Positions 1 through 64,000 of a stretch of DNA of 64,000 nucleotides are shown here, one piece after another. The stretch spans positions 2,031 through 66,030 of the forward strand of contig NZ_DASUNI010000344.1 in NCBI RefSeq assembly GCF_036277215.1, written 5' to 3'. Position 1 is the stretch's first letter; every line of letters begins with the position of its first letter. Under the pieces are notes generated by a model that worked only from the letters and a program-made list of their open reading frames with translations, was not told where the DNA came from and searched no databases. Origin of the DNA: Microbacterium sp. (GTDB taxonomy: Bacteria; Actinomycetota; Actinomycetes; Actinomycetales; Microbacteriaceae). The position numbers and the translations under genes were made by a program.

Positions 1-31
1 GCGCTTCATCCGATGGTCGTCCCGCGCAACA

Positions 32-59
32 CCTCGCGCGGAGAGGGGGCCGCGCGAGG
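32..59. terminator. GC-rich hairpin CCTCGCGCGG-N8-CCGCGCGAGG downstream of the IclR gene
   Basis: Perfect 10-bp inverted repeat read directly from the sequence. No clear U-tract. Confidence 0.3.
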
Positions 60-140
60 TCAATGAATCACGTGGGCGGGCGGGATCCAAGACAATTCTG
101 TCTACAGAAGCCCGTTATTGACGGGCGGTGGGGTGCGGTG

Positions 141-956
141 CTAGCGCTCGTCGGACGCGATCGCGTCGCCGGCCCGAGACGGGTCGAAGACGCCGCGACG
201 CACGGGATGAGGATGCAGTTCGTCACGCAAGTCGCGCATTGCCGCGCTCACGCGATTCGCGGTCGAAAGCACCCGGGGTGCCAGCTCTGCGGCATCGGCG
301 GTCTTCGTCGTCCAGACAACAGACACGGCACCGTAGATGTCGCCGTCGTGGCCGAACACGGGCGCCGAGACGGAACTCGTGGTGGCGACCAGGGCGCCTT
401 CGCTCACCGCGATGGAGGTCTTCCGGACCCGCTCGACCGCCCGGCGAAGCGCTGCCGGGTCGACGATGGTCCGCGATGTGTACCGGCGCAGCGGCCGCTT
501 CGCGAGCGCCCGCCAGATGTGAGGCCGGCCGAAGGCGAGCAGGATGAGACCCGGGGAGGAAGCGTGGACGGGGAGGCGCTCGCCCAGACCCGCCGCGAAG
601 TCGGCGTCGCGCCACCCCAGACTCTGCTCGACGACGATGTCACCGCCCGGGCGGAAGACGGACAGCCCGACCGAACGGCGGGTGTCCACGAACAGCTGCT
701 CGAGGAAGGGGACGACGAGGGCGCGCTGCTGGTAGGCCGCCGGCGAAAGCGTGCCGAGCTGCCACAACCGCAGACCGATCGCATAACGCTGGCGCGAGTC
801 GCGCTCGAGCGCGCCCCAGGACGTCAGGTGCGCGACGAGGCGATGCACGGTCGACATCGGCAGCTCGGTCGCGCGGGCGATCTCCGACAGCGTCATGCTG
901 GGTCGCTCGATGCTGAATGCACCCAGCACCACGAGGATCTTGTCCTGGACGGCCAC
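141..956 (-). CDS. IclR family transcriptional regulator
   Basis: 271-aa ORF. N-terminal wHTH (LSEIARATELPMSTVHRLVAHL) followed by an IclR-type effector domain. It is the last gene of a two-gene minus-strand unit. Confidence 0.85.
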   Translation of the reverse strand: MAVQDKILVVLGAFSIERPSMTLSEIARATELPMSTVHRLVAHLTSWGALERDSRQRYAIGLRLWQLGTLSPAAYQQRALVVPFLEQLFVDTRRSVGLSVFRPGGDIVVEQSLGWRDADFAAGLGERLPVHASSPGLILLAFGRPHIWRALAKRPLRRYTSRTIVDPAALRRAVERVRKTSIAVSEGALVATTSSVSAPVFGHDGDIYGAVSVVWTTKTADAAELAPRVLSTANRVSAAMRDLRDELHPHPVRRGVFDPSRAGDAIASDER

Positions 957-975
957 GTCCTGGACACCTCCCTTC

Positions 976-1761
976 TCAGGAATGCGGGATGACCGAATCC
1001 TTCTCGGCGATCGCCTTGAGCCACTCGATCGTGCCGTCGGTCATGGGATGCGGAGCATCCAGCGAGTCGAGGAACTCGCGCACCTCGATCATCTCGACCT
1101 CACGCCGCACCGCGTGCTTGGCGGTGCCCTCGAGCAGGTGTTGCACGGCGTCGCGACCGGATGCGCCCAGCTCGGACGCGATCTGGTCGATCAGCCAATC
1201 CTCGGCGCCGAAGATCTGCGCCGCGGTGACGCTCTCGACGACCACCGCCGCCAGCCCCTTCATGAAGACGCTGCGCAGCAGCTTGAACTCCGCGGAGGCC
1301 CCCGCCTGGGCGCCCGCATCCGTCGCCGGCACGCCGAACTCGTCCAGGATCGGCCGCAGTCGTGCGACGCCGGGCCCGCTGAGCAGCAGTGGGGTGTCGA
1401 TCCGCGCGCGAGGAACGGGTGCGAGGATCGCCACATCGACGAACGGGATGCCGCGTGCCGCGGCCACAGCCGCCAGCCGCCGCTTGTCGTCGGGGCCGCT
1501 GGTGTTCATGTCGACGTAGACGCTCGCGGCGTCCATGGCCGGAAGCGACTCGTCGAGGACGGATGCCGCGGACCCGGCGCCCACGAGGCTCAACACGACA
1601 TCGGCGCCACGGACCGTGTGCGGGATGTCGTCGGCGAAGCCGACTCCGTCCACGACGGCCGATGCGCGCAGGTCCGTACCGACGACGACCGCACCGCGGG
1701 CCGACAGGTCGGCGGCATAGATGCTTCCTGCTTCACCGAGTCCCAGCACCGCGACGCGCAT
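976..1761 (-). CDS. NAD(P)-dependent oxidoreductase (6-phosphogluconate-dehydrogenase-like NAD-binding fold)
   Basis: N-terminal Rossmann motif MRVAVLGLGEAGS. I chose the internal ATG at 1761 because GGGAGA lies upstream. The ORF-track start at 1785 adds 8 residues. Confidence 0.7.
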   Translation of the reverse strand: MRVAVLGLGEAGSIYAADLSARGAVVVGTDLRASAVVDGVGFADDIPHTVRGADVVLSLVGAGSAASVLDESLPAMDAASVYVDMNTSGPDDKRRLAAVAAARGIPFVDVAILAPVPRARIDTPLLLSGPGVARLRPILDEFGVPATDAGAQAGASAEFKLLRSVFMKGLAAVVVESVTAAQIFGAEDWLIDQIASELGASGRDAVQHLLEGTAKHAVRREVEMIEVREFLDSLDAPHPMTDGTIEWLKAIAEKDSVIPHS

Positions 1762-1794
1762 AGTGATCTCCCTAGGACGAGGCATTCACGTCTA

Positions 1795-1808
1795 TATTGT
1801 TGACAATA
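1795..1808. promoter_or_regulatory. Palindromic operator candidate TATTGTTGACAATA (copy A of the TTGTTGACAAT motif)
   Basis: AT-rich palindrome ATTGT-TG-ACAAT in the divergent region between the oxidoreductase-IclR unit and the GntR gene. The exact 11-mer recurs at 20721, 21506 and 36102. Confidence 0.55.
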
Positions 1809-1857
1809 GTGGTTGGAGCCAGCGGCGGGTGCGCCGGGCGGAGCCGGGAGGAACTCG

Positions 1858-2520
1858 ATGTCGACGATCGTTGAGGATACGGGCGCCGCTGCCGACGCAT
1901 CGGAAGAGCGCGTCACCGACGTCATCCGCAGTGCCATCGTCCGCGGAGAGTACGCCCCCAACCAGCGCCTGATCGAGGCGGACCTGAGCGACACCTTCGC
2001 GGCCAGCCGGGCCACCGTGCGTACCGCGCTGCTCGAGCTCGCCAACGAGGGACTCGTCGAGCGACTGCCCAACCGCGGATCCCGCGTGCGGGCTATCTCC
2101 GTGGAGGAGGCGATCGAGATCCTCGAGGTGCGCATCGGAGTCGAGGGTCTGTGCGCCGCGAAGACCGCGGCGTCGGTCAGCGACGAGCAGGTCGAGGAGT
2201 TCCTGCGCCTCCGCCAGGACATGATCGAGGCCGTCGCCGACGGCGACCTGGTGGAATACTCGCGGCTGAACCAGCTGCTCGATCAGCGGGTGCGCGTGCT
2301 GAGCCGGCATACGACGGCATCCGACGTCCTCGGCAGGCTGCACGCGCAGAGCGTTCGCCACCAGTTCAAGTTGTCGTCGCGCCCGCAGCGCGCCAAGGTG
2401 TCGGTGCTCGAGCACGCCGCCATCATCGATGCGATCGTCGCGCGCGATCCCGATGCGGCAGAGCATGCCGTGCGGGTGCACCTGCAGAGCGTCATCGGCG
2501 CGCTGCGCGACGTGGCCTGA
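1858..2520 (+). CDS. GntR family (FadR/FCD subfamily) transcriptional regulator
   Basis: wHTH segment LIEADLSDTFAASRATVRTALLELANEGLVERLPNRGSRV followed by a helical FCD-like C-terminal domain. ATG at 1858 is preceded by GGGAGG. Confidence 0.85.
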   Translation: MSTIVEDTGAAADASEERVTDVIRSAIVRGEYAPNQRLIEADLSDTFAASRATVRTALLELANEGLVERLPNRGSRVRAISVEEAIEILEVRIGVEGLCAAKTAASVSDEQVEEFLRLRQDMIEAVADGDLVEYSRLNQLLDQRVRVLSRHTTASDVLGRLHAQSVRHQFKLSSRPQRAKVSVLEHAAIIDAIVARDPDAAEHAVRVHLQSVIGALRDVA

Positions 2521-2631
2521 CGCGAGGCCCGGTCCCGCGGCATCCGTCGAAGTTCGCGTCATCTCCCGCAGGAACACATGCGCGGGATGCCGCAAACTGC
2601 GACGAACAGCCGGTTGAACCCGGCGCGGCCG

Positions 2632-3984
2632 TCAGCTCTTGCGGTAGTTCTCGCGAGCGAACGCGGAGTACGGCGCCGGCTGCACGGTAGCCCGGATCGA
2701 CACCTGGCGGTGCTTCTCGACGGCGGGCTTCTGCGAATTGGGATCCTCGCCCCAGACGACCTCGACCTCGGTTCCCGGTGTCGCGTACTCGTTCTCGATG
2801 CTGGCCAACGATACGAAGGCGTGCTCGTTGGTGATGTAGCCGGCGTCGTGCGAGATGCCGACGTCCTTGCCGTCGCGCAGCACCCGATCGACCTGGTGCT
2901 GGCCATAGCGAGCCTTCGGGAAGTCGATGTACTTCGCCGGAACCCCCGGCTCGAGCAGCGACTGGATGGCGGCGGCCACGTCCTCGGGGTTCCACACCAG
3001 GGTCACCTTCTGGCGTGCCTGGTCTGCGGCGTGGCGCTCGAGCGCGGCGCGGCCGATGAAGTCGTGGTCGAACGCGACACTGCGGCCGTAGCCGATGTCG
3101 TACGGCGTGATGTAGAAGTCCGCGATGTCCTCCGAGGCGAAGCTGCCGGCGAGCGAGCCGGCTCGGGCGGCGGGCAGCCATTCGCGGTACGCGTCGGTGC
3201 CCTCGCCGCTGAAGATGGCCGGGATCGGCGAGGGAACCCACGCCGACTCGAGATTCGCGGAGGAGTACGCCTTGGATCCGACGAGCACAAGATCGAGACC
3301 GTCGCCGGCGGCGATCAGGGCGGAGCGGACGCGCTCGCCCTCCGCCCACGGACCGAACAGCTCGAACCCGGGCTGACCGGCCATGCCGTGGCGCAGCGAC
3401 CGCACCTCGAGACCGTCGATCGTGAACGTCGTCATGCCGAAGAACCTGGTGGGCGGCACGGTCGCGCCGGTCGCCTTCTCCATCAGGGCCAGCGCATTCG
3501 GGCCCTGGATCTCGAAGCGGTACAGCTTGGGATCGCCCTCGCGCACGACGGAGGAGGCGTCCCGTTCGAACGATACGTCGTAGTCGCCGGTCTCGCCGTG
3601 GTACTGCACCCAGTCCAGGACCATGTGCCAGCCGACGAGGTCGAACGACTCCTCCGCAAGGTAGAAGAGGATCGCGTCGCCGATCAGGTAGCCCTCGTGG
3701 TTGACGGCGATGTACTGCTTCGCCTGGTCGACCTTGAAGTTCGAGAAGCTGTTGACCCCGACATCCGAGAGGAGCCTCAGCGCATCGGGACCGGTGATGA
3801 ACAGGTCGGTCATGTGGTGCGACTGGTCCAGCAGCGCGACCGAGGTGCGCCACGCCTGCTGCTCGGAGCGCCAGTTGCTGAACTCCGGCGTCACCGGGAA
3901 GACGGTGGGGCGGGCCTGCGCGTTGCGCAGCAGTGTGACGGGGCTTCCAGCGCGGGCGATGGCCTGCGCGAGCGACTCGGGCAT
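2632..3984 (-). CDS. Aminomethyltransferase-fold, tetrahydrofolate-dependent aryl O-demethylase (divergent LigM/DesA-like paralog)
   Basis: Colinear with the two other paralogs in this window and with my recollection of Sphingobium SYK-6 LigM (LLRN.Q...FPV.PEF.NWR.EQ.AWR..V.L.DQSHHM). Start moved to the ATG at 3984, which has GAAGGAG upstream and aligns with the paralog N-termini. Confidence 0.8.
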   Translation of the reverse strand: MPESLAQAIARAGSPVTLLRNAQARPTVFPVTPEFSNWRSEQQAWRTSVALLDQSHHMTDLFITGPDALRLLSDVGVNSFSNFKVDQAKQYIAVNHEGYLIGDAILFYLAEESFDLVGWHMVLDWVQYHGETGDYDVSFERDASSVVREGDPKLYRFEIQGPNALALMEKATGATVPPTRFFGMTTFTIDGLEVRSLRHGMAGQPGFELFGPWAEGERVRSALIAAGDGLDLVLVGSKAYSSANLESAWVPSPIPAIFSGEGTDAYREWLPAARAGSLAGSFASEDIADFYITPYDIGYGRSVAFDHDFIGRAALERHAADQARQKVTLVWNPEDVAAAIQSLLEPGVPAKYIDFPKARYGQHQVDRVLRDGKDVGISHDAGYITNEHAFVSLASIENEYATPGTEVEVVWGEDPNSQKPAVEKHRQVSIRATVQPAPYSAFARENYRKS

Positions 3985-4050
3985 GAGAACTCCTTCGTTC
4001 CGGGTGTCCTTCCATGCTATGCACGGCAGCATATCGAGCCTACGATTCTG

Positions 4051-4067
4051 CATAAGCAGTGCTTATG
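4051..4067. promoter_or_regulatory. LysR-type box, perfect palindrome CATAAGCA-G-TGCTTATG (contains T-N11-A)
   Basis: Read directly. Lies in the 112-nt divergent region between the O-demethylase paralog and the LysR gene. Confidence 0.55.
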
Positions 4068-4096
4068 GGAGGGAAAGGATGCCTTAGCGGCGGCTG

Positions 4097-5035
4097 GTGG
4101 ACCTCAATCTCATCCGCGTCTTCGTCGCCGTCTACGAAACGCGCAGCATGACCGCCGCGGCCGCGCGGCTGTATGTGACGCAGCCGGCCGTGAGCCAGGC
4201 GCTCGGCAGGCTGCGGCGGGATCTGAACGACCAGCTGTTCCGTCGGGTCGGGCGCGCGATGGAGCCGACGCCGCTGGCCGTCAGCCTCTTCCCCGGCTTC
4301 CGGGACGGCATCGCGGGCATCGACCGGACGATGGACGGCGTCGCAGGCTTCGATCCGGCGCTCTCACGCCGCCGCTCCCGGATCGCCCTGTCGGAGCTCG
4401 GTGAGATCGGCTACTTCCCGTCGATCTTCCGCGCCGTCCGCGCGAGCGCTCCGCACCTTCGCGTGGAAGCCGTGCCGTTGGACGTGCAGGCGCTCCCGGA
4501 ATGGCTCTCTCAGGGCACGATCGACCTCGCGGTCACCTCGTCACCGGTAGCCGGCGCCTTCGAGCACGTTGTGCTCAAATCGCAGGCGTACGCCGTGCTG
4601 ATGTCGCGTGACCACCCGCTGGCCTCTGCCACGCACGGGTTGGACCTCGAGGACTACATCGCCGCCGACCAGGTGGTGGTGGCGGGCGACTCGGGCCTGC
4701 CGCGTCTCGAGTCGGCGCTTCGCCGCTCCGGCGCGGTGCTGCGCTCCGACGTGGTGCTCAACCACTTCGCCTCGTTGCCGTCGCTCCTCGCGGCGAGCCC
4801 CGACCTGATCGCGACGGTGCCCGACACGATCGCGACCGGCTGGGCGCAGAGCTGGCCGCTCACCGTCCAGCCGCTCCCGCTCGAGATGCCGGCCGTCGAG
4901 GTCTGCCTGTACCGGCGCACCACGACGCAGCAGCTCGGCGCACTGGACTGGCTCTTCGACACGGTCGTGCGCGCCGTCCGCGGGACCCACGGCGAGTTCT
5001 TCGCGATCCACGGGAACGCGGCGCGCGAACGGTGA
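4097..5035 (+). CDS. LysR family transcriptional regulator
   Basis: N-terminus LNLIRVFVAVYETRSMTAAAARLYVTQPAVSQALGRLR is a canonical LysR HTH. 312 aa with a GTG start. Confidence 0.9.
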   Translation: MDLNLIRVFVAVYETRSMTAAAARLYVTQPAVSQALGRLRRDLNDQLFRRVGRAMEPTPLAVSLFPGFRDGIAGIDRTMDGVAGFDPALSRRRSRIALSELGEIGYFPSIFRAVRASAPHLRVEAVPLDVQALPEWLSQGTIDLAVTSSPVAGAFEHVVLKSQAYAVLMSRDHPLASATHGLDLEDYIAADQVVVAGDSGLPRLESALRRSGAVLRSDVVLNHFASLPSLLAASPDLIATVPDTIATGWAQSWPLTVQPLPLEMPAVEVCLYRRTTTQQLGALDWLFDTVVRAVRGTHGEFFAIHGNAARER

Positions 5036-5063
5036 AGAGCGGATGCCGCGGCATCCGCTCTTC
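5034..5063. terminator. Perfect 30-bp palindrome GAAGAGCGGATGCCG/CGGCATCCGCTCTTC, likely a bidirectional terminator
   Basis: Lies between the convergent LysR (+) and LigM-like (-) genes. The stem is flanked by T/A runs from the palindrome ends. Confidence 0.6.
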
Positions 5064-5078
5064 GTCCGAACCCGGGGA

Positions 5079-6605
<1,527 letters not shown>

Positions 6606-6712
6606 CTAGGGGTATGGTTCGCTGGGTTCAACGAGGACGGCAGCGCTCGACGCAGAGCTGGACGACGCCCTCGGCCCTCGGATGGGCACCTACTTGAGAC
6701 AGGAGTCCCCTC

Positions 6713-7468
6713 TTGGCTGAGACAGCCCGTTCGCTTCTGGTTGTGAGTGCCCACGCGGGTGATTTCGTGTGGCGCGCGGGTGGCGCGATCGCGGCGGCGA
6801 CGATGCGGGGTGAGCGTGCCACCGTCGTGTGCGTGAGCTATGGCGAGCGAGGCGAGTCGGCCTCGCAGTGGCTGCAGGGCAAGTCGCTGGAGGAGATCAA
6901 GACCATCCGTCGGGACGAGGCGACGGCGGCGGCATCCGCTCTGGGCGCCGAGATCGAATTCCTGGATGCCGGCGACTACCCGCTGATCGAATCCACGGAG
7001 ACGATCGACAAGCTCATCGACGTGTACCGGCGCACCCAGCCCACGGTGGTGCTGACCCATCCGCTGGCCGACCCGTACAACGGCGACCATCCCGCCGCGG
7101 CGCGCATGGCCCTGCAGGCTCGCGTGCTGGCCCAGGCCATCGGTGTCGCGAACTCCGACGGCACCTATCCCACGACGGAAGAGATCATCGGGGCGCCGCC
7201 GGTGTTCTTCTTCGAACCGCACCAGCCGGAGCAGTCCGACTTCAAGCCGAACGTGCTGCTGGACATCACCGAGGCGTTCGCGCTGAAGCAGAAGGCGATG
7301 GAGTGCCTGCCCGCGCAGAAGCACATGTGGGAGTACTACACGTCCCTCGCGATCCGCCGCGGGGTGCAGGTCAAGCGCAACGCCGGCCCCAACCTCGGCC
7401 TCCCCGTCGACACCAAGGGCGAGGCGTACATGCGGTACTACCCGCAGGTCACGGACATCCTCGAATGA
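6713..7468 (+). CDS. galB: PIG-L/LmbE-family hydrolase, 4-oxalomesaconate hydratase-like (GalB-like)
   Basis: Motifs LVVSAHAGDFVWRAGG, YGERGES, FFEPHQPEQ and WEYYT match my recollection of Pseudomonas putida GalB. TTG start with AGGAG 8 nt upstream. Confidence 0.7.
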   Translation: MAETARSLLVVSAHAGDFVWRAGGAIAAATMRGERATVVCVSYGERGESASQWLQGKSLEEIKTIRRDEATAAASALGAEIEFLDAGDYPLIESTETIDKLIDVYRRTQPTVVLTHPLADPYNGDHPAAARMALQARVLAQAIGVANSDGTYPTTEEIIGAPPVFFFEPHQPEQSDFKPNVLLDITEAFALKQKAMECLPAQKHMWEYYTSLAIRRGVQVKRNAGPNLGLPVDTKGEAYMRYYPQVTDILE

Positions 7469-8175
7469 GCTCACCCCACGTCGTCGTCACCGACATCCAG
7501 AGAGCGGATTCCGCGACCATCGACGCGCTCGCCCCGCTCGGATCGGCGACCGTCCACGAGGCGATGGGCCGCATCGGGTACGCCGGTCCCCGGATCCGCC
7601 CGATCCAGCAGGACGCCGCGATCGCCGGCTCCGCGATCACCGTCTCGTGCGCCCCGGGCGACAACCTCATGGTGCACGCGGCGATCGAGCAGTCCCGAGC
7701 CGGCGACGTGATCGTCGTGGTGCCCGTGACCGACTCGCCCTACGGGTTCATCGGCGAGCTGATGGCCACCCAGATGCAGGTCCGCGGCGTCCGCGCGTAC
7801 GTGACCTCCGGCGGTGTGCGCGACACCGGCGAGCTGCGGAACATGGGCTTCCCGGTGTGGACCGCGCACGTCAGCGCCGAGGGCACCGTGAAAGACACCC
7901 CGGGATCGGTGAACGTGCCCGTCGTGCTCGGCGGTGTCCAGGTCAACCCCGGCGACATCGTGGTGGCCGACGACGACGGCGTGACGATCGTGCCCCGTGA
8001 CCGCGCCGTCGCCACCCTCCAAGCCGCGCAGGCGCGCGCCGCCAAGGAGGCCGCCAACCGGCTCCGCTACCAGGCCGGCGAGATCTCGATGGACCTCAAC
8101 GATCTCCGCCCCGTGCTCGCCGACCTCGGCGTGGCATTCGTGTCCCAGGAGGAATACGAGGATGGCGGTCGCTGA
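7465..8175 (+). CDS. galC: RraA-like class II aldolase, 4-carboxy-4-hydroxy-2-oxoadipate / HMG aldolase (GalC/LigK-like)
   Basis: GSATVHEAMGRIG and GDIVVADDDGVTIVP motifs of the RraA/HMG-aldolase family. ATGA overlap with the upstream stop. Confidence 0.8.
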   Translation: MSSPHVVVTDIQRADSATIDALAPLGSATVHEAMGRIGYAGPRIRPIQQDAAIAGSAITVSCAPGDNLMVHAAIEQSRAGDVIVVVPVTDSPYGFIGELMATQMQVRGVRAYVTSGGVRDTGELRNMGFPVWTAHVSAEGTVKDTPGSVNVPVVLGGVQVNPGDIVVADDDGVTIVPRDRAVATLQAAQARAAKEAANRLRYQAGEISMDLNDLRPVLADLGVAFVSQEEYEDGGR

Positions 8176-9241
8176 CGCGGTGCGCGACGGCATCCGCTGC
8201 ATGCTGATGCGCGGCGGCACGTCGAAGGGCGCGTACTTCCTCGCCGACGATCTGCCCGCCGACCCCGCGGAGCGCGACGACCTCGTCCTGCGGATCATGG
8301 GCAGCCCCGATCCGGCCCAGATCGACGGGCTCGGCGGCGCCCATCCGCTCACCAGCAAGGTCGCGATCGTCTCACTGTCCGCCGAAGACGGCGTCGACGT
8401 CGACTACCTGTTCCTGCAGGTCGGTGTCGACCAGCCGACCGTGAGCGACGCCCAGACATGCGGCAACCTCCTCGCCGGCATCGGCCCGTTCGCGGTCGAG
8501 CGGGGCCTCGTGACCGCCGATTCGCCGACCACGACCGTCCGCATCCGGCTGATCAACACGGGCGACCTGGCCACCGAGACGTTCGCGACACCCGGCGGCC
8601 GGGTCGACTACGACGGGGACGCCGCCATCGACGGCGTTCCGGGAACCGCCGCGCCCATCGAGATCGAGCTCAGCGGCAGCCCGGACGCACGCCTCCTGCC
8701 CACCGGCCGGGTCGTCGACGACCTCGACGGCCACCGCGTCACGCTGATCGACAACGGAATGCCGGTGGTGCTGCTGCGCGCCGACGAGTTCGGCGTCGCC
8801 GGCGACGAGAGCCCCGCCGAGCTCGAAGCCCGGCAGGAGCTCAGGGGGCAAGTGGAGCGCATCCGGCTGCTGGCGGGTCCCCGGATGGGCCTCGGCGACG
8901 TCGCCGGCGCGACGGTGCCCAAGATGTTCCTGCTCTCTCCACCGCGACACGGTGGTGCCATCTCCACACGCGCCTTCATCCCCACGCGGGTGCACACCTC
9001 GATCGGCGTGCTGATGGCCGCGTCGGTGGCCGCCGGCATCCGCATTCCCGGTGTCGTCGGCGCCGATCTCGCGCAGCTGTCCGAAGCCGGTGCCGACGGG
9101 ATCGAGCACCCCGGCGGCACCTTCCCGGCACGCGTGCGGATCGAGCTCGACGACGACGGCACTTGGTCGGCGACATCCACGTCGCTGCGAACCGCCCGCA
9201 AGGTCTTCGACGGCCTCGTCTTCCCCCGCCCGCGCACGTAG
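8162..9241 (+). CDS. galD: PrpF-family isomerase, 4-oxalomesaconate tautomerase-like (GalD-like)
   Basis: N-terminus IRCMLMRGGTSKGAYF is diagnostic of the PrpF/GalD family. Overlaps the upstream gene by 14 nt. Confidence 0.75.
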   Translation: MAVADAVRDGIRCMLMRGGTSKGAYFLADDLPADPAERDDLVLRIMGSPDPAQIDGLGGAHPLTSKVAIVSLSAEDGVDVDYLFLQVGVDQPTVSDAQTCGNLLAGIGPFAVERGLVTADSPTTTVRIRLINTGDLATETFATPGGRVDYDGDAAIDGVPGTAAPIEIELSGSPDARLLPTGRVVDDLDGHRVTLIDNGMPVVLLRADEFGVAGDESPAELEARQELRGQVERIRLLAGPRMGLGDVAGATVPKMFLLSPPRHGGAISTRAFIPTRVHTSIGVLMAASVAAGIRIPGVVGADLAQLSEAGADGIEHPGGTFPARVRIELDDDGTWSATSTSLRTARKVFDGLVFPRPRT

Positions 9242-9280
9242 CGCACCGCCCCTTTTCCGCCCGCCAGAGAGGACCCTCCC

Positions 9281-10240
9281 ATGACCGATTACACGTCGTT
9301 CGATGTCGCGCACATCGGCAACATCGAGCTGTTGACCGCGAAGTTCGACGAGAGCCTGTGGTTCTTCCGCGACCTGCTCGCGATGCGCGTGGTCGCGGAG
9401 GCCGGAGACTCGGTGTACCTGCGCACGTGGGACGAGTATCAGCGGTACACGATCAAGCTCACCGCCGCCGAAGACGCCGGCGTCGGGCGCACCACGTTCC
9501 GCACCACCAGTCAGGAGGCGCTGGAGCGGCGGGTCGCCGCCATCGACGGGTTCGGTCTGGGCGAGGGATGGGTGGACGGCGAGCAGGGCACCGGCCCGAC
9601 CTACCTGTTCCGCGATCCGGACGGCCACTCGATGGGGATCTACTACGAGAGCGAGCGGTACGTCGCCACCGACGACAAGCCGGCCCTCAAGAACCAGGCC
9701 TCCGCGTTCCCCGGACGCGGAGTGAACGCCCGGCGCCTGGATCACATCAACTACCTCGCCAAGGACGTGGTGGCCAACGGCGAGTTCATCGCTCAGGCGC
9801 TCGGCGGCCGGGAGAGCGAGCGGATCGCCATCGACGGCGGCGGCTACGCCGCCTGGTGGTTCCACTTCAACAACAAGTCCTACGACATCGTCTACTCCGA
9901 CGATTGGCTCAAGCACGGCAACCGCCTGCACCACATCGCGTTCGCCCCCGACACCCGGGAGGACATCCTCAAGGCTGCCGACATCTTCCTCGAGAACGGC
10001 ATCCACATCGAGTCCGGTCCCCACAAGCACGCCATCAACCAGACGTTCTTCCTGTACGTGTGGGAACCGGGCGGGAACCGCATCGAGTTCGCCAACGCAG
10101 GCGCCCGTCTGCTGCTGGACCCCGACCAGCCGGTCGTCGAGTGGTCCGCCGAAGAGCGCAAGAAGGGCCAGGCGTGGGGCATGAAGACCATCGAGACCTT
10201 CCACACCCACGGCACACCCGTGGTGAAGGGCGACCACTGA
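9281..10240 (+). CDS. Type I (vicinal-oxygen-chelate) extradiol dioxygenase, catechol 2,3-dioxygenase-like
   Basis: Two-domain 319-aa protein colinear with XylE-type enzymes. Candidate 2-His-1-Glu triad in LDHINYL, RLHHIAF and GGNRIEF. Confidence 0.8.
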   Translation: MTDYTSFDVAHIGNIELLTAKFDESLWFFRDLLAMRVVAEAGDSVYLRTWDEYQRYTIKLTAAEDAGVGRTTFRTTSQEALERRVAAIDGFGLGEGWVDGEQGTGPTYLFRDPDGHSMGIYYESERYVATDDKPALKNQASAFPGRGVNARRLDHINYLAKDVVANGEFIAQALGGRESERIAIDGGGYAAWWFHFNNKSYDIVYSDDWLKHGNRLHHIAFAPDTREDILKAADIFLENGIHIESGPHKHAINQTFFLYVWEPGGNRIEFANAGARLLLDPDQPVVEWSAEERKKGQAWGMKTIETFHTHGTPVVKGDH

Positions 10241-10360
10241 GGTCGAGGTCGGATCGGGTCGTCCCAGCCCCCGGGACGACCCCTCGATCGGGAGTGGCTC
10301 GATTCGTAGCATCGGAGGTACGGAGCCCTGGCCGCTCCGCGCCTGCAGAAACGAGACGAC

Positions 10361-11407
10361 ATGCCTGAGACCTTCCGCGTCGCGCTGACGCGCGACTTCC
10401 GCTCCGACGACGGGACGATCGGCTGGGGAGACATCGGCATGGCCGAGCTCGAAGCGGAGCCGGACGTGGTGTGGGAGTACCTCGACGTCGACGAGACACC
10501 CCTCTCGCCGGGCGCCCTCGCGGGCTACGACGGCGTGATGGTGCTCGGCAACGCGCTGGACGCGCGGTCGCTCGAAGGTGCCGAACGGCTGAAGGTGGTC
10601 GCCCGGTTCGGGGTGGGCTACGACACGATCGACCTCGACGCGTGCACGACAGCCGGCATCCCGGTCACCATCACACCCGACGGCACACGCGGACCGATGG
10701 CTCTCGCGGCCGTCACGCTGCTGCTGGCCGTCGCACACAACGTGCGCCAGAAGGATCGCATCGTCCGCGAGCGCCGCGACTGGTCGGAGCGCTACGAGTA
10801 CAACGGCTTGGGGCTGCCGGGCAAGACGCTGGGCATCATCGGGTTCGGCAACATCGGCCGCGAGGTCAGCCGCCTGCTCGCACCGCTGGGCATGCGCGTC
10901 CTGGCGTTCGACCCCTACCTGGATGCCGCGAAGGCGACCGAGCTGGGGGCCGAGCTGGTCTCGATCGAAGAGCTCATGGCCTCCTCCGACGCGATCGTCG
11001 TGACGGCCGCGCTCACACCCGAGACCCGGCACATCGTGAACGCGGAACGACTCGCACTCATGAAGCACAACGCCGTGATCGTCAACGTCGCGCGCGGGCC
11101 TCTCATCGATCAGAATGCCCTCGCCGAGGTGCTCGCCGCCGGCCGCATCCGCGGGGCGGGCCTCGATGTTCTCGAGAAGGAGCCCGCCGACGACGACGAT
11201 CCGCTGCTGGACTGCGACAACGTCCTGCTCTCGCCGCACGCGACGGGCTGGACCGACCAGCTCGCGTACGGCAACGGCTCGGGATGCGTGCGGTCCCTCC
11301 TCGAGGTCAAGCGCGGCTTCCGTCCGTCGCACGTCGTGGTCAACCCCGCCTCGCTCGAGCACGAGCGATGGGCAGGGGTTCCCGACGCCCCGAAGACCGT
11401 GTCGTGA
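10361..11407 (+). CDS. D-isomer-specific 2-hydroxyacid dehydrogenase (NAD-binding)
   Basis: GKTLGIIGFGNIGREV Rossmann motif, plus VNVARGPLID and LDVLEKEP signatures. Confidence 0.85.
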   Translation: MPETFRVALTRDFRSDDGTIGWGDIGMAELEAEPDVVWEYLDVDETPLSPGALAGYDGVMVLGNALDARSLEGAERLKVVARFGVGYDTIDLDACTTAGIPVTITPDGTRGPMALAAVTLLLAVAHNVRQKDRIVRERRDWSERYEYNGLGLPGKTLGIIGFGNIGREVSRLLAPLGMRVLAFDPYLDAAKATELGAELVSIEELMASSDAIVVTAALTPETRHIVNAERLALMKHNAVIVNVARGPLIDQNALAEVLAAGRIRGAGLDVLEKEPADDDDPLLDCDNVLLSPHATGWTDQLAYGNGSGCVRSLLEVKRGFRPSHVVVNPASLEHERWAGVPDAPKTVS

Positions 11408-12186
11408 TGGTGCGCCGCAGAAGCCTCCGCGCCCGCGTGCTGGGCGGCGAGACGGTCGTGGGCACGTTCCTGCTCGCCTTCCCCGCCGTCGCCGTCGCGC
11501 GCGCGGCGGCCGGTGCCGGTGCCGACTTCGTGCTGATCGACGGCGAGCACACCGGCTTCGGCTGGGAGACCATGACGCCGGTCCTGACCGCGACCCGCGC
11601 CGGAGGCTCGACGCCGTTCGTGCGCGTGCCCTCGGCATCCCGCGAGAACATCGCCCTGGCCCTGGACATGGGGGCCGTCGGGCTGATGATCCCGATGGTG
11701 GGCACTGCCGACGAGGCCGCGGCGATCGCGTCGTGGGCGCACTACCCGCCGCAGGGCATCCGCGGCACGATGTTCGGCCTGGCCGCTCACGACTTCGGCG
11801 AGGTCGAGCCGGTCGCGGCGATGAAGAAATCGAACGCCGAGACGATCGTGATGGTGCAGATCGAGACAGCCGAGGCACTCGAGAACGTCGAGGAGATCGC
11901 GGCGGTGCCGGGCGTGGACATCCTGTGGGTCGGTCACTTCGACCTCACCACGAGCATGGGCATCCCCACGCAGTTCGACCACCCGCTCTACCTCGCGGCG
12001 CTGGAGCGCATCGTGACCGCCGGCAAGGCGAACGGCAAGCCGGTGGGGTTCCTCACGAGCGGCCCGGACGACGCGCGCTCGCTCGTCGAGCGGGGCTTCA
12101 CGGTGCTCGCCTACGGAAGCGACCTCGGGATCTACCGCCAGGCCCTGCGTTCCGGACTCGAGGGCATCGCCGAAGCCCTCGGCTGA
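11407..12186 (+). CDS. HpcH/HpaI family class II pyruvate aldolase
   Basis: DFVLIDGEHTG, MIPMVGTADEA and VQIETAEALENV motifs. The ATG overlaps the upstream TGA. Confidence 0.85.
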   Translation: MVRRRSLRARVLGGETVVGTFLLAFPAVAVARAAAGAGADFVLIDGEHTGFGWETMTPVLTATRAGGSTPFVRVPSASRENIALALDMGAVGLMIPMVGTADEAAAIASWAHYPPQGIRGTMFGLAAHDFGEVEPVAAMKKSNAETIVMVQIETAEALENVEEIAAVPGVDILWVGHFDLTTSMGIPTQFDHPLYLAALERIVTAGKANGKPVGFLTSGPDDARSLVERGFTVLAYGSDLGIYRQALRSGLEGIAEALG

Positions 12187-12195
12187 ACCGCGGGC

Positions 12196-12984
12196 TCAGC
12201 CCTCCACGACACGCGCCCGCAGGCGCTGCACCACGTCGTCGTCGAGTCCCGCTTCGCGCAGCACCACGGCCGCGCCACCGCGCTCCTCGTCGAGGATCGC
12301 GAGCATCTCGACCATGGCGTCGTGCTCGGCGCCCAGCAGCGGGCTGACCGGTCCGCGACCCTCGGCCGCGGCGCGGAAGAACGCATCCGACTCCCCCATG
12401 AGGTGGCCGATGGAGGCGCTCACCCGCGCCATGATGCGGGGCACCGCCGTCGACGAGAGCGCATAGTCCGTCGCGATGTCCTCCTCGTCGGCGCCCAGCA
12501 CCGACAGCAGGGCGGCCGCGAAGATGCCGGTGCGGTCCTTGCCCGCGGCGCAGTGGAAAAGCACCCCGCCCGGGGCGTCTGCGATCGCGCGGATGCCCTC
12601 GGCCAGCGTGTCCGCCTCGGCCACGAGCGTCGCCGCGTAGTACTCCCCCACTGTCCTGGGCGTGGCCGAGTCCTCACGCAGGTGCTGCAGGAACTCGTCG
12701 GGTTCCGCACCGCCGCGCAGCAGCGACATCCGTCGGTAGGTCACGTCGTACCGGCCCAGCGGGCCGCGTCCGGTGTGTTCGGCCTCGGCGGGCGAGCGCA
12801 GATCGATGATGGTGCGGATGCCGCGGTCGAACAGCTCGCGCGCCTGCTCGTCGGGCACCGTGGACACGTCGTCGCTGCGGAAGAGGTGTCCCGGCGCGAT
12901 CACGCCGCCCTCGACGGCGATGCCGCCGAGATCCCGGAGGTTGTTCAGCGGGGTCTCTTCGATCGGTCGAGCCGGAGCGCTCAT
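12196..12984 (-). CDS. Tyrosine/dual-specificity phosphatase-like protein (CX5R active-site loop)
   Basis: HCAAGKDRTG P-loop and NLRDLGG N-terminal motif. Only the last 262 codons of the 565-aa track ORF are used. ATGA overlap with the upstream oxidoreductase. Confidence 0.75.
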   Translation of the reverse strand: MSAPARPIEETPLNNLRDLGGIAVEGGVIAPGHLFRSDDVSTVPDEQARELFDRGIRTIIDLRSPAEAEHTGRGPLGRYDVTYRRMSLLRGGAEPDEFLQHLREDSATPRTVGEYYAATLVAEADTLAEGIRAIADAPGGVLFHCAAGKDRTGIFAAALLSVLGADEEDIATDYALSSTAVPRIMARVSASIGHLMGESDAFFRAAAEGRGPVSPLLGAEHDAMVEMLAILDEERGGAAVVLREAGLDDDVVQRLRARVVEG

Positions 12985-14135
12985 GCGGGGGTCCTCTCGG
13001 GGGTGCGACGCCCGGGAGAGGCGGCGATGCGCGCGTCCAGGAACGCGTCGAATTCGGCGGGGTCGAGGGGCAGCGACACGGTGGCCCGTCTGGTCGACGA
13101 GAGCGCGGCGGCGGCGATGACCTCGACCGCATCGCGCGCCGCGCGCGCGGTGGTCAGCGGTTCGCCGTCCTCGGCCCACGCCGTCGCGAAGTCCGAGTAG
13201 ACCTCGGCGTGCGTGCCGCCCCCGTGGGGCACGGCGCGGCGCCAGTCCGATACCTCGTAGGCATCGAAGTGCCCGCCCGCCGTGGCCGCGAAGTCCCGGA
13301 AGTCCCCATGGCCCGAGCGGATGTCGAGGCCGTCCTGAGACAGCCGAAGCGAGCCTCCGGAGCCGAAGATCTCGGTGCGGTTCCCGTCGAGTCGCGCGGC
13401 GCTGGTGATGTGCACGGTCGCCGTGGCGCCGCCCGTCCATTCGAGCAGGACGTCGGCGGTGTCTTCGGTCTCGATCGGCTGCACGAGCGTGCGAAGGTTC
13501 GCGGTGACGGCATCCGGTCGCCCGAGGAGGTGGACGAGCACGTCGATGTCGTGCAGACCCTGGTTGAGCAGCACTCCTCCGCCCTCGCCCTGCCAGGTGC
13601 CGCGCCACGGCGTGTCCACGTAGTAGCTCGCGCGTTTGGGATAGCTGGCGGTCACGACGGCACGGTGGACGGCACCCAACTCCCCGGCCGCGATCCGGCG
13701 GCGTGCTTGCACCACCTCGGCGCGCAGGCGGTGCTGCTGCACGACGGCCACCTGCCGACCGGAGGCCTCGACGGCGGCGGTGAGCGCATCGATTTCGCTG
13801 AGGCGTGCGGCGAGGGGCTTCTCGACGAGCACCCAGAGCTGCGCGTCCAGGCAGCGCTGGACGAGCTCCGCGTGCAGGGGATGCGGTGCGCACACGACCG
13901 CGGCATCCGCATCGAGTGCGAGCAGTTCGTCGAGGGTGTCGGCGACCTTCCAGCCGTGCTCGGCGGCGACCTCGGCCGCGCGGGACGGTTCTGCGTCGAA
14001 GACCCCCACCACCTGGACGCCGGTGGCCAGGATCGCGGGGACGTGCGCCGCCTGGAAGATGTGCGATCCGGCCGCGATCACCACGACCCGCAGGCCTGCT
14101 GGATCGGACGGCGCGGGGTCTGCGCCGGCGGTCAC
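12981..14135 (-). CDS. Gfo/Idh/MocA family NAD(P)-dependent oxidoreductase
   Basis: LRVVVIAAGSHIF Rossmann start and the VLVEKPLA motif. The GTG at 14135 overlaps the ABC ATPase stop (GTGA). Confidence 0.8.
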   Translation of the reverse strand: MTAGADPAPSDPAGLRVVVIAAGSHIFQAAHVPAILATGVQVVGVFDAEPSRAAEVAAEHGWKVADTLDELLALDADAAVVCAPHPLHAELVQRCLDAQLWVLVEKPLAARLSEIDALTAAVEASGRQVAVVQQHRLRAEVVQARRRIAAGELGAVHRAVVTASYPKRASYYVDTPWRGTWQGEGGGVLLNQGLHDIDVLVHLLGRPDAVTANLRTLVQPIETEDTADVLLEWTGGATATVHITSAARLDGNRTEIFGSGGSLRLSQDGLDIRSGHGDFRDFAATAGGHFDAYEVSDWRRAVPHGGGTHAEVYSDFATAWAEDGEPLTTARAARDAVEVIAAAALSSTRRATVSLPLDPAEFDAFLDARIAASPGRRTPERTPA

Positions 14136-15084
14136 GGCACGGTCTCGCCGTCGGTCACGATCTCGCCGAGCGCCGCGAAGTGGCCCGGACCGACCTCGAC
14201 GAGCGCGCGGTCGACCGTGCGCCATGAGTCGTCGCCGTCGTCGACGCCCGCTTCGAACGCGCGCTCGCTCTCGTGGATGACCGGCACGGCGTCAAGCAGG
14301 CGCCTGGTGTACGGGTGCGATGGGCTGCGGTAGACCGCGTCCGCGTCCCCGATCTCGACGATCCGCCCGCGGTACATCACGGCGATGCGGTCGGCCATGA
14401 CCTTCACGACCGCGAGATCGTGCGAGACGAAGACGAGCGACAGCTCGTTGCGTTCCCGGATGTCGTGGAGCACGTTGAGGACACGCGCCTGGACGGAGAC
14501 GTCGAGCGAGGCCACAGGCTCGTCGCACACGATCACGTCCGGCCCGAGCGCGAGTGCACGGGCGATGGAGATGCGCTGGCACTGGCCGCCGGAGAACTCG
14601 TGCGGCCGGCGGTTGCCGACCATCTGCACGCTCATGCCGACCTGCTCGAGGGCGGCAGCGACCCGCTCGTCGCGCTCGGCACGCGGGACGCCCTGGATCT
14701 CGAGTCCCTCGCCGACGATGTCGATCACCCTCCGGCGCGGATTGAACGCCGACATCGGGTCCTGGAAGATCATCTGGAGCCGGCGGCGCGCGGCGCGCAT
14801 CTCGCTGCTCGAGTATGCCGACATGTCCTCGCCGCGGAACGTCACCGTCCCCGCCTGCCCCGGTGGCAGCCGCAGGATCGCGCGTCCTGTCGTGGTCTTG
14901 CCGCATCCGGACTCGCCCACCAGCCCGAGGGTTTCGCCGGGTCTCAGGTCGAAGGTCACGCCGCGCACGGCATGGACGCGACCCGACGCGGTCTTGAACG
15001 AGCAGTGCAGGTCCTGGACGGTCAGAAGGGCATCGTCGCGCAGCCAGCCCGATCTGCTCAGCGTGCCGGTCCTCGTGTCGTCGC

Positions 15085-15088
<4 letters not shown>
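14132..15088 (-). CDS. ABC transporter ATP-binding protein (DppF/OppF-like)
   Basis: Walker A GESGCGKTT, signature FSGGQCQR, Walker B VIVCDEP. ATGA overlap upstream. Confidence 0.9.
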
Positions 15089-16253
<1,165 letters not shown>

Positions 16254-16257
<4 letters not shown>

Positions 16258-17204
16258 AGCTTGCCCTCCCGGACGTCGGTGCGGCTGGACAGATAGTCGC
16301 CCACCGTGTTGAACGACAGCACAGTGAGGAACAGCGTCACCACCGGCCAGAAGATCACCAGCGGGAACTGCCGCATGATGTCGGCGCCGGCGGCGATCAT
16401 GCCGCCCCAGCTGGGCGTCGGCGCCGGGATGCCGTACCCGAGGAAGCTCAGTGACCCCTCGACGACGATCATGATGGCCATCGCCATGGGGATGATGGCG
16501 GCCAGGACCGGGACCAGGTTGGGGAGGATCTCCTTGATCATGATGCGCAGGTCCCCGGCGCCGAGGGCGCGCGCGGCGAGCACGTACTCCCGGTTCGCAC
16601 TCGCGATCACCGCCCCCTTCGTGACGCGGATGTACAGGTCGGCGATCACGACCCCGAGGGCGATGGTGATGCCGAACAGGGACGCGCCGATCGCCGATAC
16701 CAGCGCGAGCAGCAGCAGCAGCGGCGGCAGGGCGGACAGCGTGTTCGCCAGGATGTTCGCGACCGTCTCGGCGCCACGTCGGTAGTAGCCGCCGATCATC
16801 CCGACGATCACGCCGATCGTGAGTCCGATCAGCGTCGAGACCACCGCGATGGTCAGCGAGACCCGGGCGCCGTAGATGATGCGGGAGAGATTGCTGCGCC
16901 CCACGCCGTCGGTGCCGAGCAGGCCGCCGATCGTGCCGTCCGGCGGCTGCGCGAAGGTGCCGATCTTCTCGTCGTATCCCGGCAGTCCCGGGATGAAGTC
17001 GGCGAACACCGCGGCGAGGATCAGCAGGGCGAGCCAGATCACGGCGAACCACAGCATCCCTCGCCCGACCTTGCGGCGGCGGCGGGGCTTCAGCCGTGGA
17101 ATGAGCGCCATCGAGGTGCCGTCGCGGCGCGGCCGGATGATCGCGTTGAGGCCTTGCGTGCGGGGTCCGTCGGTCGGCGACCCCGGTGTCAGCTGGGTTG
17201 TCAT
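16254..17204 (-). CDS. ABC transporter permease (DppC/OppC-like)
   Basis: Multi-TM protein with an EAA-like loop (ARALGAGDLRIMIKEILPN). ATGA overlap upstream. The N-terminal part of the 470-aa track ORF is rejected. Confidence 0.85.
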
Positions 17205-18154
17205 CGCACGCTCACTCTCGGATCGATCCACGCATAGGCGAGGTCTACGACGATGAAGATGAGCACGTACGCCACGACGCAGATCGTGACGATCGCCTGG
17301 ATCACCGGCATGTCTTTGATGGAGACGGCATTCACGGCCTCCGCGCCGAGGCCGGGGACGGAGAAGAAGAACTCGACGATCACGGCGCCGCCGAGAAGTC
17401 GCCCCAGGGCCAGGCCCATGACCGTGACCAGTGAGGTCAGCGACGGCCGCATCGCGTGACGGGCCAGGATGTACGAGCGGGGCAGGCCCTTGGCCCGGGC
17501 GACCAGGATGTAGTCCTCCCGCAGCGTGCCGGTGAGGTCGGATCGGATCACGCGGTAGAAGAAGGCGCCCTCGTAGATGCTCAGCGCGAGAGCCGGCAGG
17601 AACGCGTACCGGAGGTTGTCGGCCAACGACTCGGAGGGCGGGACCCAGCCGGTCGCGGGGAACCATTTCAGCCAGACCACGAAGATCAGCGAGACGATCA
17701 CGACGTTCACGAACGACGGGATGCTCAGCAGGGCGGAGGTGATGAAGTTGAGGGTCCGATCCAGGAGCTTGCCCGACCGCAGCGCGGCCAGCATGGCGAA
17801 CGGTACGGCGACGATCAGGGCGAAGAACAGCGCCATCAGAGCGATCTGCGCGGTGACCACCAGCCGGCGCATCACCACGTCGGTGACCGGCTCCTGCGTG
17901 AACAGCGTGGTCCCGAAGTCACCGCGCAGGGCGTTGCCCGCCCATTCCAGATAGCGCACCATGAACGGCTGGTCGTAGCCCAGCTGCGCGTTGATCGCGT
18001 CGACCTGCTCCTGGGTGGCGGCGTCGCCGAGGATCGCCTGACCCGGCGATCCGGGCATCAGATCCATCAGCGCGGCCGCGCCGAGCGTCACGATGATCAG
18101 CACGGGGATGCCGTACAGCAGGCGCGAGCCGATCGCCCGCAGAGTGCTTTTCAT
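17201..18154 (-). CDS. ABC transporter permease (DppB/OppB-like)
   Basis: Typical N-terminus RLLYGIPVLIIVTL..., an ARAKGLP EAA loop, and C-terminal DPRV. Confidence 0.9.
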   Translation of the reverse strand: MKSTLRAIGSRLLYGIPVLIIVTLGAAALMDLMPGSPGQAILGDAATQEQVDAINAQLGYDQPFMVRYLEWAGNALRGDFGTTLFTQEPVTDVVMRRLVVTAQIALMALFFALIVAVPFAMLAALRSGKLLDRTLNFITSALLSIPSFVNVVIVSLIFVVWLKWFPATGWVPPSESLADNLRYAFLPALALSIYEGAFFYRVIRSDLTGTLREDYILVARAKGLPRSYILARHAMRPSLTSLVTVMGLALGRLLGGAVIVEFFFSVPGLGAEAVNAVSIKDMPVIQAIVTICVVAYVLIFIVVDLAYAWIDPRVSVR

Positions 18155-18239
18155 GTGCTTCTCCGTCGAAGTGAGGGGGGTGGAGGACCGGTGCCGTGCC
18201 CACCGCAGCGAGCGCCGGCACCGGTCCCTTCGACTTCTG

Positions 18240-19832
18240 CTACTCGGCCTCGTACCCGATCCGGTCGGTGTACAGCGCACCGCGGCCCATGGACTGCAGC
18301 CCGACCACGTCGGCGCCGTGCAGGAACGAGCGGTAGTCGATGCCGAAGACCACGATGGGCACCTGGTCCACGTAGACCTCCTGCACCTTCTGCAGCGCCG
18401 CGATCCGGTCCTCGTCGGTCGTGGCCTCCTGCGCGTCGCTGATCGCCGATGTCATGTCAGCGTCGTCGAAGTTCGCGAAGTTGTCGAGACCACCCACGCC
18501 GAACAGGTTGCCGAAGCCGACCTGCGGGCTGTTGAGGTCGAACACGCCGGGATAGAAGGTGACGTCGAAGTCGTCCTTGTCGTATGCGGCGGCGCGCCAC
18601 TCCGGGATCGGGATCTGCGTGAGGTTGACCGTCACGCCGTCGAGCTCCTGCAGCGTCAGCTGGAACAGCTCACCGGCACGGACGAGCTCCGGCACGCCCG
18701 CGATGAGCAGGTCGATCGTGAAATCGGTGCCTTCGCCGGTGATCTCGTCGACCAGCGCCTGAGCGTCCTCCACGTTCTGCTCGGGCAGTGCCAGGTCGGC
18801 GTCGTAGTAGGGCGAGGTGTCGGGGAACAGCGCGGTGCTGCCCTCGGCCGCCGGGTCCTGCGTCAGCGTCTGCACGAGCTCGGTCGGGTTCACAGCCAGC
18901 TGCACGGCCTGACGGGCGCGCACGTCGCTGAACAGGTCGGAGGTCGTGTTGAAGACGAAGTGGCGGATTCCTCCGGATGCGACCGGGAACACTCCGACCG
19001 ACGGGTTGTCGGCATCGGCGATCCACTGGAACGGGTAGCCGTTCATGATCTGCGCATCGCCCTGGACGACCGAGGTCACGCGCTGAGCGGGGTCGGCGAC
19101 CAGCTGGAAGGTCAGCGTGTCGAGATACGGCTTGCCCTCGTCCCAGTAGTCCGGGTTCTTGGCGAAGGTCTCGCCGACCGCGGGGTCCCACTGCTCGAGT
19201 GTGAACGGGCCCGCGCCGATGGGTTCGGTCAGCGGCGTACCCGCCGCCGGGAAGGACGCCGGCGAGCCGATGAAGGCGATCGAGTCGGCGATCTGGATGT
19301 CGAGCACCGGGTTCGTCTCGTTCGAGGCGATCTCCAGCGTGGTCTCGTCCACGACGGTCGTCGCGAAGGTCGAGGCGACGCGGACGGCGCCCAGGTTGTT
19401 GGCCGGATCGGCGAAGCGATCCCAGTTGTCCTTGACCGCCTGCGCGTCCAGCGCCTCGCCGTCGGTGAAGGTCAGACCCTCCCGCAGCGTCAGCGTCCAG
19501 GTGTCGCCGCCGTCCTCCGTGGTCAGGCTCTCGGCGAGGCCGGGTTCGATCTCACCGTCGGTGTTCACGGTGAGGAGCGCACCGTAGACCGCGTACAGAC
19601 GGTCCCACTGCACGCCCGGGAAACTGCCGGTGGACGAGCCGGGATCCCATGTGCTCATCGCTCCCGCGACGAGGATCGTGAGCTCGCCGCCCTCGGCAGG
19701 GGTCTCTGCACTCGGAACGGTGGCGCTGGGTGATGCGGTGCCCCCGCCGCCGTCGCCGCTGCAGGCCGACAGCGTGAGCGCTGCGGCTGCGGCGACCGCG
19801 AGAGCGGAGAGCCGGAATCGGGACATCTTCAT
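18240..19832 (-). CDS. ABC transporter substrate-binding lipoprotein, family 5 (peptide/opine/oligosaccharide type)
   Basis: Signal peptide plus lipobox (LTLSACSG). Family-5 SBP architecture. Start placed at MKMSRF, residue 165 of the track ORF. Confidence 0.9.
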   Translation of the reverse strand: MKMSRFRLSALAVAAAAALTLSACSGDGGGGTASPSATVPSAETPAEGGELTILVAGAMSTWDPGSSTGSFPGVQWDRLYAVYGALLTVNTDGEIEPGLAESLTTEDGGDTWTLTLREGLTFTDGEALDAQAVKDNWDRFADPANNLGAVRVASTFATTVVDETTLEIASNETNPVLDIQIADSIAFIGSPASFPAAGTPLTEPIGAGPFTLEQWDPAVGETFAKNPDYWDEGKPYLDTLTFQLVADPAQRVTSVVQGDAQIMNGYPFQWIADADNPSVGVFPVASGGIRHFVFNTTSDLFSDVRARQAVQLAVNPTELVQTLTQDPAAEGSTALFPDTSPYYDADLALPEQNVEDAQALVDEITGEGTDFTIDLLIAGVPELVRAGELFQLTLQELDGVTVNLTQIPIPEWRAAAYDKDDFDVTFYPGVFDLNSPQVGFGNLFGVGGLDNFANFDDADMTSAISDAQEATTDEDRIAALQKVQEVYVDQVPIVVFGIDYRSFLHGADVVGLQSMGRGALYTDRIGYEAE

Positions 19833-19926
19833 TGACGTGCTCACTTTCGTGTGGGTGACGCGGGCTCCGCGTCGTCGGTGCAGGGTGTGAAGTTGTGATC
19901 GGGAACGGGATGCTGCGCGCTGCGTC

Positions 19927-20640
19927 TCAGCGGGTCTCGACGGGGTCGCCGTGTACGGTGCGCCAGAGGTGTCCGTCGCGCCCCTCGCCCTCGAGCTGTG
20001 TGGCGAAGCCGATGCCCTCGAAGGTCTCTGACGGATCCACCACGCCGTGCTCCTCGCCCATACCTGCGGCGAGGATCGCGCCGGGCCGGACCTCGATGTC
20101 CTCACCGCGGTACTTGAGGGTGAAGTGGCCGCGGAAGACGAACCAGTACTCGTCGCCGTCGTGGTAGTGGTAGTCGCAGGGCCGCCCCGGGCCGAACGTG
20201 AAGATCGCGGTGCGGATGGCCTCGCTCCAATGGCCGGCGACGCGCGCGATCTCGACCTGTCCCCGGTGCCCCTCGGGGCCGGGATTGAGGTTGTTGCGCA
20301 CCACCGCGCCGCTGGGCGGGACATCGACCCACTGCATCTTCTTGAGGGTCACGCGGCCCCACTCGGATTCGACGACGGCCTCGCCGGCGACCACGATGAG
20401 CCGCTCTTTGGGGGTGGTGGGCACCACGCGCCGCGCGACCGGGATGTTGTGCGTGGTGTGCAGGCTCGCCTCGGGGTCGGAGACCGGATCGGGCCATTCG
20501 CTCGGTACGGGCTCCTCGCCTTCGGCGACGCGGTCCGCGTTTCCGAGTGTGAAGAACTCCACGTCGTCGATGTCGACCCATGCTTCGCTTGCGGGACGGT
20601 TCTTCAGCTCTTCGCGAGTGGCGTACAGCGGCACCGGCAT
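19927..20640 (-). CDS. Metal-binding cupin domain protein (paralog A)
   Basis: Canonical cupin motif 1 in CDYHYHDGDEYWFVFRG (HxHx3Ex6G). Start at MPVPLY aligns with the paralog at 24595. The upstream ATG at 20691 lies inside the predicted -10. Confidence 0.7.
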   Translation of the reverse strand: MPVPLYATREELKNRPASEAWVDIDDVEFFTLGNADRVAEGEEPVPSEWPDPVSDPEASLHTTHNIPVARRVVPTTPKERLIVVAGEAVVESEWGRVTLKKMQWVDVPPSGAVVRNNLNPGPEGHRGQVEIARVAGHWSEAIRTAIFTFGPGRPCDYHYHDGDEYWFVFRGHFTLKYRGEDIEVRPGAILAAGMGEEHGVVDPSETFEGIGFATQLEGEGRDGHLWRTVHGDPVETR

Positions 20641-20686
20641 CCTCCTCGATGGTCGGGAGTCGGTCGAGTCCGAATCCGTCCATCGG

Positions 20687-20732
20687 AGCATAAGACGGGG
20701 TCGACCATCGCGTCAACCACATTGTCAACAAT
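20687..20732 (-). promoter_or_regulatory. Predicted promoter of the cupin-ABC operon plus TTGTTGACAAT motif (copy B)
   Basis: Minus-strand reading ATTGTTGACAAT-GTGG-TTGACG-18 nt-TATGCT. Motif at 20721-20732, -35 at 20711-20716, -10 at 20687-20692. Confidence 0.5.
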
Positions 20733-20766
20733 CCTGTCCGCACAATGGCTCGGGCGTGGCTACACT

Positions 20767-21477
20767 ATGAGCCGAACGCCGACTCTCGTTCGGCGACGCA
20801 GGGGGGCGCACGTGGACAGCCTGGATCAGACGCAGCTGCTCGCTGACCGGCTGCGCTCCGATCTGGCGCGCGGCGAGTACCACCCGCGCGAGCGGCTCGT
20901 CGAGAGCGAGCTCGTCGCGCGCTACGGGTTCGCCCGCGCAACCGTCCGCAGCGCGCTCGTGCAGCTCGCCACGGAAGGGCTGGTGGAGCGCTCGCCGAAC
21001 CGCGGTGCGAGCGTCCGGAGCCTCTCGATCGACGAGGGCATCGAGCTGGCCGAGGTACGGCGCGAGCTGGAAGCGCTGTGCGCGCGCGACGCCGCCGAGA
21101 AGGCGACGGACGAGGAGCGGGAGCGCATGCGGGCGGGCCTCGACGCGATGAGATTCGCCGCGGAGAGCGGCGACGTGCACAGTTATCGCCAGGCGAGCAT
21201 CGCCTTCCATGAGAGCGTCATCGCGCTCTCCCGCCACGAGGGGGCGCGCCGTCAGCTCGCGTCCATCCGCAATCACAACCTTCAGCGCCATTTTCCCGTC
21301 GCATTCCAGACCGGGGCGTTCTCGGACTCCTCGCACGACCACTTCGAGATCGGCGACGCCATCCTGGCCGGCGACCGAGACCAAGCCTCCACCGCGATGC
21401 GCAACCATCTCGATCGGATCGTCGCGATGCTGCAGGAGTTCCGCCGCTCTCAGTCGCAGCCCCACCCGACGCCGTAG
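20767..21477 (+). CDS. GntR family (FCD subfamily) transcriptional regulator
   Basis: LVESELVARYGFARATVRSALVQLATEGLVERSPNRGASV wHTH plus an FCD-like C-terminal domain. Internal ATG of the 476-aa track ORF. Confidence 0.85.
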   Translation: MSRTPTLVRRRRGAHVDSLDQTQLLADRLRSDLARGEYHPRERLVESELVARYGFARATVRSALVQLATEGLVERSPNRGASVRSLSIDEGIELAEVRRELEALCARDAAEKATDEERERMRAGLDAMRFAAESGDVHSYRQASIAFHESVIALSRHEGARRQLASIRNHNLQRHFPVAFQTGAFSDSSHDHFEIGDAILAGDRDQASTAMRNHLDRIVAMLQEFRRSQSQPHPTP

Positions 21478-21505
21478 GACTCGCTGATTCCGAAAGCGGA
21501 CAAAG

Positions 21506-21550
21506 TTGTTGACAATCCGGTTGACAAAGGTCCGATGCGGGTTCTAGCGT
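21506..21550 (+). promoter_or_regulatory. Predicted promoter of the Tm-1-like operon plus TTGTTGACAAT motif (copy C)
   Basis: GTTGTTGACAAT-CCGG-TTGACA-18 nt-TAGCGT. This is the same motif/-35 architecture as copy B. Confidence 0.5.
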
Positions 21551-21618
21551 GAGGACTGAGGTCGTCGGGAATCACCGCGGCCGGTCCACCCGCCTGCGAA
21601 CGATGGAGTTCTCGCCCC

Positions 21619-22848
21619 ATGAGCGACACCGCGCCGACCGACGCCCCCCGGGTGGCCGTCCTGGCCACGCTCGACACCAAGGGGCCCGAGGCGCGATTCC
21701 TGGCCGATGAGCTCTCCGCGCGCGGCATCCGGCCCCTGCTCGTGGACATCGCCCTCACCGGCGCATCGCCGTCCGACGCCTCGATCACCCGGGCCGAGCT
21801 CGCCTCGCGCGGCGCGACCGACGCGTCGGGCGACGATCGCACCACCGCGATGGAGACCACATCGGATGCCGCGGCCGCCGTGCTCGGCGAGCTCGTCGCG
21901 GCGGGCTCGATCGCGGGCGTCATCGGCATCGGCGGCGGCACCGGCGGCTGGATGTCGCAGCGCGCTCTCGAGCCCCTCCCCTTCGGGCTTCCCAAGTTCG
22001 TCGTGACCACGGTCGTGAAGTCTTCGGGCGAGAACGACATCGTCCTCATCCCCAGCGTGGTCGACGTCGCCGGTCTCAACGGGCTGCTCACGACCGTGCT
22101 GCGCAATGCGGCCGCGGCCGTTGCGGGCATGGTCGCCCCGGTCGGTCCCCGCGCCGCGGTCGCACCACGCCCGACGATCGCGATGACCATGTTCGGCGTC
22201 ACCACCGCCGGCGGCGACGTCGCTCGCGCAACGCTCGAAGACGCCGGCTACGACGTCGTGGTGTTCCACGCGACGGGCGCGGGCGGTCGCACGATGGAGC
22301 GGCTCATCGCGGACGGCCGGTTCGCGGGCGTTCTGGACTGGACGACCACCGAGATCACCCAGAACCTCACGGGCGGGCTCTGCGATGCGGGCCCGAACCG
22401 TCTCGAGGCTGCGGCGGCAGCCGGCATCCCGCAGGTCGTCGTGCCCGGCGCGCTGGACGTCATCAACGTGCTGCCGCCCATCCCCGCGGAATTCGCCGAT
22501 CGCGCCCATCACTGGCACCTGCCGACCGTCCCGCTGGTCCGCGCGAACGCTGACGACAGCGCACGAGCCGCCTCGTTCGTCGCCGCGAAGCTCGCCTCCG
22601 CGACCGGACCGGCCGCGGTGCTGATCCCCGAGGGCGGGTTCTCCTCGCTCGACATCGCCGGCGGCGCGTTCGCGGACGCCGACGCCGACGCCGCGTTCAC
22701 CTCGGGCCTGCGCGACGCGCTGCGCCCCGACATCCCGCTCCGCACCAGCCCCCTCCACATCAACGATCCGGCTTTCGCCCGCGAGGCGGCTGCGACCCTG
22801 CTCGCGATGCTTCCCGCGTCGCCCCAGCCCGTGACAGAGAAGGAATGA
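21619..22848 (+). CDS. Tm-1-like ATP-binding domain protein (UPF0261 family)
   Basis: 409 aa. RVAVLATLDTKGPEARFL, GVIGIGGGTGG and TMFGVTT signatures as I recall for the UPF0261 / N-terminal half of tomato Tm-1. Confidence 0.75.
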   Translation: MSDTAPTDAPRVAVLATLDTKGPEARFLADELSARGIRPLLVDIALTGASPSDASITRAELASRGATDASGDDRTTAMETTSDAAAAVLGELVAAGSIAGVIGIGGGTGGWMSQRALEPLPFGLPKFVVTTVVKSSGENDIVLIPSVVDVAGLNGLLTTVLRNAAAAVAGMVAPVGPRAAVAPRPTIAMTMFGVTTAGGDVARATLEDAGYDVVVFHATGAGGRTMERLIADGRFAGVLDWTTTEITQNLTGGLCDAGPNRLEAAAAAGIPQVVVPGALDVINVLPPIPAEFADRAHHWHLPTVPLVRANADDSARAASFVAAKLASATGPAAVLIPEGGFSSLDIAGGAFADADADAAFTSGLRDALRPDIPLRTSPLHINDPAFAREAAATLLAMLPASPQPVTEKE

Positions 22849-22849
22849 C

Positions 22850-23671
22850 ATGGCCCGATTCACCAGGACCCAGATCCTCGAGCGGCTGCGCGCCCAGCTG
22901 GCGGACGGCAAGCCGATCGTAGGTGCCGGCAGCAGCTCGGGACTGATCGCGAAGTCGGCGGCGGCCGGCGGTGCCGACATCATCATCGTCTACAACACCG
23001 GTCGTACCCGCCTGATGGGGCTCGCGACCAACCACCTGCTCAACCACGCCAACCCGACCACGCTCGGCATGTACCGCGAGATCGCGAACGTGGTCCGCGA
23101 CACCCCGATCGTCGGCGGCGCGGAGGCGCAGGACCCGACGTACTGGAACGACGTCGATCGTCTCGTCAGCGACTACCAGGCGACCGGCTACGACGGGCTC
23201 ATCAACTTCCCCACCTCGTTCGCCCAGCCCGACCGCAACGACGTCGGGCTCGGCCTGCAGCTGGATTTCGACATGGTCCGCAAGGCGCGTGAGAAGGACT
23301 ACTTCACGATCTGCTACGGCTACACCGCCGCGCAGACGCAGGGCCTCGCCGCCGCCGGCGCCGACGTCGTGGTCCCGCACGCGGGATGGACCACCGGCGG
23401 CCTCGCGGGTGCGGGGAAGTCGGCGATGACCCTCGAGCAGAGCTGCGAGCACGTCCAGAAGCTCATCGAGCTCGCCCGCTCGGAGAACCCCGACATCATC
23501 TGCCTCGCCCACGGCGGACCGCTGTCGAGCCCCGAGGACCTGCAGTACCTCTACGACACCACGGACGCGCAGGGGTTCCTCGGAGCATCGAGCGCCGAGC
23601 GCATCCCCGTCGAGCGCGCCGTCGTCGAGACCGTCCACCAGTTCAAGTCCTATGCACCGCGCGTGGCCTGA
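22850..23671 (+). CDS. Phosphoenolpyruvate-hydrolase-like TIM-barrel protein (Tm-1 C-terminal-half homolog), copy 1
   Basis: 273 aa. KPIVGAGSSSGLIAKSAAAGGADIIIVYN, INFPT and CLAHGGP segments. Starts 2 nt after the UPF0261 stop. Confidence 0.7.
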   Translation: MARFTRTQILERLRAQLADGKPIVGAGSSSGLIAKSAAAGGADIIIVYNTGRTRLMGLATNHLLNHANPTTLGMYREIANVVRDTPIVGGAEAQDPTYWNDVDRLVSDYQATGYDGLINFPTSFAQPDRNDVGLGLQLDFDMVRKAREKDYFTICYGYTAAQTQGLAAAGADVVVPHAGWTTGGLAGAGKSAMTLEQSCEHVQKLIELARSENPDIICLAHGGPLSSPEDLQYLYDTTDAQGFLGASSAERIPVERAVVETVHQFKSYAPRVA

Positions 23672-23699
23672 GCCCGCGTCGCCCGAGAGGAACCCCCGA

Positions 23700-24575
23700 A
23701 TGAGCAGTGCAGGAGTGGCCGCCCGCGTCTTCACCCGCGCGGAGATCGTCGCGCGGCTGAACGCGACCCTCGGTCGTAAGGAGCCCATCGTCGCGGCCGG
23801 GGCAGGTGTGGGCATCATCGCGAAGTGCGCCGAGATCGGCGGAGCCGACCTGATCTTCGTCCACGCCAACAGCCGCTCGCGCAATCTCGGAGTGCCGACC
23901 TCCATCTACATCGGCAACCCGATCGACATGACCCTCGCGATGTTCCCCGAGATCGACAATGTCGTGGACTCCACGCCCGTCATCGCGGGAATCGACGCGA
24001 CGGACGGCCAGCGCCGGCGGTTGGCGCCGGTCGTCGACGACTACATCGCCCGCGGCATCAACGGCATCACGAACTTCCCGACGGCGCTGGCCTACACCGG
24101 CACGTGGGGCCGAGCACGCAACGACGTCGGGATGGGCTCGAACCGAGAGCTCGAGCTGCTCGCGCTCGCCGGCGAGCGCGACGTGTTCACGGTGGGCCAG
24201 GCGTACGACGTCACGTTCGCCGGCGAGCTGGCCGGCGCGGGAGCAGACCTCATCGTCGCCCGCTGCGGTCTCACCCAGGGTGGGATGGTGGGCCCGCGCG
24301 CCGACGCCGAGAGCAGCCTCTCCGTTCCCGCAGCCACCGAGCACGTGCAGGCGGTCCTGGAGTCGGCGCGGGCGCAGAACCCGGACGTGCTGGTCATCGC
24401 GCACGGCGGCCCGTTCAACCACCCCGCCACCACCGAGTACCTGTACGCCAACAGCGACGTGCAGGGCGTCCTCGGCGAGTCCGCGATCGAGCGGATCCCC
24501 GTCGAGCAGTACGTCACGGCTGAGATCGAGATGTTCAAGAGCCCGCTTCTGCGCAACCACGCGCAATACGTCTGA
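23700..24575 (+). CDS. Phosphoenolpyruvate-hydrolase-like TIM-barrel protein, copy 2 (paralog of 22850-23671)
   Basis: Colinear with copy 1 (EPIVAAGAGVGIIAKCAEIGGADLIFVH, TNFPT, VIAHGGP). ATG at 23700 with GAGAGG upstream. Confidence 0.7.
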   Translation: MSSAGVAARVFTRAEIVARLNATLGRKEPIVAAGAGVGIIAKCAEIGGADLIFVHANSRSRNLGVPTSIYIGNPIDMTLAMFPEIDNVVDSTPVIAGIDATDGQRRRLAPVVDDYIARGINGITNFPTALAYTGTWGRARNDVGMGSNRELELLALAGERDVFTVGQAYDVTFAGELAGAGADLIVARCGLTQGGMVGPRADAESSLSVPAATEHVQAVLESARAQNPDVLVIAHGGPFNHPATTEYLYANSDVQGVLGESAIERIPVEQYVTAEIEMFKSPLLRNHAQYV

Positions 24576-24594
24576 GCCGGAAGGAACCACAGCT

Positions 24595-25326
24595 ATGCCC
24601 ATCTTCAACCGCGAGACCCTCAAGGCCGCCAACCTGCCCTGGGTCGAGATCGAGGACTTCGAGTTCATCCACCTCGGTCGCACGATGGTGACCAACAACC
24701 ACAAGGTCACCGCCGACGAGAACGGCCACGTCGCCTATTGGGGCTACTACCAGGACCGCCCGCTCGCCTCGACCCTGCGGATCGACCCGACCACCCCGAA
24801 GGACCGCATCACGGTGGTCAGCGGTCAGGTGCAGGTCGAGACCGACGCCGGCCGGGTGACGCTGCACAAGCGGGACTACTTCGACATCCCGGCATCCGGG
24901 GCCACGATCACCAACAGCGGCCAGTCGATGGCCGAGCTCGTGCGCGTGATGGGCCGCTGGGACCACACGGTGCGCAACGAGATCTGCATGTTCCGACCCG
25001 AGAATCCGTGCGACTACCACTACCACGACGGCGACGAGTACTGGGTGATCTTCCGCGGGCACTTCACCCTCGACTACGCCGGCATGCGCATCCCGGTCGG
25101 CCCCGGCGACCTCCTCGCCGCAGGCAAGGGCATCCCGCACGGAGCACTGGCGCCGGAGGAGACGATGAACGGGATCGTCATGGCCATGCCGCTCGAGGAC
25201 GCCAAACGCGACGGACACCTCAACCACAAGAACCAGGGCGAGCCCACGGTCGGCCGGGAGGTTCCCGAGTCGATCTGGGCCGACCTGCGCGCGCGCTCCA
25301 TCGGCGACGTCGTCGTCCCCGACTGA
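24595..25326 (+). CDS. Metal-binding cupin domain protein (paralog B)
   Basis: CDYHYHDGDEYWVIFRGHFTL is nearly identical to paralog A. GGAAGGA RBS. Confidence 0.7.
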   Translation: MPIFNRETLKAANLPWVEIEDFEFIHLGRTMVTNNHKVTADENGHVAYWGYYQDRPLASTLRIDPTTPKDRITVVSGQVQVETDAGRVTLHKRDYFDIPASGATITNSGQSMAELVRVMGRWDHTVRNEICMFRPENPCDYHYHDGDEYWVIFRGHFTLDYAGMRIPVGPGDLLAAGKGIPHGALAPEETMNGIVMAMPLEDAKRDGHLNHKNQGEPTVGREVPESIWADLRARSIGDVVVPD

Positions 25327-25335
25327 GAGAAGCCC

Positions 25336-26370
25336 ATGACCACCACGCATTCAGTACCCAGGGTCACCATCGGCCGCTCCGGAATCACCACCTCGCAGCT
25401 GTCGCTGGGCACGTGGGGCATCGGCAAGGCGGCCGCCGCCGCGACCATCGGCGACGACGAGACGATCATCACGGTGCTCGAGGCCGCCTTCGACGCCGGC
25501 ATCACCTACCTCGACTCGGCCGACATGTACGAGAACGAGGACCGTCTCGGCCGCCTTCTCAAGGAGGTGCGCAACAAGCCCGACGACCTGCTCATCGCGA
25601 CCAAGTACGGCCACGGCAAGCCCTTCACCGCCGACGGTGTGCGTCGCGCGGTCGAGCAGTCGCTGGCCTCGCTCGAGCTGGAGACCATCCCGCTCATGAT
25701 GCTCCACGACCCGCGCGGCGAGGAGGACATGGCCGAGGTCTTCGGTGCCGGCGGAGCGCTGGAGGGCCTGCGCGCCCTGCAGAGCGAGGGTCTCGTCGGC
25801 GCGATCGGCGTCGCCACCGGCACCATGCAGCCGCTGCACGCCGCGGTGGACTCCGACGAGTTCGACGTCATCCAGTTCCCGCGCCTGTACACGCTGGTGA
25901 ACCGCGCAGCGAAGACATCCGGACTGCTCGAGAAGGCCCGGGCCAAAGGCATCGGCACCCAGCTGGCCGCGCCGTTCACCGGCAACATCCTGGCGACCGG
26001 GGTGCGCGGAGTCGACAAGCCGCTGTACGCGTACTGGCCGGCGCAACCCGAGGTGATCGAGGCGGTCGGACGCATGCAGGACCGCGCCGACGAGCTCGGC
26101 ATCACGATCGCGCAGGCGGCGGTGGCCTACGTCGCCACCGAGCCGCTGATCGACGTCGCCGTCATCGGCGTGCGCACGCCGGGTGAAGTCGAGGAGAACG
26201 TCGAGTCGCTGTTCACCGGCGTCTCGCGCGACGACCTCGAGTCGATCGCCGACGCCGGCGCCGTGGACGAGAGCCTGATGGGCGGCCCTGACTTCGTGTG
26301 GCCCTTCCCGCTCGATCGCGTGCCCGACGAGCTCAAGGACGTCGTGTCGAAGAACGCGGGACACAAGTGA
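25336..26370 (+). CDS. Aldo/keto reductase (aldose 1-dehydrogenase-like subgroup)
   Basis: LSLGTWGIG, LDSADMYENE, ATKYGH and MLHDP motifs. Confidence 0.85.
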   Translation: MTTTHSVPRVTIGRSGITTSQLSLGTWGIGKAAAAATIGDDETIITVLEAAFDAGITYLDSADMYENEDRLGRLLKEVRNKPDDLLIATKYGHGKPFTADGVRRAVEQSLASLELETIPLMMLHDPRGEEDMAEVFGAGGALEGLRALQSEGLVGAIGVATGTMQPLHAAVDSDEFDVIQFPRLYTLVNRAAKTSGLLEKARAKGIGTQLAAPFTGNILATGVRGVDKPLYAYWPAQPEVIEAVGRMQDRADELGITIAQAAVAYVATEPLIDVAVIGVRTPGEVEENVESLFTGVSRDDLESIADAGAVDESLMGGPDFVWPFPLDRVPDELKDVVSKNAGHK

Positions 26371-27383
26371 CTGCGCACACGACGACCCTGGGCCGCACCG
26401 GTCTGACCACCTCGCGCATCGGCCTCGGCGCGTGGGGGCTGGAGAACCCCAACGGCTCGCACCCCGCCGTGCACGTGCTCGGCGAGGAGGCGGTGACCGG
26501 GATGCTGCGCGAGGCGTTCTCGCTCGGCATCACGCTTCTCGACTCGGCGGAGGTGTACGCCAACGAAGAGGCGCTCGGAAAGGCGCTTCGTTCGCTCGAC
26601 AACGTCCCCGACGACCTGATCGTCTCGACGAAGTTCGGGCACGGCAAAGGCTTCAGCGGCGCGCAGATCCGCGATTCCGTCGAACGGAGCCTCGACGCGT
26701 TCGCAATCGAGTCCATCCCGCTGTTCATGCTCCACGACCCGCGCGGCGACGCCGACCTCGAGGTCATCTACGCGCACGGCGGCGCCCTGCCCGAGCTGCG
26801 CCGACTGCAGGACGAGGGTCTGGTCGGCAGCGTCGGCATCGCGACCGGCACGCTCGCGCCGCTGCTGTCCGCGGTCGAGTCGGACGAGTTCGACGTGATC
26901 CAGTTCCCGCGGCTCTATACGCTCCTGAACGACTCGGCGAAAAGCTCCGGGCTGCTCGAGAAGGCGCGGGAGAAGAACATCGGGACGATCCTCACGTCGC
27001 CGTTCACCGGCAACATCCTGGGCACGGGCGTGCGCGGCGTGGACGACCCGCTCTACAGCTTCTGGGGCGCTCAGCCCGAGGTCGTCGCCGCCGTCGCCCG
27101 AATGGAGGATGCCGCCGAGGCGTCGGGCCTCGCGCTGCCGGAGGCGGCGATGGCCTATGCGCTGGCCGAACCGCTCATCGACGTGGTGGTGATCGGCGTC
27201 AAGAACATCGCGGAGCTGCGCCAGGACGTCGCCGTCCAGGACGCGGACATCGATCCCGAGACGCTGCAGGGCATCGCCGAAGCGGGCCGGGTCGACCAGC
27301 ACCTGCTGGGCGGGCCCGAGTACGTGTGGCCGTTCCCGATGGAGCGCATGCCCGCCGACCTGAAGGCCAAGCTGGGGCTCTAG
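26367..27383 (+). CDS. Aldo/keto reductase, tandem paralog
   Basis: Colinear with the preceding AKR (IGLGAWGL, LDSAEVYANE, STKFGH, MLHDP). GTG start overlaps the upstream TGA. Confidence 0.85.
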   Translation: MTAHTTTLGRTGLTTSRIGLGAWGLENPNGSHPAVHVLGEEAVTGMLREAFSLGITLLDSAEVYANEEALGKALRSLDNVPDDLIVSTKFGHGKGFSGAQIRDSVERSLDAFAIESIPLFMLHDPRGDADLEVIYAHGGALPELRRLQDEGLVGSVGIATGTLAPLLSAVESDEFDVIQFPRLYTLLNDSAKSSGLLEKAREKNIGTILTSPFTGNILGTGVRGVDDPLYSFWGAQPEVVAAVARMEDAAEASGLALPEAAMAYALAEPLIDVVVIGVKNIAELRQDVAVQDADIDPETLQGIAEAGRVDQHLLGGPEYVWPFPMERMPADLKAKLGL

Positions 27384-28903
27384 TGCACGTCGTCGTCGTG
27401 GGCGCCGGTTCGGCCGGCTGCGCGGTGGCGGGACGCCTCGCCGAGGGCGGCGCGTCCGTCACGCTGCTCGAGGCAGGTCCGGACTGGCGCAGCGAATCCT
27501 GTCCCGACGAGATCCGCCGCCCGCGCGACGACGTGTTCGCGTGGCGGGTCGACGGCCGGGCCCCGAGCTCGTTCGCCTACCCCGGCGTCGTCGCGCGGCG
27601 ATTCGAGGACGGCCCGATGGACCCGTACCTGCGGGGGTGGGGCGTGGGCGGCACGTCGTCGCTGAACGGACTGGTCACGGTACGGCCGCCCACGGACGAG
27701 TTCGACGAGTGGGAGGCGGGCGGCTGCGCAGGCTGGGGCTGGAGCGACGTGCTGCCGGTGTTCCGCCGCCTGGAGAACGATGTCGACTACGGCTCGCAGC
27801 CGTTCCACGGCAGGGGCGGGCCGGTGCCCGTGGTGCGCCGGCAGCAGTCCGAGTGGGGCTCCGGCGACCGGCTCCTGGCAGATGCGGCGTTCGCGGCCGG
27901 TCACGCATGGGAGCCCGACTACCACCGGCCCGGGGCCCTCGGCGTCTCGCGCACGGCCAGCAACATCCACCTCGGCGTCCGGGTCACCGCGTACGACGGC
28001 TATGTCGAGCCCTGGCGCGGCGAGGGACGCATCACCGTCGAGGCGGACGTCACGGCGTCCCGGGTCGTACTGCGCGGATCGCGCGCCCTCGGCGTCGAGA
28101 CCGTCGACCGCGCCGGTGCGGTCCACCTCACGGAGGGCGATCACATCATCCTCGCCGGCGGAGCGGCCGCGACCCCTGCGATCCTGCAGCGCTCGGGTAT
28201 CGGGCCCGCCGGCATGCTCGAGGCACTCGGCATCCCGGTCGTATCCGACCTGCCCGTGGGCGAGGGCATCCAGGATCATGTGGGGTTCTGGCTGCAGATC
28301 GCGCACGACGGTGCTGAGCCGGCCGCGAACGGAGCCCGCGGCAACGCGACGCTGCGCTACAGCTCGGGCCTGCCGCACTCGCGCTCCGGCGACCTGCTCG
28401 TCGTCGCCGCGAATCCCGCAACGGCCGACGCCGCCGAAGTGGCATTCGGGGTCAAACTTGCGTACTGCCTCAGCCGGGGCAGCTCGCGGATCGTGTCACG
28501 CGACCCGCGTGCGGCAGCGGACATCCGGATGAACCTGCTCGCCGACGGGGGCGACCGGGCACTGGCGCGCCACGCGGTGCGCTCCTCTGTGCGGATGCTG
28601 GCTCCGCACACCAGCTCGGTGCGCGATCGCAACGGCGACGTCGTCGATCCCGACTGGAGCGACGCCGATGTCGACGCGTGGCTGCGCGCCTCCGCCCGCG
28701 ACACCTCCCACCTCACAGGCGGTGCGCGGATGGGTGACTCGGACCACGACACGACGGTGGTCGACCCTCGGCTCCGGGTCCTCGGAGTCGACGGCCTCAC
28801 GGTCGCCGACCTGTCGGTCTGCCCGATCGTCCCGCGCGCGAACACCTACCTCACGGCGGTGATGATCGGCGAGCGTGCGGCCGACTTCGTCCTGGGACGG
28901 TGA
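27383..28903 (+). CDS. GMC family FAD-dependent oxidoreductase
   Basis: N-terminus VVVVGAGSAGCAVAGRLAE (GxGxxG), GGTSSLNG, and C-terminal HLTGGARMG...VVDPRLRV.GVDGL.VADLSV. GTG start overlaps the upstream TAG. The 823-aa track ORF is rejected. Confidence 0.85.
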   Translation: MHVVVVGAGSAGCAVAGRLAEGGASVTLLEAGPDWRSESCPDEIRRPRDDVFAWRVDGRAPSSFAYPGVVARRFEDGPMDPYLRGWGVGGTSSLNGLVTVRPPTDEFDEWEAGGCAGWGWSDVLPVFRRLENDVDYGSQPFHGRGGPVPVVRRQQSEWGSGDRLLADAAFAAGHAWEPDYHRPGALGVSRTASNIHLGVRVTAYDGYVEPWRGEGRITVEADVTASRVVLRGSRALGVETVDRAGAVHLTEGDHIILAGGAAATPAILQRSGIGPAGMLEALGIPVVSDLPVGEGIQDHVGFWLQIAHDGAEPAANGARGNATLRYSSGLPHSRSGDLLVVAANPATADAAEVAFGVKLAYCLSRGSSRIVSRDPRAAADIRMNLLADGGDRALARHAVRSSVRMLAPHTSSVRDRNGDVVDPDWSDADVDAWLRASARDTSHLTGGARMGDSDHDTTVVDPRLRVLGVDGLTVADLSVCPIVPRANTYLTAVMIGERAADFVLGR

Positions 28904-28943
28904 GATCGTGCCCCTCCCGGTCCGCGCACCGGACGGCGTGCGG

Positions 28944-29612
28944 TCAATCCACGCTCGCCGCGGTCGCGTCGCGGATGCCGCGGAGCGCATCGAGGACGTT
29001 GTCGCGATGCCGGTACGCCGCCTCGAGCGCTCCGGCCTCGTCGCCGGCGATCACGGCCTCAACGACCCGTTCGTACTCGTGCATGGAGTCCACCCGACGA
29101 TCCGGCAGCTGGTACGGGTACCAGTTGATCCGCACCTGGCTCTGCAGCGTCTCGATGATGCGGGAGGCGGTCTGGTGACCGCTGATGCGGCGGATGACGC
29201 GCGAGATCTCCGAGTTCGCCGCTGCGGTGCGCGCACGGTCACCGTCCTCGACCGAGGAGCGCAACTCTTCCAGCAACGCGGTCAGCTCGGCGCGGTCGGC
29301 ATCGGTCACGCGCGTCGCCGCGCGGCCCGCGCACATCGCCTGCAGCGAGAGGCGCACCTCGGTCGACTCGATCGCCTCGTCGATCGAGACGGGACGCACC
29401 CGGGCGCCGCGATTGGCCTCGCGTTCGACGAGGCCGAGGGCTGCGAGTTCGATCAGCGCCCCTCGCACCGCGTTGCGCGACGTGCGGTATCGGGCGCACA
29501 GCTCGACCTCGATCAGACGCTCGCGAGGGTGGTAGACGCCTTCCCTGATGTCGTGCGCGATCAGGTCGACGAGCTCAGCCTTGGGCTGCGGCACTTCGGC
29601 CAGGCTGGTCAT
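28944..29612 (-). CDS. GntR family (FCD subfamily) transcriptional regulator
   Basis: LIEVELCARYRTSRNAVRGALIELAALGLVEREANRGARV wHTH plus an FCD-like domain. Confidence 0.85.
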   Translation of the reverse strand: MTSLAEVPQPKAELVDLIAHDIREGVYHPRERLIEVELCARYRTSRNAVRGALIELAALGLVEREANRGARVRPVSIDEAIESTEVRLSLQAMCAGRAATRVTDADRAELTALLEELRSSVEDGDRARTAAANSEISRVIRRISGHQTASRIIETLQSQVRINWYPYQLPDRRVDSMHEYERVVEAVIAGDEAGALEAAYRHRDNVLDALRGIRDATAASVD

Positions 29613-29739
29613 CCTCGGCGGGCTCCTCTGCGGCGGCTCCGGCGATCCGGACGGCGTCTACGTGGTGTCAGTGTAGTGCGGCAGGCGCAGGTGGCTTCGG
29701 GCGCCGGGGCGTGGCGCGTGGCGTGAAGGGTCGTGGTGC

Positions 29740-30636
29740 ATGGAGATCGTCGATGCGCAGGTGCATCTGAACATGATCGGGCTCGAGGCAGGGCTGGTGG
29801 CGATGGATGCCGCCGGCGTCGACGCCCTGGTGATCGACGAGTTCTGGGGCTTCGACGATCGTGGACGACCCCTGCCGTCGTCCCCATTGCCGGGCGGGTC
29901 GGTGCGGCACATCAGCCCGATCGGCGAACTGGCCGTGGCGCGGCACCCCGATCGCTTCGCCTACCTCACGCGAGCGCAGCCGGACGATCCCGAGCTGGAT
30001 CGTGTGATCGGCGAGCTGCGCACCGAACCGGGACGACTCGCTCTGCGCATCCTTCCCTTCGTGCCGTTTCCGCCGAGCGCCGGCGAGCGTCGCGAGAACG
30101 ACGAAGCCGTCGACGCCTTCGCCGCCGAGCTGGTCGGGGGTCGCTACGACCGGTACTTCGAGCTTGCGCAGGATGCCCGCGTGCCGGTGTTCATCCAGGT
30201 CAACGGCATCGGCATCGCCGGCCGGCTCGACGCGATCCGCGAGGTCGCAGCCGCTCATCCGGCGTTGCCGGTCATCGTCGACCACCTCGGCGTCGCGATG
30301 CCCGGATCCCGTGCGCACCGCCCCGACCGGTTCGCGCAGTTCGCCGAAGTGTGCCGGCTGGCGGAGCTGGCGAACGTGCACGTCAAGTGGGGGCATGCGA
30401 CGCGCCTGAGCGAGGAGCCGTACCCGTTCTCCGACGTCGCCCGGGCGCTGCGGAGCGTCGTGGACGCGTTCGGCGCCGACCGGGTCATGTGGGCGAGCGA
30501 CTGGACGCTCGATCTGGAATGGAGCTCGTGGGCGGAGTCGTTCGGGTACATCCGCGACGATGGCGTCCTCAGTGAGGCCGACCGCGCCGCGGTGCTCGGC
30601 GGCACCGTGCGCCGGGTGCTGGAATGGCCGCGCTGA
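29740..30636 (+). CDS. Amidohydrolase-2 family metal-dependent hydrolase (lactonase/decarboxylase-type TIM barrel)
   Basis: IVDAQVHL N-terminal metal motif, VIVDHLG, and the DRVMWASDW C-terminal motif. Confidence 0.75.
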   Translation: MEIVDAQVHLNMIGLEAGLVAMDAAGVDALVIDEFWGFDDRGRPLPSSPLPGGSVRHISPIGELAVARHPDRFAYLTRAQPDDPELDRVIGELRTEPGRLALRILPFVPFPPSAGERRENDEAVDAFAAELVGGRYDRYFELAQDARVPVFIQVNGIGIAGRLDAIREVAAAHPALPVIVDHLGVAMPGSRAHRPDRFAQFAEVCRLAELANVHVKWGHATRLSEEPYPFSDVARALRSVVDAFGADRVMWASDWTLDLEWSSWAESFGYIRDDGVLSEADRAAVLGGTVRRVLEWPR

Positions 30637-30657
30637 CCGTCGCTCCCCTACGCGACG

Positions 30658-30692
30658 AGAGAGCCCCGGGCGCGCATGCGCCGGGGCTCTCT
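30658..30692. terminator. Hairpin AGAGAGCCCCGG-N11-CCGGGGCTCTCT between convergent genes
   Basis: Perfect 12-bp stem read directly. Lies between the amidohydrolase (+) and the SBP (-). Confidence 0.55.
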
Positions 30693-30701
30693 GCGTGGGC
30701 C

Positions 30702-32279
30702 CTACTCCGTGCGGAAGAGCTTCTCCGGCAGGATCGAGCCTCGTCCGAACGCCTCGAAGCCCTGCACCTCGGCGCTGTGGAAGAAGATCCGATGATCGAA
30801 CCCGAAGGAGTAGATCGGCACTTCGTCGACGTAGATCTGCTGCACCTGTGCGAGCGCGGCAGCCTTCTCCTCCTCGCTCGTGGCCGTACGCAGCTCGTCC
30901 AGCGCTGCGGTCATCTCCGGGCTGGAGGAGTTCTGGATGTTGTCCGTGCCGTCCTTCTCGAAGAGGTTCGTGAAGGTGGACGCGACCGGGTTGATGTCGT
31001 AGATGCCCAAGTAGAACGTGATGTCGAAGTCGTCATTGCCCTGCGTGCGCAGACGCCAGTCCTGGATCTGCACCTGCTCGATGTCGACGGTGACGCCCTC
31101 GAGCTGCTGGAGCGTGAGCTGCACGTACTCCGCCGACCGGATGCTCTCCGGAATCGCCGCCGGGACGATCGTGAACGACATGTCCACTCCGTCGGCGATC
31201 AGCTCGTCGACGAGCTTCTGAGCCTCCTCGAGATCCGGCTCGGGCAGTCCGAGCGCCGCGTCGTAGTACGGCGACTCATCGGAGAACAGCGTGGTCGAGC
31301 CGACCTGCTCCGGGTCCGACAGCAGCGTCTGCACCAGCTCGGTCGGCTCCAGCGCGAGGGCGACGGCCTTCCGGGCGCGCACGTCATCGAACGGTGCGCG
31401 CGTGTTGTTGAAGACGAGGTGACGGAAACCGCCGTTCTCGACGGTGAACATCTCGAACCGGTCGTCGTCGGCGTAGTCGCGGAAGTCGGAGGAGAACCCG
31501 TTCATCAGGTCGGCGCTGCCGCCGGCGATGGTCTCGACGCGCTGCGACGGGTCGCCGACGGTGCGGTAGTGCAGTGCGTCGTAGACGGGCTTGCCCAGCG
31601 CGTAGTCGGGGTTGGCCTCGAGGTCCTCGCCGATCGCGGGATCCTGGTGAGTGAGGATGAACGGACCGGCGCCGACCGGCTCGACGTACTCATCCGCTTG
31701 GAGCGCCGTCGGAGAGGCGACGAACTGCATCAGTTCGGCGATCTGCTCGTCGAGCACGGGGTTGGCGGCCTTCGCCGTGACGGCGAGTGTCACCTCGTCC
31801 ACGACCTCGGTGGTGAAGGACTGCGCGAGCGCCATCGTCGGCGAACCGGTGGCGGGGTCGGCGTTGCGGTCCCAGTTGAATTTGACCGCGGCGGCGTCGA
31901 AGGCCGTGCCGTCGGTGAAGGTGATGCCGGGCCGCAGCGTGAGGGTCCAGGTGGTGCCGCCGTCCTCGGTCGTGAAGCTCTCCGCCAGGCTCGGGACGAG
32001 TTCTCCGCTCTGGTCCACGTAGAACAGCTGGCCGTACACCGCGACGAGCCGGTCGGTGGTGACCCCCGGCAGGGTGCCGAAGAAGGCGAGCGCGGGATCC
32101 CACGTGCCCATTCCCGCGGCGGACATGATGGTGATCTCGCCGCCCTCGGCGGGTTCACCGGTCGCGCCGCCGTCACTGTTTCCACCGCCTCCTCCGGAGC
32201 ACGCCGCCAGCAGCAGTGCGAGCGAAGTGCCCGCACCGATTAGGGCGAGTCGCCAGGGGTTCCTCTTCATCGAGTGCAT
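30702..32279 (-). CDS. ABC transporter substrate-binding lipoprotein, family 5 (orphan paralog of 18240-19832)
   Basis: Lipobox LLLAACSG. Colinear, roughly half-identical by eye to the SBP at 18240-19832. No permease or ATPase genes are adjacent. Confidence 0.85.
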   Translation of the reverse strand: MHSMKRNPWRLALIGAGTSLALLLAACSGGGGGNSDGGATGEPAEGGEITIMSAAGMGTWDPALAFFGTLPGVTTDRLVAVYGQLFYVDQSGELVPSLAESFTTEDGGTTWTLTLRPGITFTDGTAFDAAAVKFNWDRNADPATGSPTMALAQSFTTEVVDEVTLAVTAKAANPVLDEQIAELMQFVASPTALQADEYVEPVGAGPFILTHQDPAIGEDLEANPDYALGKPVYDALHYRTVGDPSQRVETIAGGSADLMNGFSSDFRDYADDDRFEMFTVENGGFRHLVFNNTRAPFDDVRARKAVALALEPTELVQTLLSDPEQVGSTTLFSDESPYYDAALGLPEPDLEEAQKLVDELIADGVDMSFTIVPAAIPESIRSAEYVQLTLQQLEGVTVDIEQVQIQDWRLRTQGNDDFDITFYLGIYDINPVASTFTNLFEKDGTDNIQNSSSPEMTAALDELRTATSEEEKAAALAQVQQIYVDEVPIYSFGFDHRIFFHSAEVQGFEAFGRGSILPEKLFRTE

Positions 32280-32312
32280 GAGTGCCTTTTCCCGTTCCGA
32301 TCTCAGGCCGGA

Positions 32313-33761
32313 TCAGACGTTGATCGCGACGTACTTCTCCTCGAGGAACTCGAGGATGCCTTCGGAGCTGCCCTCGCGGCCCAGCCCGCTCTGCTTGGTG
32401 CCGCCGAAGGGGGCGGCGGGGTCGCTCAGCACACCGCGGTTGACCGCGACCATGCCGACATCGAGTCTCAGCGCCGCGCGCGTCGCGTCCTGCTCCGGAC
32501 CGAAGACGTAGGCGACCAGCCCGAACTCGGTGTCGTTGGCCATCCTCACCGCGTCATCGACGTCGGTGTAGGAGACGACCGCCGTGACGGGCCCGAAGAT
32601 CTCGGTGCGGGTGATGCTGTCGCCGTGCGTCACCCCGGTGAGCAGGGTCGGCTCGATGAACGCTCCCCCGCCGAGCGCGTCCCCTCCGGTGACGACGGTC
32701 GCCCCCTCGGCGACGGCCGTGCCGACGAGGTCCGCGACCTTGTCGCGCTCCGCCACCGAGACGAGCGCCCCGAGCGTGTTCTGCCGGTCGAGGCCGGCGC
32801 CCGTGCGCACCCGGGCCAGCTCGGCGCTCATCCGCGAGACGAACTCGTCGTGCAGGCTCGCGTGCACGTAGAACCGGTTGGCCGCCGTGCAGGCCGAGCC
32901 GCCGTTGCGCATCTTCGCGGCGAGCGCACCGGGGACGGTCACGTCGAGGTCGGCGCCTGGCAGCACGAGCACGGGCGCGTTCCCGCCCAGCTCCATCGAG
33001 GTGCTCACGACGGTGTCGGCGCAGGCGTGCAGCAGCTCGCGACCCACCTCGGTCGAGCCGGTGAACGACAGCTTGCGCACGGCGGGGTGGCTGATCATGC
33101 GCGCCACGTTCGGCCCGGTGGGCACCGGTGTGACGAGGTTGACCACACCGTCCGGCACGCCGGCGCGACGCAGCACGTCCACCACGTACGCCGCCGTCAG
33201 CGGAGTCTCGCGCGCGGGCTTGAGGATCGTCGTGCACCCGGCCGCCAGCGCGGGCGCGAGCTTGCGGGTCGCCATCGCGGCGGGGAAGTTCCAGGGGGTG
33301 ATCAGCAGCGCCACGCCGATCGGCTGACGGGTGACGACGATCCGCTTGTCGCCCGCCGGCGCGAGCCGGTAATCGCCCGGCACGCGGACGGCCTCTTCGG
33401 CGAACCAGCGGAAGAACTCCGTCGCATAGCCCGCTTCGGCGATCGCGTCGGGCCAGGCCTTGCCGTTCTCGCGGACCATGATCTCGGCGAAGTGCTCCTT
33501 CTCCTCGCGCAGGATCTCGAACGCGCGGTAGAGGATCTCGCTGCGCGCCCGCGGGCTCGTCGCCGCCCATGCGGGGAAGGCGCGCTCGGCCGCCGCGACG
33601 GCATCGTCGCAGTCCTGCTCGGTCGCTGCAGCGAACTCCGCGACGGTCGAGCCGTCCGCCGGATCGATCACGTCGAATCGCCTGCCCTCACCGCCGGGGC
33701 GCCAGACGCCGTCGATGAAGAGGTCGGCGATATACGTGCGGGTGCTCGTCGTCGCAGTCAT
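32313..33761 (-). CDS. NAD(P)+-dependent aldehyde dehydrogenase (succinate-semialdehyde dehydrogenase-like)
   Basis: ITPWNFP, FTGST.VG, ELGGNAP and catalytic-Cys-region GSACTAANR motifs. Confidence 0.9.
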   Translation of the reverse strand: MTATTSTRTYIADLFIDGVWRPGGEGRRFDVIDPADGSTVAEFAAATEQDCDDAVAAAERAFPAWAATSPRARSEILYRAFEILREEKEHFAEIMVRENGKAWPDAIAEAGYATEFFRWFAEEAVRVPGDYRLAPAGDKRIVVTRQPIGVALLITPWNFPAAMATRKLAPALAAGCTTILKPARETPLTAAYVVDVLRRAGVPDGVVNLVTPVPTGPNVARMISHPAVRKLSFTGSTEVGRELLHACADTVVSTSMELGGNAPVLVLPGADLDVTVPGALAAKMRNGGSACTAANRFYVHASLHDEFVSRMSAELARVRTGAGLDRQNTLGALVSVAERDKVADLVGTAVAEGATVVTGGDALGGGAFIEPTLLTGVTHGDSITRTEIFGPVTAVVSYTDVDDAVRMANDTEFGLVAYVFGPEQDATRAALRLDVGMVAVNRGVLSDPAAPFGGTKQSGLGREGSSEGILEFLEEKYVAINV

Positions 33762-33786
33762 GATTTCTCGCTTCGTTCGAGGGGTG

Positions 33787-35016
33787 TCAGGAGGACAGGC
33801 GGGCGCGGTCGCCGACGAGCGCGGCGTCGACGATCCGCCCGATGAAGTCGGCGTCGGCAGGCACTGGGCTGATCGCCACGAGGCGTCCGACCTGCAGCGT
33901 CAGGGTCACGATGCGCTCGCGATCCGCCGGGGTCAGCCCGAGGTCGGTGAGCGCGACCGGCAGTCCGATGCGCGCGCAGAGTCCCGCGACCGCATCGACG
34001 ACGCGTTGCGCCGCGGCATCCGATTCGCCCTCATCGGGCTCGAGGACGCCCATTGCCCCGCCGAGCGCGGTCAGCCGCGATCCGATCGCGGGCAGGCACG
34101 CCTGCAGCACATAGGGAAGCAGCGCACCGGTGCCCAGGCCGTGCGGGGTCTTGGTCATCGCCCCGATCGGGTACTGGATCGCGTGCGAGAGGTGGGTGCC
34201 GGCAGACCCGAACGCCATCCCCGCCAGCAGGCTGCCGTACGCCATCGCCTCTCGTGCGTCCCGGTCGGCGGGGCTCTCGACGGCCGTCGGCAGGGAGCGG
34301 AAGATCGCGCCGGCCGCCTCGAGGGACAGGGGGTCGGTGAGCACGTTGCGGCCGATGAAGACGGGCAGGCGTGCGCCGCGATCGACTTCGAGGGATGCCG
34401 CGGTGTAAGACTCGACGGCGTGCACGAAGGCGTCGATGCCCGAGTGGGCGGTGACGCCCCTCGGGGCACCGATCGACAGCTCGGGGTCGACGATCCCCAC
34501 CCGCGGGACGAGGAATGGGCTCGAGACTCCGACCTTCAGGTCCCGCGCTGGATCGGACACGACGGCGACCGGGGTGACCTCCGACCCGGTGCCGGCCGTG
34601 GTCGGGACCGCCACGAGCGGCACGACCGGGCCGGGGACGGCGTTCTCTCCGTAGTAGGCGGAGAGGCTGCCGCCGTGGCTGACCAGCAGTGCGATCAGCT
34701 TCGCCGCGTCCAGGGCGCTGCCTCCGCCGTAGCCGACGATCACATCGGGGGCGAAGGACCGTGCGAGAGCACCGGATGCCTCGACCACGTCGACCGGAAG
34801 CTCGGGTGGCACGTCGGTGTGCACCTGTACGTCGAGGCCGCGGTCCGCCAGTCCCGCGACGACATCGTGGAACTCGGGTGTCGTGGCAAGGAAGGGGTCG
34901 GCGACGACGAAGACACGCCGCCCCAGCGCCGCGACGGCAGCGGGGATGCCCGCACGCACCCCGTAGCCGAAGCGCACGTCGTCGGGCAGTCTCAGCACGC
35001 CCAGTCCGGAGCTCAC
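33787..35016 (-). CDS. Iron-containing (group III) alcohol dehydrogenase
   Basis: GYGGGSALDAAK, VAVPTTAGTGSEVT and HSGIDAFVHAVE motifs. GTGA overlap with the upstream gene. Confidence 0.85.
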   Translation of the reverse strand: MSSGLGVLRLPDDVRFGYGVRAGIPAAVAALGRRVFVVADPFLATTPEFHDVVAGLADRGLDVQVHTDVPPELPVDVVEASGALARSFAPDVIVGYGGGSALDAAKLIALLVSHGGSLSAYYGENAVPGPVVPLVAVPTTAGTGSEVTPVAVVSDPARDLKVGVSSPFLVPRVGIVDPELSIGAPRGVTAHSGIDAFVHAVESYTAASLEVDRGARLPVFIGRNVLTDPLSLEAAGAIFRSLPTAVESPADRDAREAMAYGSLLAGMAFGSAGTHLSHAIQYPIGAMTKTPHGLGTGALLPYVLQACLPAIGSRLTALGGAMGVLEPDEGESDAAAQRVVDAVAGLCARIGLPVALTDLGLTPADRERIVTLTLQVGRLVAISPVPADADFIGRIVDAALVGDRARLSS

Positions 35017-36077
35017 GATGGGTCCTCGTTTCGGTCTGCGACGGCGGGGTCGACGGCTTCGGACAGCTCATGCAGGCGGGCCCACACGTCGGCGGACAGA
35101 GCGACACCCTCTGCACAGGATCGATCGCGGGCCGCCCTGGCGCGGTCGCCCGGCACGGTGACGGTGCTGCCGTCGGCCCCGCTCCCGCGGATCAGCGCGA
35201 AGTAGTCGCCGAGCGCGGTGCGCGTGTCGGATCCGGCGAACGCCACGGGGTCGATGGCGATGATGACATCCCCCTTGGTCACCTCGGAGTCGGCGTCGAG
35301 CGTGCCGTGCACGTCGGGACCGAGCGCGGTGCCGGTGAGCGCGCCGACGATCGCGCCGAACGCGAGACCGAGCGCATAGCCCTTCGCTCCCCCGAACGGC
35401 GAGATGGCGCCCTCGGCGGCTTCCGCCGCGTCGGTGGTGCGATGCCCGGCGGCATCCACCGCCCAGCCGTCGGGCAGCGTCATGCCCTTGGCGCGATAGT
35501 CCAGGATCTTGCCCGCCGAGACGGCGCCGGTCGACATGTCCACCGCCAGGTCGCCGCCGGACGCCGGCACCCCGATCGCGATGGGGTTGGTGCCCAGCAG
35601 CGCGCCCACACCGCCCCACGGGTGCACGAGCCCCTCGGTGGACGACAGCATGAGGCCGACCAGTCCGACGGCTGCGAGCTGCTCCATGTACGGAGCGAGG
35701 ATGCCGAGGTGGTGCGTCCGATGCAGTGCGGCGACCGCGACACCGGTCTCGGGCAGGCGCCCGCGGAGCGCCGCGATCGCCTGGTACGCGACGACCGGCC
35801 CGAACCCGCGAGCGCCGTCCACGGTCAGGGCCGCGGCAGCGGTCCACTGCAGCTCGGGCTGCGAAGCCGGGTCGATCAGGCCCCTCTCGATCCGAGCGAC
35901 CAGGACGTCCAGCCGCCGCAGACCGTGCGACGGATGACCGCGCAACTCCGCCGCGACCAGGTGATCGGCCTGGATCCGCGCGTGCTCGGTCGTCGCCCCG
36001 CGCCGCGTCAGCGCACGCGCGGCGAGATCGCGGAGCTCCTGCGCATCGACGCGCACCGCGGAGGGATCACCCGACAT
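35013..36077 (-). CDS. Ldh_2 family (malate/L-lactate/sulfolactate-type) NAD(P)H oxidoreductase
   Basis: GHPSHGL, GTNPIAIGVP and PFGG.KGYALG motifs of the Ldh_2 family. Confidence 0.8.
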   Translation of the reverse strand: MSGDPSAVRVDAQELRDLAARALTRRGATTEHARIQADHLVAAELRGHPSHGLRRLDVLVARIERGLIDPASQPELQWTAAAALTVDGARGFGPVVAYQAIAALRGRLPETGVAVAALHRTHHLGILAPYMEQLAAVGLVGLMLSSTEGLVHPWGGVGALLGTNPIAIGVPASGGDLAVDMSTGAVSAGKILDYRAKGMTLPDGWAVDAAGHRTTDAAEAAEGAISPFGGAKGYALGLAFGAIVGALTGTALGPDVHGTLDADSEVTKGDVIIAIDPVAFAGSDTRTALGDYFALIRGSGADGSTVTVPGDRARAARDRSCAEGVALSADVWARLHELSEAVDPAVADRNEDPS

Positions 36078-36101
36078 ATGTTCAACCTTCCTGTGGACAT
36101 C

Positions 36102-36112
36102 ATTGTCAACAA
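36102..36112. promoter_or_regulatory. TTGTTGACAAT motif (copy D, minus-strand orientation)
   Basis: Exact 11-mer in the 53-nt divergent region between the Ldh_2 operon and the IclR gene. Confidence 0.5.
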
Positions 36113-36130
36113 CTCGGTACGATCGGTCCT

Positions 36131-36892
36131 ATGCCCCGTCCCGTCCTGCAGGACACCTCCTCGTCCCTCCGCCGCGCACTCGCGCTGCTCGACGCGTTCA
36201 GCGGCGAGCGGCGGGAGCTGTCGGTGCGCCAGCTCGCCGAACGGTCGGGTGTCACGCGGTCCACCGCGCATCGACTCGCCAAGGAGCTCGTGGAGTGGGG
36301 CGGACTGGAGCGCACGCCGGGCGGCCTGCGCCTCGGAGTGAAGCTGTTCGAGCTGGGAGCGATGGCGCCGAGCCCGACGTCGCTGCGCGAGGCGGCGGTG
36401 CCGTACCTGCACACCCTGCACGAGGTCACGCAGCTGACCGCGAACCTCGCCGTGCGCGAGGGAGGCGAGATCGTGTATCTCGAGAAGATATCGACGCGAC
36501 AGCTGCGAGTGCCGCACACTCGCCTCGGCGGCCGGGGAACGCTGCACGCGACCGCGCTGGGCAAGGCGATCCTCGCGTTCACGGAGGATGACGTGGATCT
36601 GGACGCCCTCGCACCTACGATGACGCGCCTGACGGCTCACACGATCACCGACCCCGCCGCCCTCGCGCGAGAGCTCGGCAGGGTGCGCAGCCAGCGGGTC
36701 GCCTACGACGTCGAGGAGTCGAAGGAAGGGCTCTTCTGCGTCGCCGCTCCGATCACCAGCGGACGCGGACCTGTGCTCGGTGCTCTGTCGGTGACCGGCG
36801 CAACCGCCCTGTCCCACGCCGAGCGCTTCGCGCCCACGGTGATGGCGACCGCCGCGGCGATCTCGCGCTCGCTCGAGCTCCGCGCCGCGTGA
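36131..36892 (+). CDS. IclR family transcriptional regulator
   Basis: LRRALALLDAF...LSVRQLAERSGVTRSTAHRLAKEL wHTH plus an IclR effector domain. Internal ATG of the 388-aa track ORF. Confidence 0.85.
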   Translation: MPRPVLQDTSSSLRRALALLDAFSGERRELSVRQLAERSGVTRSTAHRLAKELVEWGGLERTPGGLRLGVKLFELGAMAPSPTSLREAAVPYLHTLHEVTQLTANLAVREGGEIVYLEKISTRQLRVPHTRLGGRGTLHATALGKAILAFTEDDVDLDALAPTMTRLTAHTITDPAALARELGRVRSQRVAYDVEESKEGLFCVAAPITSGRGPVLGALSVTGATALSHAERFAPTVMATAAAISRSLELRAA

Positions 36893-36900
36893 CTGCCGTC

Positions 36901-36945
36901 AATCCGTCAGCACCTGTTGACAAAATTGTCACGGATTTGTTAACT
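36901..36945 (+). promoter_or_regulatory. Near-consensus promoter TTGACA-17 nt-TTAACT flanked by the inverted repeat AATCCGT/ACGGATT
   Basis: -35 at 36917-36922, -10 at 36940-36945. IR arms at 36901-36907 and 36931-36937 bracket the -35. Upstream of the aldehyde dehydrogenase at 37054. Confidence 0.5.
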
Positions 36946-37053
36946 ACCACTATCGACCCCGGCGACCTCCCGACCCGCGGATCGAGTTCGCCCATGCACG
37001 CCAGGCCTTGGCACCCACGACACCCGACAACATCGCACAGAGAGGTGTGACCA

Positions 37054-38550
37054 ATGAGTGACACGATAAGCACGACCGCGGAAGTACGGACCGGCCTCTA
37101 CATCGGAGGCGAGGAGCGCCAGACGACCGCGACCCTCGACATCCCCGACCCCGGCAAGCCCGGCGTGATCGTCGGCCACGCCGCCGCTGCCACACCGCAG
37201 GACGTCGATGACGCGATCGCTGCGGCGAAGGCCGCGTTCCCGGCCTGGTCGGCCCTGTCCGCCGCCGAGCGCGCGGAGCAGATGCGGGCGGCGCTGGTCG
37301 GCATCGCGGAAGAGCGCGATGCGGACGCCGCGATCCTGTCGCAGGAGAACGGCAAGATCCGCTTCGAGGCCTGGATCGACTCCCTGGTCTTCGAGATCCG
37401 GTGGAACCTGGCGCTCATGCTCGCGGATGAGGTCGAGACCGGCAAGGTACTTCCCGTCGTCCCCGGCATCCCGGTGGAAACTACCGTGTCGTACCAGCCG
37501 CTCGGCGTCGTCACGGTCATCGTGCCGTTCAACTGGCCGATCGCGATCCTCGGCGCGGCCCTGCCCCACGCCCTCCTCGCCGGCAACACCGCGATCGTCA
37601 AGCCGCCGCCCTCGGCACCGCTCGCGACGACCCGCGTGGTGCAGCGCATCGCCGAGAAGCTCCCGCCCGGGGTGCTCAATGTCGTCACCGGCAAGGACGC
37701 CGACATGGCAGCCCTCATCTCCAGCGACGACATCGCGAAGGTCTGCTTCACCGGGTCGGTGGGCGGGGGCAAACGGATCATGGAGATGGCGTCGAAGTCG
37801 CTGACCCGCGTCACGCTCGAGCTGGGCGGAAACGACGCGGCGGTCTTCCTCGACGACGCGATCCTCGACGACACGCACCTCGACCGCATCTACGCCGCCG
37901 TCTTCGACACCACCGGCCAGATCTGCATGAACGCCAAGCGGCTCTACGTGCACCGCTCCCGTCTCGACGAGCTCGTCGACGGACTGTCCGCGCGACTAGG
38001 CAGAGCAGTCATCGGTTACGGCCTGGACGAGGGCACGACGATGGGACCGCTGCACTCGCCCGTGCAGAAGGCGTTCGTCTCCGAGATCATCGAAGAGGCC
38101 AAGGATGCCGGAGCCGACGTCCGCGAGTTCGGTGAGCTTCCGGGCGGCGACCTCGCCGGCGGCAACTTCCTCCGGCCGGCGATCGTCATCGACCCCGATC
38201 CGTCGCTGCGCGTGGTCACGCAGGAGCAGTTCGGCCCCGTCATCCCGATCATCCCGTTCGACTCCGAGGACGAGGCGATCGCCGCGGCGAACGACACGTG
38301 GGGCGGCCTGTGCGGCTCGGTGTGGACGGCGGACGTGGACTCCGCGAACCGCGTCGGCAGCAAGCTGGTCTGCGGCTACGTCTGGGTCAACGATCACGGC
38401 GCGACGCGGCTCGACCTGCGTGCTCCGTTCGGCGGCATGAAGCAGTCCGGGTTCGGTCGCGAGCAGGGCATCGAGGGCGTCCGCGCCTTCCAGGACACCC
38501 GCTCGATCGCGCACATCGACGCCGAGGCCCTCGCGGCTCAGGCACACTGA
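37054..38550 (+). CDS. NAD(P)+-dependent aldehyde dehydrogenase
   Basis: VPFNWP, FTGSV.GG, ELGGND and catalytic-Cys-region GQICMNAKR motifs. Confidence 0.9.
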   Translation: MSDTISTTAEVRTGLYIGGEERQTTATLDIPDPGKPGVIVGHAAAATPQDVDDAIAAAKAAFPAWSALSAAERAEQMRAALVGIAEERDADAAILSQENGKIRFEAWIDSLVFEIRWNLALMLADEVETGKVLPVVPGIPVETTVSYQPLGVVTVIVPFNWPIAILGAALPHALLAGNTAIVKPPPSAPLATTRVVQRIAEKLPPGVLNVVTGKDADMAALISSDDIAKVCFTGSVGGGKRIMEMASKSLTRVTLELGGNDAAVFLDDAILDDTHLDRIYAAVFDTTGQICMNAKRLYVHRSRLDELVDGLSARLGRAVIGYGLDEGTTMGPLHSPVQKAFVSEIIEEAKDAGADVREFGELPGGDLAGGNFLRPAIVIDPDPSLRVVTQEQFGPVIPIIPFDSEDEAIAAANDTWGGLCGSVWTADVDSANRVGSKLVCGYVWVNDHGATRLDLRAPFGGMKQSGFGREQGIEGVRAFQDTRSIAHIDAEALAAQAH

Positions 38551-38570
38551 GAGCATCAGCTCCCATCCGA

Positions 38571-38633
38571 GAGACCACATCCCGGTCGAAACCGCACGCG
38601 CTGCGCGGCGTCTCGACCGGGATGTGGTTTCTC
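38571..38633. terminator. Long hairpin (15-bp perfect core CCACATCCCGGTCGA/TCGACCGGGATGTGG) ending in GGTTTCTC. Terminator or REP-like element.
   Basis: Read directly. Shares the GAGAC...GGTCGAAAC core with the element at 48797-48865. Confidence 0.55.
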
Positions 38634-38653
38634 GCGCGCGCGACCGAGTGGCG

Positions 38654-39895
38654 ATGACCGCCGAACCCGACGACCGAGGCTCCTCGCGGCTCCTGCTCCT
38701 GATCGCCGTCCTGCTCATCGCCGCGAACCTGCGCGCCACGATCACCGGCGTCGGCCCGCTCCTCGCGCAGATCGCCGATGACCTCGGCACCAGCGAGGCG
38801 GCGCTCGGAGCGCTGGCCGCCGTGCCGCTCATCGCGTTCGGACTCGTCTCGCCGATCGCGCACGGGCTGAGTGCCCGCTGGGGCATGTCGAGGGTGGTGC
38901 TCGCGTCACTGCTCATCCTGGCCGTCGGCACCATCTGGCGGTCGCTGCCCGGCTCCCCCGCGAACCTGTGGCTGGGCACGGCGCTGATCGGCGCCTCGCT
39001 CGCCGTCGCGAACGTGCTGATGCCGGCGGTCATCAAGCGCGACTTCAGCGACCGCATCCCCTCGGTGACGGCCGCGTTCACGGCGTGCCTGTCCGGAATG
39101 GGCGCCGTCGCCTCGGGCGTCGTCGTGCCGATCTCGCACATCCCGGCGAGCGGCGGCGACCTGGGCTGGCAGGCGGCCCTGCTGTGCACGGCCGCGCTGC
39201 TGCCGTTCGCGATCCTCGCCTGGCTGCTGGCCATGCGGCAGCGGGCGCCGGAGCGCGGCACCCGGCTGAAGCGCACCCGCTCCGGGATCTGGACCGACCT
39301 GCTCGCGTGGCAGGTGCTGGCCTACATGGGTCTGCAGTCGATGACCTTCTACATGCTGGTGACATGGCTCGCGCCGATTGCCCACTCGCTGGGGCGGTCC
39401 GAGGTGGTCGCCGGCATCGACGTGATGATCTACCAGCTGTGCGCGTTCGCCGGCTCCCTCGTCGTGCCGCTGCTGCTGCGCGGTCGCATCGAGCGTTTCG
39501 CCCCAGCGGTCATCCCCGTGCTCTCGATCGTCGGAATTCTCGGCCTCATCGCGCTGCCTGGCGCGTTCCTGTTCTGGGTGATCCTCTGCGGGCTCGCATC
39601 GGGCGCATCGCTGTCGATGTCGTTCAGCCTGTTCAGCCTGCGCGCGCGCACCCACCAGGGGTCCAGCGCCCTCTCCGGGATGGCGCAGTCCGGCGGTTAT
39701 CTCATCGCGGCGACGGGACCGATCCTGTTCGGAACGCTGCTCACCCTCACCGGCGGGTGGGTCGCCCCCCTGATCCTGGTGGCCGTCGTGCTCACCGGCC
39801 AGCTGATCGTCGGCGCGCTGGTGGGCCGGGAAAGGTTCGTGCTCGAACCCCGGGATGCCGTCAGCCCGGCAGCGCCGACACAGTCCGCCGACTGA
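38654..39895 (+). CDS. MFS transporter (CynX/NimT-like)
   Basis: 12-TM-type hydrophobic profile. N-terminus LLLIAVLLIAANLRATITGVGPLL is typical of the CynX group. ATG at 38654 chosen so that the start clears the hairpin. Confidence 0.75.
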   Translation: MTAEPDDRGSSRLLLLIAVLLIAANLRATITGVGPLLAQIADDLGTSEAALGALAAVPLIAFGLVSPIAHGLSARWGMSRVVLASLLILAVGTIWRSLPGSPANLWLGTALIGASLAVANVLMPAVIKRDFSDRIPSVTAAFTACLSGMGAVASGVVVPISHIPASGGDLGWQAALLCTAALLPFAILAWLLAMRQRAPERGTRLKRTRSGIWTDLLAWQVLAYMGLQSMTFYMLVTWLAPIAHSLGRSEVVAGIDVMIYQLCAFAGSLVVPLLLRGRIERFAPAVIPVLSIVGILGLIALPGAFLFWVILCGLASGASLSMSFSLFSLRARTHQGSSALSGMAQSGGYLIAATGPILFGTLLTLTGGWVAPLILVAVVLTGQLIVGALVGRERFVLEPRDAVSPAAPTQSAD

Positions 39896-40739
39896 CCGCC
39901 GACGCCGCGAGCGCATCGAACTCCGCCCGCGCCGCACTCTCGAGCGCGCGACGGCGAGCCCAATAGACATCGAACGATCGCTCGGCGGGCCATTCGGCAT
40001 CCACGAGATCTCGGGGAAGCCGCGGATCGGCGCGGAGGAGCGCCAGCCAGTCCGCGACCAGCATGGTCCTGGTCGAGAGTGCGGAACGGCCGTCCTTTCC
40101 GAAAGGGCCGCCCCACTCGTCGATGAAGGCGAGGTGCTCACCGCGGATCGCGTCCAGGTTCCAGGCAGCCCGCACACTGTCGCCCATCGCGTACCCGGGC
40201 AGCTCTTGAGCGTGGAAGGCGGTGACGGCGCCGGCCGGCAGGCTCGCCCGCAACGGTTCCAGCGCCGACGCCAGGTCGACTTCTCCGGGCGCCAGCCAGA
40301 GCCCGTCGCGGAGCGGTGCGAAGCCCTCCCAGATGAGCGCCGACCTCAAGCGGTGGCGCAGCGTGCGCTGATGCTCCGGAATCGTGAAGGTGACCAGCGT
40401 CCAGCCGGTTCCGTGCGGCTCGAACGGATGCTGGCCGCGGACGCGCTCGGTCGCCTCACGCAGCACGGCGGAGCCCTCGTCGGTGAGGGAGAACACGATC
40501 TCGCGGCCACGTCGCTCCCTGGCGAGCAGGCTGCGGCGCACCATCCGGTCGAGCGTCGCTCTCGTTGCCGGGGCTGCGACGCCAGCGCCTTCGAGCACGT
40601 CGATGAGGGCGCTGGCCCGCAGGGACGGTACGTCCTGATCCACCACGTACTCGCCGAAGAACGCCAGCAGCAGCTGCTTGGGCTGGCGGCTGCGCGCCGG
40701 CCTGCCGGACTCGTCGGCGACGGTCGATGCACTCGTCAT
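39861..40739 (-). CDS. PaaX family transcriptional regulator
   Basis: QLLLAFFGEYV...ALIDVLEGAGV...TRATLDRMVRRSLL N-terminal wHTH, and WTLVTFTIPE in the middle domain. ATGA overlap with the ABC ATPase stop. Confidence 0.75.
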   Translation of the reverse strand: MTSASTVADESGRPARSRQPKQLLLAFFGEYVVDQDVPSLRASALIDVLEGAGVAAPATRATLDRMVRRSLLARERRGREIVFSLTDEGSAVLREATERVRGQHPFEPHGTGWTLVTFTIPEHQRTLRHRLRSALIWEGFAPLRDGLWLAPGEVDLASALEPLRASLPAGAVTAFHAQELPGYAMGDSVRAAWNLDAIRGEHLAFIDEWGGPFGKDGRSALSTRTMLVADWLALLRADPRLPRDLVDAEWPAERSFDVYWARRRALESAARAEFDALAASAVSRRTVSALPG

Positions 40740-41536
40740 GCGCCCGGACGAACCGCTTCGCCGCGCTTGGCCCGCTGGATCTGCTCGTAGACGTGGGTGC
40801 GCAGTTCGGTGAATCGGGGCAGCGCACGCGTGGTGATCTGGTCGCGCGTGGCGGCCAGATCGATCGCGAGATCCTCCTGAACCCACGTCGGCGACTTCGA
40901 CAGCACGATCACCCGCTCGCCGAGGTAGACCGATTCGTCGATGTCGTGCGTGACGAAGAGGATCGACATCCCGCGCTCCAGGTGCAGGCTGCGCACGAGA
41001 TCCTCGAGATCGGCGCGCGTCTGGGCGTCGACCGCCGCGAACGGCTCGTCCATGATGAGCACCTCGGGCTGGTAGGCGACGGCTCGTGCGATGGCGACAC
41101 GCTGCTGCATTCCGCCCGAGAGCTGCCACGGGTAGCTCTTCACGGCATGCTCCAGGCCCACGGCCGCGATCGCATCCTCGACCAGCCGATCACGCTCTGC
41201 GGTCGGGAGCTTCTTGTGCTTGAGCGGAAGCTCGACGTTGCCGCGCACCGTGAGCCACGGGTACAGGCTGCGGCCGTACTCCTGGAAGACGAGCGCCATG
41301 TTCTCCGGCGGGCCGCTGACGCGTCTGCCGTGGAGTTCCACGGTCCCGGCCGTCGGCCGCAGCAGACCGGCGATGCACTTGAGAAGCGTCGTCTTGCCGC
41401 ATCCCGACGGGCCGACGATGCAGACGAGCTCCCCCGACCCCATCGCGAAGCTGATGTCGCCGATGGCCTCCACGTTGCCGGTCGTGGACTCGTACACCTT
41501 CTTCAGATGCTCGACCTTGAGCAGGGTTTCAGGCAC
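40736..41536 (-). CDS. ABC transporter ATP-binding protein (NitT/TauT family)
   Basis: GPSGCGKTT, LSGGMQQRVAIARA and LIMDEPF motifs. The GTG start overlaps the permease end by 8 nt. Confidence 0.9.
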   Translation of the reverse strand: MPETLLKVEHLKKVYESTTGNVEAIGDISFAMGSGELVCIVGPSGCGKTTLLKCIAGLLRPTAGTVELHGRRVSGPPENMALVFQEYGRSLYPWLTVRGNVELPLKHKKLPTAERDRLVEDAIAAVGLEHAVKSYPWQLSGGMQQRVAIARAVAYQPEVLIMDEPFAAVDAQTRADLEDLVRSLHLERGMSILFVTHDIDESVYLGERVIVLSKSPTWVQEDLAIDLAATRDQITTRALPRFTELRTHVYEQIQRAKRGEAVRPGA

Positions 41537-42353
41537 GTTCGACCTCCTTGATTCCGTGGTACCAGCGCAGGACGCGCTTCTCCACGACGCTGAACAGCGC
41601 GGCGAGGAGCACACCGATCAGACCGAGGAGCAGGATGCCGCTCCACATCTCCGCGATGAGGTAATTGCGCTGGAAGTACACGATCCGATAGCCGAGCCCC
41701 GACGACGATGCGAACATCTCGGAGATGACCATCAGGATCAGCGCCACCGACATGGTCTGCCGGACACCGGCCATGATCCTGGGGCTGGCCGACGGCAGCA
41801 CGAGGTAGCGCAGTCGCTCACCTCGCGTGAGGGCGAAGGATCGCGCAGTCTCGGTCATGACGCTGTCGGTCGAGCGCACGCCTTCGATGGTGTTCAACAG
41901 CACCGGCCACACCGCACCGAAGACGATCACGGCGACCTTCATGGCGTCCGTGATCCCCATGAGCAGCATCACGATGGGGATCAGCACGGGGGGCGGGATC
42001 GCCCGGAAGAACTCCAGCAGCGGCTCGAGCGTCTCGCGCAGCCACCGGTTCAGGCCGATCAGGGTTCCGGCGACGATGCCGATCGTGATCGACAGGACGA
42101 TGCCCAGGGCGAGGCGGCCGAGGCTCGGAAGGACATCCGTGAAGAACGCCGGTCCGACCCATGTGTCGACGAAGGCTTCGAGGATGACGAGGGGACCGGG
42201 GAAGAACTGGGCCGGCGCCACGGTGGCCCATACCCCCCAGAGCAGAAGCAGCAGGAAGGGCAGACCGATCGCATACATGATGCTGTCGCGCACGCGCTTC
42301 CACGACTGCGCGCGCTGCTGGGGCACCCGCACCGTGCTGGTGTACAGGGTCAC
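41529..42353 (-). CDS. ABC transporter permease (NitT/TauT family)
   Basis: 6-TM binding-protein-dependent transport signature. GTGA overlap upstream. Confidence 0.85.
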   Translation of the reverse strand: MTLYTSTVRVPQQRAQSWKRVRDSIMYAIGLPFLLLLLWGVWATVAPAQFFPGPLVILEAFVDTWVGPAFFTDVLPSLGRLALGIVLSITIGIVAGTLIGLNRWLRETLEPLLEFFRAIPPPVLIPIVMLLMGITDAMKVAVIVFGAVWPVLLNTIEGVRSTDSVMTETARSFALTRGERLRYLVLPSASPRIMAGVRQTMSVALILMVISEMFASSSGLGYRIVYFQRNYLIAEMWSGILLLGLIGVLLAALFSVVEKRVLRWYHGIKEVERA

Positions 42354-43150
42354 AGGACCTCCTCCCCCCGAACCGACTGGTGCCAGGCCAAGGACTTGCG
42401 TTCGACGAACCGGAAGCCGAGATTGATCGCCAACCCGAGGAGACCGGTCACGATCACGAGCGAGTAGACGCCGACCCAGTCGCCCGCGGCCTGGTAGAAG
42501 ACGATCTCGCGCCCGAGTCCGGGCGTTCCGATCACCATCTCCGCCGTGATCGCGAGAATGAGCGCCACGGATGCCGCCAGCCGAAGTCCCGTCATCAGAT
42601 ACGGCAGGGCCGTGGGCAGGATCAGGTACCTGACCCGCTCGGCGCGCGTCAGACCGAAGCTGCGGGCGGTGTCGCGCGCCACGGCATCCACATCCGCCAC
42701 GCCGTAGAGCACCTGCACGAAGACCTGCCAGAAGCTGGCGAACACGATGATCACGAGCGCCGCCTGCAGCTGGATGCCGTAGACGAGCACAGCCAGCGGG
42801 ATCAGAGCGACGGACGGGATCGGTCGCAGGAATTCCACGGTGGTGTGCGTCGCCCGGCGTAGGAACGGCACCAACCCGATGACGGTGCCGAGGATCGTCG
42901 CGGCGACCGTGGCGATGAGCAGGCCGAGGAACCACGCCGTCATCGTGCGCCCGACGTTCCGCCAGAACTCCAGGTCGCGCAGCTCCTGGAAGAGGCGAGC
43001 CAGCGTCTCCGTCGCATAGGGCAGGTACTGCGGGCTGATGATCCCGAGGGTCGGGATCAGCTGCCAGACGATCAGGAATCCGACGATTCCGGCGGTGCCC
43101 AGGGCGACCTTGCGGGCCGTGCGTGCGGCGCGCGTCGTGGGGGGAGCCAT
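42350..43150 (-). CDS. ABC transporter permease (NitT/TauT family), paralog
   Basis: Colinear with 41529-42353. The remainder of the 643-aa track ORF is rejected. Confidence 0.85.
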   Translation of the reverse strand: MAPPTTRAARTARKVALGTAGIVGFLIVWQLIPTLGIISPQYLPYATETLARLFQELRDLEFWRNVGRTMTAWFLGLLIATVAATILGTVIGLVPFLRRATHTTVEFLRPIPSVALIPLAVLVYGIQLQAALVIIVFASFWQVFVQVLYGVADVDAVARDTARSFGLTRAERVRYLILPTALPYLMTGLRLAASVALILAITAEMVIGTPGLGREIVFYQAAGDWVGVYSLVIVTGLLGLAINLGFRFVERKSLAWHQSVRGEEVL

Positions 43151-43218
43151 GATGCCTTCCCGTCTGTCTCGCGGAGGTTTCGCGGGATGCCTCGGCGACC
43201 GAGGCATCCCGCCAACCG

Positions 43219-44208
43219 TCACTGCGGCTGGATCAGCGTGTCGAGGTCCGGTTCGGCGTCGAGCACGCCGAACTCGATGGCCAGGCCGACGAGCTCCTCG
43301 ATCGCTGCGACATCCACTTCGGAGGTGAACTCCGGGAGCGTGATGCTGTCGGCCGCGGCCTCGGGAATGCCCATGTTGGCGACGATCGCCGCACGTACCG
43401 CGTCTTCGTTGGCCGCCGCCCAATCCAGCGCCTCGGTCATCGCCGCGGCGAACTCCGACACCAGCTCCGGGTCGGAGTCCAGCAGCTGCTGAGTGGTGAT
43501 GTCGACGAGCAGCGGAAGACCGGGAATCGTCGCCTGGTACGGATGCACCACGAGGTTGCCGCCCGCGCCGACGATCTGCGACATGAACGGGTCCGGCACC
43601 CACGCGGCATCGATGTTGCCCGCGTCGAGCTGCGCCTGAGCGTCGGGGAAGGCGACCTCGACGAACTCGATCGTCGTGGGATCGCCGCCGTCGTCCTGGA
43701 CCGCCTTCATGATCGTGACGTCGCCTGCCGCGCCCAGGCTGTTGACCGAGACCCGCTTGCCCGCGAGATCCGCAGGAGTCGTGATGCCGGAGTCCGCGAG
43801 GGACACCACGGCGTTGACGTCCTTGCCCTCGGCGAGCGAGCTGGCGTAGTTGCCGATCACGACGATGCCCAGGTCCTGGAGGTCGGCGCGGATCGGCCCG
43901 AAGGGCTGACCGATCGCGAACTGGATGTCGCCGCTCAACAGGGCCGGAATCGCCTGAGCGCCGCCCTGGGCGGGGACGACCTCGACCTCGAGCCCGTGCT
44001 CTTCGAAAATCCCCTCGTCGATGGCGCCCCAGAGGGCACCGGTCTCGGCGATCGGGAGAGCGGCGACGCGAACGGGGGTCAACGCCTCGTCGCCGCCTGC
44101 GGCGTCGTCCGTTGCGGCCGGGGACGGGCTCGCACCGGAGTCGGTGCATCCCGCCAGGGCGAGTGCGGCAGCGGCGAGCAGGCCGAGCGTGGCAAGACTC
44201 TTCTTCAT
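43219..44208 (-). CDS. ABC transporter substrate-binding lipoprotein (NMT1/SsuA/ThiY-like)
   Basis: Lipobox LALAGCTD. Type-2 periplasmic binding fold typical of NitT/TauT systems. ATG at 44208 has GAGAGG 7 nt upstream. Confidence 0.8.
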   Translation of the reverse strand: MKKSLATLGLLAAAALALAGCTDSGASPSPAATDDAAGGDEALTPVRVAALPIAETGALWGAIDEGIFEEHGLEVEVVPAQGGAQAIPALLSGDIQFAIGQPFGPIRADLQDLGIVVIGNYASSLAEGKDVNAVVSLADSGITTPADLAGKRVSVNSLGAAGDVTIMKAVQDDGGDPTTIEFVEVAFPDAQAQLDAGNIDAAWVPDPFMSQIVGAGGNLVVHPYQATIPGLPLLVDITTQQLLDSDPELVSEFAAAMTEALDWAAANEDAVRAAIVANMGIPEAAADSITLPEFTSEVDVAAIEELVGLAIEFGVLDAEPDLDTLIQPQ

Positions 44209-44316
44209 GAACATGCCTCTCTGTGTCGTGGTCGCACCGACGACTACAGGTGGGCGCTGGATGCGTCCAGCCGCACGCCATCGTGGGACGGTGCCATGTT
44301 CGGCCACCCCGCGACG

Positions 44317-44345
44317 ATTGTCAAGAAAAACGTGACGGGCGTCAC
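44317..44345 (-). promoter_or_regulatory. Upstream region of the NitT/TauT operon: a 10/11 copy of the TTGTTGACAAT motif (TTCTTGACAAT on the minus strand) plus the palindrome GTGAC-GGGC-GTCAC
   Basis: Read directly. ATTGTCAAGAA at 44317-44327, palindrome at 44332-44345. Confidence 0.4.
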
Positions 44346-44387
44346 CAAGACGTTAACTGAGCGCCCTTCGCCCAGTCCTTCACCCCG

Positions 44388-44603
44388 TCACTCGACCTCG
44401 TCGAGGCGGAAGCCGACCTTGAGCGTCACCTGGAAGTGATGGACTGTGTTGTCCTCGAGGTGCCCGCGCACCGACACCACCTCGAACCAGTCGATGTTGT
44501 GGAGCGTCTTGGCCGCTCGGCCGAGGCCGTTGCGGATCGCGGCATCCACTCCGTCGGGCGACGTGCCCACGATCTCGGTCACGCGATAGGTGTGGTCGGT
44601 CAT
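44388..44603 (-). CDS. Dodecin family flavin-binding protein
   Basis: 71 aa. HTYRVTEIVGTSPDGVDAAI...WFEV...GHL....V.HFQVT.KVGFRL closely matches recalled mycobacterial dodecin. Strong GGAGGA RBS. Confidence 0.8.
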   Translation of the reverse strand: MTDHTYRVTEIVGTSPDGVDAAIRNGLGRAAKTLHNIDWFEVVSVRGHLEDNTVHHFQVTLKVGFRLDEVE

Positions 44604-44703
44604 GATTCCTCCTCGCCGCGACGGGGCGTCGCCGATGCCCCGACCATACTCCCGACCCTGCAGGCGGCGCGGGGTCCGCTGCGCCCAGCCGCCGCCCGCT
44701 TTG

Positions 44704-44736
44704 CCTATAGACATTCCCTATGTCCATAGGTATTCT
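44704..44736 (+). promoter_or_regulatory. Predicted promoter of the metF-purU-ligM operon with embedded inverted repeat CCTATAGACAT-N5-ATGTCCATAGG
   Basis: TAGACA (44708-44713)-17 nt-TATTCT (44731-44736). 11-bp arms with one mismatch. An AT-rich island in GC-rich DNA. Confidence 0.55.
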
Positions 44737-44792
44737 GGAGGTAGGCAAACGCGACGATGCGAACCTGCTGAATGCGGAAAGGACCTCGATCA

Positions 44793-45704
44793 GTGTCAAA
44801 GACCACACACGTCATGGCCAATCGCCAGGCGGCTCTGGAGCTGGTGTCCGGCTACTCCCTCGAGATGACGGGCAAGGATGTTCCCGGCCTGATGGAGGCG
44901 AAGGACACGATCCCGGCGGGGACGAAGATCAACGTCACGTTCCTGGGCAACGAGGATCTCGAGATGCGGGTGTCGGCGGCCAAGGCGGTCCGCGAGCTGG
45001 GCTTCATCCCGGTTCCGCACATCTCGGCCCGGCGGCTGTCGTCGCGGGCGCAGTTGGAGGAGTTCCTGTCCCGGCTGCAGGATGTCGGGGCGACCGAGAG
45101 CGTGTTCGTCGTGGGCGGCGACCCGGCCACGCCGGAGGGGCCGTACGAGGACTCCTATGACGTGATCCGCACCGGCCTGCTGCTGGACTACGGCGTCAAG
45201 GAGGTCTCGATCGCCGGGTACCCCGAGGGTCACCCGGACATCTCGACCGACGTGCTGTGGCGGGCGTTGGAGGACAAGTCGCTGTCGCTGGCGCAGCAGG
45301 GTCTGGGCGCGACGATCCTGACCCAGTTCGCGTTCGACACCGACCCGGTGCTGGCGTGGATCGAGGCGGTCCGCGCCCGCGGCATCCAGAGCACGATCCG
45401 GGTCGGAACGCCCGGACCTGCCGGGATCAAGCGGTTGATCGGCTTCGCCCGCCGTTTCGGGGTCGGAGCGAACGCGATGATCGTCAAGAAGTACGGCTTC
45501 TCGCTGACCAACCTGATGGGCACCGCCGGACCCGACAAGTTCGTCACCGACCTGTCCGCGCTGCTCGCCGAGACGGCACCGGTCACCGCCGCAGAAGGTG
45601 CGACGACCCCCGCCGCAGGACCTGTCAAACTGCACTTCTATACGTTCGGCGGGTTGCTGGCCACCTCGGAGTGGGCGCGGGACTACGCCGCCGCCCAGTC
45701 CTGA
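44793..45704 (+). CDS. metF: Methylenetetrahydrofolate reductase (MetF-like)
   Basis: MTHFR fold segments (NVTFLGNEDL, FVVGGD, AGYPEGHP, TQFAFD). Start is ambiguous: GTG 44793 has AAGGA upstream, with alternatives at ATG 44772 or 44814. Confidence 0.8.
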   Translation: MSKTTHVMANRQAALELVSGYSLEMTGKDVPGLMEAKDTIPAGTKINVTFLGNEDLEMRVSAAKAVRELGFIPVPHISARRLSSRAQLEEFLSRLQDVGATESVFVVGGDPATPEGPYEDSYDVIRTGLLLDYGVKEVSIAGYPEGHPDISTDVLWRALEDKSLSLAQQGLGATILTQFAFDTDPVLAWIEAVRARGIQSTIRVGTPGPAGIKRLIGFARRFGVGANAMIVKKYGFSLTNLMGTAGPDKFVTDLSALLAETAPVTAAEGATTPAAGPVKLHFYTFGGLLATSEWARDYAAAQS

Positions 45705-45714
45705 GGAGAGGCCG

Positions 45715-46599
45715 ATGAGCCTGCACAACGAAGCCCTGCGCGACCACGCCTGTCTGATCGTGCACGGCCCGGACCAGCCCGGGATCGTCGCGGCGATCAC
45801 GTCGCTGATCACCCGCAACCAGGGCAACATCGTGTCGTTGGACCAGTACTCCGACGACGCGTTCGGCGGGGCGTTCTTCCAGCGGGTGGTGTTCCACCGT
45901 GCCGACCTGGCCGCGACGATGCCCGAGATCGAAGCGGACCTGGAAAAGACGCTCGGTGCGCTCGGACTGGAGTGGACCCTGACCGATCAGTCGATTCCGA
46001 AGCGGATGGCGATCCTGGCGTCCACCTCGGACCACTGCCTGCTGGAGCTGCTCTGGCGGCACCGCCGCGGCGAGTTGCCGGTGACCATTCCGATGGTGAT
46101 CTCCAACCACACCAACACCGCCGAGGACGTCCGCTCCTTCGGGATCCCGTTCTTCCACGTCCCCTCCCAGGGGCCGGACAAGTCCGCCGCCGAAGCCCGG
46201 ATCCTGGAACTGCTCAAGGGCAACGTCGATTTCATCGTCCTGGCCCGCTACATGCAGATCATCTCCGAGGACTTCCTCGAAGACGTCGCCGTCCCGGTGA
46301 TCAACATCCACCACTCGTTCCTGCCCGCCTTCATCGGCGCGGCCCCGTATCGCAAGGCCAAGGAACGCGGCGTGAAGCTGATCGGCGCGACCAGCCACTA
46401 CGTCACCAAAGACCTCGACGAGGGCCCGATCATCGAGCAGGACGTCGCCCGCGTGAACCACGCGATGGATGCCGCCGACCTGCAGTCCCGCGGCGCCTAC
46501 GTCGAGCGCGCCGTGCTCTCCCGTGCCGTGCAGTGGCACGCCCAAGACCGCGTCATCCGACACGGCAACCAGACCATCGTCTTCACCGACCGACCCTGA
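45715..46599 (+). CDS. purU: Formyltetrahydrofolate deformylase
   Basis: N-terminal ACT domain (LIVHGPDQPGIVAAITS) plus formyltransferase core (ISNH, LARYMQI, INIHHSFLPAF.GA.PY). Confidence 0.9.
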   Translation: MSLHNEALRDHACLIVHGPDQPGIVAAITSLITRNQGNIVSLDQYSDDAFGGAFFQRVVFHRADLAATMPEIEADLEKTLGALGLEWTLTDQSIPKRMAILASTSDHCLLELLWRHRRGELPVTIPMVISNHTNTAEDVRSFGIPFFHVPSQGPDKSAAEARILELLKGNVDFIVLARYMQIISEDFLEDVAVPVINIHHSFLPAFIGAAPYRKAKERGVKLIGATSHYVTKDLDEGPIIEQDVARVNHAMDAADLQSRGAYVERAVLSRAVQWHAQDRVIRHGNQTIVFTDRP

Positions 46600-46622
46600 C
46601 CACCACGGACGCCTCGACCTGA

Positions 46623-48065
<1,443 letters not shown>

Positions 48066-48082
48066 GCCTGCCGCAATATGCT

Positions 48083-48134
48083 CGAGGGGGTTCGCCCGAT
48101 CAGGTTCCTCAACCTGGCTCAGGGCGAACCCTCT
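48083..48134. terminator. Hairpin GAGGGGGTTCGCCC...GGGCGAACCCTCTC with a nested CAGGTT-CCTC-AACCTG stem
   Basis: 14-bp stem with one mismatch, read directly after the ligM stop. No strong U-tract, so possibly an attenuator before padR. Confidence 0.4.
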
Positions 48135-48178
48135 CGCACCATTTCAGCCCCGCCGCCCGCGCCGACGAAGGAGGCCCC

Positions 48179-48766
48179 GTGAGTCTGCGGTACGCCCTGC
48201 TGGCGTTGCTGCGCGTCGGGCCGCTGTCGGGGTACGACCTCCAGAAGCAGTTCTCCCTGTCCGTCGGTCACGTCTGGCACGCGCCGGACTCGCAGATCTA
48301 TCCCGAACTTCGCAAGATGGAGACCGAGGGCCTGATCGAGGGCGAAGACCAGGCGCGGGGCCAGCGCGGCACGCGGCGGGTCTACCACGTCACGAACGCC
48401 GGCGAGCAGGCGTACATCCAGTGGATGCGATCGCCGCTCGATTACCAGCGGGTCCGCGACCCCGCGCACCTGCGCGCCGCGTACCTCGAGAACACCTCGC
48501 CGGACGCGGCCCGCGCGTTCTTCCGCGCGCACATCGCCGAATGGGAGTCGGAGCTCGAGCAGTGGGAGCAGGAGTTGCGCCGCATCGACGCGCGGGACAA
48601 CCCGATGCTCGTCCGGCGGCTCGCGGTCACCCCCGAGAGCGACCACGAGCGCACGGTCGCCTTCAAGCGCCTCGCCTACGAGGGGCTCGTAGATCGCGCG
48701 GTCGGCGAGATCGCCTGGGCCCACCGCGGCCTGGACCTGATCGACCGCCTGGAGGCCGTCGACTGA
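48179..48766 (+). CDS. PadR family transcriptional regulator
   Basis: LRYALLALLRVGPLSGYDL...IYPELRKMETEGLI wHTH. GTG start with GAAGGAGG upstream. Confidence 0.85.
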   Translation: MSLRYALLALLRVGPLSGYDLQKQFSLSVGHVWHAPDSQIYPELRKMETEGLIEGEDQARGQRGTRRVYHVTNAGEQAYIQWMRSPLDYQRVRDPAHLRAAYLENTSPDAARAFFRAHIAEWESELEQWEQELRRIDARDNPMLVRRLAVTPESDHERTVAFKRLAYEGLVDRAVGEIAWAHRGLDLIDRLEAVD

Positions 48767-48796
48767 CCACCCGCGGGCCCACCCCCGCCTCCTCGC

Positions 48797-48865
48797 GCGA
48801 GACTGCAACCGGTGGTCGAAACAGCGGGTAGCGCCCGCAGTCTCGACTTCCCGATGCAGTCTCGC
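48797..48865. repeat. GC-rich palindromic intergenic element (GCGAGACTGC with two alternative partners GCAGTCTCG)
   Basis: Lies between the convergent padR (+) and beta-lactamase-like (-) genes. Shares GAGAC...GGTCGAAAC with 38571-38633. Confidence 0.45.
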
Positions 48866-48899
48866 TGTCAGAAACGCGAATCGCGCGCAGCGGGAAAAC

Positions 48900-49859
48900 T
48901 CAGAACACGTACTCCATCAGGTCCACGCCCAGCGTCCGGAACGCCTGGTGCGCCCGAAGCCGGTGGGCGATCGACAGGTCGTCGAAGCACACGATCAGCG
49001 CATATGAGATCCCCGCCCGCGGGCCGGCCAGCACTCCGGCTTCGACGCGGATGCCGGCATCGTGACCCGTCTTGTTGATGAAGAGCAGCCCGTGCTCGTC
49101 GTTCTCGTGCGCGAACGGGTCGAGTCCGGTCGCCGAGGCGACGAGCGAGAGATCGTGGTTGAGGCTCAGCCACTCCGCCACCTGAGCGCTGACGCCGGCC
49201 GACACCGCCTCCGAATTCACCAGGGCCGCGAAGATCTCGGCCAGTTCGCGGGCGGAGCCCAGCGCCACCTGCGGCGCGTCGTCGGGCCCGCGCTTGTCGC
49301 GGAACTCATCGATGAGCGCCGTCTGCGTCAGGCCGAGCTGCTCGATCCGGGCGCGGACTGCGGGCAGCCCGACGCGCTCGATCAGCGCGTTGGCCGCGAG
49401 GGTGTCGCCCGTCGACGCGGTGAGGACGGCGAGGTCCGACAGCGGCAGGGCGGGCGCCTTGAGGTGCTGCCAGACTCCCGCGCCGGTGGTCGAATCCAGC
49501 GACGACCGATCGATGATCTCGAGCGGATCGAGGGCACCGGACTCGAAGCCGGCGGCCACGTCGATGAGCAGCGGTACGACGCCCAGTCCCGCGATCGGCA
49601 GCACCACGAAGTCATCCCCCGCGAGCACCGTCGTGCCCCGGTCGAGGTCTGTGATGCGCACCGCGATGCGCGCGCCGGACGCGGCCAGTTCGTCGAGCGC
49701 CTTCAGGGTCGACGTGAACGATCTGCGTCCGACGGCTGCCCTCCGAGGCAGTCGTCTGTTGCTTCGTCGCGACCCCCGCAGCGACTCGGCATCCCGTTTG
49801 AGTGGCTCCTGAGTAGGGCGTTCAGCGCCCGTATCGAAGGGCTCTGGGGCAATGCCCAC
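48900..49859 (-). CDS. Class A beta-lactamase-fold protein (possibly non-catalytic)
   Basis: A KTG motif is present (INKTGHD) and the overall order resembles class A enzymes. The position expected for SxxK reads PIAGLG. The N-terminal boundary is uncertain. Confidence 0.5.
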   Translation of the reverse strand: MGIAPEPFDTGAERPTQEPLKRDAESLRGSRRSNRRLPRRAAVGRRSFTSTLKALDELAASGARIAVRITDLDRGTTVLAGDDFVVLPIAGLGVVPLLIDVAAGFESGALDPLEIIDRSSLDSTTGAGVWQHLKAPALPLSDLAVLTASTGDTLAANALIERVGLPAVRARIEQLGLTQTALIDEFRDKRGPDDAPQVALGSARELAEIFAALVNSEAVSAGVSAQVAEWLSLNHDLSLVASATGLDPFAHENDEHGLLFINKTGHDAGIRVEAGVLAGPRAGISYALIVCFDDLSIAHRLRAHQAFRTLGVDLMEYVF

Positions 49860-49996
49860 CGGTGTTCCTTCCAGTGTGAGGGGGAAATGCGTGATGCGCG
49901 CGGATGCGCGCGCGATGCGTCAGAGAGAGCGTGTTCTGTTGTGAAGCGAGGTGGATCCGGATGCCGCGAACGATCGGGCGACTGGCGCGGAGCGTC

Positions 49997-52021
49997 TCAC
50001 CAGATGGTGACGCGTTTGTCCGAGTCGAGCCAGAGCTCGTCCGACTCGGTCACCTCGAACGCGTCGTAGAACGCATCAATGTTGCGCACGATCTGGTTGC
50101 AGCGGAACTCGTTGGGCGAGTGCGGGTCGATCGTCAGGAGGCGGATGGTCTCTGCATCCCGGCCCTTCTGCTGCCAGATCTGCGCCCACGACAGCAGCAG
50201 GCGCTGGATGCCGGTGTACCCGTCGATCGTCGGCCCGGGGTTCGCGCGAGGCGCGGAGTCGGTTCCCGAGCCTGCCGAAGGACCGTCGAGCGACAGCTCG
50301 TAGGCCTTGATCGCGATGCCGAGCCCGCCCAGGTCGCCGATGTTCTCGCCGATGGTGAGCGCGCCGTTCACGAAGTGCTCCTCGGGCAGCCCGCGCGGGG
50401 TGAGGGCGTTGAACTGCTCGATGAGCACGCTCGTGCGCTGCTCGAACGCGGTCCGGTCGGCATCCGTCCACCAGTCGCGCAGCGACCCGTCGCCGTCGAA
50501 CCGGCTGCCCTGGTCGTCGAAGCCGTGGCCGATCTCGTGGCCGATCACCGCGCCGATACCGCCGTAGTTCGCGGCGGCGTCGCGATCCGCTTCGAAGAAC
50601 GGATACTGCAGGATCGCGGCGGGGAAGACGATCTCGTTCATCAGCGGGTTGTAGTACGCGTTCACGGTCTGGGGCGTCATGTACCACTCGTCGCGGTCGA
50701 CGGGCTGGCCGATGCGACCCAGCTGGCGATCGTGCTCGTGGATGTGCGCGCGCCGCACGTTGCCGACGAGGTCGAGGGCGTCGATCTCGAGCGCGGAGTA
50801 ATCGCGCCACTTGACGGGGTAGCCGATCTTCGGCGTGAAGGCGTCGAGCTTGGCGAGGGCGCGCTCGCGCGTCTCGGGGCTCATCCACTCGAGACTCGTG
50901 ATGCTCCGCCGGTATGCCTCGATCAGGTTCGCGACGAGTTCGTCCATGGCGGACTTCGCCGCCGGCGGGAAGTGCCGCTCGACGTACACGCGGCCGATCG
51001 CCTCGCCCATCGCCGCCTCGGCGAGCCCCACGCCCCGCTTCCACCGCTCGCGGTTGACCGGGACGCCGGTCAGCTGCGTGCCGTAGAAGGCGAAGTTCTC
51101 GTCGACGAAGGGGTCCGACAGGAACGCGGCCGCGCCGTGCACGATCCGGAAGCGCACCCACGCCTTCCAGTCGTCGAGCCGGTCCTCGACCAGGAGCGAT
51201 CCAAGCCCCTCGAGGAAGCTCGGCTGGTAGACGTTCGCCTCCGCGAAGGCGTCCTCGCGTCCCGGTGCGGTGCCTTCGAGCCACGGATGCAGGTCGATGC
51301 CGGCGAGCTCGGTGACCTGCTCCCACGTCATGAGGTTGTAGGTGGCGACCGCATCGCGGCTGCGGACGTTGTCCCAGTGGTGCGTGGCGAGCTCGGTCTC
51401 CAGCGCGAAGATCTGATCAGCGGATGCCGCGGGATCCTGCACTCCGGCCAGCTCCAGCATCCTCTGGATGTGGCCGCGGTAGGTCGTGCGCAGGTCGGCG
51501 AAGTTGTCGAGCCGGTAGTAGCTCTCGTCGGGCAGCGACAGACCGCCCTGCACCAGGAAGGGCACGTAGCGCTGCGGGTTGCCCGGGTCGGGCTCGACGT
51601 ACAGGCCGATCAGACCGCCGATGCCGTCGCGCTCGAGCTCTCCGAGCGTGCGCAGCAGCGCGGGCACGGACGAGATGGCGTCGACCCGCGCCAGCTGGTC
51701 GAACAGCGGACTGGCGCCGAGCTCGGCGATGCGACCGGTGTCCATGAAGCTCGTGTACAGGTCGCCGATCTTGCGGGACTCGGTGCCGGGCTCGGCCACC
51801 TGCGTCTCCTCGACGATCGCGTGCACATCCTTCTCGGCCTGCTCGGCGATGAGGTGGAAGGAGCCCCAGCGGGCCTTGTCGTCGGGGATCTCGGTTCGCT
51901 CGAGCCAGGCGCCGTTCACGTGGCGGAAGAGGTCGTCCTGGGGGCGGATCTCAGCACTGAGCTCGTCGAGCGCGAGACCGGATCGGGAATCGGTCATGCG
52001 TACAGGATAAGCGTCGAACAT
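49997..52021 (-). CDS. M13 family zinc metallopeptidase (PepO/neprilysin-like)
   Basis: HEIGHGFD zinc motif, NAYY, and GENIGDLGG. 674 aa. An alternative start at 51997 is possible. Confidence 0.9.
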   Translation of the reverse strand: MFDAYPVRMTDSRSGLALDELSAEIRPQDDLFRHVNGAWLERTEIPDDKARWGSFHLIAEQAEKDVHAIVEETQVAEPGTESRKIGDLYTSFMDTGRIAELGASPLFDQLARVDAISSVPALLRTLGELERDGIGGLIGLYVEPDPGNPQRYVPFLVQGGLSLPDESYYRLDNFADLRTTYRGHIQRMLELAGVQDPAASADQIFALETELATHHWDNVRSRDAVATYNLMTWEQVTELAGIDLHPWLEGTAPGREDAFAEANVYQPSFLEGLGSLLVEDRLDDWKAWVRFRIVHGAAAFLSDPFVDENFAFYGTQLTGVPVNRERWKRGVGLAEAAMGEAIGRVYVERHFPPAAKSAMDELVANLIEAYRRSITSLEWMSPETRERALAKLDAFTPKIGYPVKWRDYSALEIDALDLVGNVRRAHIHEHDRQLGRIGQPVDRDEWYMTPQTVNAYYNPLMNEIVFPAAILQYPFFEADRDAAANYGGIGAVIGHEIGHGFDDQGSRFDGDGSLRDWWTDADRTAFEQRTSVLIEQFNALTPRGLPEEHFVNGALTIGENIGDLGGLGIAIKAYELSLDGPSAGSGTDSAPRANPGPTIDGYTGIQRLLLSWAQIWQQKGRDAETIRLLTIDPHSPNEFRCNQIVRNIDAFYDAFEVTESDELWLDSDKRVTIW

Positions 52022-52112
52022 GAGCGGCTCGCACGTCCCCGCGAGTCAGCCGGGGCCGTCGCGCAGGGCATCGTCGGCGCACGCCATGAGTCCCCGACTC
52101 TAAGCTCGACAG

Positions 52113-53432
52113 GTGCCCCGCGACACGCTCAACCGCGACATCCTGCGGCTCGCCGTACCCGCACTCGGGTCGCTGGTCGCCGAGCCGCTCTTCCTCATCG
52201 TGGACTCGGCGCTCGTCGGACACCTCGGCGTCGTCCCGCTCGCCGGGCTCGGCATCGCCTCCGCCGTACTGCAGACGATCGTCGGCCTCATGGTCTTCCT
52301 CGCGTACGCGACCACCCCCGCCGTCGCGCGCCGGTTCGGCGCCGGCGACCCGACGCGGGCGGTGTCGGTGGGCATCGACGGCATGTGGCTCGCGCTCGGC
52401 ATGGGTGCGGTGCTGGCGTTGGTCGGCTACCTCGCGACTCCTCTCCTGGTGGGGTTCTTCGGCGCGAGCCCGGAGGTCGCCCGCCAGGCGGAGATCTACC
52501 TCGGGCTCTCGATGTGGGGCCTTCCCGCGATGCTGATCGTGTTCGCGGCGACCGGGCTCCTGCGCGGCATGCAGGACACCGTGACGCCCCTGTGGATCGC
52601 CGGCCTCGGCTTCGGCGCGAACGCGCTGCTGAACTGGGCCTTCATCTACGGCTTCGGCTGGGGAATCGCCGGGTCGGCCCTGGGCACCGTGCTCGCGCAG
52701 TGGGGCATGGTCGCGGCGTACGTCGTCGTGATCGGCCGGCTCGCGCGCCGGCACGAGGCATCCGTCCGTCCGCACCGCGAGGGTGTGCGCGGGTCGGCCC
52801 GCTCGGGCGGCTGGCTGTTCTTGCGCACGCTGACGCTGCGGATGGCCCTGCTCGCAACCGTGGTGGTCGCGACGGGGCTCGGCACCGAGGAGCTCGCCGG
52901 GTGGCAGGTCGCGTTCACGATCTTCTCCACCGCGGCGTTCGCTCTCGATGCCCTCGCGATCGCGGCGCAGGCGCTGATCGGCAAGGGGCTCGGCGCGGGA
53001 GACACGCGCGAAGTGCAGCGCACGCTCGGCCGCACGGTGGCGTGGGGCGCCTGGTTCGGGGTCGTCGTCGGTGCGGTGATCGGCGCGCTCTCCGGCGTGA
53101 TCGGACTCCTGTTCACCGGGGATGCCGGTCTCGCCGCGCTGGTCCAGCCGGCGCTGATCGTGCTCGCCGTGGCGCAGCCGGTGTGCGGGATCGTCTTCGT
53201 GCTCGACGGGGTTCTGATCGGTGCCGGAGACGCGAAGTACCTCGCGCTCGCGGGTGTGCTCAACCTCGTGCCGTTCGTGCCCGCGCTGATTCTGCTCGCG
53301 GTTCTCGGCATCGGAGGTGCGGCCGGTCTCGCCTGGCTCTCGGTCGCGTTCTTCGGCGTCTACATGCTGGCTCGGCTCGCGACGCTGGGCTGGCGCGTCC
53401 GCGGCGCGGCGTGGATGGTCGCGGGCGCCTGA
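52113..53432 (+). CDS. MATE family efflux transporter (DinF-like)
   Basis: 12-TM profile with N-terminus ILRLAVPALGSLVAEPLFLIVDSALVGHLG. Confidence 0.85.
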   Translation: MPRDTLNRDILRLAVPALGSLVAEPLFLIVDSALVGHLGVVPLAGLGIASAVLQTIVGLMVFLAYATTPAVARRFGAGDPTRAVSVGIDGMWLALGMGAVLALVGYLATPLLVGFFGASPEVARQAEIYLGLSMWGLPAMLIVFAATGLLRGMQDTVTPLWIAGLGFGANALLNWAFIYGFGWGIAGSALGTVLAQWGMVAAYVVVIGRLARRHEASVRPHREGVRGSARSGGWLFLRTLTLRMALLATVVVATGLGTEELAGWQVAFTIFSTAAFALDALAIAAQALIGKGLGAGDTREVQRTLGRTVAWGAWFGVVVGAVIGALSGVIGLLFTGDAGLAALVQPALIVLAVAQPVCGIVFVLDGVLIGAGDAKYLALAGVLNLVPFVPALILLAVLGIGGAAGLAWLSVAFFGVYMLARLATLGWRVRGAAWMVAGA

Positions 53433-53469
53433 GGGGCGGCATCCGCTGGTCTGTCGGAAGGGCCGCGGG

Positions 53470-54132
53470 TCAAGGGGGCGGCGCCGCCCAGCGGCGGCAC
53501 CACTCGTACATCACGACCGCGGCGGCCGCCGAGGCGTTGATCGAGCGCGTCGACCCGTACTGGGTGATCTCGACCGTCTCGGATGCCGCGGCCAGCGCCT
53601 CCTCGGACAGCCCGGGACCCTCCTGCCCGAACAGCAGCACGCACCGCTGCGGAAGATCCGTGCGATCGACGGGCAGCGCCCCGGGCAGGTTGTCGATCGC
53701 GATTATCGGTAGCGATGCGGCATCAGCCCACGCGGCGAAGGCTGCGACATCCTCGTGGTGCCGCACGTGCTGGTAGCGGTCGGTGACCATCGCGCCGCGA
53801 CGGTTCCAGCGGCGGCGCCCGACGATGTGCACCTCGGCGGCCAGGAACGCGTTGGCGCTGCGCACGATCGAACCGATGTTCATGTCGTGCTGCCAGTTCT
53901 CGATGGCGACATGAAACGGATGGCGCCGCTCATCCAGGTCTGCGACGATCGCGTCCATGCGCCAGTAGCGGTACGCATCCACGACGTTGCGCCGATCGCC
54001 GCGGGCGAGCAGTTCCGGATCGAGCCGCGAGTCGTCCGGCCATGCCGCCTCACCGCCGGGCCACGGCCCTACCCCGTCCGAGAGCTCCGGCTCCGCCGGG
54101 TCGGGCGCATCGGCGGGAGTCTCGGCGGTCAC
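53470..54132 (-). CDS. TrmH/SpoU family RNA 2'-O-methyltransferase
   Basis: NIGSIVRSANAF, LLFGQEGPGLS and SINASAAAAVVMYE motifs. Confidence 0.8.
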   Translation of the reverse strand: MTAETPADAPDPAEPELSDGVGPWPGGEAAWPDDSRLDPELLARGDRRNVVDAYRYWRMDAIVADLDERRHPFHVAIENWQHDMNIGSIVRSANAFLAAEVHIVGRRRWNRRGAMVTDRYQHVRHHEDVAAFAAWADAASLPIIAIDNLPGALPVDRTDLPQRCVLLFGQEGPGLSEEALAAASETVEITQYGSTRSINASAAAAVVMYEWCRRWAAPPP

Positions 54133-54280
54133 CGGCTCAGGCTACCCGGCCGAAGAGCGACGCATTCCGGCATCCGCTGCACGTGGCCGCATCTGCCACA
54201 CGATCCTGCGCCTGCGGCAAAGGTATGTGGAGCGGATGCAGGTTTCCATAGCCACCGTCCCGGCGACGCGCTCACCCCAT

Positions 54281-54325
54281 ATTTCGGTCCACCGAAATAC
54301 GGGGTAGAGTTTCGGTGTGCCGAAA
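54281..54325 (+). promoter_or_regulatory. Tandem palindromes TTTCGG-N4-CCGAAA (x2) overlapping a predicted mntH promoter and start codon
   Basis: ATTTCGGTCCACCGAAAT at 54281-54298 and TTTCGGTGTGCCGAAA at 54310-54325. A candidate -10 TAGAGT (54305-54310) lies 6 nt before the GTG at 54317, so the transcript may be leaderless. Confidence 0.55.
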
Positions 54326-55702
54326 GCAGCTGTCGACGTCGACCTCACCCCGAGAGGTCCGAGCGCGCGCCGCGCGCCACGCTCGACGGCGCGCCTCGCC
54401 TGGCTGATCGGTCCCGCGCTGGTTGCCGGCGTCGCGTACCTCGATCCCGGCAACGTCGCGAGCAACATGACCGCGGGCGCCCGCTACGGCTACCTGCTGG
54501 TCTGGGTGGTCGTGCTCGGCAACATCATGGCGTGGCTCATCCAATACCTCTCGGCAAAGCTCGGCATCGTCACCGGCCGCAGCCTGCCCGAGACCCTTGG
54601 TCGCCGCATCCGCAACCCGTGGGCCCGGCGCGCGTACTGGCTCCAGGCCGAGCTCGTCGCGATGGCGACCGACATCGCCGAGGTGATCGGCGGCGCGGTC
54701 GCGCTCAATCTGCTCTTCAACATCCCGCTGGTGTGGGGCGGGGTGATCACGGGAACGGTCTCGCTCATCCTGCTCGTGGTCCAGACGCGGCGCGGACCCC
54801 GCACGTTCGAGTTCGTCGTCATCGGGCTCGTCGCGATCATCGCGATCGGCTTCACCTTCGGCGTCTTCATCGCGCCGCCGGATGCCGGTGCGGTCGCCGC
54901 CGGCCTGGTCCCGCGCTTCGAGGGCACCGGATCCGTCCTGCTGGCGGCATCCATCCTCGGCGCGACGATCATGCCGCACGCCATCTACGCCCACAGCGCC
55001 CTGGCCCGGGACCGCTTCGCGCCCATCGCGGCCGGTCGCCCCGAGGTGTTCCAGTCGACGTCCGAGACCGCAGACGAACCAGCCGCATCAGACCAGGCCG
55101 ACCAGAACATGCGCTCGAACGGCCGCCTGCAGCAGCAGCGCGGCATCTCGACCGTGCGTCTGCTGCGCGCCACCAAGTGGGACGTCTCCATCGCGATGCT
55201 CATCGCCGGCACCGTCAACCTCTGCATCCTGCTGCTCGCCGCGGCCAACCTCGCCGGCGTGGAGGGCACCGACACGCTGGAGGGCGCCTACGCCGCGCTC
55301 CGCGACGGCATCGGGCCGGTGGTCGCGACGCTCTTCGCGGTCGGGCTGCTCGCCAGCGGCCTCGCCTCCACCTCGGTCGGCGCGTACGCGGGCGCAGAGA
55401 TCATGCACGGCCTCCTGCACGTGCGCATCCCGCTCGTCACCCGGCGACTGGTCACGCTCATCCCCGCGCTCGCGATCCTCGCGATCGGCGTCGACCCGAC
55501 CCTGGCTCTCGTGCTCAGCCAGGTCGTGCTGTCGTTCGGCATCCCGTTCGCGCTGATCCCGCTCGTCGTGCTCACCGCGCAGCAGCGCACGCTGGGCGAG
55601 TTCCGCAACCGTGTGCTGACGACGGCGGCCGGGGTCGCGGCATCCGTCTTCCTCATCACGCTGAACGGCGTGCTGCTCTGGCTCGTGCTCACAGGGTCGT
55701 GA
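54317..55702 (+). CDS. mntH: Nramp family divalent metal (Mn2+/Fe2+) transporter
   Basis: GPALVAGVAYLDPGNVASN and ATIMPHAIYAHS motifs of Nramp/MntH. Confidence 0.9.
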   Translation: MPKAAVDVDLTPRGPSARRAPRSTARLAWLIGPALVAGVAYLDPGNVASNMTAGARYGYLLVWVVVLGNIMAWLIQYLSAKLGIVTGRSLPETLGRRIRNPWARRAYWLQAELVAMATDIAEVIGGAVALNLLFNIPLVWGGVITGTVSLILLVVQTRRGPRTFEFVVIGLVAIIAIGFTFGVFIAPPDAGAVAAGLVPRFEGTGSVLLAASILGATIMPHAIYAHSALARDRFAPIAAGRPEVFQSTSETADEPAASDQADQNMRSNGRLQQQRGISTVRLLRATKWDVSIAMLIAGTVNLCILLLAAANLAGVEGTDTLEGAYAALRDGIGPVVATLFAVGLLASGLASTSVGAYAGAEIMHGLLHVRIPLVTRRLVTLIPALAILAIGVDPTLALVLSQVVLSFGIPFALIPLVVLTAQQRTLGEFRNRVLTTAAGVAASVFLITLNGVLLWLVLTGS

Positions 55703-55725
55703 GCACGGGCCGGTAGCCTGGGCGC

Positions 55726-56361
55726 GTGGCCTCCCCCGCCGTCGACGACTACCTCAAGACGATCTACCACCACACCGAGTGGCAGAGCGAGCGCATCACG
55801 CCGTCGCAGCTGGCCGCGGAGCTCGGCCTCGCCCCCTCGAGCGTGACCGAGATGGTGCAGAAGCTGGCGGCGCAGGGCCTGGTGACCCACCGGCCGTACG
55901 GTCCTATCTCGCTCAGCGCCGAAGGCGAGCACCGCGCGGCATCCATCATCCGCCGTCACCGGCTCATCGAGACATGGCTCGTCAGCGAGTTCGGCTACGC
56001 CTGGGACGAGGTGCACGACGAGGCCGAGGTGCTCGAGCACGCCGTCAGCGACCGGCTGCTGGAGGGAATCGACGAGCGGCTCGGCCGGCCCCGGTTCGAT
56101 CCCCACGGCGATGCGATTCCGGATGCCGCCGGCGACGTGCACCGCGAAGCGTTCGTGCTCCTCGCGGCGGCGGTCCCCGGTCACTCCGGACGCGTGCTGC
56201 GGGTGAGCGACCGGGATCCCGAGCTGCTCCGCGCCGTCGAAGCGGCCGGGGTCGCCGTCGGCGCCGAGGTGACCGTGACGGATGCCGCCACCCTCGTCGT
56301 AGCGGGCGCCGACGTCGCGCTGCCTCCCGCCGCGGCGGACGCCGTGTGGCTCAGCGCCTGA
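55726..56361 (+). CDS. DtxR/MntR family metal-dependent transcriptional regulator
   Basis: VDDYLKTIY...PSSVTEMVQKL...RRHRLIETWL..., followed by the metal-site region HDEAEVLEH. Confidence 0.85.
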   Translation: MASPAVDDYLKTIYHHTEWQSERITPSQLAAELGLAPSSVTEMVQKLAAQGLVTHRPYGPISLSAEGEHRAASIIRRHRLIETWLVSEFGYAWDEVHDEAEVLEHAVSDRLLEGIDERLGRPRFDPHGDAIPDAAGDVHREAFVLLAAAVPGHSGRVLRVSDRDPELLRAVEAAGVAVGAEVTVTDAATLVVAGADVALPPAAADAVWLSA

Positions 56362-56376
56362 GCGCGGGCGCCGACC

Positions 56377-57345
56377 TCAGCGTCCGGGAACCCGCGGGCG
56401 GGCGGCCTTCGCGAAGGGCCACCGCACCCCCGTCGCCTCTTCGCATACGCCCCACAGGCGCGCTCCGATATCCGGGTCGCGAGTGATCGCGAAAGCCGTC
56501 CGCTGACGCGGCTCTCCGCGCACCGCGAACCTCGGTCCCCAGAACTGGCCGCCCTCGACGCCCGGGTCCACGAGGGCACGCACCAGCGGCCAGGCACCGT
56601 GCTCCTTGGACTGCGTGATCGCGAACTGCAGGTTGTCGGCGAAACGGCCGAGCCGCGATGGCTCGTTCACACCGCGGATGCCGGGGGTGCGACCACTCGT
56701 GGAGTACCCCGGGTGCACGACCACGCTGGACACCGGCACCCCCGCCGCGCGCAGTCGCCGGTCGGCCTCTATTCCCAGCGCTGCGGTGGCCACCTTGGAC
56801 TGCACGTACGCGCGCCACGCGGTGTACCCCTCCGCCAGCTGCGGGTCGACCGGGTCGTACTTCCACATCGCCGTCGACATGCTGCCGACCCAGACCATGC
56901 GGCCGGATGCCTCGGCCAGGGCCGAGAGCAGCTCGCCGGCGAGCGCGAAGTGTCCGAGCACGTTGGTGGCGAGCACGACCTCGTGGCCGTCGGCGGTGGT
57001 CTGCCGATCCTTCGGAGGATGAACGATCCCGGCGTTCAGAAGCAGCCCGTCCAGCGCCCCGCGGGCGCCGATCGTCGCAGCAGCGGCACGCACCGACCCG
57101 AGGTTGCTCGTATCGAGCAGGAGCGTCTCGACTCGGTCGCCGGCATCAGGCACCCGTCGCTGCACGGCGGCGCGAGCGGTCATCAGCCGGTTCGGGCTGC
57201 GACCGGTCATGAACACGCGGGCGCCCGCGCGTACGAGCTGTTCACTCGAGAAGAAGCCGAGGCCCGCGTTGGCTCCGGTCACGAGGTAGCAGCGACCGGT
57301 CAGGTCGGGGAGTCGTTCCGGGTCCCACGCCTGTGTTCGCGCCAC
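56377..57345 (-). CDS. Short-chain dehydrogenase/reductase (SDR)
   Basis: VTGANAGLG cofactor motif and YVQSK catalytic motif. GTG at 57345 is the first usable start clear of the divergent gene. Confidence 0.8.
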   Translation of the reverse strand: MARTQAWDPERLPDLTGRCYLVTGANAGLGFFSSEQLVRAGARVFMTGRSPNRLMTARAAVQRRVPDAGDRVETLLLDTSNLGSVRAAAATIGARGALDGLLLNAGIVHPPKDRQTTADGHEVVLATNVLGHFALAGELLSALAEASGRMVWVGSMSTAMWKYDPVDPQLAEGYTAWRAYVQSKVATAALGIEADRRLRAAGVPVSSVVVHPGYSTSGRTPGIRGVNEPSRLGRFADNLQFAITQSKEHGAWPLVRALVDPGVEGGQFWGPRFAVRGEPRQRTAFAITRDPDIGARLWGVCEEATGVRWPFAKAARPRVPGR

Positions 57346-57444
57346 GCGTTCGACCCTACGGGGTTTGCCGACGCATGTCGGCGCCGCGCGGGCGGAGCCG
57401 GTGGTCAGCCTTCCAGAGTCGCACCCGCCGGATAGGCTGGGAGC

Positions 57445-58260
57445 ATGCGGACCCGAGCCGACATCGAATGCTGGCTGACCGACATGGACGGCGTTCTGGT
57501 CCACGAGAACACCCCGGTGCCTGGTGCGTCAGAGCTGCTGCAGCAGTGGCGCGACACCGGCACACCGTTCCTGGTGCTGACGAACAACTCGATCTTCACG
57601 CCGCGAGACCTGAGCGCGCGGCTCCGCGCCTCCGGGCTCTTCGTGCCCGAGGCATCCATCTGGACGTCGGCGCTGGCGACCGCGGACTTCCTGCACAGCC
57701 AGGCTCCGGGCGCGAGTGCGTTCGTGATCGGCGAGGCCGGGCTCACGACGGCGCTGCACGAGGCCGGCTTCACCATGACCGAGACCGATCCCGACTACGT
57801 CGTCGTCGGCGAGACCCGCAACTACTCGTTCGAGGCCATCACGAAGGCGATCCGCTTCATCGCCGCCGGCGCGCGCTTCATCGCGACGAACCCCGACGCG
57901 ACCGGGCCGTCGGTGGACGGCGTGCTGCCCGCGACGGGTGCGATCACGGCGCTCATCACCAAGGCCATCGGCAAGGAGCCGTACATCGTCGGCAAGCCGA
58001 ACCCGATGATGTTCCGGTCGGCGCTGAACCGCATCGGCGCGCACTCCGAGAACACGGGCATGATCGGCGACCGCATGGACACCGACATCGTCGCAGGCAT
58101 CGAGGCCGGCCTGCACACCGTGCTGGTGCTCACCGGCATCAGCGATGCCGCCGAGATCGAGCGGTATCCGTTCCGACCCGACGAGGTGCTGCACTCGGTC
58201 GCCGACCTGCTCTGGGACGAGCCGTTCGAGACGGACCTGCCTGGATCGGATGTGCTGTGA
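57445..58260 (+). CDS. HAD-IIA family hydrolase (NagD-like sugar-phosphate phosphatase)
   Basis: DMDGVL motif I, LTNNS motif II, and GKP...MIGDRMDTDI motifs III/IV. Confidence 0.85.
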   Translation: MRTRADIECWLTDMDGVLVHENTPVPGASELLQQWRDTGTPFLVLTNNSIFTPRDLSARLRASGLFVPEASIWTSALATADFLHSQAPGASAFVIGEAGLTTALHEAGFTMTETDPDYVVVGETRNYSFEAITKAIRFIAAGARFIATNPDATGPSVDGVLPATGAITALITKAIGKEPYIVGKPNPMMFRSALNRIGAHSENTGMIGDRMDTDIVAGIEAGLHTVLVLTGISDAAEIERYPFRPDEVLHSVADLLWDEPFETDLPGSDVL

Positions 58261-58270
58261 GGCTGCGCTG

Positions 58271-58843
58271 ATGGGAGCCCTCGACGACGGCGAGCGCGTT
58301 ACGGCAGCGAATGCCACGGCCTGGCGCTCCTGGCTGGAGGAGAACCACAGCACCTCGAAGGGAGCGTGGCTCGTGCGGGCGCGCCCGGGATCGGGCGTGG
58401 AGGTCGTCGGGTACGAAGACGCGATCCTGCAGGCGCTGTGCTTCGGGTGGGTAGACGGACCGGTGCGCTCGTTCGACGAGCGGATCGGCGGACTGTGGTT
58501 CGCGCCGCGCCGCCCGTCCAGCGCGTGGGCCGCGACGAACAAAGCCCGCGTGATCCTGCTGGAGGAGCTCGGGCTCATGACAGAGCCTGGCCGGCGGGCG
58601 ATCGAGGTCGCGAAGGCGAACGGCGCCTGGACCGTGCTCGACAATGCCGAGGCGCTGCGCGAACCGGACGACCTCGCCGCCGCCCTGGACGCGTCGCCGG
58701 TCGCCCGGGCCGGGTGGGATGCGTTTCCACCCTCCGCCCGCAAGATGGGCATCGCCGCGGTGGATTCCGCCCGCCGCCCCGAAACGCGCGCCGCACGCAT
58801 CGCGAAGGTCGTCGCCGACTCAGCCGAAGGGAAGCGTCCGTGA
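58271..58843 (+). CDS. YdeI/OmpD-associated family protein
   Basis: WR.WLEENH....GAWL and the C-terminal RPETRA.RI pattern typical of the family. ATG at 58271. Confidence 0.7.
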   Translation: MGALDDGERVTAANATAWRSWLEENHSTSKGAWLVRARPGSGVEVVGYEDAILQALCFGWVDGPVRSFDERIGGLWFAPRRPSSAWAATNKARVILLEELGLMTEPGRRAIEVAKANGAWTVLDNAEALREPDDLAAALDASPVARAGWDAFPPSARKMGIAAVDSARRPETRAARIAKVVADSAEGKRP

Positions 58844-58947
58844 GCGAGTTCGAGCAGAACCTCCTGTTCGCCGCGACTGCCATCGTCCTGGTGGGCACGC
58901 TGATCGTGTTCGTGTGGCAGTACTTCCGCAGCAACCGCAAGGACTGA
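58840..58947 (+). CDS. Candidate 35-aa single-pass membrane peptide
   Basis: The GTG overlaps the upstream TGA (GTGA), with GAAGGGA 7 nt upstream. One hydrophobic helix LLFAATAIVLVGTLIVFVWQYF. No family recognised. Confidence 0.3.
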   Translation: MSEFEQNLLFAATAIVLVGTLIVFVWQYFRSNRKD

Positions 58948-59028
58948 GCCGGGCCGCGCGGTCGCGGCATCCGTACCCCGCCGTGGCGCGAGCACGGCGA
59001 GACGAAAGGCCCGCGGTCCGCGGCAACG

Positions 59029-59112
59029 CGTTTCGTCTCCTCGCTGCGCTCGTCGCTCAACGACCGGCGCGCGCGGCACCCGGTCGTTGAGCGAGCGCAG
59101 CGAGACGAAACG
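59029..59112. repeat. Long imperfect palindromic element (CGTTTCGTCTC...CAACGACCGG / CCGGTCGTTG...GAGACGAAACG)
   Basis: Read directly between convergent genes. A third GAGACGAAA copy lies at about 58999-59007. May act as a bidirectional terminator. Confidence 0.5.
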
Positions 59113-59120
59113 CCCGCCGA

Positions 59121-59699
59121 CTACTGCGGCTGAAGCCCCAGGTCGTCGAGGTCGATCGCGGCGAGCCACTCCAGGCCCTCGGCTTCGACGGCGGCCTGCG
59201 CTCCGGTGCGACGATCGACGATGACCGCGACCGCGACGGGCTCGGCGCCCTCGCGACGCAGCGCCTCGACCGCCTTCAGCGCGGACTGCCCCGTGGTCGA
59301 GGTGTCTTCGACGACGACGACGCGCTTGCCCGCGACCTCCGCGCCCTCGACCTGGCGGCCGCGGCCGTGGTCCTTCGGCTCCTTGCGCACGACGAACGCG
59401 TCCAGCGGCGCGTCGGTGCGCGCGGACTCGTGCATCACCGCGTTCGCGATCGGGTCGGCCCCGAGCGTCAGGCCGCCGACCGCGACGATCCCGTCGACGT
59501 CGCGGATCAGATCCCGCATGATGCGCCCGATCGCGGGCGCGGCGCGGTGGTCCAGTGTCAGCTTGCGCATGTCGACGTAGTACGTGGCCTTCTTGCCGCT
59601 GGACAGGGTGAAGTCGCCGTGGAAGACCGCCTCGTCCTTGATGAGCGCGATCAGCGCCTGACGGTCGGCTTCGAGTTCTGGCGTGCTGGCGGCGGTCAT
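59121..59699 (-). CDS. pyrE: Orotate phosphoribosyltransferase
   Basis: PRPP-binding motif VVVVEDTSTTGQS. 192 aa with the typical PyrE layout. Confidence 0.9.
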   Translation of the reverse strand: MTAASTPELEADRQALIALIKDEAVFHGDFTLSSGKKATYYVDMRKLTLDHRAAPAIGRIMRDLIRDVDGIVAVGGLTLGADPIANAVMHESARTDAPLDAFVVRKEPKDHGRGRQVEGAEVAGKRVVVVEDTSTTGQSALKAVEALRREGAEPVAVAVIVDRRTGAQAAVEAEGLEWLAAIDLDDLGLQPQ

Positions 59700-59747
59700 C
59701 CCCCGAGTTTACGGAAGCGCGCGGAGCACGCCGGATAGCCTCGACGG

Positions 59748-60503
59748 GTGGAGCATCTGCCGGGCGGTTCGGGGGGCGTGTGGCGCGACGACGACCTCGA
59801 GCTCGGGCCGAGGGTGCACCGCCCGACCGGGCCGTGGACGCCGGCCGTGCACGACCTGCTCGACCACCTGACGGATGCCGGACTCGACGGCGTCCCGCGC
59901 CCCCTCGGCTTCGACTCCGATGGACGGGAAGTTCTCACTTACCTCCCCGGGCAGACCGTGGACGTCAACACGGACACCGCCCCGGATGCGGTGCTCGCCG
60001 CAGCCGCGCAATGGCTGCGCCGCTTCCACGATGCCGTCCGCGCCTACGACCCGGGCCCGCGCACCTGGCGGCAGACGGGCGCAGCGCTCGAGGCCGGGCA
60101 GCTGATCTGCCACAACGACACGGGGGCGTACAACTGGATCGTCGACGGCGACCGGTTCGCCGGCATGATCGACTGGGACCAGGCGGGGCCCGGACTGCCG
60201 CTCGACGACCTCGCCTTCCTCTGCTGGAGCGGGGTTCCGCTGTTTCGGGAGATACCGGCAGCGGATGCCGCGCGTCGAGTGGCCCTTGCGGCCGACGCGT
60301 ACGGCGGGGTCGATCCGAGGCACCTGCTGGACGCCGTCGCAGACCGCATGCAGCGCGCCTCGGACCGCATCGCGGCAGGCATCCGGCGCGGCGATCCCGG
60401 GATGCTGTCGCTCCAAGCCGTCGGTGAGCCCGCGCGGACGCGCAGGCGTGTCGACGCCTTCGCGGCGCGCTTGCCCGCGCTGCACGCAGCCCTCGGAATA
60501 TGA
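59748..60503 (+). CDS. Aminoglycoside/choline-kinase-like phosphotransferase family protein
   Basis: Catalytic loop LICHNDTGAYNWIV and the MIDWDQAGPG motif. Confidence 0.75.
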   Translation: MEHLPGGSGGVWRDDDLELGPRVHRPTGPWTPAVHDLLDHLTDAGLDGVPRPLGFDSDGREVLTYLPGQTVDVNTDTAPDAVLAAAAQWLRRFHDAVRAYDPGPRTWRQTGAALEAGQLICHNDTGAYNWIVDGDRFAGMIDWDQAGPGLPLDDLAFLCWSGVPLFREIPAADAARRVALAADAYGGVDPRHLLDAVADRMQRASDRIAAGIRRGDPGMLSLQAVGEPARTRRRVDAFAARLPALHAALGI

Positions 60504-60548
60504 AGCGGCCGGGCAGCTCCTGCCGCCCGGCCGCTCGAGTCCGCCGCC

Positions 60549-61364
60549 CTACGGCAGCTGATCGCCGAATGTCCCGTAGAGCCAATCCAGGTCATCCGCG
60601 CGGTCGACGCGGTACACCCCGCCGGTTCCGGCGCACGTGCTGTTCTTGCCGAACGAGGTGACACCCGCGATCACGGTGGACGTGCCGATGAAGTTGGGCC
60701 CGCCCGAGTCGCCCGAGCACGTGCCGCCGGTGTGCGCGTTGTTCGAGAGGATCAGCGATCCGTCGCCGGTGTATCCCGTGTTGATCGAGATCAGCTTCGG
60801 AGTCGAGACCATGCGTGTCTTCAGCGCGCTGTCCTTCCACGCGGCCGCGTCGGGGAAGCTCTTCTGCAGGCCGTAGCCGACCGGCGTGAAGGTCGCGTCC
60901 TTCTTGCTGCTCTTGGTGAAGGAGTCCAGCAGATTCAGCGTCGGGAGCGTCCCGTAGGTCGGCAGGTCCACGGCCTCGGCCTCGTCGAGCTCGACGACAC
61001 CGAGGTCGTGGAGGTAGAACGCCGCGTCGTCGTACTCGGGATGCGTGTACGGGGTCCCGGTCACCTCGCCGGTGTACGGGTAGTCGTAGGCCGACGGGTC
61101 GGGCTCGAGGTCGCTTTCGAACCAGATCTCGACGCTGTCCGCACCGTAGGTGCAGTGGCCGGCGGTCAAGAAGATCGTCGGCGAGATGAGCGTTCCGCTG
61201 CATCTCCAGAGCGGGTTGCCTTCCTCATCCTGGGCGACCATCAAGCCGACGTAGGGATGATCCTCTCCGTCCGGGACGCCGTCCGTGATGGCCGACGCCG
61301 GCGGCGCCGTGAGTCCGATCAGGGCGAGGGCGGCGAGGGCGGTGGTGAGCGCTTTGTGGCGCAT
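60549..61364 (-). CDS. Secreted trypsin-like (S1) serine protease
   Basis: Signal peptide, TAGHC (His), and GTCSGDSGGP (Ser) motifs. Confidence 0.85.
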   Translation of the reverse strand: MRHKALTTALAALALIGLTAPPASAITDGVPDGEDHPYVGLMVAQDEEGNPLWRCSGTLISPTIFLTAGHCTYGADSVEIWFESDLEPDPSAYDYPYTGEVTGTPYTHPEYDDAAFYLHDLGVVELDEAEAVDLPTYGTLPTLNLLDSFTKSSKKDATFTPVGYGLQKSFPDAAAWKDSALKTRMVSTPKLISINTGYTGDGSLILSNNAHTGGTCSGDSGGPNFIGTSTVIAGVTSFGKNSTCAGTGGVYRVDRADDLDWLYGTFGDQLP

Positions 61365-61492
61365 GGGGGGACCCCTTTCTGTGGGTTGCTCGCGAGGATG
61401 GCAGAGCGGGGCATGCGCGGCAAGCGCTTGACGACCACCCCTTCGCCACGTATGCCGCTGCGGCGTCCGATGCCCGCCGTAGGCTTGTCGCC

Positions 61493-62338
61493 ATGCGGCT
61501 TGCCACGTGGAACGTCAACTCCGTCCGTGCCCGAACCGAGCGCGTCGTCGACTTCGCCGTTCGGGAATCCATCGACGTGCTGGCGATGCAGGAAATCAAG
61601 TGCAAGGCCGAGCAGTTCCCTTACGAGCAGTTCGAGGACGCCGGTTTCCACGTCGAGGCGCACGGCTTCTCGCAGTGGAACGGCGTGGCGATCGCGAGCC
61701 GGGAGCCTCTCACCGACGTGGCATATGCCTTTCCCGGCATGCCTGCGTTCGGGACGGACGAGGCGGGCGCCGCTGCCCCGCACGAGGCCCGGGCGATCGG
61801 CGCCACGGTGGGCGGCATCCGCGTCTGGAGTCTGTACGTGCCCAACGGACGGTCGCTGGGCGATCCGCACTACTACTACAAGCTCGACTGGCTCAGCGCG
61901 CTGCGCGAGTACACGACCGATGCGCTGCAGAACGACCCGGATCTCGCGCTCGCCCTGGTCGGCGACTTCAACATCGCGCCGACGGATGCCGACAACGGCG
62001 ACCCCGCCGTGGTGCCCGGCTTCTCGACCCACGTGTCCCCTCCCGAGCGCGAGGCGTTCGCGGCGCTCGAGGAGGCGGGCCTGACGGACGTCGTACGCCC
62101 GCTGGTGCCGACCGGATTCACGTACTGGGATTACAAGCGGCTGCGCTTTCCGCGCAATGAGGGCATGCGCATCGACTTCATCCTCGGCTCGCACGCCTTC
62201 GCAGGCGCCGTCGCGGGCGCGACCATCCATCGGAACGAGCGCAAGGGCAAGCTGCCGAGCGACCACGTGCCCGTCGTGGTCGACCTGGATCTCGAATCCC
62301 CCGACGAGGACGACGATCGCCCGATGATCTTCGGCTGA
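61493..62338 (+). CDS. xthA: Exodeoxyribonuclease III
   Basis: MRLATWNVNS...LAMQE...GDFNIAP...SDHVPV motifs of the ExoIII/AP endonuclease family. Confidence 0.9.
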   Translation: MRLATWNVNSVRARTERVVDFAVRESIDVLAMQEIKCKAEQFPYEQFEDAGFHVEAHGFSQWNGVAIASREPLTDVAYAFPGMPAFGTDEAGAAAPHEARAIGATVGGIRVWSLYVPNGRSLGDPHYYYKLDWLSALREYTTDALQNDPDLALALVGDFNIAPTDADNGDPAVVPGFSTHVSPPEREAFAALEEAGLTDVVRPLVPTGFTYWDYKRLRFPRNEGMRIDFILGSHAFAGAVAGATIHRNERKGKLPSDHVPVVVDLDLESPDEDDDRPMIFG

Positions 62339-62441
62339 GCCGTCGGCTGCCGCCACTATCGGCGCGGACGCGCACTCCGATACTGTGTGGCGAACCGGCG
62401 CGACCGCGTGGCGGACCCGAAGCTGTCAGAGAGGCTCCGTC

Positions 62442-62810
62442 ATGGCCGGTGCTCGCCCAGGAGGGGTCACCCTCGTCGCCGTTCTCGCCTGGATCTCCGG
62501 GGCCGTCAACATCATCGCCGGCGGCCTCCTGATCTTCGCGGCGATCATGGCACCCGATGCCCTGTGGTTCGGACTGGTCCAGTTCATCCTCGGCATCATC
62601 ACGATCGTCGTGAGCATCGGCCTGCTCCGCGGCAGCAGCGGCGCGCGCCTCGTGGTGACGATCGTCTTCGTGCTGAACCTGATCTCGGCGCTGGTCGTGA
62701 TCTTCTTCCAGCAGGCCCAGGTGTGGTCGGGCATCGTGTCGGGCGTGGTCGTGCTGATCGGCCTGGTCCTGCTGTGGACTCCCCGGGCGAATGAGTTCTT
62801 CCGTCGCTGA
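62442..62810 (+). CDS. Small integral membrane protein (4 predicted TM helices), family not recognised
   Basis: The ATG at 62442 has GAGAGG upstream. Strongly hydrophobic 122-aa product. Confidence 0.6.
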   Translation: MAGARPGGVTLVAVLAWISGAVNIIAGGLLIFAAIMAPDALWFGLVQFILGIITIVVSIGLLRGSSGARLVVTIVFVLNLISALVVIFFQQAQVWSGIVSGVVVLIGLVLLWTPRANEFFRR

Positions 62811-62822
62811 GCGACGTCCTCG

Positions 62823-63017
62823 TCAGTCCGATGCCCGGTCGTCGCTCGACATGTCCCCCGTGGCGGGCTCCCCTTCAGCCGGACCGTAGCGCAGCAGCAC
62901 CGCGCCCTGCGGCGAGCTGACCGCGGGCGCCAGCAGCCTCAGGTTGCGGGGCGCGGATCCGTCGGGGAACACCTTCTTGCCCTCCCCGAGCACGATCGGA
63001 TAGACCCACAGCGTCTC
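62823..63017 (-). pseudogene. C-terminal remnant of a dihydrofolate-reductase-like (RibD C-terminal domain) gene
   Basis: My own translation gives ETLWVYPIVLGEGKKVFPDGSAPRNLRLLAPAVSSPQGAVLLRYGP.... This matches the conserved C-terminus of the family, but there is no start codon or N-terminal two thirds. Confidence 0.5.
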
Positions 63018-63590
63018 TCAGACGTAGCGGTCGATCAGGACGCGGAACGAGTCGAGGAACTCCTGCAGGAACTCCCCCGTGCCGGCGTCGCTGACGTTCC
63101 CGTGCCCGTCGATGAGCCCTTCCTTGTAGCGGATGTACGCTTCCGGCTGCCCCAGCACCGCCGCGCCCTGAGAGGTGAGGATCGACTTGAGGTGCGACTG
63201 GCCGACCGCGGTCGAGACGACACCCTTCGTCATTCCGATGACGGCCGTGGGCTTGTCCGGGAACGAGCTCTTGCCTTTCGGTCGCGACAGCCAGTCGATC
63301 GCGTTCTTGAGGACACCGGTGACCGACCTGTTGTACTCGGGCGAGATCAGGAGCAGGCCGTCGGCATCATCGACGGCCGTCTTGAACTCGCGCCCGACCT
63401 CCGGGTAGGTGGACTCCGATGCCATGTGCGATCCGAAGAACGGCAGGTGGTCGATGCGCACCTCCGCGAGTTCCAGCCCGGCACGGGGGCCGAGTGCGGT
63501 CAGCGCATCGCCGAGGCGGCGGTTGAGGGAGGGCTGAGACGCACTGCCCACGATCAGTGCGACGGTGCGGTGCTCGGAATAGTCGGGCAT
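63018..63590 (-). CDS. NADPH-dependent FMN reductase family protein
   Basis: ALIVGSASQPSLNRRL and LLISPEYNRSVTGVLKNAIDW motifs. ATG at 63590. Confidence 0.8.
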   Translation of the reverse strand: MPDYSEHRTVALIVGSASQPSLNRRLGDALTALGPRAGLELAEVRIDHLPFFGSHMASESTYPEVGREFKTAVDDADGLLLISPEYNRSVTGVLKNAIDWLSRPKGKSSFPDKPTAVIGMTKGVVSTAVGQSHLKSILTSQGAAVLGQPEAYIRYKEGLIDGHGNVSDAGTGEFLQEFLDSFRVLIDRYV

Positions 63591-63754
63591 GGGGGTCCTC
63601 TCGTGTGGCGGCATCCGATTCATCGTCGGACGGATGCCGCTCCCGATCATCCCCTTGCGCGGCGCTCGCACGACCGATAACGCCTGGGCGGGTCCGCGCT
63701 CGACTCCGCCGCGCGGGGGATGCCCGACTTCGCGCTCAGCCGTAGCGTGGATCC

Positions 63755-64000
63755 ATGTCCGAGTCGATACCTGCTCTCCCGCATCGGCGCCCGCGTCCGA
63801 CGGCGCGCGAACTGCGCTCCGACGCCGTCCTTGCCGGCGCGCTCCTCCTGGGCGCGATCCTGAGTGCGGCGCTCGGCTCTGTCGCCGGTGTGTACGGCGA
63901 AGACACCGCGGATCTGACGTGGGCGCTCCTGTACGCCGTCGCGCTCACCGCGCCGCTCGCGGTGCGCCGGCGCTTCCCCGAGGTCGTCGCGGTGCTGGTG
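63755..64000 (+). CDS. Membrane sensor protein, probably the N-terminus of a two-component histidine kinase (partial, runs off the window)
   Basis: Open frame from the ATG at 63755. TM helices and an APLAVRRRFPEVVAVLV segment typical of actinobacterial sensor-kinase N-termini. No catalytic domain is visible. Confidence 0.35.
   Translation, partial: MSESIPALPHRRPRPTARELRSDAVLAGALLLGAILSAALGSVAGVYGEDTADLTWALLYAVALTAPLAVRRRFPEVVAVLV

Follow-up and report, generated by a model that had tools for sequence, protein, structure and literature searches.

The window, by which we mean the whole 64,000-nucleotide stretch of DNA analysed here, carries four putative transcription units, three genes for paralogous GntR regulators and two IclR genes, together with four intergenic copies of a short palindrome, referred to below as sites A to D (Table 1).

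Table 1. Features of the window, with the basis of each assignment (coordinates counted from the first nucleotide of the window)
Feature	Coordinates	Strand	Basis
Unit 1: g2 (NAD_binding_2/DUF1932 dehydrogenase), then IclR-a	141..1761	-	Pfam
Site A, predicted operator ATTGTTGACAAT	1796..1807	+	exact match; 30.2 bits
GntR-1, VanR-group FCD GntR regulator	1858..2520	+	Pfam GntR+FCD; AF2 model; orthologues adjoin motif
Putative decayed operator ATTGTAACCAGA, only left half-site intact, upstream of galB-like operon	6579..6590	+	alignment with orthologous intergenic regions
Unit 2: cupin, SBP_bac_5, two permeases, two ATPases, Gfo/Idh/MocA, Y_phosphatase3	12196..20640	-	Pfam; conserved synteny
Predicted cupin-ABC operon promoter: -35 TTGACG, 18-nt spacer, -10 TATGCT	20687..20716	-	promoter scan
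Site B, predicted operator ATTGTTGACAAT, between cupin-ABC operon and GntR-2	20721..20732	-	exact match; 27.6 bits
GntR-2, paralogous FCD GntR, 36% identical to GntR-1	20812..21477	+	Pfam
Site C, predicted operator GTTGTTGACAAT, upstream of UPF0261 (MarK-like) operon	21505..21516	+	exact 11-mer; 22.6 bits
Predicted UPF0261 operon promoter: -35 TTGACA, 18-nt spacer, -10 TAGCGT	21521..21550	+	sequence
Unit 3: UPF0261 (MarK-like kinase), two PEP_hydrolase-like proteins, cupin, two aldo/keto reductases, GMC oxidoreductase	21619..28903	+	Pfam
GntR-3, third paralogue	28944..29612	-	Pfam
Unit 4: Ldh_2, Fe-ADH, ALDH, SBP_bac_5	30702..36077	-	Pfam
Predicted IclR-b promoter: TGGACA, 18-nt spacer, TACGAT	36094..36123	+	promoter scan
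Site D, predicted operator GTTGTTGACAAT, between Ldh_2 (-) and IclR-b (+)	36102..36113	-	exact 11-mer; 18.4 bits
IclR-b regulator	36131..36892	+	Pfam; promoter geometry
Borderline site upstream of ALDH g36, left half-site intact	36921..36940	+	16.4 bits

The 11-mer TTGTTGACAAT occurs in four exact copies in the 64,000-nt window, at 1797-1807 (+), 20721-20731 (-), 21506-21516 (+) and 36102-36112 (-), and, as an earlier note on this DNA had pointed out, all four lie in intergenic promoter regions, each adjoining a GntR or IclR gene as assigned by Pfam. The same note held that so A/T-rich an 11-mer should not recur by chance, which is borne out here: the four copies compare with an expectation of 0, there being no match in any of 100 dinucleotide-preserving shuffles of the window, and at up to two mismatches the window holds 11 matches versus 1.95 expected. 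Intergenic DNA makes up 6.6% of the window and accommodates 6/7 matches with at most two mismatches. The complete element is a 12-mer, (A/G)TTGTTGACAAT, which reads ATTGTTGACAAT at sites A and B and GTTGTTGACAAT at sites C and D, and which is embedded in a palindrome of about 20 bp, CAnnATTGT-TG-ACAATnnTG, whose flanks are symmetric, C(-4) and G(+4). Across 15 sites of the window's own lineage and 38 sites of relatives, positions 3-12 hardly vary, and G4 and C9 are invariant in 38/38 of the latter. A matrix derived from the relatives only gives its four highest window scores to A, B, C and D, in that order (Table 1; shuffle maximum 15.6 bits), and the motif has no occurrence in the remaining 45 or so intergenic regions of the window. 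Operators of the FadR subfamily are A/T-rich palindromes with TKGT/ACMA boxes, following the general rule NyGTNxACNy (PMC4494728). The TTGT and ACAA boxes of ATTGT-TG-ACAAT fit TKGT/ACMA, and the predicted operator co-occurs with a GntR/FCD gene, which supports the earlier proposal of a palindromic core of the FadR-like GntR type. The GT-AC spacing of the motif is 2 nt; in the subfamily a 3-nt spacing is commoner than 2, and additional half-sites often lie 7-12 nt from the centre (PMC4494728). Placement is also typical of FadR-subfamily operators, with A, B and D in divergent regulator/operon regions and C directly downstream of GntR-2.

Site A lies between the start codons of g2 (1761, minus strand) and GntR-1 (1858), and comparison of 21 orthologous GntR-1/g2 intergenic regions shows it to be the sole conserved block. 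Site B is kept at the orthologous position in six loci (L001, L002, L082, L085, L086 and L087), and site C reads (A/G)(A/T)TGTTGACAAT in all relatives, an invariant block flanked by variable sequence. The predicted -35 elements of the cupin-ABC and UPF0261 promoters each begin 4 nt past the respective site, B or C. This common architecture (operator, 4 nt, TTGAC(G/A), 18 nt, -10), already described in the earlier note, is retained in all orthologues, the geometry at C being of class II with a -10 block that is invariant among close relatives. Site D, on the other hand, falls within the spacer of the predicted IclR-b promoter, and its orthologue in L087 (388-399) is likewise found in the Ldh_2/IclR intergenic region. 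IclR-b is thus probably itself under the control of operator D, and since its ATG at 36131 follows the -10 by 7 nt, the transcript may lack a leader.

Sites B, C and D stand at orthologous positions with diverged flanks in Microbacterium, Luethyella and metagenome relatives, and at loci with this footprint the GntR-2 orthologues are 54-73% identical, M. thalassium and Luethyella included. The anchor around which the motif recurs is formed by the g2 homologues: their loci (518 kb) contain 16 exact and 24 one-mismatch 12-mers, 40 in all, compared with 0 and 0 in 624 kb of unrelated high-GC control loci. In 21 loci the motif is adjacent to a GntR-1 orthologue. Among 80 loci scored for the two, 21 have both, 10 the motif only, 9 GntR-1 only and 40 neither (odds ratio 9.3, Fisher p = 1.4e-5, a value that overstates independence because some loci are closely related). 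Of the 10 motif-bearing loci in which the GntR-1 gene is undetectable, several cover little sequence or, as the layout of L171 and L172 suggests, probably end just before the gene; 8/9 loci with GntR-1 that lack such a motif carry a site with two mismatches. The site is also found within the g2/GntR-1 intergenic region of the isolates Marmoricola (36.4 bits) and Amycolatopsis, and further sites precede gal-type, ABC or LigM operons in Marmoricola, Amycolatopsis and M. schleiferi, while L169, a distant cluster of the GntR-2 clade, carries the symmetric variant sites ATCGTCAACGAT. By these criteria the motif is a conserved, predicted cis-regulatory site.

GntR-1, whose orthologues adjoin the motif in metagenome loci and isolates alike, is the best candidate for the cognate protein. 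In GntR-1, GntR-2 and GntR-3, PF00392 and PF07729 both score above cut-offs, giving an N-terminal GntR winged HTH and a C-terminal FCD domain. The AF2 model of GntR-1 (pLDDT 87.8) has as its nearest Foldseek neighbours the VanR-group proteins 3IHU, 7U5Q, PmiR, Atu1419, AlkR, McbR and TM0439, with FadR itself far down the ranking (E about 1e-4). It contains six long helices and, where confidence is lowest, a helical turn of five residues (166-170), which leaves the helix count (six in the VanR group, seven in the FadR group) ambiguous. Residues R51, R55, E40 and G74 align with the DNA-contacting R45, R49, E34 and G66 of Atu1419, and all four are invariant in 24 homologues; at the effector-domain metal site, which in Atu1419 consists of Asn/Asp and three His, N138, H186 and H208 align with Atu1419 N137, H192 and H214, and position 142 is Asp in GntR-1 and His in at least 90% of homologues. 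The model places GntR-1 among the VanR-group FCD regulators, with the guanine-reading arginine retained. A VanR orthologue of the Caulobacter/Acinetobacter type was considered for it and rejected, given the lack of a vanAB-type (Rieske) gene among window genes 1-38, 42 and 44 (Pfam scan) and an operator that differs at four inner positions. GntR-2 orthologues are 54-87% identical, and sites B and C flank GntR-2 in every context examined. The upstream region of GntR-3 (29613-29739) carries no motif in the window; the corresponding region carries sites in L082 and L086. The DNA-reading residues are identical across all three paralogue clades and so do not single out one paralogue. The operator would be shared by GntR-1 and GntR-2, and perhaps by GntR-3.

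One of the closest characterised systems is that of the Agrobacterium fabrum repressor Atu1419 ('VanR'), an FCD GntR protein of the VanR group (PDB 6Z74, 6ZA3; PMC7797058). Its architecture resembles that of GntR-1, and several identical short A/T-rich palindromes lie in the promoters of a lignin-related aromatics cluster with a THF-dependent O-demethylase, where they overlap the -10 (PMC7797058). GT and AC boxes are 2 nt apart in both systems, each half-site has one essential guanine, read in Atu1419 by the conserved Arg45 and presumably by its counterpart here, and autoregulation from a divergent promoter is matched by the gene arrangement in the window. On the other hand, the Atu1419 operator is the 10-bp ATGTATACAT rather than ATTGTTGACAAT, the protein is proteobacterial and only about 28% identical to GntR-1, and its tetramer, DNA looping and effector (N5,N10-methylene-THF) are experimental, whereas the window system is known from sequence. 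VanR of Caulobacter crescentus recognises VanO, a 12-bp perfect inverted repeat, ATTGGATCCAAT, unique to the target region in that genome (PMC2175322). It shares 8/12 positions with the window motif, the outer ATTG...CAAT being identical and the inner four bases different. One operator lies immediately before the -35, as at B and C, and one over the -10; the GntR repressor gene is again divergent and aromatic O-demethylation is controlled. The Caulobacter target is, however, Rieske-type vanAB, whereas the window demethylases are THF-dependent LigM/DesA-type enzymes, and two sites at one promoter compare with at least four promoters over 35 kb. E. coli FadR likewise binds an A/T-rich palindrome in divergent regulator/operon regions as a winged-HTH dimer, the state we would expect here, but its effector domain has seven helices, and its site is 17 bp long, with GT and AC separated by 3 nt. 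The known ligM/desA regulators of Sphingobium sp. SYK-6, DesR (MarR) and DesX (IclR), are reported to act on LigM/DesA O-demethylase genes and gallate or protocatechuate meta-cleavage genes as in the window (PMC6888825; bioRxiv 10.1101/2020.07.27.224295); as described there, their regulator families and operators differ, so that they are functional analogues only.

We consider it probable, with some confidence, that the 12-mer (A/G)TTGTTGACAAT is the shared operator of paralogous VanR-group FCD GntR repressors. A GntR dimer, possibly a dimer of dimers, would read both TTGT/ACAA boxes, with the conserved helix-3 arginine (R51 in GntR-1) contacting the invariant G4 and its symmetric partner C9. 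At B and C, a protein bound 4 nt ahead of the -35 would be positioned to block RNA polymerase; at D it would occupy the promoter spacer, at A an overlap with the g2 -10 is probable, and in many relatives the operator's own TTGACA would double as the -35. The net effect would be that at least four transcription units are repressed until a small-molecule effector, probably either an aromatic acid derived from lignin or a by-product of O-demethylation of the tetrahydrofolate type, frees the protein. In this Microbacteriaceae-like lineage the operator would additionally control the GntR-2 cluster with its MarK-like kinase, ABC transporter, phosphatase and Ldh_2.

The sign of regulation could also differ between sites, with GntR activating or acting dually at B, C and the gal-type operons, where it binds directly ahead of the -35, and repressing only over core promoter elements. 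The operators at B and C extend from about -41 to -52 and are centred near -46, and the single central site at B appears about equidistant from two predicted divergent promoters. E. coli FadR activates fabA from about -40, and FadR-type proteins can activate from about -46, so that the sign at B and C is uncertain. Activation or dual action is nevertheless unlikely in our view: the VanR-group relatives characterised so far are repressors, an operator of the Caulobacter Pvan promoter occupies this very position directly ahead of the -35, the extended 20-bp footprint would abut the -35, and class I sites coincide with the -35, which suits repression only.

It is very unlikely that the element belongs to an IclR-family regulator (IclR-a, IclR-b or homologues) instead of GntR. 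Site D does adjoin IclR-b, site A heads the g2-IclR-a unit, and an IclR gene is located in or near the motif-preceded operon in seven loci, but in eleven others the motif and a GntR-1 orthologue occur without an IclR gene, and L082-84, where 20 kb contain no IclR gene, retain both B and C and have acquired another site near GntR-3. By eye, ATTGTTGACAAT matches neither GKTYCRYW3-4RYGRAMC nor TGRAACAN1-2TGTTYCA, whereas it follows the GntR TKGT/ACMA rule. An element read by RNA polymerase itself, as an extended -35 or UP-like sequence of a strong or alternative-sigma promoter, is suggested by the canonical -35 hexamer TTGACA inside the motif; at 15 relatives' sites TANNNT follows this hexamer after 17-18 nt (17 nt in 14/15), and there the hexamer is the -35. 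At 0/4 window sites, on the other hand, is it correctly spaced (16-19 nt) from a TANNNT -10: B and C own a separate -35 and D sits in a spacer. Furthermore, in Luethyella its orientation is reversed with respect to the adjoining -35, it is palindromic with symmetric variants and symmetric flanks, neither the window's other intergenic regions nor the high-GC controls contain it, and it tracks one regulator family. Since TTGACA is a -35 at relatives' sites and at no window site, the hexamer seems to belong to the design of the operator rather than to explain it, and a pure promoter element is extremely improbable.

Turning back to a shared GntR operator, the view that the four units form one regulon and functional system is supported by predicted sites conserved at orthologous positions, by co-occurrence with GntR/FCD genes and by units that are fused or adjacent in relatives: the ABC operon of L082-84 includes Ldh_2 and Fe-ADH, and in Luethyella the Gfo and phosphatase genes are fused. 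The earlier note had left the substrate nameless, missing the conserved core that accompanies the motif across Actinobacteria. This core consists of the neighbouring LigM/gallate-pathway genes, g2 and GntR-1, so that the linked units very probably act on an aromatic compound derived from lignin. GntR-1 and its operator, with g2, LigM-type O-demethylases and gallate-type lower-pathway genes (PIG-L-family, CHA aldolase, OMA tautomerase and extradiol dioxygenase), make up the ancestral module, which is widely conserved. The 12-base palindrome is most likely a GntR-type repressor site linking lignin-derived aromatic catabolic clusters in soil actinobacteria; the type of genetic switch is itself well known, and an operator of this kind for lignin aromatics would be a new example. 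The product of g22 in unit 3 matches MarK (9MPY, E=3e-55) and has a native lysine at the position of Tm-1 K20 and MarK E16K (PMC12624787). More tentatively, and with clear doubt, three VanR-type GntR paralogues could read one operator and co-regulate the LigM/gallate pathway with a phosphorylation-dependent catabolic module. The components of this module would be the MarK-like UPF0261 kinase, in which the ATP-site lysine is native, two PEP-hydrolase-like TIM barrels, two cupins, AKRs and a GMC oxidase, together with Ldh_2/ADH/ALDH and a Gfo/Idh/MocA dehydrogenase that is fused to Y_phosphatase3 or lies next to it. In that case an operator common to three paralogues, each probably with its own effector pocket, would let several signals gate one promoter set, and the module would give Actinobacteria a new route, from kinase to phosphatase, for a phenolic compound derived from lignin; the absence of a biotin carboxylase would set it apart from the acetovanillone pathway.

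The weaker copies proposed earlier are present as sequences but appear mostly not to be operators, two being misassigned or unsupported and the third (36914) borderline. The copy placed at 44317-44327 scores 9.4 bits as a 12-mer (44317-44328), inside the shuffle range, and is without the invariant G4. The one given as 36915-36925 has true coordinates 36914-36924, and in its best register (36921-36940) it reaches a borderline 16.4 bits versus the shuffle maximum of 15.6; upstream of the g36 orthologue, L082 has a perfect site and L087 none. The region at 6591-6601 is not a degenerate copy but a conserved -35: orthologous regions upstream of the galB-like operon carry ATTGTAGACAAT, 3 nt and TTGACC, and the window retains this TTGACC at 6594-6599, with the orthologous operator position at 6579-6590, where the putative decayed operator lies.

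The repeated element is probably an operator, new and well conserved, of VanR-type GntR regulators that are themselves uncharacterised. The earlier note had claimed that the 11-mer TTGTTGACAAT occurs in four exact intergenic copies (sites A-D) and that this recurrence is not due to chance, and each of these points holds: all four copies lie between genes in a codon-usage gene model annotated by Pfam, and none of 100 dinucleotide-preserving shuffles contained a match. In the window, with a G+C content of about 69%, 11 matches with up to two mismatches to the 11-mer are found against 1.95 expected, and six of the seven matches to the 12-mer pattern ATTGTNNACAAT at the same tolerance are intergenic, intergenic DNA making up 6.6% of the window. 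When a weight matrix is built from relatives only, sites A-D are the top four matches in the window (30.2, 27.6, 22.6 and 18.4 bits), the shuffles reaching a maximum of 15.6 and a mean of maxima of 8.1. Set in one orientation, the sites share a 12-mer core, (A/G)TTGTTGACAAT. In 15 non-redundant sites from five genomes of the window lineage, TGTTGACAAT is essentially invariant and the flanks carry G at +4 in all 15 and C at -4 in 12; the pattern is the same among 38 unique sites from wider relatives, with positions 4 and 9 of the core (G4 and C9) invariant in 38 of 38. The near-invariant core, the C(-4)/G(+4) flanks and the constancy of G4 and C9 thus define the element as a roughly 20-bp palindrome, CAnnATTGT-TG-ACAATnnTG.

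Coordinates and settings of the operator sites and associated features (gN, Nth gene of the window gene model; L numbers, fetched loci of relatives; window coordinates unless a locus is named)
Feature	Coordinates	11-mer start (strand)	Left side or setting	Right side
Site A	1796-1807	1797 (+)	g2 NAD_binding_2/DUF1932 dehydrogenase (-), then IclR-a	GntR-1 (+)
Site B	20721-20732	20721 (-)	cupin / SBP_bac_5 ABC / Gfo-Idh-MocA / Y_phosphatase3 operon (-)	GntR-2 (+)
Site C	21505-21516	21506 (+)	GntR-2	UPF0261 / 2 PEP_hydrolase-like / cupin / 2 AKR / GMC operon (+)
Site D	36102-36113	36102 (-)	Ldh_2 / Fe-ADH / ALDH / SBP_bac_5 operon (-)	IclR-b (+)
Recurring position 1, g2 loci			GntR-1 orthologue/g2 interval; counterpart of site A	
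Recurring position 2, g2 loci			5' of PIG-L-family / RraA-like / PrpF / extradiol dioxygenase operon	
Recurring position 3, g2 loci			5' of Liv-type ABC transporter divergent from LigM-type O-demethylase genes	
Marmoricola endophyticus			ATTGTCAACAAT, 36.4 bits, g2/GntR-1 region; second site before PIG-L/RraA operon	
Amycolatopsis sp.			three sites, one ATTGTTGACAAT-17 nt-TAGCGT ahead of RraA/PrpF/dioxygenase genes	
Microbacterium schleiferi			site between Liv-type ABC operon and GCV_T/IclR operon	
g2, NAD_binding_2/DUF1932	976-1761			
Lignin-aromatic island	2632-12186 and 44793-48065			
g13, Y_phosphatase3	12196-12984			
Predicted cupin-operon promoter element TATGCT	20687-20692			
Predicted GntR-2 promoter element TACACT	20761-20766			
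g22-g24	21619-24575			
Predicted IclR-b -10 TACGAT, ending 7 nt ahead of ATG	36118-36133			
Fused Gfo/Idh/MocA + Y_phosphatase3	L086 1564-3483		Luethyella okanaganae	
Ldh_2 + Fe-ADH after phosphatase gene	L082-L084 543-2392		within ABC operon	
Double site	L115 5904-5936		5' of g2 homologue	

Two other origins of the repeat have to be weighed. Exact copies might descend from a recent segmental duplication or a mobile repeat, and this is ruled out, since the flanks of A and D have nothing in common with those of B and C outside the element and the orthologous position of each site is retained from genus to genus. The motif also embeds TTGACA, which could be read as a generic -35, and in class I, one of two clean classes of promoter geometry that stand out among 55 unique sites, it is indeed the -35, followed by a spacer of 17-18 nt (17 nt in 14 of 15 sites) and TANNNT. 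The 15 class I sites are all in relatives, and for the window sites a generic -35 is ruled out by promoter geometry scans. Class II comprises 11 sites, B, C and all their orthologues among them, and has a separate TTGAC(A/G) -35 that starts 4 nt past the operator, then a 17-18-nt spacer and a -10 (TATGCT at B, TAGCGT at C), which bears out the common architecture proposed earlier for these two sites. Site D falls between the -35 and -10 of the predicted IclR-b promoter, TGGACA/TACGAT, within its 18-nt spacer. Given the geometry of the two classes and the position of D, the embedded TTGACA is part of the operator's design, allowing it to coincide with or adjoin the -35, and not the cause of the repeat.

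At site A, the promoter scan returned no consensus promoter, and the right half-site (T/A)ACAAT may itself serve as the g2 -10. Site B is approximately equidistant (about -41 to -52) from two predicted divergent promoters, that of GntR-2, where TACACT is conserved, and that of the cupin operon; owing to this position, one protein bound there could control both. The close spacing of the predicted IclR-b -10 and the ATG suggests that the IclR-b mRNA is leaderless.

Sites B, C and D were traced through increasingly distant genomes. When genomes were scanned with the UPF0261 protein, the only close relatives were two Actinomycetota MAGs, at 93% and 90% identity, and B and C are retained exactly in each; the intergenic regions of L001 and L002 are 91-96% identical to the window and too close for strong footprinting, and more diverged orthologues were thus used. 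Homologues of GntR-2 recovered by search form a series of decreasing identity, with Microbacterium thalassium (60%) and Luethyella okanaganae (54%) at its far end. The gene cluster is the same as in the window in four GntR-2 orthologue contexts (54-71% identical), and all four carry the 12-mer, exact or with a single mismatch, at the orthologous B and C positions within diverged flanking DNA. The Ldh_2/IclR intergenic region of L087 contains an orthologue of site D. Luethyella carries the element in inverted orientation with respect to the neighbouring -35, which argues for its recognition as a palindrome. The divergent region between GntR-3 and an amidohydrolase gene contains the motif in L082 (ATTGTTGACAAT) and Luethyella (TATGTTGACAAT) and no copy in the window (29613-29739); regulon membership therefore differs by lineage.

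A metagenome scan with g2 yielded 80 loci (518 kb in total) with 16 exact and 24 one-mismatch copies of the 12-mer, and a control of 47 high-GC loci (624 kb, chosen for distant UPF0261 homologues) contained neither exact nor one-mismatch copies. Annotation of the g2 loci with the window proteins reveals three recurring motif positions. In these 80 loci, presence of the motif (one mismatch or none) is associated with a GntR-1 orthologue (21/10/9/40, odds ratio 9.3, Fisher p = 1.4e-5, a value that is optimistic because some of the loci are mutually related), and eight of the nine GntR-1 loci lacking such a site have one with two mismatches. All GntR matches in these loci are best matched to GntR-1 and none to GntR-2 or GntR-3. 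When 21 GntR-1/g2 intergenic regions (regulator identity 44-90%) are aligned, attgtc(a/t)acaat is the sole conserved block besides ribosome-binding sites and start codons. The uncharacterised dehydrogenase g2 and its homologues in L089-L174 accompany GntR-1 and the operator more constantly than any other gene, and they occur with gallate-pathway genes in three actinobacterial families.

In terms of which protein reads the operator, the assignment of the half-sites to a FadR-like GntR type is upheld: the motif is an A/T-rich palindrome with TKGT/ACMA boxes, as the FadR-subfamily rule requires, and the GTTGAC box past B and C agrees with the extra, weaker half-site that this subfamily often has 7-12 nt from the site centre (PMC4494728). 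It matches neither of two IclR consensus types (PMC8222616). The GntR-1 model is confident (pLDDT 87.8) and has its nearest solved folds among VanR-group FCD proteins (3IHU, 7U5Q, PmiR, Atu1419 'VanR', AlkR 'VanR', McbR and TM0439), FadR itself being a far lower-ranked match. In Atu1419, Arg45 contacts the essential guanine of each half-site, and binding is lost when the G-C pair is mutated (PMC7797058). Its counterpart in GntR-1 is R51, which, together with R55, E40 and G74, is invariant in 24 homologues from three paralogue clades, in agreement with the invariance of G4 and C9. Comparison of HTH residues does not separate the paralogues for B, C and D, the R-x-x-x-R and N-R/K-G positions being common to all three clades, and NCBIfam returns no equivalog for the three GntRs, the top match, phnR_burk, falling far under its cut-off. 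The GntR-1 clade goes with the motif where the fetched loci contain no GntR-2-type cluster, and in L169, which has a distant GntR-2-clade regulator and a rearranged UPF0261/ABC/Ldh_2 cluster, a symmetric variant, ATCGTCAACGAT, lies in the intergenic DNA 5' of the regulator's own gene and before the cupin-ABC-UPF0261 operon. These observations point to use of this motif family by both clades, and an operator common to the paralogues is thus favoured.

The best-supported mechanism would be repression by promoter occlusion, lifted by an effector, with Caulobacter VanR and Atu1419 as precedents. The former has two perfect ATTGGATCCAAT repeats, one directly before the -35 box and the other over the -10 (PMC2175322), and the latter, a tetramer that loops DNA and has N5,N10-methylene-THF as its effector, has three identical ATGTATACAT palindromes over -10 boxes (PMC7797058). 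Looping between B and C, which are 784 bp apart, or cooperative binding would be possible. Activation from the class II position is a conceivable alternative to occlusion. In L115, two perfect ATTGTTGACAAT copies stand in opposite orientation 21 bp (two helical turns) apart with a third partial copy after them, an arrangement that suggests cooperative or tetrameric binding.

The proposal of one regulon is supported and can be extended to LigM/gallate-type genes and to g2/GntR-1. Above curated NCBIfam cut-offs, g6 and g46 are vanillate/3-O-methylgallate O-demethylase LigM, g8 is 4-carboxy-4-hydroxy-2-oxoadipate (CHA) aldolase, g9 is 4-oxalomesaconate (OMA) tautomerase and g45 is PurU (formyltetrahydrofolate deformylase); we take the PIG-L-family g7 to resemble GalB, the gallate-pathway hydratase of Pseudomonas putida. 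The regulon core is the breakdown of methoxylated lignin-derived aromatic acids, through LigM/DesA-type demethylation, THF recycling and gallate-/protocatechuate-type meta-cleavage. The lignin-aromatic island comprises the LigM-type g6 and g46, the MTHFR-like g44, PurU, the GalB-like PIG-L-family protein, the CHA aldolase and the OMA tautomerase, as well as a 2-hydroxyacid dehydrogenase and an HpcH aldolase. The island also includes g4, a DesA/LigM-like O-demethylase under both cut-offs, and g10, a type I extradiol dioxygenase just under the catechol 2,3-dioxygenase cut-off.

Within the B/C/D cluster, g22 is a full-length homologue (9MPY, E = 3e-55) of MarK, an ATP-dependent kinase for aromatic monomers and the first UPF0261 protein with a demonstrated catalytic activity (PMC12624787). 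It has a native lysine at the Tm-1 K20 / MarK E16K position (ATP-site K21); after it come two PEP_hydrolase-like TIM-barrel proteins, paralogues of each other, and the operon divergent from it contains the phosphatase g13. Luethyella encodes Gfo/Idh/MocA and Y_phosphatase3 as a single fused protein of 639 aa, suggesting that they act on the same metabolite. In L082-L084, Ldh_2 and Fe-ADH come directly after the phosphatase gene, overlapping, inside the ABC operon and with no IclR gene, which shows that the operons to the left of B and of D function as a single unit in some genomes. As in the window, the cluster adjoins g11 and g12 orthologues in M. thalassium and Luethyella. The MarK homology, the native lysine, the phosphatase, the Ldh_2/Fe-ADH placement and the g11/g12 adjacency tie the cluster to the aromatic pathway and are consistent with phosphorylation, transformation and dephosphorylation of a lignin-derived phenolic compound. 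The pairing of g22 and g13 resembles the kinase/phosphatase logic of the acetovanillone pathway; that pathway is ruled out as the identity of the cluster because no biotin carboxylase is present.

A literature search for the motif and its regulator found no description, its coverage being incomplete and a prior description, for example in RegPrecise-type databases, being possible; searches by motif strings returned only unrelated primer and construct sequences. The known regulators LigR and GalR are proteobacterial and of families other than GntR. The same is true of DesR and DesX (PMC6888825; bioRxiv 10.1101/2020.07.27.224295). If this were confirmed, an operator and a regulator would be assigned for the first time to LigM-type O-demethylation and gallate-type ring cleavage in Actinobacteria. 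Furthermore, an argument of 'guilt by shared operator' would place a conserved, function-unknown cluster with a homologue of the recently discovered MarK within lignin-derived aromatic catabolism, and the predicted operator/repressor pair, compact and high in information, would be comparable as a part to the widely used VanR/VanO in biosensors and inducible promoters for high-GC hosts. No new principle of regulation is revealed.

The degenerate copies listed by the earlier note fared differently. The copy at 6591-6601 is reinterpreted: L118, L124 and L136 have ATTGTAGACAAT, 3 nt and TTGACC 5' of the PIG-L (galB-like) operon, and the window has ATTGTAACCAGA (6579-6590) and then an identical TTGACC at the same position, so that 6591-6601 is the -35 region beside an operator decayed to a half-site. 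Control of this operon may have been rewired, a LysR gene, g5, being located nearby among the demethylase genes. As an operator, 44317-44328 is rejected, scoring 9.4 bits with the invariant G4 replaced. The third, upstream of the ALDH gene g36, survives as a borderline site (16.4 bits in its best register, 36921-36940), and g36 orthologues have a perfect upstream site in L082 and none in L087. Also 5' of g36, at 36917-36930, is a perfect 6-2-6 inverted repeat, TGACAA-AA-TTGTCA, which overlaps a TTGACA hexamer and holds the TTGT/ACAA half-sites of the main motif in the opposite, tail-to-tail order; another regulator (IclR-b or PaaX) could bind there, or the repeat could reflect an alternative mode of binding. 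The left side of site C is overlapped by a similar ACAA-nn-TTGT arrangement (ACAAAGTTGT).

Follow-up and report, generated by a model that had tools for sequence, protein, structure and literature searches.

A VOC-type extradiol dioxygenase encoded with a gallate-type lower pathway in Microbacterium sp.: a candidate substitute for LigB-type ring cleavage

In all characterised 4,5-cleavage systems for gallate and protocatechuate, to our knowledge, the aromatic ring is opened by enzymes of the LigB superfamily. The gal cluster of Pseudomonas putida KT2440 uses GalA of this superfamily, along with a PIG-L hydratase, an RraA-fold aldolase acting on CHA (4-carboxy-4-hydroxy-2-oxoadipate) and a PrpF-fold 4-oxalomesaconate (OMA) tautomerase. 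The syringate pathway of Sphingobium sp. SYK-6 comprises DesA, LigM, DesB/DesZ/LigAB, LigU, LigJ and LigK, of which LigAB acts on both protocatechuate and gallate. The type I (VOC) extradiol dioxygenases, e.g. AphC (7q2a), RHA1 3lm4, XylE/NahH and homoprotocatechuate 2,3-dioxygenase (HPCD/MndD), are encoded with meta-pathway or hpa genes. With HPCD there is already a precedent for two superfamilies, VOC and LigB, sharing one and the same reaction. An actinobacterial system is also described, i.e. the single-subunit type II protocatechuate 4,5-dioxygenase PcaA of Pseudarthrobacter phenanthrenivorans Sphe3, which belongs to the LigB/PCAD superfamily and is encoded in a complete pcm-type cluster that includes a LigC-type dehydrogenase. 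PcaA cleaves protocatechuate and gallate, the latter to the keto form of OMA (PMC8431788). Our data indicate that a soil actinobacterium, Microbacterium sp., encodes a VOC enzyme with OMA-pathway genes, and that its operon has no such partners as the pcm-type cluster of PcaA.

The operon and its surroundings

The window, i.e. the whole stretch of 64,000 nucleotides that we analysed, carries four tightly packed genes on the + strand at positions 6713-10240, followed by a possible operon end.

6713..7468, + strand, galB-type (PIG-L) gene, TTG start, 251 aa, PF02585
7465..8175, + strand, galC/ligK-type (RraA-like) gene, 236 aa, PF03737
8162..9241, + strand, galD/ligU-type (PrpF-like) gene, 359 aa, PF04303
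9281..10240, + strand, VOC dioxygenase gene, 319 aa, PF00903
10241..10289, + strand, G+C-rich hairpin directly after the VOC stop, inner stem 10257-10265/10273-10281 (RNA fold), possible operon end

The ATG of galC overlaps the TGA of galB as ATGA, galD starts 14 nt inside galC, and the VOC gene starts 39 nt past the PrpF-like stop, its start being preceded by AGAGAGGA. The coupling of the first three genes and the spacing of about 40 nt before the fourth are thus as given in a preliminary description of this DNA. Together the four genes make up a single operon that probably encodes the ring cleavage and the lower half of a syringate/3-O-methylgallate/gallate pathway. The hairpin is a weak candidate for its end, since the 95-nt stretch shows no significant z-score and a T-tail is missing. 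The 2-hydroxyacid dehydrogenase and the HpcH aldolase encoded downstream of the VOC gene are features that the window has in common with locus L001 only.

The preliminary description named the first three products as GalB, GalC and GalD homologs, and NCBIfam cut-offs together with the best matches to characterised structures bear this out. The best PDB match of the PIG-L protein is the GalB 4-oxalomesaconate hydratase 5cgz (255 bits, full length, residues 6-248), so that the 6713..7468 product combines the PIG-L fold with close full-length similarity to a characterised GalB; NCBIfam has no equivalog model for the GalB-type hydratase. The TTG start at 6713 is supported by the N-terminus aligning with GalB from residue 6. 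The RraA-like protein passes the cut-off of the NCBIfam CHA aldolase model NF006731 (287.5 bits versus 179) and falls below that of the narrower TIGR02798 ligK_PcmE (261 versus 304 bits), with 3noj (HMG/CHA aldolase, 242 bits) as its best PDB match. The PrpF-like protein passes the OMA tautomerase model NF033377 (457 bits versus 440) and best matches 6p3j/6p3h (LigU, 374 bits). As close relatives of the characterised enzymes, the three are predicted to be a GalB-type OMA hydratase, a GalC/LigK-type CHA aldolase/oxaloacetate decarboxylase and a GalD/LigU-type OMA tautomerase. The same three families and the same expected chemistry from OMA to pyruvate and oxaloacetate are found in P. putida KT2440; the differences are that GalA cleaves the ring there, and that tetrahydrofolate (THF)-dependent demethylases would feed the cluster here.

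These demethylases and the other relevant features of the window are as follows; CHMS is 4-carboxy-2-hydroxymuconate semialdehyde.

976..1761, - strand, DUF1932 NAD(P) oxidoreductase, PF03446 (NAD_binding_2) and PF09130, 5 kb upstream of the operon, candidate CHMS dehydrogenase analogue
1813..2520, + strand, GntR/FCD-family regulator, PF00392 and PF07729
2632..4053, - strand, DesA-like third THF-dependent aryl O-demethylase, candidate syringate O-demethylase
4097..5035, + strand, LysR-family regulator, PF00126 and PF03466, divergent from the DesA-like gene
5079..6485, - strand, LigM, THF-dependent vanillate/3-O-methylgallate O-demethylase, divergent from the operon
6573..6626, no strand assigned, conserved element between the divergent ligM and galB genes, probable promoter/operator
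29740..30636, LigI-like amidohydrolase, weak similarity, 20 kb from the operon
44793..48065, + strand, C1-recycling module 35 kb from the operon: MetF-like 44793..45704, PurU 45715..46599, second LigM 46653..48065

LigM at 5079..6485 passes NF047885 (927 bits versus 580) and matches the LigM structure 5tl4 with 704 bits. The DesA-like protein stays below the cut-offs of both the DesA model NF047633 (589 versus 800 bits) and the LigM model (518 versus 580), with a PDB match to LigM of 440 bits, and is predicted to be a THF-dependent aryl demethylase of uncertain specificity. Its gene and the LysR gene occur together in many Microbacterium loci, and a GntR gene is found beside the VOC cluster in Micrococcales, Geobacillus, Thermus and Lysinibacillus. 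In an alignment of 41 loci, the columns of the intergenic element that are at least 80% conserved read ATTGTAnnCAnnnTnTTGACCA...TGnTTCnCTG. In the C1 module the PF02219 match of the MetF-like protein is weak, while PurU (TIGR00655, 351 bits versus 286) and the second LigM (NF047885, 873 versus 580) score above their cut-offs; in Pseudarthrobacter and Arthrobacter loci the VOC gene is followed directly by MetF and PurU. LigM, the DesA-like gene and the MetF/PurU/second LigM module are context absent from the preliminary description. With SYK-6 the locus shares LigM, LigU and LigK orthologs, a DesA-like paralog and a MetF/PurU-type C1 module, whereas DesB/LigAB is replaced by the VOC enzyme and the LigJ-type hydratase by a GalB-type one.

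The VOC protein and its subfamily

The fourth gene encodes a two-domain type I (VOC) extradiol dioxygenase, for which Pfam gives PF00903 only. The protein consists of two tandem VOC modules and aligns over its full length to 9wgj, 3lm4 and 7q2a. Its predicted model (AlphaFold, pTM 0.80) reaches a TM score of 0.84 to AphC and 3lm4 by Foldseek, using a fold library that ends at 2026-04-08 and does not hold 9wgj. The identity is ~50% to 9wgj of Geobacillus zalihae and 25-36% to the type I enzymes above (36% to AphC 7q2a, 29% to the VOC-type HpaD, 25% to NahH). No LigB catalytic domain (PF02900) was found in the protein, which lies outside the GalA family but may act as GalA does.

The metal triad His155/His218/Glu269 aligns exactly with His153/His214/Glu265 of the NahH/XylE-type enzyme and is invariant in 14 relatives, so the His/His/Glu triad described earlier as apparently intact is indeed present. 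His250 and Tyr259 likewise occupy the columns of the conserved active-site His246 and Tyr255 (XylE numbering). The second-sphere acid-base His (XylE His199/HPCD His200) is however replaced by Tyr201, i.e. 'KSYDIVY' versus 'KAHDVAF' in NahH and 'GVHDFAL' in HpaD, and Tyr is found in this column throughout the subfamily, 9wgj included. The Tyr in place of a catalytic His counts against gallate cleavage; we infer that the enzyme would be active despite it.

The G. zalihae protein, deposited as 'Catechol 1,2-dioxygenase', belongs to the same subfamily (351 bits) and its gene lies near PIG-L and RraA-like genes. Unlike the operon studied here, its cluster lacks GalD and LigM and has DUF6282, DUF1932, an MFS transporter and an esterase in addition. 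We found no paper or substrate data on 9wgj in the literature, and the nearest solved relative being named only as a catechol dioxygenase counts against gallate as substrate. Other members are found in a classical DmpFG meta-cleavage cluster (Ktedonobacter) and in unrelated contexts (Bradyrhizobium), which indicates that the specificity varies within the subfamily.

Linkage across genomes and the search for LigB-type genes

The VOC ortholog lies at most 6 kb from an OMA hydratase and the aldolase in 60 of the 61 actinobacterial species genomes, and the linkage spans four phyla: Actinomycetota, Bacillota (Geobacillus and Lysinibacillus), Thermus and Rhizobiales (Agrobacterium). It is not due to chance. 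GalD is present in 53 of the 61 actinobacterial loci, and 54 of them have LigM no more than 10 kb from the VOC gene. Of the linked actinobacterial genomes, 55 have a GalB-type hydratase and five a LigJ-type one. The VOC gene is kept where the hydratase has been exchanged for a LigJ ortholog (546 bits to 2gwg), with the order LigU-LigJ-LigK-VOC in the Corynebacterium-like, Kocuria, Yaniella and A. globiformis loci. The Agrobacterium plasmid pAt carries an operon of PIG-L, VOC, ligK and OMA tautomerase genes, after which comes a tannase/feruloyl esterase gene, tannase being an enzyme that liberates gallate. Lysinibacillus has VOC-PIG-L-RraA and neither dehydrogenase nor hydrolase.

The preliminary description saw no LigB-type gene in the 64 kb, and our searches agree: phmmer --max, seeded with LigB and LigA, over the six-frame ORFs of the window gave no homolog (best E-value 0.35), and the Pfam scans found no PF02900 among 40 of its 62 called genes. 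Nor do any of the 80 genome loci have a LigB-type gene within 10 kb of their VOC gene. No LigC-type or LigI-type gene adjoins or lies inside the operon, again as first described; the related genes in the window are the DUF1932 gene at 5 kb and the LigI-like one at 20 kb.

The substrate of the ring-cleavage enzyme

We put the probability at about 0.6 that the VOC-type dioxygenase stands in for GalA/DesB and cleaves gallate to OMA, i.e. a non-orthologous displacement of the ring-opening enzyme. Such a replacement had been proposed in the preliminary description, and it gains support from the identities of the lower-pathway genes, the synteny in 60 of 61 genomes and the lack of a LigB-type gene at the 80 loci. 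The LigM and DesA-like genes directly upstream of the operon strengthen it. It is the genomic context that points to an O2-dependent cleavage of gallate to OMA, and both substrate and product are inferred from it. We found no paper in the literature describing a VOC-type gallate ring-cleavage enzyme.

In the proposed route, the DesA-like and LigM demethylases would strip methyl groups onto tetrahydrofolate to give gallate, which the VOC-type enzyme would open beside the vicinal hydroxyls. As the cleaved carbon carries a hydroxyl, the triacid 4-oxalomesaconate would be formed directly with no aldehyde. Gallate cleavage gives the keto form of OMA, and a tautomerase is therefore needed (PMC8431788). 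GalD/LigU would isomerise OMA, the GalB-type hydratase would add water to yield 4-carboxy-4-hydroxy-2-oxoadipate, and the GalC/LigK aldolase would release pyruvate and oxaloacetate.

An alternative that we consider unlikely is a type I protocatechuate 4,5-dioxygenase, or a dual enzyme. LigM would convert vanillate, which the NF047885 family definition also gives as a LigM substrate, to protocatechuate; the enzyme would cleave this to CHMS, the DUF1932 protein would oxidise CHMS as a LigC analogue, and a hydrolase (DUF6282, or a LigI-like one elsewhere in the genome) would deliver OMA to GalD/B/C. DUF1932 homologs recur near the VOC gene across phyla, i.e. in 29 of the 61 actinobacterial loci and in Thermus (40% identity), Agrobacterium, Roseomonas and Geobacillus. 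Such a dehydrogenase would be superfluous for gallate cleavage, so its recurrence counts against gallate and leaves room for a protocatechuate-type substrate. DUF6282, PIG-L, RraA and DUF1932 occur together in the Geobacillus and Thermus clusters, and LigI-like amidohydrolases are found in the Roseomonas, Kocuria and A. globiformis loci. The Thermus cluster adjoins pobA, which makes protocatechuate, and this also speaks against gallate. However, about half of the loci have no DUF1932, only six of the 61 have a DUF6282 or LigI-like gene within 10 kb, the window and most Microbacterium loci not being among them, and neither dehydrogenase nor hydrolase is encoded in the clusters of Lysinibacillus, of L083 (Corynebacterium-like) and of several Microbacterium. 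Moreover, DUF1932 and DUF6282 are families without known function.

There is little chance that the enzyme cleaves 3-O-methylgallate in the manner of DesZ, with the methyl-ester product cyclising to 2-pyrone-4,6-dicarboxylate (PDC) or being de-esterified to OMA. The DesA-like demethylase would yield 3-O-methylgallate, the Geobacillus cluster includes an esterase gene, and a linear ester route is described for Pseudomonas sp. NGC7 (PMC12314914), but LigM, the most conserved neighbour, would strip this methyl group ahead of cleavage, and the cluster in the window has no esterase or PDC hydrolase.

Least probable is the annotated function, an ordinary catechol/alkylcatechol 2,3-dioxygenase that has nothing to do with its neighbours or that detoxifies catechols from demethylation: TIGR03211 catechol_2_3 is the best NCBIfam model, AphC and a dihydroxybiphenyl dioxygenase come nearest among characterised structures, and the Ktedonobacter relative keeps meta-cleavage company, but the score of 300 bits is below the equivalog cut-off of 320.2, Pfam and NCBIfam scans found no hydroxymuconate-semialdehyde dehydrogenase/hydrolase or other meta-pathway gene near the VOC gene, and a bystander would hardly be linked in 60 of 61 species and in four phyla, or sit within the Agrobacterium operon.

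On the gallate reading, the VOC enzyme looks like an undescribed substitute for gallate ring opening in Microbacterium sp. and dozens of related species, labelled 'catechol 2,3-dioxygenase' in the databases. We speculate, tentatively and with the odds against it, that the 'KSYD' VOC subfamily could be an unrecognised widespread type I class that cleaves gallate and/or protocatechuate at 4,5 in Actinomycetota, Bacillota, Thermus and Rhizobiales, with DUF1932 and DUF6282 as non-orthologous replacements of LigC (CHMS dehydrogenase) and LigI (PDC hydrolase). If true, this would amount to a complete parallel pathway of 4,5-cleavage that draws on different protein families and is now mis-annotated as catechol 2,3-dioxygenase plus unknowns.

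The operon and its surroundings

The operon consists of four genes arranged head to tail on the + strand, and the preliminary account of 6713-10240 was correct in its coordinates and its description:

6713..7468, + strand: PIG-L protein, TTG start
7465..8175, + strand: RraA-like protein, ATGA overlap with the PIG-L gene
8162..9241, + strand: PrpF-like protein, 14 nt overlap with the RraA-like gene
9281..10240, + strand: VOC protein, start 39 nt past the PrpF stop and preceded by AGAGAGGA

The lower pathway encoded in the window is, as judged by homology, the gallate/4-oxalomesaconate (OMA) pathway. The RraA-like protein passes the model of the aldolase for CHA (4-carboxy-4-hydroxy-2-oxoadipate) with 287 bits against a cut-off of 179, and the PrpF-like protein passes that of the OMA tautomerase with 457 bits against 440. 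The best solved-structure matches of the three proteins are all characterised enzymes, i.e. GalB 5cgz for the PIG-L protein (255 bits), the HMG/CHA aldolase 3noj for the RraA-like protein (242 bits) and LigU 6p3j for the PrpF-like protein (374 bits), which upholds their initial naming as GalB, GalC and GalD homologs.

The G+C content of the window is ~69-70%, and the genomes closest to it come from Microbacterium species and from MAGs of uncultured Actinomycetota. Its sequence was found in soil-metagenome DNA runs only, and no RNA run contains it. The divergent ligM/galB intergenic region holds a ~55-nt element at 6573-6626 (ATTGTAnnCAnnnTnTTGACCA...TGnTTCnCTG), conserved in 41 loci, which is probably a promoter with a regulator-binding site; no long inverted repeat was found in this region. 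The terminator scan gave no canonical terminator 3' of the VOC gene, a hairpin 3' of the VOC stop is not significant against shuffled sequences, and two terminator/promoter-scan matches inside coding sequence are at chance level.

Demethylation genes and others accompany the operon in the window:

976..1761, - strand: DUF1932 NAD(P) oxidoreductase (NAD_binding_2)
2632..4053: DesA-like third demethylase, below both curated cut-offs
5079..6485, divergent from the operon: LigM ortholog, 927 bits (cut-off 580); it matches the Sphingobium LigM structure with 704 bits
further upstream of the operon, beyond LigM: a LysR gene and a GntR gene
44.8-48.1 kb: MetF-like gene, PurU and second LigM

MetF, PurU and LigM are the usual one-carbon recycling set for tetrahydrofolate-dependent demethylation. 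The stretch 44388-48766, 35 kb from the operon, encodes a dodecin, the MetF-like protein, PurU, the second LigM (873 bits) and a PadR regulator, and is a second demethylation and C1-recycling module. In the Pseudarthrobacter and Arthrobacter loci, MetF and PurU lie directly 3' of the VOC gene. Taken together, the LigM, DesA-like and MetF/PurU/LigM context suggests a neighbourhood built for converting methoxylated gallate derivatives to gallate.

Other genes in the window were considered as pathway members and set aside. Directly 3' of the operon, 10361-12186 encodes a D-2-hydroxyacid dehydrogenase and an HpcH/HpaI-type aldolase, which are probably a unit apart from the operon since only the near-identical MAG locus L001 shares them. 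The Gfo/Idh/MocA gene at 12981..14135, a candidate for the dehydrogenase LigC or the hydrolase LigI, matches iolG-type models best, is part of a cluster of ABC-transporter genes and shows no conservation. The amidohydrolase at 29740..30636, considered for the same two roles, resembles lactonases only weakly, and the other loci lack a counterpart. Two family-5 solute-binding protein paralogs with similar N-termini are encoded at 18240-19658 (-) and 30702-32126 (-), one within a Dpp/Opp-type ABC operon adjoining a Gfo/Idh/MocA oxidoreductase gene and the other beside an amidohydrolase_2 gene and genes for aldehyde and alcohol dehydrogenases. An island at 19927-28903 encodes a cupin, a GntR regulator, a UPF0261 protein, two PEP_hydrolase-like proteins, a second cupin, two aldo/keto reductases and a GMC oxidoreductase.

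The VOC dioxygenase and the search for LigB-type genes

The VOC protein is a two-domain type I extradiol dioxygenase. Its structure model (pTM 0.80) superposes with TM 0.84 on AphC and on the RHA1 enzyme 3lm4. The metal triad noticed at first reading is intact, as His155, His218 and Glu269 align with His153, His214 and Glu265 of NahH in an alignment with NahH and the VOC-type HpaD, where His250 and Tyr259 likewise correspond to His246 and Tyr255. The protein scores 300 bits against the catechol 2,3-dioxygenase model, under its cut-off of 320, and is 25% identical to NahH, 29% to HpaD, 36% to AphC and ~50% to the Geobacillus zalihae protein 9wgj (P0121), which is its nearest relative of solved structure and is not in the fold library used for the structure comparison, which ends on 8 April 2026. 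The entry 9wgj was deposited as 'Catechol 1,2-dioxygenase' despite being of VOC fold and extradiol type, and its relatives carry the same automatic name in several sources.

The subfamily stands well apart from NahH and HpaD in a neighbour-joining tree, with pathway-linked members on both of its main branches. The column that holds the catalytic His of the second sphere in XylE/NahH (His199) and in homoprotocatechuate dioxygenase, HPCD (His200), is taken here by Tyr201 (codon 9881-9883), and Tyr is found there in every subfamily member examined, 9wgj included, whatever the genomic context; the AphC/3lm4 group retains His. Because the change is subfamily-wide, Tyr201 by itself is uninformative on the substrate. 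The column of the carboxylate-binding Arg243 of HPCD is not conserved (Ser245 in the window protein), so it permits no inference on an acidic substrate. Comparing pathway-linked members with the few negatives, from Ktedonobacter and Bradyrhizobium, gave no clean specificity column, e.g. Asn253 versus Gln/Ala.

To our knowledge, all characterised gallate, 3-O-methylgallate and protocatechuate 4,5-dioxygenases belong to the LigB superfamily. The reported absence of a LigB-type gene from the 64 kb was borne out: a phmmer search of six-frame ORFs at maximum sensitivity with LigB/LigA seeds from a Roseomonas plasmid found none in the window (best E-value 0.35), and a Pfam scan covering 40 of its 62 gene calls found no PF02900, the remainder being evident transport or housekeeping genes by sequence. 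The other related loci also gave no LigB/LigA by phmmer, save the Roseomonas seed locus, where LigAB adjoins the VOC gene.

Conservation of the cluster and the probable substrate

We collected 80 loci with 10 kb flanks by scanning one genome per species, and counted the 61 actinobacterial ones with at least 4 kb on each side. In 60 of these 61, genes for an OMA hydratase and a CHA aldolase are at most 6 kb away from that of the VOC enzyme; the tautomerase is also present in 53, and LigM occurs within 10 kb in 54. The sole exception is a Sinomonas locus (L009), where the VOC gene still adjoins LigM. A GalB-type hydratase is encoded in 55 loci; five have instead a LigJ-type one, a clear ortholog with 546 bits to 2gwg. 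Two unrelated hydratases are thus interchangeable beside the same VOC enzyme, as would be expected if this enzyme supplies their common substrate.

The association extends to other phyla. In Geobacillus zalihae a GntR gene separates the VOC gene from divergently oriented genes for DUF6282, PIG-L, RraA-like and DUF1932 proteins, an MFS transporter and an esterase. The Lysinibacillus macroides cluster encodes VOC, PIG-L, RraA-like and RidA proteins, a TRAP transporter and GntR, and a Thermus oshimai plasmid encodes VOC, GntR, DUF6282, PIG-L, CHA aldolase and DUF1932. The conjugative pAt of Agrobacterium tumefaciens Kin003 carries PIG-L, VOC, ligK and OMA tautomerase genes followed by a tannase/feruloyl esterase family gene (L089 9893-11623); three Microbacterium loci (L014, L030, L042) have weaker homologs of the latter (28-29%) at 5-7 kb from their VOC gene. 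The linkage is not universal: the Ktedonobacter member is part of a meta-cleavage cluster of DmpFG type, the Alicyclobacillus gene has only a transporter and RidA as neighbours, none of nine Bradyrhizobium loci has the pathway partners, and the Roseomonas VOC gene has LigAB beside it. The Lysinibacillus and Alicyclobacillus loci have no GalD tautomerase. A RidA/YjgF-family gene adjoins the VOC gene in both and in a Corynebacterium-like locus (L086 9454-9834, L085 8050-8430 and L083 9157-9579, respectively), and RidA may serve there as a substitute isomerase or tautomerase.

We put at about 0.6 the probability of a syringate/3-O-methylgallate/gallate route in which the VOC enzyme cleaves gallate to OMA. 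The DesA-like enzyme would convert syringate to 3-O-methylgallate, which LigM would demethylate to gallate. Extradiol cleavage of the gallate ring would give OMA itself because the released carbon carries a hydroxyl, and hence no dehydrogenase or lactone hydrolase would be needed. Gallate cleavage yields the keto tautomer of OMA (PMC8431788), which the presence of GalD fits. Hydration by GalB and cleavage by GalC would then give pyruvate and oxaloacetate.

The main rival substrate, protocatechuate, alone or besides gallate, is in our judgement unlikely. It would require steps for which DUF1932 together with DUF6282 or a LigI-like amidohydrolase could be candidate non-orthologous enzymes, namely the 4-carboxy-2-hydroxymuconate semialdehyde dehydrogenase and the 2-pyrone-4,6-dicarboxylate (PDC) hydrolase. 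The VOC gene has a DUF1932 gene nearby in 29 of the 61 actinobacterial (Micrococcales) loci and in Geobacillus, Thermus, Agrobacterium and Roseomonas (window 976-1761 (-); other loci, L081 3183-4109, L090 10855-11622, L089 414-1301 and L088 2888-3766). DUF6282 accompanies it in Geobacillus, Thermus and Citricoccus/Micrococcus, a LigI-like amidohydrolase is found in the Roseomonas, Kocuria and A. globiformis loci, and pobA beside the Thermus cluster likewise speaks for protocatechuate. However, no DUF6282 or LigI-like gene lies within 10 kb of the VOC gene in most Microbacterium loci or in the window, for which the lack of an adjacent PDC hydrolase had already been noted, and several VOC clusters have neither the dehydrogenase nor the hydrolase. 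Cleavage of 3-O-methylgallate and an unrelated catechol 2,3-dioxygenase are both improbable.

Novelty and implications

Neither the enzyme families nor the pathway is new. The apparently undescribed part is the use, proposed from genomic context, of a type I VOC dioxygenase at a gallate/protocatechuate 4,5-type ring opening, together with its wide conservation; the full-text literature, subscription journals aside, yielded no publication about a gallate dioxygenase of VOC/type I, about 9wgj or about the Micrococcales cluster. Homoprotocatechuate cleavage is a precedent for one reaction catalysed by both superfamilies, and hence no new category is proposed.

If true, the gallate reading would represent a clean non-orthologous displacement at the step that commits syringyl lignin and tannins to breakdown. 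It would correct the widespread annotation "catechol 2,3-dioxygenase / VOC family protein", alter how metagenomes are scored for the turnover of lignin- and tannin-derived carbon, and offer lignin valorisation a new ring-opening enzyme, thermostable in Geobacillus and Thermus. The second-sphere His199/His200 has an accepted acid-base role in extradiol catalysis, and with Tyr in its place the subfamily naturally lends itself to testing that role. The gallate reading would also explain how gallate or syringate could be used by many Gram-positive soil bacteria seemingly without galA or desB.

Follow-up and report, generated by a model that had tools for sequence, protein, structure and literature searches.

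Which reactions are carried out by an operon that joins a UPF0261 protein to two PEP hydrolase-like (PF09370) TIM barrels, a cupin, two aldo-keto reductases (AKRs) and a GMC oxidoreductase? In this study we focus on such an operon from Microbacterium sp. and on the genes around it, within one stretch of 64,000 nucleotides that was analysed as a whole (the window). The seven genes are called g1 to g7, the two barrels TIM1 (g2) and TIM2 (g3), and numbers with L stand for the loci and contigs compared. Coordinates are collected in Table 1.

The seven co-directional open reading frames (21619-28903, plus strand) translate without internal stops between the ends assigned in the first-pass annotation, and each has a strong own-frame GC3 coding signal (0.85-0.96). 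On the near-identical contigs L001, L111 and L112, independent gene callers found the identical seven genes, equal in length. The gaps measure 1 nt (g1/g2), 28 nt (g2/g3), 19 nt (g3/g4) and 9 nt (g4/g5); g5 and g6 overlap by 4 nt (GTGA, 26367-26370), g6 and g7 by 1 nt (TAGTG, 27381-27385). These junctions, described earlier as gaps of 1-28 nt or overlaps, were recovered, as was the predicted promoter site at 21506-21550. A search for promoter-like or terminator-like sites inside the operon returned none, which together with the tight spacing and a gene order conserved across phyla makes the single transcription unit that had been proposed plausible. Moreover, Pfam profile searches agreed with the domains first assigned (UPF0261, two TIM barrels, cupin, two AKRs, GMC) for 7/7 genes; no equivalog-level model was reached by close homologues of any of the seven proteins.

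Table 1. Features of the operon and its surroundings in the window.
Feature	Position	Strand	Basis
2-hydroxyacid dehydrogenase	10361-11407	+	Pfam
HpcH/HpaI class II aldolase	11440-12186	+	Pfam
GFO/IDH/MocA NAD-dependent dehydrogenase	12981..14225	-	Pfam; end of transporter operon
Opp/Dpp-type ABC transporter	14132..19832	-	Pfam, gene calls, synteny in relatives
Its two ATPases	15085-16257, 14132-15088	-	Pfam
Its two permeases	17201-18154, 16254-17204	-	Pfam
Its SBP_bac_5 solute-binding protein	18240-19832	-	Pfam
cupinB, g4 paralogue	19927..20634	-	First gene of divergent transporter operon; called in L001, L111
Second copy of putative operator palindrome, TTGTCAACAA	20722..20731	+	Divergent promoter region, cupinB / GntR_a
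GntR_a, GntR/FCD-family regulator	20767..21477	+	Directly upstream of g1; translation; Pfam GntR+FCD on identical gene in L001, L111
Predicted promoter/operator of seven-gene operon	21506..21550	+	GntR-type palindrome, -35-like and -10-like elements
g1, UPF0261 (Tm-1-like ATP-binding), 409 aa	21619..22848	+	Pfam, NCBIfam, PDB matches
g2, TIM1, PF09370 TIM barrel, 273 aa	22850..23671	+	Pfam, PDB 2P10
g3, TIM2, paralogous PF09370 TIM barrel, 291 aa	23700..24575	+	Pfam, clade alignment, AF2 model
g4, bicupin, 243 aa	24595..25326	+	Pfam, alignment, AF2 model
g5, aldo-keto reductase 1, 344 aa	25336..26370	+	Pfam Aldo_ket_red 1.5e-38
g6, aldo-keto reductase 2, 338 aa	26367..27383	+	Pfam Aldo_ket_red 2.8e-36; tetrad motifs as g5
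g7, FAD-dependent GMC oxidoreductase, 506 aa	27383..28903	+	Pfam N- and C-terminal domains
GntR_b, second GntR/FCD regulator	28944..29612	-	Convergent with g7; Pfam; position conserved in relatives
Amidohydro_2 protein, lactonase/decarboxylase-type hydrolase	29740..30636	+	Pfam
Second SBP_bac_5 solute-binding protein	30702..32279	-	Pfam; presence varies
ALDH	32313-33761	-	Pfam
Fe-dependent alcohol dehydrogenase (Fe-ADH)	33787-35016	-	Pfam
Ldh_2-family dehydrogenase	35013-36077	-	Pfam

Ahead of g1 stands a GntR-type palindrome, TTGTTGACAA (21506-21515), followed by a -35-like TTGACA (21521-21526), an 18-nt spacer and a -10-like TAGCGT (21545-21550). The copy TTGTCAACAA adjoins a minus-strand promoter-like site (20716-20687), and both promoter regions beside GntR_a contain a TTGT-N2-ACAA palindrome. 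Across the window, TTGTYRACAA was counted 7 times, where 1.1 occurrences would be expected. GntR_a, for which the alternative start 20812 gives a 221-aa product as called on L001, keeps its position in L002-L010 and L032; it is probably the repressor of both divergent operons and would act through this palindrome. The first-pass annotation had mentioned neither GntR_a nor GntR_b, nor cupinB, the paralogous bicupin (43% identical to g4) that heads the divergent ABC-transporter operon.

Microbacteriaceae, other Actinomycetota and Chloroflexota share a syntenic core, UPF0261–TIM1–TIM2–bicupin–AKR. It was found in Luethyella okanaganae (L006), in Pseudolysinimonas (L010), in Pseudoclavibacter and Microbacterium MAGs, in uncultured Actinomycetes (L008, L009) and in Chloroflexota (L012, L013, L021); in Microbacterium thalassium g1, TIM2 and the bicupin have close homologues (P0232, P0101, P0008). 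The order cupin–AKR is held in nearly all loci, in three phyla. On the rhizobial symbiosis plasmids pNGR234a and pMLa the cluster is reduced to UPF0261–TIM–bicupin–GFO and accompanied by a sugar ABC transporter; the plasmid cupin matches the bicupin in hhalign with probability 99.6% (E 9e-24). The invariant part of the cluster is UPF0261–TIM(–TIM)–bicupin, usually with an AKR next. The GMC gene and the second AKR vary between lineages; by its restriction to Microbacteriaceae-type loci, metagenome contigs of that type included, g7 is classed as a lineage-specific accessory gene. The neighbourhood census called for by the first-pass annotation thus gives a divided answer: the cluster is conserved across phyla, but the seven-gene set is not a conserved unit. 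No characterised member of the cluster was found, in line with what had been expected.

Recurrent partners of the module are an HpcH aldolase, 2-hydroxyacid and Ldh_2 dehydrogenases, Fe-ADH, ALDH, a lactonase-type hydrolase, GFO dehydrogenases, ABC transporters and GntR regulators. In L029 a single operon unites a sugar-type ABC transporter with the core and AKR–HpcH aldolase–2-Hacid_dh–AKR–Ldh_2–Fe-ADH; L013, L029 and L030 share the order cupin–AKR–HpcH–(2-Hacid_dh)–AKR; and in L026 the module neighbours a monosaccharide ABC transporter, a Zn-ADH, a dihydroxyacetone kinase, an HpcH aldolase and an enolase-superfamily protein. The proposed pathway extends beyond 21506-28903 and takes in the ABC transporter, cupinB, the GFO dehydrogenase, the two GntR regulators, ALDH, Fe-ADH and Ldh_2. 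The GFO dehydrogenase accompanies the module in L008, L009, L015 and L032, and adjoins the cupin on pNGR234a and pMLa. ALDH, Fe-ADH and Ldh_2 (32313..36077), probably downstream steps, stand behind GntR_b in L010 and L111, as do ALDH and Fe-ADH in L006 and L032. In close relatives the Amidohydro_2 gene is variable (present in L112 and L006, absent from L111 and L010). The two SBP_bac_5 proteins are about 50% identical, and the nearest solved relatives, at about 100 bits only, bind glutathione, nickel complexes and opines. The 2-hydroxyacid dehydrogenase and HpcH aldolase of the window (10361..12186) are possibly further members; their assignment is uncertain since both adjoin aromatic meta-cleavage genes (7997-10240: a 4-oxalomesaconate tautomerase, 456 bits against a cutoff of 440, and a catechol-2,3-dioxygenase-like protein), and they may belong to that neighbouring cluster.

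The g1 protein matches UPF0261_C (1.5e-74), the UPF0261 N-terminal domain (3.4e-42) and NCBIfam NF002674 (398 bits, cutoff 335). Its PDB matches are Tm-1 (2.7e-60) and, aligned over the whole length, MarK (3.2e-55), a UPF0261 ATP→ADP kinase of phenolic hydroxyls (JBC 2025; PMC12624787; PDB 9MPY). The residues D19-T20-K21, H217 and H298/H300 are conserved, g1 retaining the ATP and acceptor-His motifs of MarK, and from this kinship g1 is probably an ATP-dependent kinase. Given the activity demonstrated for MarK, the earlier statement that UPF0261 and its barrel partner have no assigned function no longer holds for UPF0261 and is now limited to the pair: searchable literature and databases yielded no characterisation of the UPF0261/TIM pair or of its link to this bicupin.

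Both barrels match PF09370 (PEP_hydrolase; g2 4.4e-73, g3 1.5e-60), g2 also matches PDB 2P10 (4.8e-48), and the two are 40-41% identical. As orthologue pairs are retained from Actinomycetota to Chloroflexota, the duplication already pointed out is, by these comparisons, real and ancient. Conservation within the cluster is highest for TIM1 (orthologues 68-88% identical across phyla), whereas TIM2 evolves faster (51-79%). The TIM2 AF2 model (pLDDT 84.7) matches 2P10, which is Mll9387 from the rhizobial reduced cluster and the only solved structure in the family, with TM 0.84, then the PEP mutase/isocitrate lyase superfamily with TM about 0.58 (PEP mutase, 2-methylisocitrate lyase and phosphonopyruvate hydrolase being the best matches); the PF09370 barrels are a distant branch of this fold. 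In the clade alignment TIM2 has ARCGLT for pHAGWT and GES for GASS; it has lost the pHAGWT His and the GASS motif, both of which TIM1, 2P10 and the single-copy TIMs retain. These losses and the faster evolution would suit a TIM2, or a pair of TIMs, acting as a non-enzymatic, ligand-binding regulatory subunit of the UPF0261 kinase ('TIM-barrel signal transduction'), with the chemistry left to kinase, cupin and oxidoreductases. PF09370 also occurs as an N-terminal sensor domain in regulators encoded beside UPF0261–TIM pairs, namely σ54 activators (L110; pNGR234a, pMLa) and one of AraC type (L086); ligand binding without catalysis is thus conceivable for a TIM copy. However, TIM2 has strictly conserved motifs of its own (RR-RL, ARCGLT, GES-IERIP), which favour a specific function over decay, it bears no DNA-binding or other output domain, and the cluster already has two GntR regulators; a purely regulatory role is rather unlikely.

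The bicupin g4 (Cupin_2, 5.8e-11) carries in its C-terminal barrel an invariant metal motif, H142-x-H144-D-x2-E148...H182. A fold search with its AF2 model (pLDDT 90.7) found no close solved structure (TM ≤0.46), and the family is very rare: of 1.84 billion cluster representatives, 23 belong to it at E≤1e-30. The AKRs g5 and g6 are paralogues (54-57% identity); g5 shows the catalytic-tetrad motifs D60/Y65, K90 and H124, and its nearest solved protein, at just 66.6 bits, is plant L-galactose dehydrogenase. The g7 protein (GMC_oxred_N 2.4e-28, GMC_oxred_C 3.2e-26) has the GxGxxG motif and a His443/Asn487 active-site pair, scores below cutoff against the MftG model (286 bits, cutoff 387), and has HMF oxidase (185.7 bits) and choline dehydrogenase as nearest solved proteins.

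Taken together, the recurrent partner enzymes, transporters and GntR regulators suggest catabolism of a sugar, cyclitol or sugar acid. We give a probability of about one half to the reading in which GntR proteins control a conserved catabolic regulon for a compound of this type, maybe conjugated, with the operon as its catalytic core; if so, it most likely serves the breakdown of a sugar-like compound by chemistry so far undescribed. The route that we infer, in its steps, their order and its substrate class, would begin with import through the divergently transcribed Opp-type transporter. Carbonyl intermediates would be made by the GFO enzyme and the two AKRs, joined in Microbacteriaceae only by the FAD-dependent GMC enzyme; g1, as an ATP→ADP kinase, would transfer phosphate to a hydroxyl or enol group; and the two PF09370 barrels would work on the activated intermediate at its α-oxo or α-hydroxy-acid moiety, TIM1 probably as catalytic subunit and TIM2 as specialised partner or second-step catalyst. 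The metal-dependent bicupin may isomerise or otherwise convert an enediol or dicarbonyl species, and HpcH-type aldol cleavage could end the route with pyruvate and an aldehyde, products being handled by ALDH, Fe-ADH, Ldh_2 and 2-hydroxyacid dehydrogenases. The working hypothesis of the first-pass annotation, in which ATP-dependent activation of a carbonyl/enol substrate would be coupled to alcohol or sugar oxidation, is compatible with all of these findings. Among the observations that run counter to a sugar, the SBP_bac_5 transporter type is atypical for simple sugars, and the window contains no sugar-acid dehydratase.

The substrate could also be aromatic, as the sole characterised UPF0261 enzyme, MarK, acts on phenols. 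The g1 kinase would then act on a lignin-derived or heteroaromatic compound by phosphorylating its phenolic hydroxyl, the cupin would be a ring-cleaving or side-chain dioxygenase and the GMC enzyme an aryl-alcohol or HMF-type oxidase, with AKRs and ALDH handling aromatic aldehydes. This agrees with HMF oxidase as the best solved relative of g7, with the meta-cleavage genes 10 kb upstream, and with at least one generic UPF0261–TIM pair in an aromatic-looking context (Thermomicrobium roseum, beside PEP-utilising enzymes, fumarylacetoacetate hydrolase and a cyclase). Yet g1 has Leu344 in place of the ketone-binding H348 of MarK, which needs no TIM partner; an AcvCDE/HpeCBA-type carboxylase is absent among the annotated genes; the lone nearby phosphatase (12196-13002) is conserved in no related locus; in other phyla the module stands beside sugar-type ABC transporters, dihydroxyacetone kinase, GFO dehydrogenases and HpcH aldolases; and most cluster versions are without the GMC gene. 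We regard phenolic catabolism as unlikely.

Glycoside or C-glycoside 3-oxidation, in which the GMC enzyme would make a 3-keto-glycoside for the other gene products to cleave and process, would fit the presence of GMC and GFO genes as well as the host family, since Microbacteriaceae include known C-glycoside degraders. Such a pathway is very improbable, and the first-pass annotation had already disfavoured it. The solved relatives of g7 (41 at E≤1e-20) include no C-glycoside 3-oxidase, its affinities being with choline dehydrogenase, HMF oxidase and MftG-type GMC proteins; the annotated genes between 2.6 and 44 kb yielded no xylose-isomerase-like C-C lyase; and most conserved cluster versions lack the GMC gene. 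That the seven genes form no functional unit, g1-g4 and g5-g7 being adjacent by chance or transcribed separately, would fit the lineage variation of the GMC gene and second AKR but is hardly credible against gaps of ≤28 nt, two start/stop overlaps, the fruitless search for internal sites and the widely held cupin–AKR order.

Residues D19-T20-K21 of g1 correspond to D14-T15-K16 of MarK, and H217 to H219, the contact to the acceptor oxygen (PMC12624787), whereas the position that binds the substrate ketone in MarK is altered. In the operon g1 is encoded alongside two TIM barrels; in plants, UPF0261 and TIM barrel are fused in one protein (PMC5028733). This fusion, and the adjacency of UPF0261 and TIM genes in most of 80 metagenome loci, suggest that the two are functionally coupled.

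The ORFs of the seven genes g1 to g7, at the coordinates proposed in the first-pass annotation, translate cleanly and match the Pfam families named there (see the table). The G+C content of the window is about 70%, at which raw ORF lists are noisy; third-position G+C marks the coding frames clearly, and the same seven genes were called independently on near-identical metagenome contigs. From g1 to g7, the junctions are gaps of 1, 28, 19 and 9 nt, followed by overlaps of 4 nt and 1 nt. No promoter-like or terminator-like site was found inside the cluster, and an Rfam scan of the 12-37 kb part of the window matched no family. With a common strand, short or overlapping junctions, no internal terminator and a conserved order, the single transcription unit proposed earlier is plausible, and g1-g7 is predicted to be one operon; the tight junctions and the synteny make separate transcription of the genes unlikely. 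When the seven proteins and the flanking catabolic genes examined were compared with NCBIfam, none of the seven received an equivalog-level assignment, and 4-oxalomesaconate tautomerase was the sole examined flanking protein above an equivalog cutoff.

Coordinates of the Tm-1-like operon, of genes around it, and of regulators with a PF09370 sensor domain in related loci (L-numbers)
Feature	Position	Strand	Remark
g1	21619-22848	+	UPF0261, N- and C-terminal domains (Pfam)
g2 (TIM1)	22850-23671	+	PEP_hydrolase-like TIM barrel (PF09370)
g3 (TIM2)	23700-24575	+	PEP_hydrolase-like TIM barrel (PF09370)
g4 (bicupin)	24595-25326	+	Cupin_2 (Pfam)
g5	25336-26370	+	aldo-keto reductase (Pfam)
g6	26367-27383	+	aldo-keto reductase (Pfam)
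g7	27383-28903	+	GMC oxidoreductase, N- and C-terminal domains (Pfam)
GntR/FCD regulator (GntR_a)	20767-21477	+	141 nt upstream of g1
g4-cupin paralogue (cupinB)	19927-20634	-	43% identity to g4; first gene of eight-gene unit
Second GntR/FCD regulator (GntR_b)	28944-29612	-	downstream of g7
SBP_bac_5 protein	18240-19832		one of two solute-binding proteins in window
SBP_bac_5 protein	30702-32279		one of two solute-binding proteins in window
Amidohydro_2 gene	29740-30636		
Y_phosphatase3 gene	12196-13002	-	tyrosine-phosphatase family
Aromatic meta-cleavage pair	7997-10240	+	
4-oxalomesaconate tautomerase	7997-9241	+	first of the meta-cleavage pair
Third GntR/FCD paralogue	1810-2520		
GCV_T protein	2632-4062	-	aminomethyltransferase folate-binding
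LysR regulator	4088-5035		
GCV_T protein	5079-6605	-	aminomethyltransferase folate-binding
PIG-L deacetylase	6698-7468		
IclR gene	36104-36892		
PF09370-sensor regulator, L110	7935-9758		
PF09370-sensor regulator, L086	8653-9843		
PF09370-sensor regulator, L115	10747-12576		pNGR234a
PF09370-sensor regulator, L114	8508-10337		pMLa

The first protein, g1, scores 144.8 and 250.3 bits against the two UPF0261 domains (PF06792 and PF23189, cutoffs 27) and 398.4 bits against NCBIfam NF002674, above the cutoff of 335. The UPF0261 family is large; homologues at E≤1e-20 number at least 6,773. One member, the multiple aromatic kinase MarK (Saro_1862; PDB 9MPY) from Novosphingobium aromaticivorans, phosphorylates acetovanillone and other phenols using ATP, with release of ADP, and its authors describe this as the first catalytic function reported for the UPF0261 family (PMC12624787). 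The earlier statement that the UPF0261/PEP-hydrolase pair has no assigned function thus stands for the pair and fails for UPF0261 itself.

The two proteins align end to end (E 3.2e-55), although at low identity (191 bits over ~400 residues). The ATP-site D-T-K motif is common to both (D19-T20-K21 in g1, D14-T15-K16 in MarK), its lysine being native in g1 whereas MarK required an E16K mutation; an H-x-H motif is shared as well (H298/H300 in g1). The histidine of the FH(A/S)xGxGG motif, which in MarK is bonded to the acceptor oxygen, is kept (H219 in MarK, H217 in g1). Both D19-T20-K21 and H217 are invariant in the UPF0261 alignment A3. In contrast, the ketone-binding His348 of MarK is replaced in g1 by Leu344, within GFSSLD, and Tm-1 also has a leucine there. 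Since the ATP and acceptor motifs are kept and His348 is replaced, g1 is very probably a kinase with a substrate differing from that of MarK. The genomic contexts also differ: MarK works as a homodimer on its own, has no TIM partner and adjoins a biotin carboxylase and a phosphatase (acvCDEF), whereas g1 precedes two TIM barrels, and no biotin carboxylase, as expected in an acvCDEF/hpeCBAD-type context, was found among the genes annotated between 2.6 and 44 kb of the window.

The two barrels, g2 and g3, match PF09370 with 246.2 and 205.1 bits (cutoff 33.8), each spanning profile positions 1-266 of 267. By sequence, g2 matches PDB 2P10 with E 4.8e-48, and the AlphaFold model of g3 (pLDDT 84.7) matches the same structure at TM 0.84. 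The next matches of the g3 model are PEP mutase, 2-methylisocitrate lyase, carboxyPEP mutase and phosphonopyruvate hydrolase (TM about 0.56-0.60), with Foldseek E values of 6e-12 to 1e-9 against the PEP mutase/isocitrate lyase superfamily. This superfamily is, on the predicted model, the nearest fold class of the barrels after 2P10, at a sequence identity of just 13-21% and with no Pfam match of the barrels to its families. A ribulose-phosphate-binding barrel with the standard phosphate site was also considered and rejected, as the fold search gives PEP mutase/isocitrate lyase instead.

TIM2 (g3) has ARCGLT and GES in place of the pHAGWT and GASS of TIM1 (g2), 2P10 and single-copy TIMs, and an RR-RL motif is conserved in TIM2 itself. 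Of all proteins of the cluster, TIM1 has changed least, with 68-88% identity across phyla; TIM2 is 51-79% identical, and UPF0261 51-55% in cross-phylum loci. The duplicated partner described in the first-pass annotation is borne out by these colinear PF09370 paralogues, and the duplication is old because TIM1/TIM2 orthologue pairs are maintained across phyla. Elsewhere, σ54-dependent activators and an AraC-type regulator begin with a PF09370 barrel as their N-terminal domain. Because the genes of these regulators adjoin UPF0261–TIM pairs, the barrel can, to judge from domain architecture, act as a ligand sensor for such systems. With PF09370 serving as a sensor domain in those loci, a non-catalytic TIM2 is a real possibility.

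The most distinctive protein of the cluster is the bicupin g4. It scores 42.4 bits with Cupin_2 (cutoff 27.2), and its metal motif H-x-H-D-x2-E...H (H142, H144, E148, H182) is invariant in 22 sequences. A fold search with its model (pLDDT 90.7) returned no close relative (TM ≤0.46), the nearest being BacB, AerE, YlbA-type proteins and quercetinases, all generic bicupins; by sequence, every match to a solved structure lies above E 0.06. Membership of the KduI/IolB, KdgF or dioxygenase families was rejected, as Pfam matches beyond Cupin_2 are absent even at E≤10. Relatives are few: a word-indexed search of 5.8 billion proteins gave 92, and in a HMMER profile search of 1.84 billion cluster representatives 23 passed E≤1e-30 and 277 the looser threshold of E≤1e-3.

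Pfam and motifs likewise agree with the redox accessories named earlier, a metal cupin, two AKRs and an FAD-type GMC enzyme. The aldo-keto reductases g5 and g6 score 133 and 125.5 bits, and their Asp/Tyr/Lys/His tetrads, assigned by motif alone, lie in DSADMY/ATKYG/MLHDP and DSAEVY/STKFG/MLHDP, respectively. Both are distant from all solved AKRs, the best being plant L-galactose dehydrogenase (66.6 bits). The GMC oxidoreductase g7 scores 99.9 and 93 bits for its N- and C-terminal domains, carries the FAD-binding GxGxxG motif as GAGSAG at residues 7-12 together with the His/Asn pair, and has HMF oxidase, choline dehydrogenase and pyridoxine 4-oxidase as nearest relatives. It does not reach the equivalog cutoff of the mycofactocin dehydrogenase MftG (TIGR03970, 286.5 bits, cutoff 387.45) or of the choline dehydrogenase BetA (TIGR01810, 225.4 bits, cutoff 732.1).

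For the synteny survey, one genome per species was scanned with the cupin profile and all window proteins were then mapped by tblastn. The order UPF0261–TIM1–TIM2–cupin–AKR is shared by Luethyella okanaganae, Pseudolysinimonas, and Pseudoclavibacter and Microbacterium MAGs, as well as by uncultured Actinomycetes and three Chloroflexota MAGs; the core of the seven-gene neighbourhood is syntenic across phyla, and no characterised member was found. The GMC gene is limited to Microbacteriaceae-type loci. The Amidohydro_2 and second SBP genes occur in some close relatives and are missing from others. Both the window and contig L112, which ends shortly beyond this gene, have Amidohydro_2; L. okanaganae carries it together with the second SBP_bac_5 gene, and Pseudolysinimonas and the otherwise near-identical contig L111 have neither. 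This variation looks like a recent insertion or deletion within the regulon.

One related locus, L029, has an operon made of a sugar-type ABC transporter, UPF0261, TIM, TIM, cupin, AKR, HpcH/HpaI aldolase, 2-hydroxyacid dehydrogenase, AKR, Ldh_2 and Fe-ADH. As L029 joins all these genes in one operon and every one of its families is also present within 25 kb in the window, the conserved unit is larger than seven genes. The order cupin–AKR–HpcH–AKR is kept in L013 (Chloroflexota) and in L030, which lacks UPF0261 and TIM. A more distant family member, in L026, lies beside a monosaccharide ABC transporter, a Zn-ADH and a dihydroxyacetone kinase, with UPF0261, TIM, AKR, HpcH aldolase and an enolase-superfamily protein as further neighbours. 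Other versions carry a PF04199 cyclase-family hydrolase, Amidohydro_2, SDR, histidinol-dehydrogenase-family or luciferase-like proteins, and their transporters vary. The Chloroflexota locus L021 (JAXLXE010000004.1) has three PF09370 and two UPF0261 genes, with the cupin between the first and second TIM.

Among metagenomes, a UPF0261 profile scan from which 80 loci were kept gave mostly proteins 38-45% identical to g1 with one adjacent TIM; several had no TIM within the sequence available, and this cluster type was found only in L031 and L032. L033 and L034 encode proteins of high identity to g1 (52-54%) on contigs too short to show the cluster type. The neighbours of generic UPF0261–TIM pairs are very diverse. 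Of 344 plasmid records with UPF0261, only 12 also have the cupin of this cluster. On Haloferax volcanii pHV3 (L116, 255-265 kb), UPF0261 is encoded together with a branched-chain-amino-acid-type ABC transporter, and ~7 kb beyond it follow genes for a PF09370 protein and a small cupin of one domain; this genetically tractable archaeon could serve the study of the pair.

In the window, cupinB is followed on the minus strand by an Opp/Dpp-type ABC transporter, a GFO/IDH/MocA dehydrogenase and, as last gene of this divergent transporter operon, the Y_phosphatase3 gene. The latter was considered as a conserved dephosphorylation partner of the kinase and rejected, since no related locus has it within 10 kb. 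Downstream of g7 are also genes for an Amidohydro_2 protein, a second SBP_bac_5, an ALDH, an Fe-ADH and an Ldh_2-family dehydrogenase. Thus TIM, cupin, AKR, GntR and SBP functions are all duplicated around the cluster. Farther away, two paralogous GCV_T proteins flank a LysR regulator, with a PIG-L deacetylase nearby; these genes are unrelated to the Tm-1-like operon.

The palindrome TTGT-N2-ACAA is present at 20722 and 21506, in both promoter regions flanking GntR_a, and the window has more copies of the pattern than expected (7 versus 1.1). The palindrome resembles a GntR-family operator and overlaps a TTGACA hexamer; it is therefore only a candidate operator for a GntR regulator. Copies of TTGTYRACAA at 1797, 36103, 36914, 36937 and 44318 are also intergenic and lie beside other regulators, including the third GntR/FCD paralogue and the IclR gene. 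The sequence may be a shared operator type or may simply carry the local -35 consensus.

The recurrent partners of the cluster are GFO, AKR, 2-Hacid_dh and Ldh_2 dehydrogenases, lactonase-type hydrolases, a class II pyruvate aldolase, aldehyde and alcohol dehydrogenases, ABC transporters and GntR regulators. As every one of these families is typical of carbohydrate or sugar-acid catabolism, we propose a GntR-controlled catabolic pathway of this type, a general picture to which we give roughly even odds (about 50%). In such a pathway the dehydrogenases would generate carbonyl intermediates, and g1 would spend ATP phosphorylating a hydroxyl or enol group. The PEP-mutase-fold barrels would act on the activated α-oxo or α-hydroxy-acid, the bicupin would convert an enediol or dicarbonyl species, and carbon would exit via aldol cleavage to pyruvate and an aldehyde. 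The kinase step alone has a characterised homologue, and fold and context suggest the others. More tentatively, and with a clearly lower probability, UPF0261, the PF09370 barrel(s) and the HYHD-bicupin (g4) might form a three-component ATP-dependent enzyme system catalysing a reaction without described counterpart, for example the kinase-driven C-C/C-O cleavage or rearrangement of a keto/enediol sugar acid via an enol-phosphate.

An aromatic pathway of the MarK type would fit MarK itself, the HMF-oxidase-like GMC enzyme and the context of the Thermomicrobium roseum UPF0261–TIM pair. It would also fit the meta-cleavage pair of the window, which encodes a 4-oxalomesaconate tautomerase (NF033377, 456 bits, cutoff 440) and a catechol-2,3-dioxygenase-like VOC protein (300 bits, just below the cutoff of 320). 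The 2-hydroxyacid dehydrogenase and HpcH aldolase genes may serve this meta-cleavage pathway instead, as they lie directly 3' of the pair. However, no carboxylase was found among the annotated window genes, the MarK substrate residue is lost in g1, TIM partners are present, and the contexts of other loci are of sugar type, which makes an aromatic pathway improbable. Glycoside or C-glycoside oxidation, already disfavoured in the first-pass annotation, is unlikely, as the GMC enzyme is dispensable and of the wrong subtype, with no CarA-type oxidase among the solved relatives of g7, and no xylose-isomerase-like C-C lyase (AP_endonuc_2) was found among the annotated window genes.

Two further substrate types were dropped. 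A sulfonate-related reading had been prompted by luciferase-like genes in L021 and in a second locus, L022; the Ldh_2 protein is closest to sulfolactate dehydrogenase and the Fe-ADH is close to sulfoacetaldehyde reductase, all scores being far below cutoffs and giving no direct evidence. An Amadori- or opine-type substrate is only a lead, from distant matches of the solute-binding proteins to AgaA and AccA and from the MocR-type (GntR plus aminotransferase) regulators of L021, L029 and the Streptomyces sp. SAT1 plasmid (L118). No ligand can be named from the solved relatives of the solute-binding proteins, all of which are too distant.

The UPF0261/PF09370 pair is widespread and its biochemistry is known only via one stand-alone kinase, MarK, described in 2025. 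With its duplicated barrel, rare dedicated bicupin and defined oxidoreductase partners, the cluster is an unusually rich setting in which to work out the role of the pair, and the ligands of its two solute-binding proteins and two GntR regulators could reveal the substrate. Moreover, related clusters are present in the cultured or tractable L. okanaganae, Microbacterium thalassium, S. fredii NGR234 and M. japonicum MAFF303099, and one component already has a crystal structure (2P10). The cluster is a good, experimentally accessible entry point to a long-standing problem. Once its function is solved, thousands of proteins now labelled "Tm-1-like ATP-binding" or "phosphoenolpyruvate hydrolase family" could be annotated, and a new route for the catabolism of a compound from plants or soil might come to light. 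The three-component system, if true, would give the first biochemical function for a domain pair that bacteria, archaea, fungi and plants all conserve, and would explain the rhizobial symbiosis-plasmid clusters containing Mll9387.

Tomato Tm-1 and plant and fungal Tm-1-like proteins consist of UPF0261 fused to a PF09370 "TBST" barrel (PDB 3WRV-3WRY), and the UPF0261/TIM association has already been recognised (PMC5028733). The same two, functionally coupled domains are found here, g1 matching the N-terminal region of Tm-1 with E 2.7e-60, but as separate genes and with the barrel duplicated. Tm-1 is known solely as a viral replication inhibitor, not as an enzyme, and a cupin partner is not described for it. 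All domain families of the cluster are already known, and nothing here shows its chemistry to be unprecedented; no published function for the pair or for this cluster was found in the literature searched, where the relevant items were the MarK paper, a paper on Tm-1L evolution and a note on phylogenetic profiling, none of them giving the pair a function. Relative to the literature found, what is new is how tightly the pair is associated with a rare dedicated bicupin, in Actinomycetota and Chloroflexota as well as on rhizobial symbiosis plasmids, together with the ancient TIM duplication and the defined group of oxidoreductase partners.

A tblastn search of plasmids located the module on pNGR234a (L115, NC_000914.2, 277.5-288 kb) and pMLa (L114, NC_002679.1, 341.5-348 kb), in the order truncated TIM, UPF0261, TIM, bicupin, GFO dehydrogenase and σ54 activator with an N-terminal PF09370 domain; the pNGR234a module is flanked by genes for a sugar ABC transporter and by otsAB. 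By hhalign, the cupin of the rhizobia does belong to the bicupin family (probability 99.6%, E 9e-24). The TIM gene product of the pMLa cluster has the size of Mll9387 from Mesorhizobium japonicum pMLa. Like g2 and g3, Mll9387 is a PF09370 protein, and its structure (2P10, deposited as a putative phosphonopyruvate hydrolase) is the only one solved for the family. The neighbours of Mll9387 also resemble those of this cluster, with a UPF0261 protein, a g4-family bicupin and a GFO dehydrogenase. Unlike the operon described here, with its two barrels, the rhizobial cluster has one full-length TIM and a truncated one, and neither AKR nor GMC genes, and in place of GntR regulators it encodes a σ54 activator whose sensor domain is PF09370; no literature on the genes of these two plasmid modules was found.

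KduI–KduD–KdgK–KdgA and IolG–IolB–IolC–IolJ are pathways built on a cupin isomerase, a kinase and an aldolase. The set of roles is the same here, namely an NAD-dependent dehydrogenase (GFO, AKR), a metal cupin, an ATP-dependent kinase and an aldolase yielding a three-carbon product. However, no protein of the cluster belongs to the families of those pathways: the kinase is a UPF0261 protein rather than PfkB, and the aldolase is HpcH-type and encoded outside the seven-gene operon.
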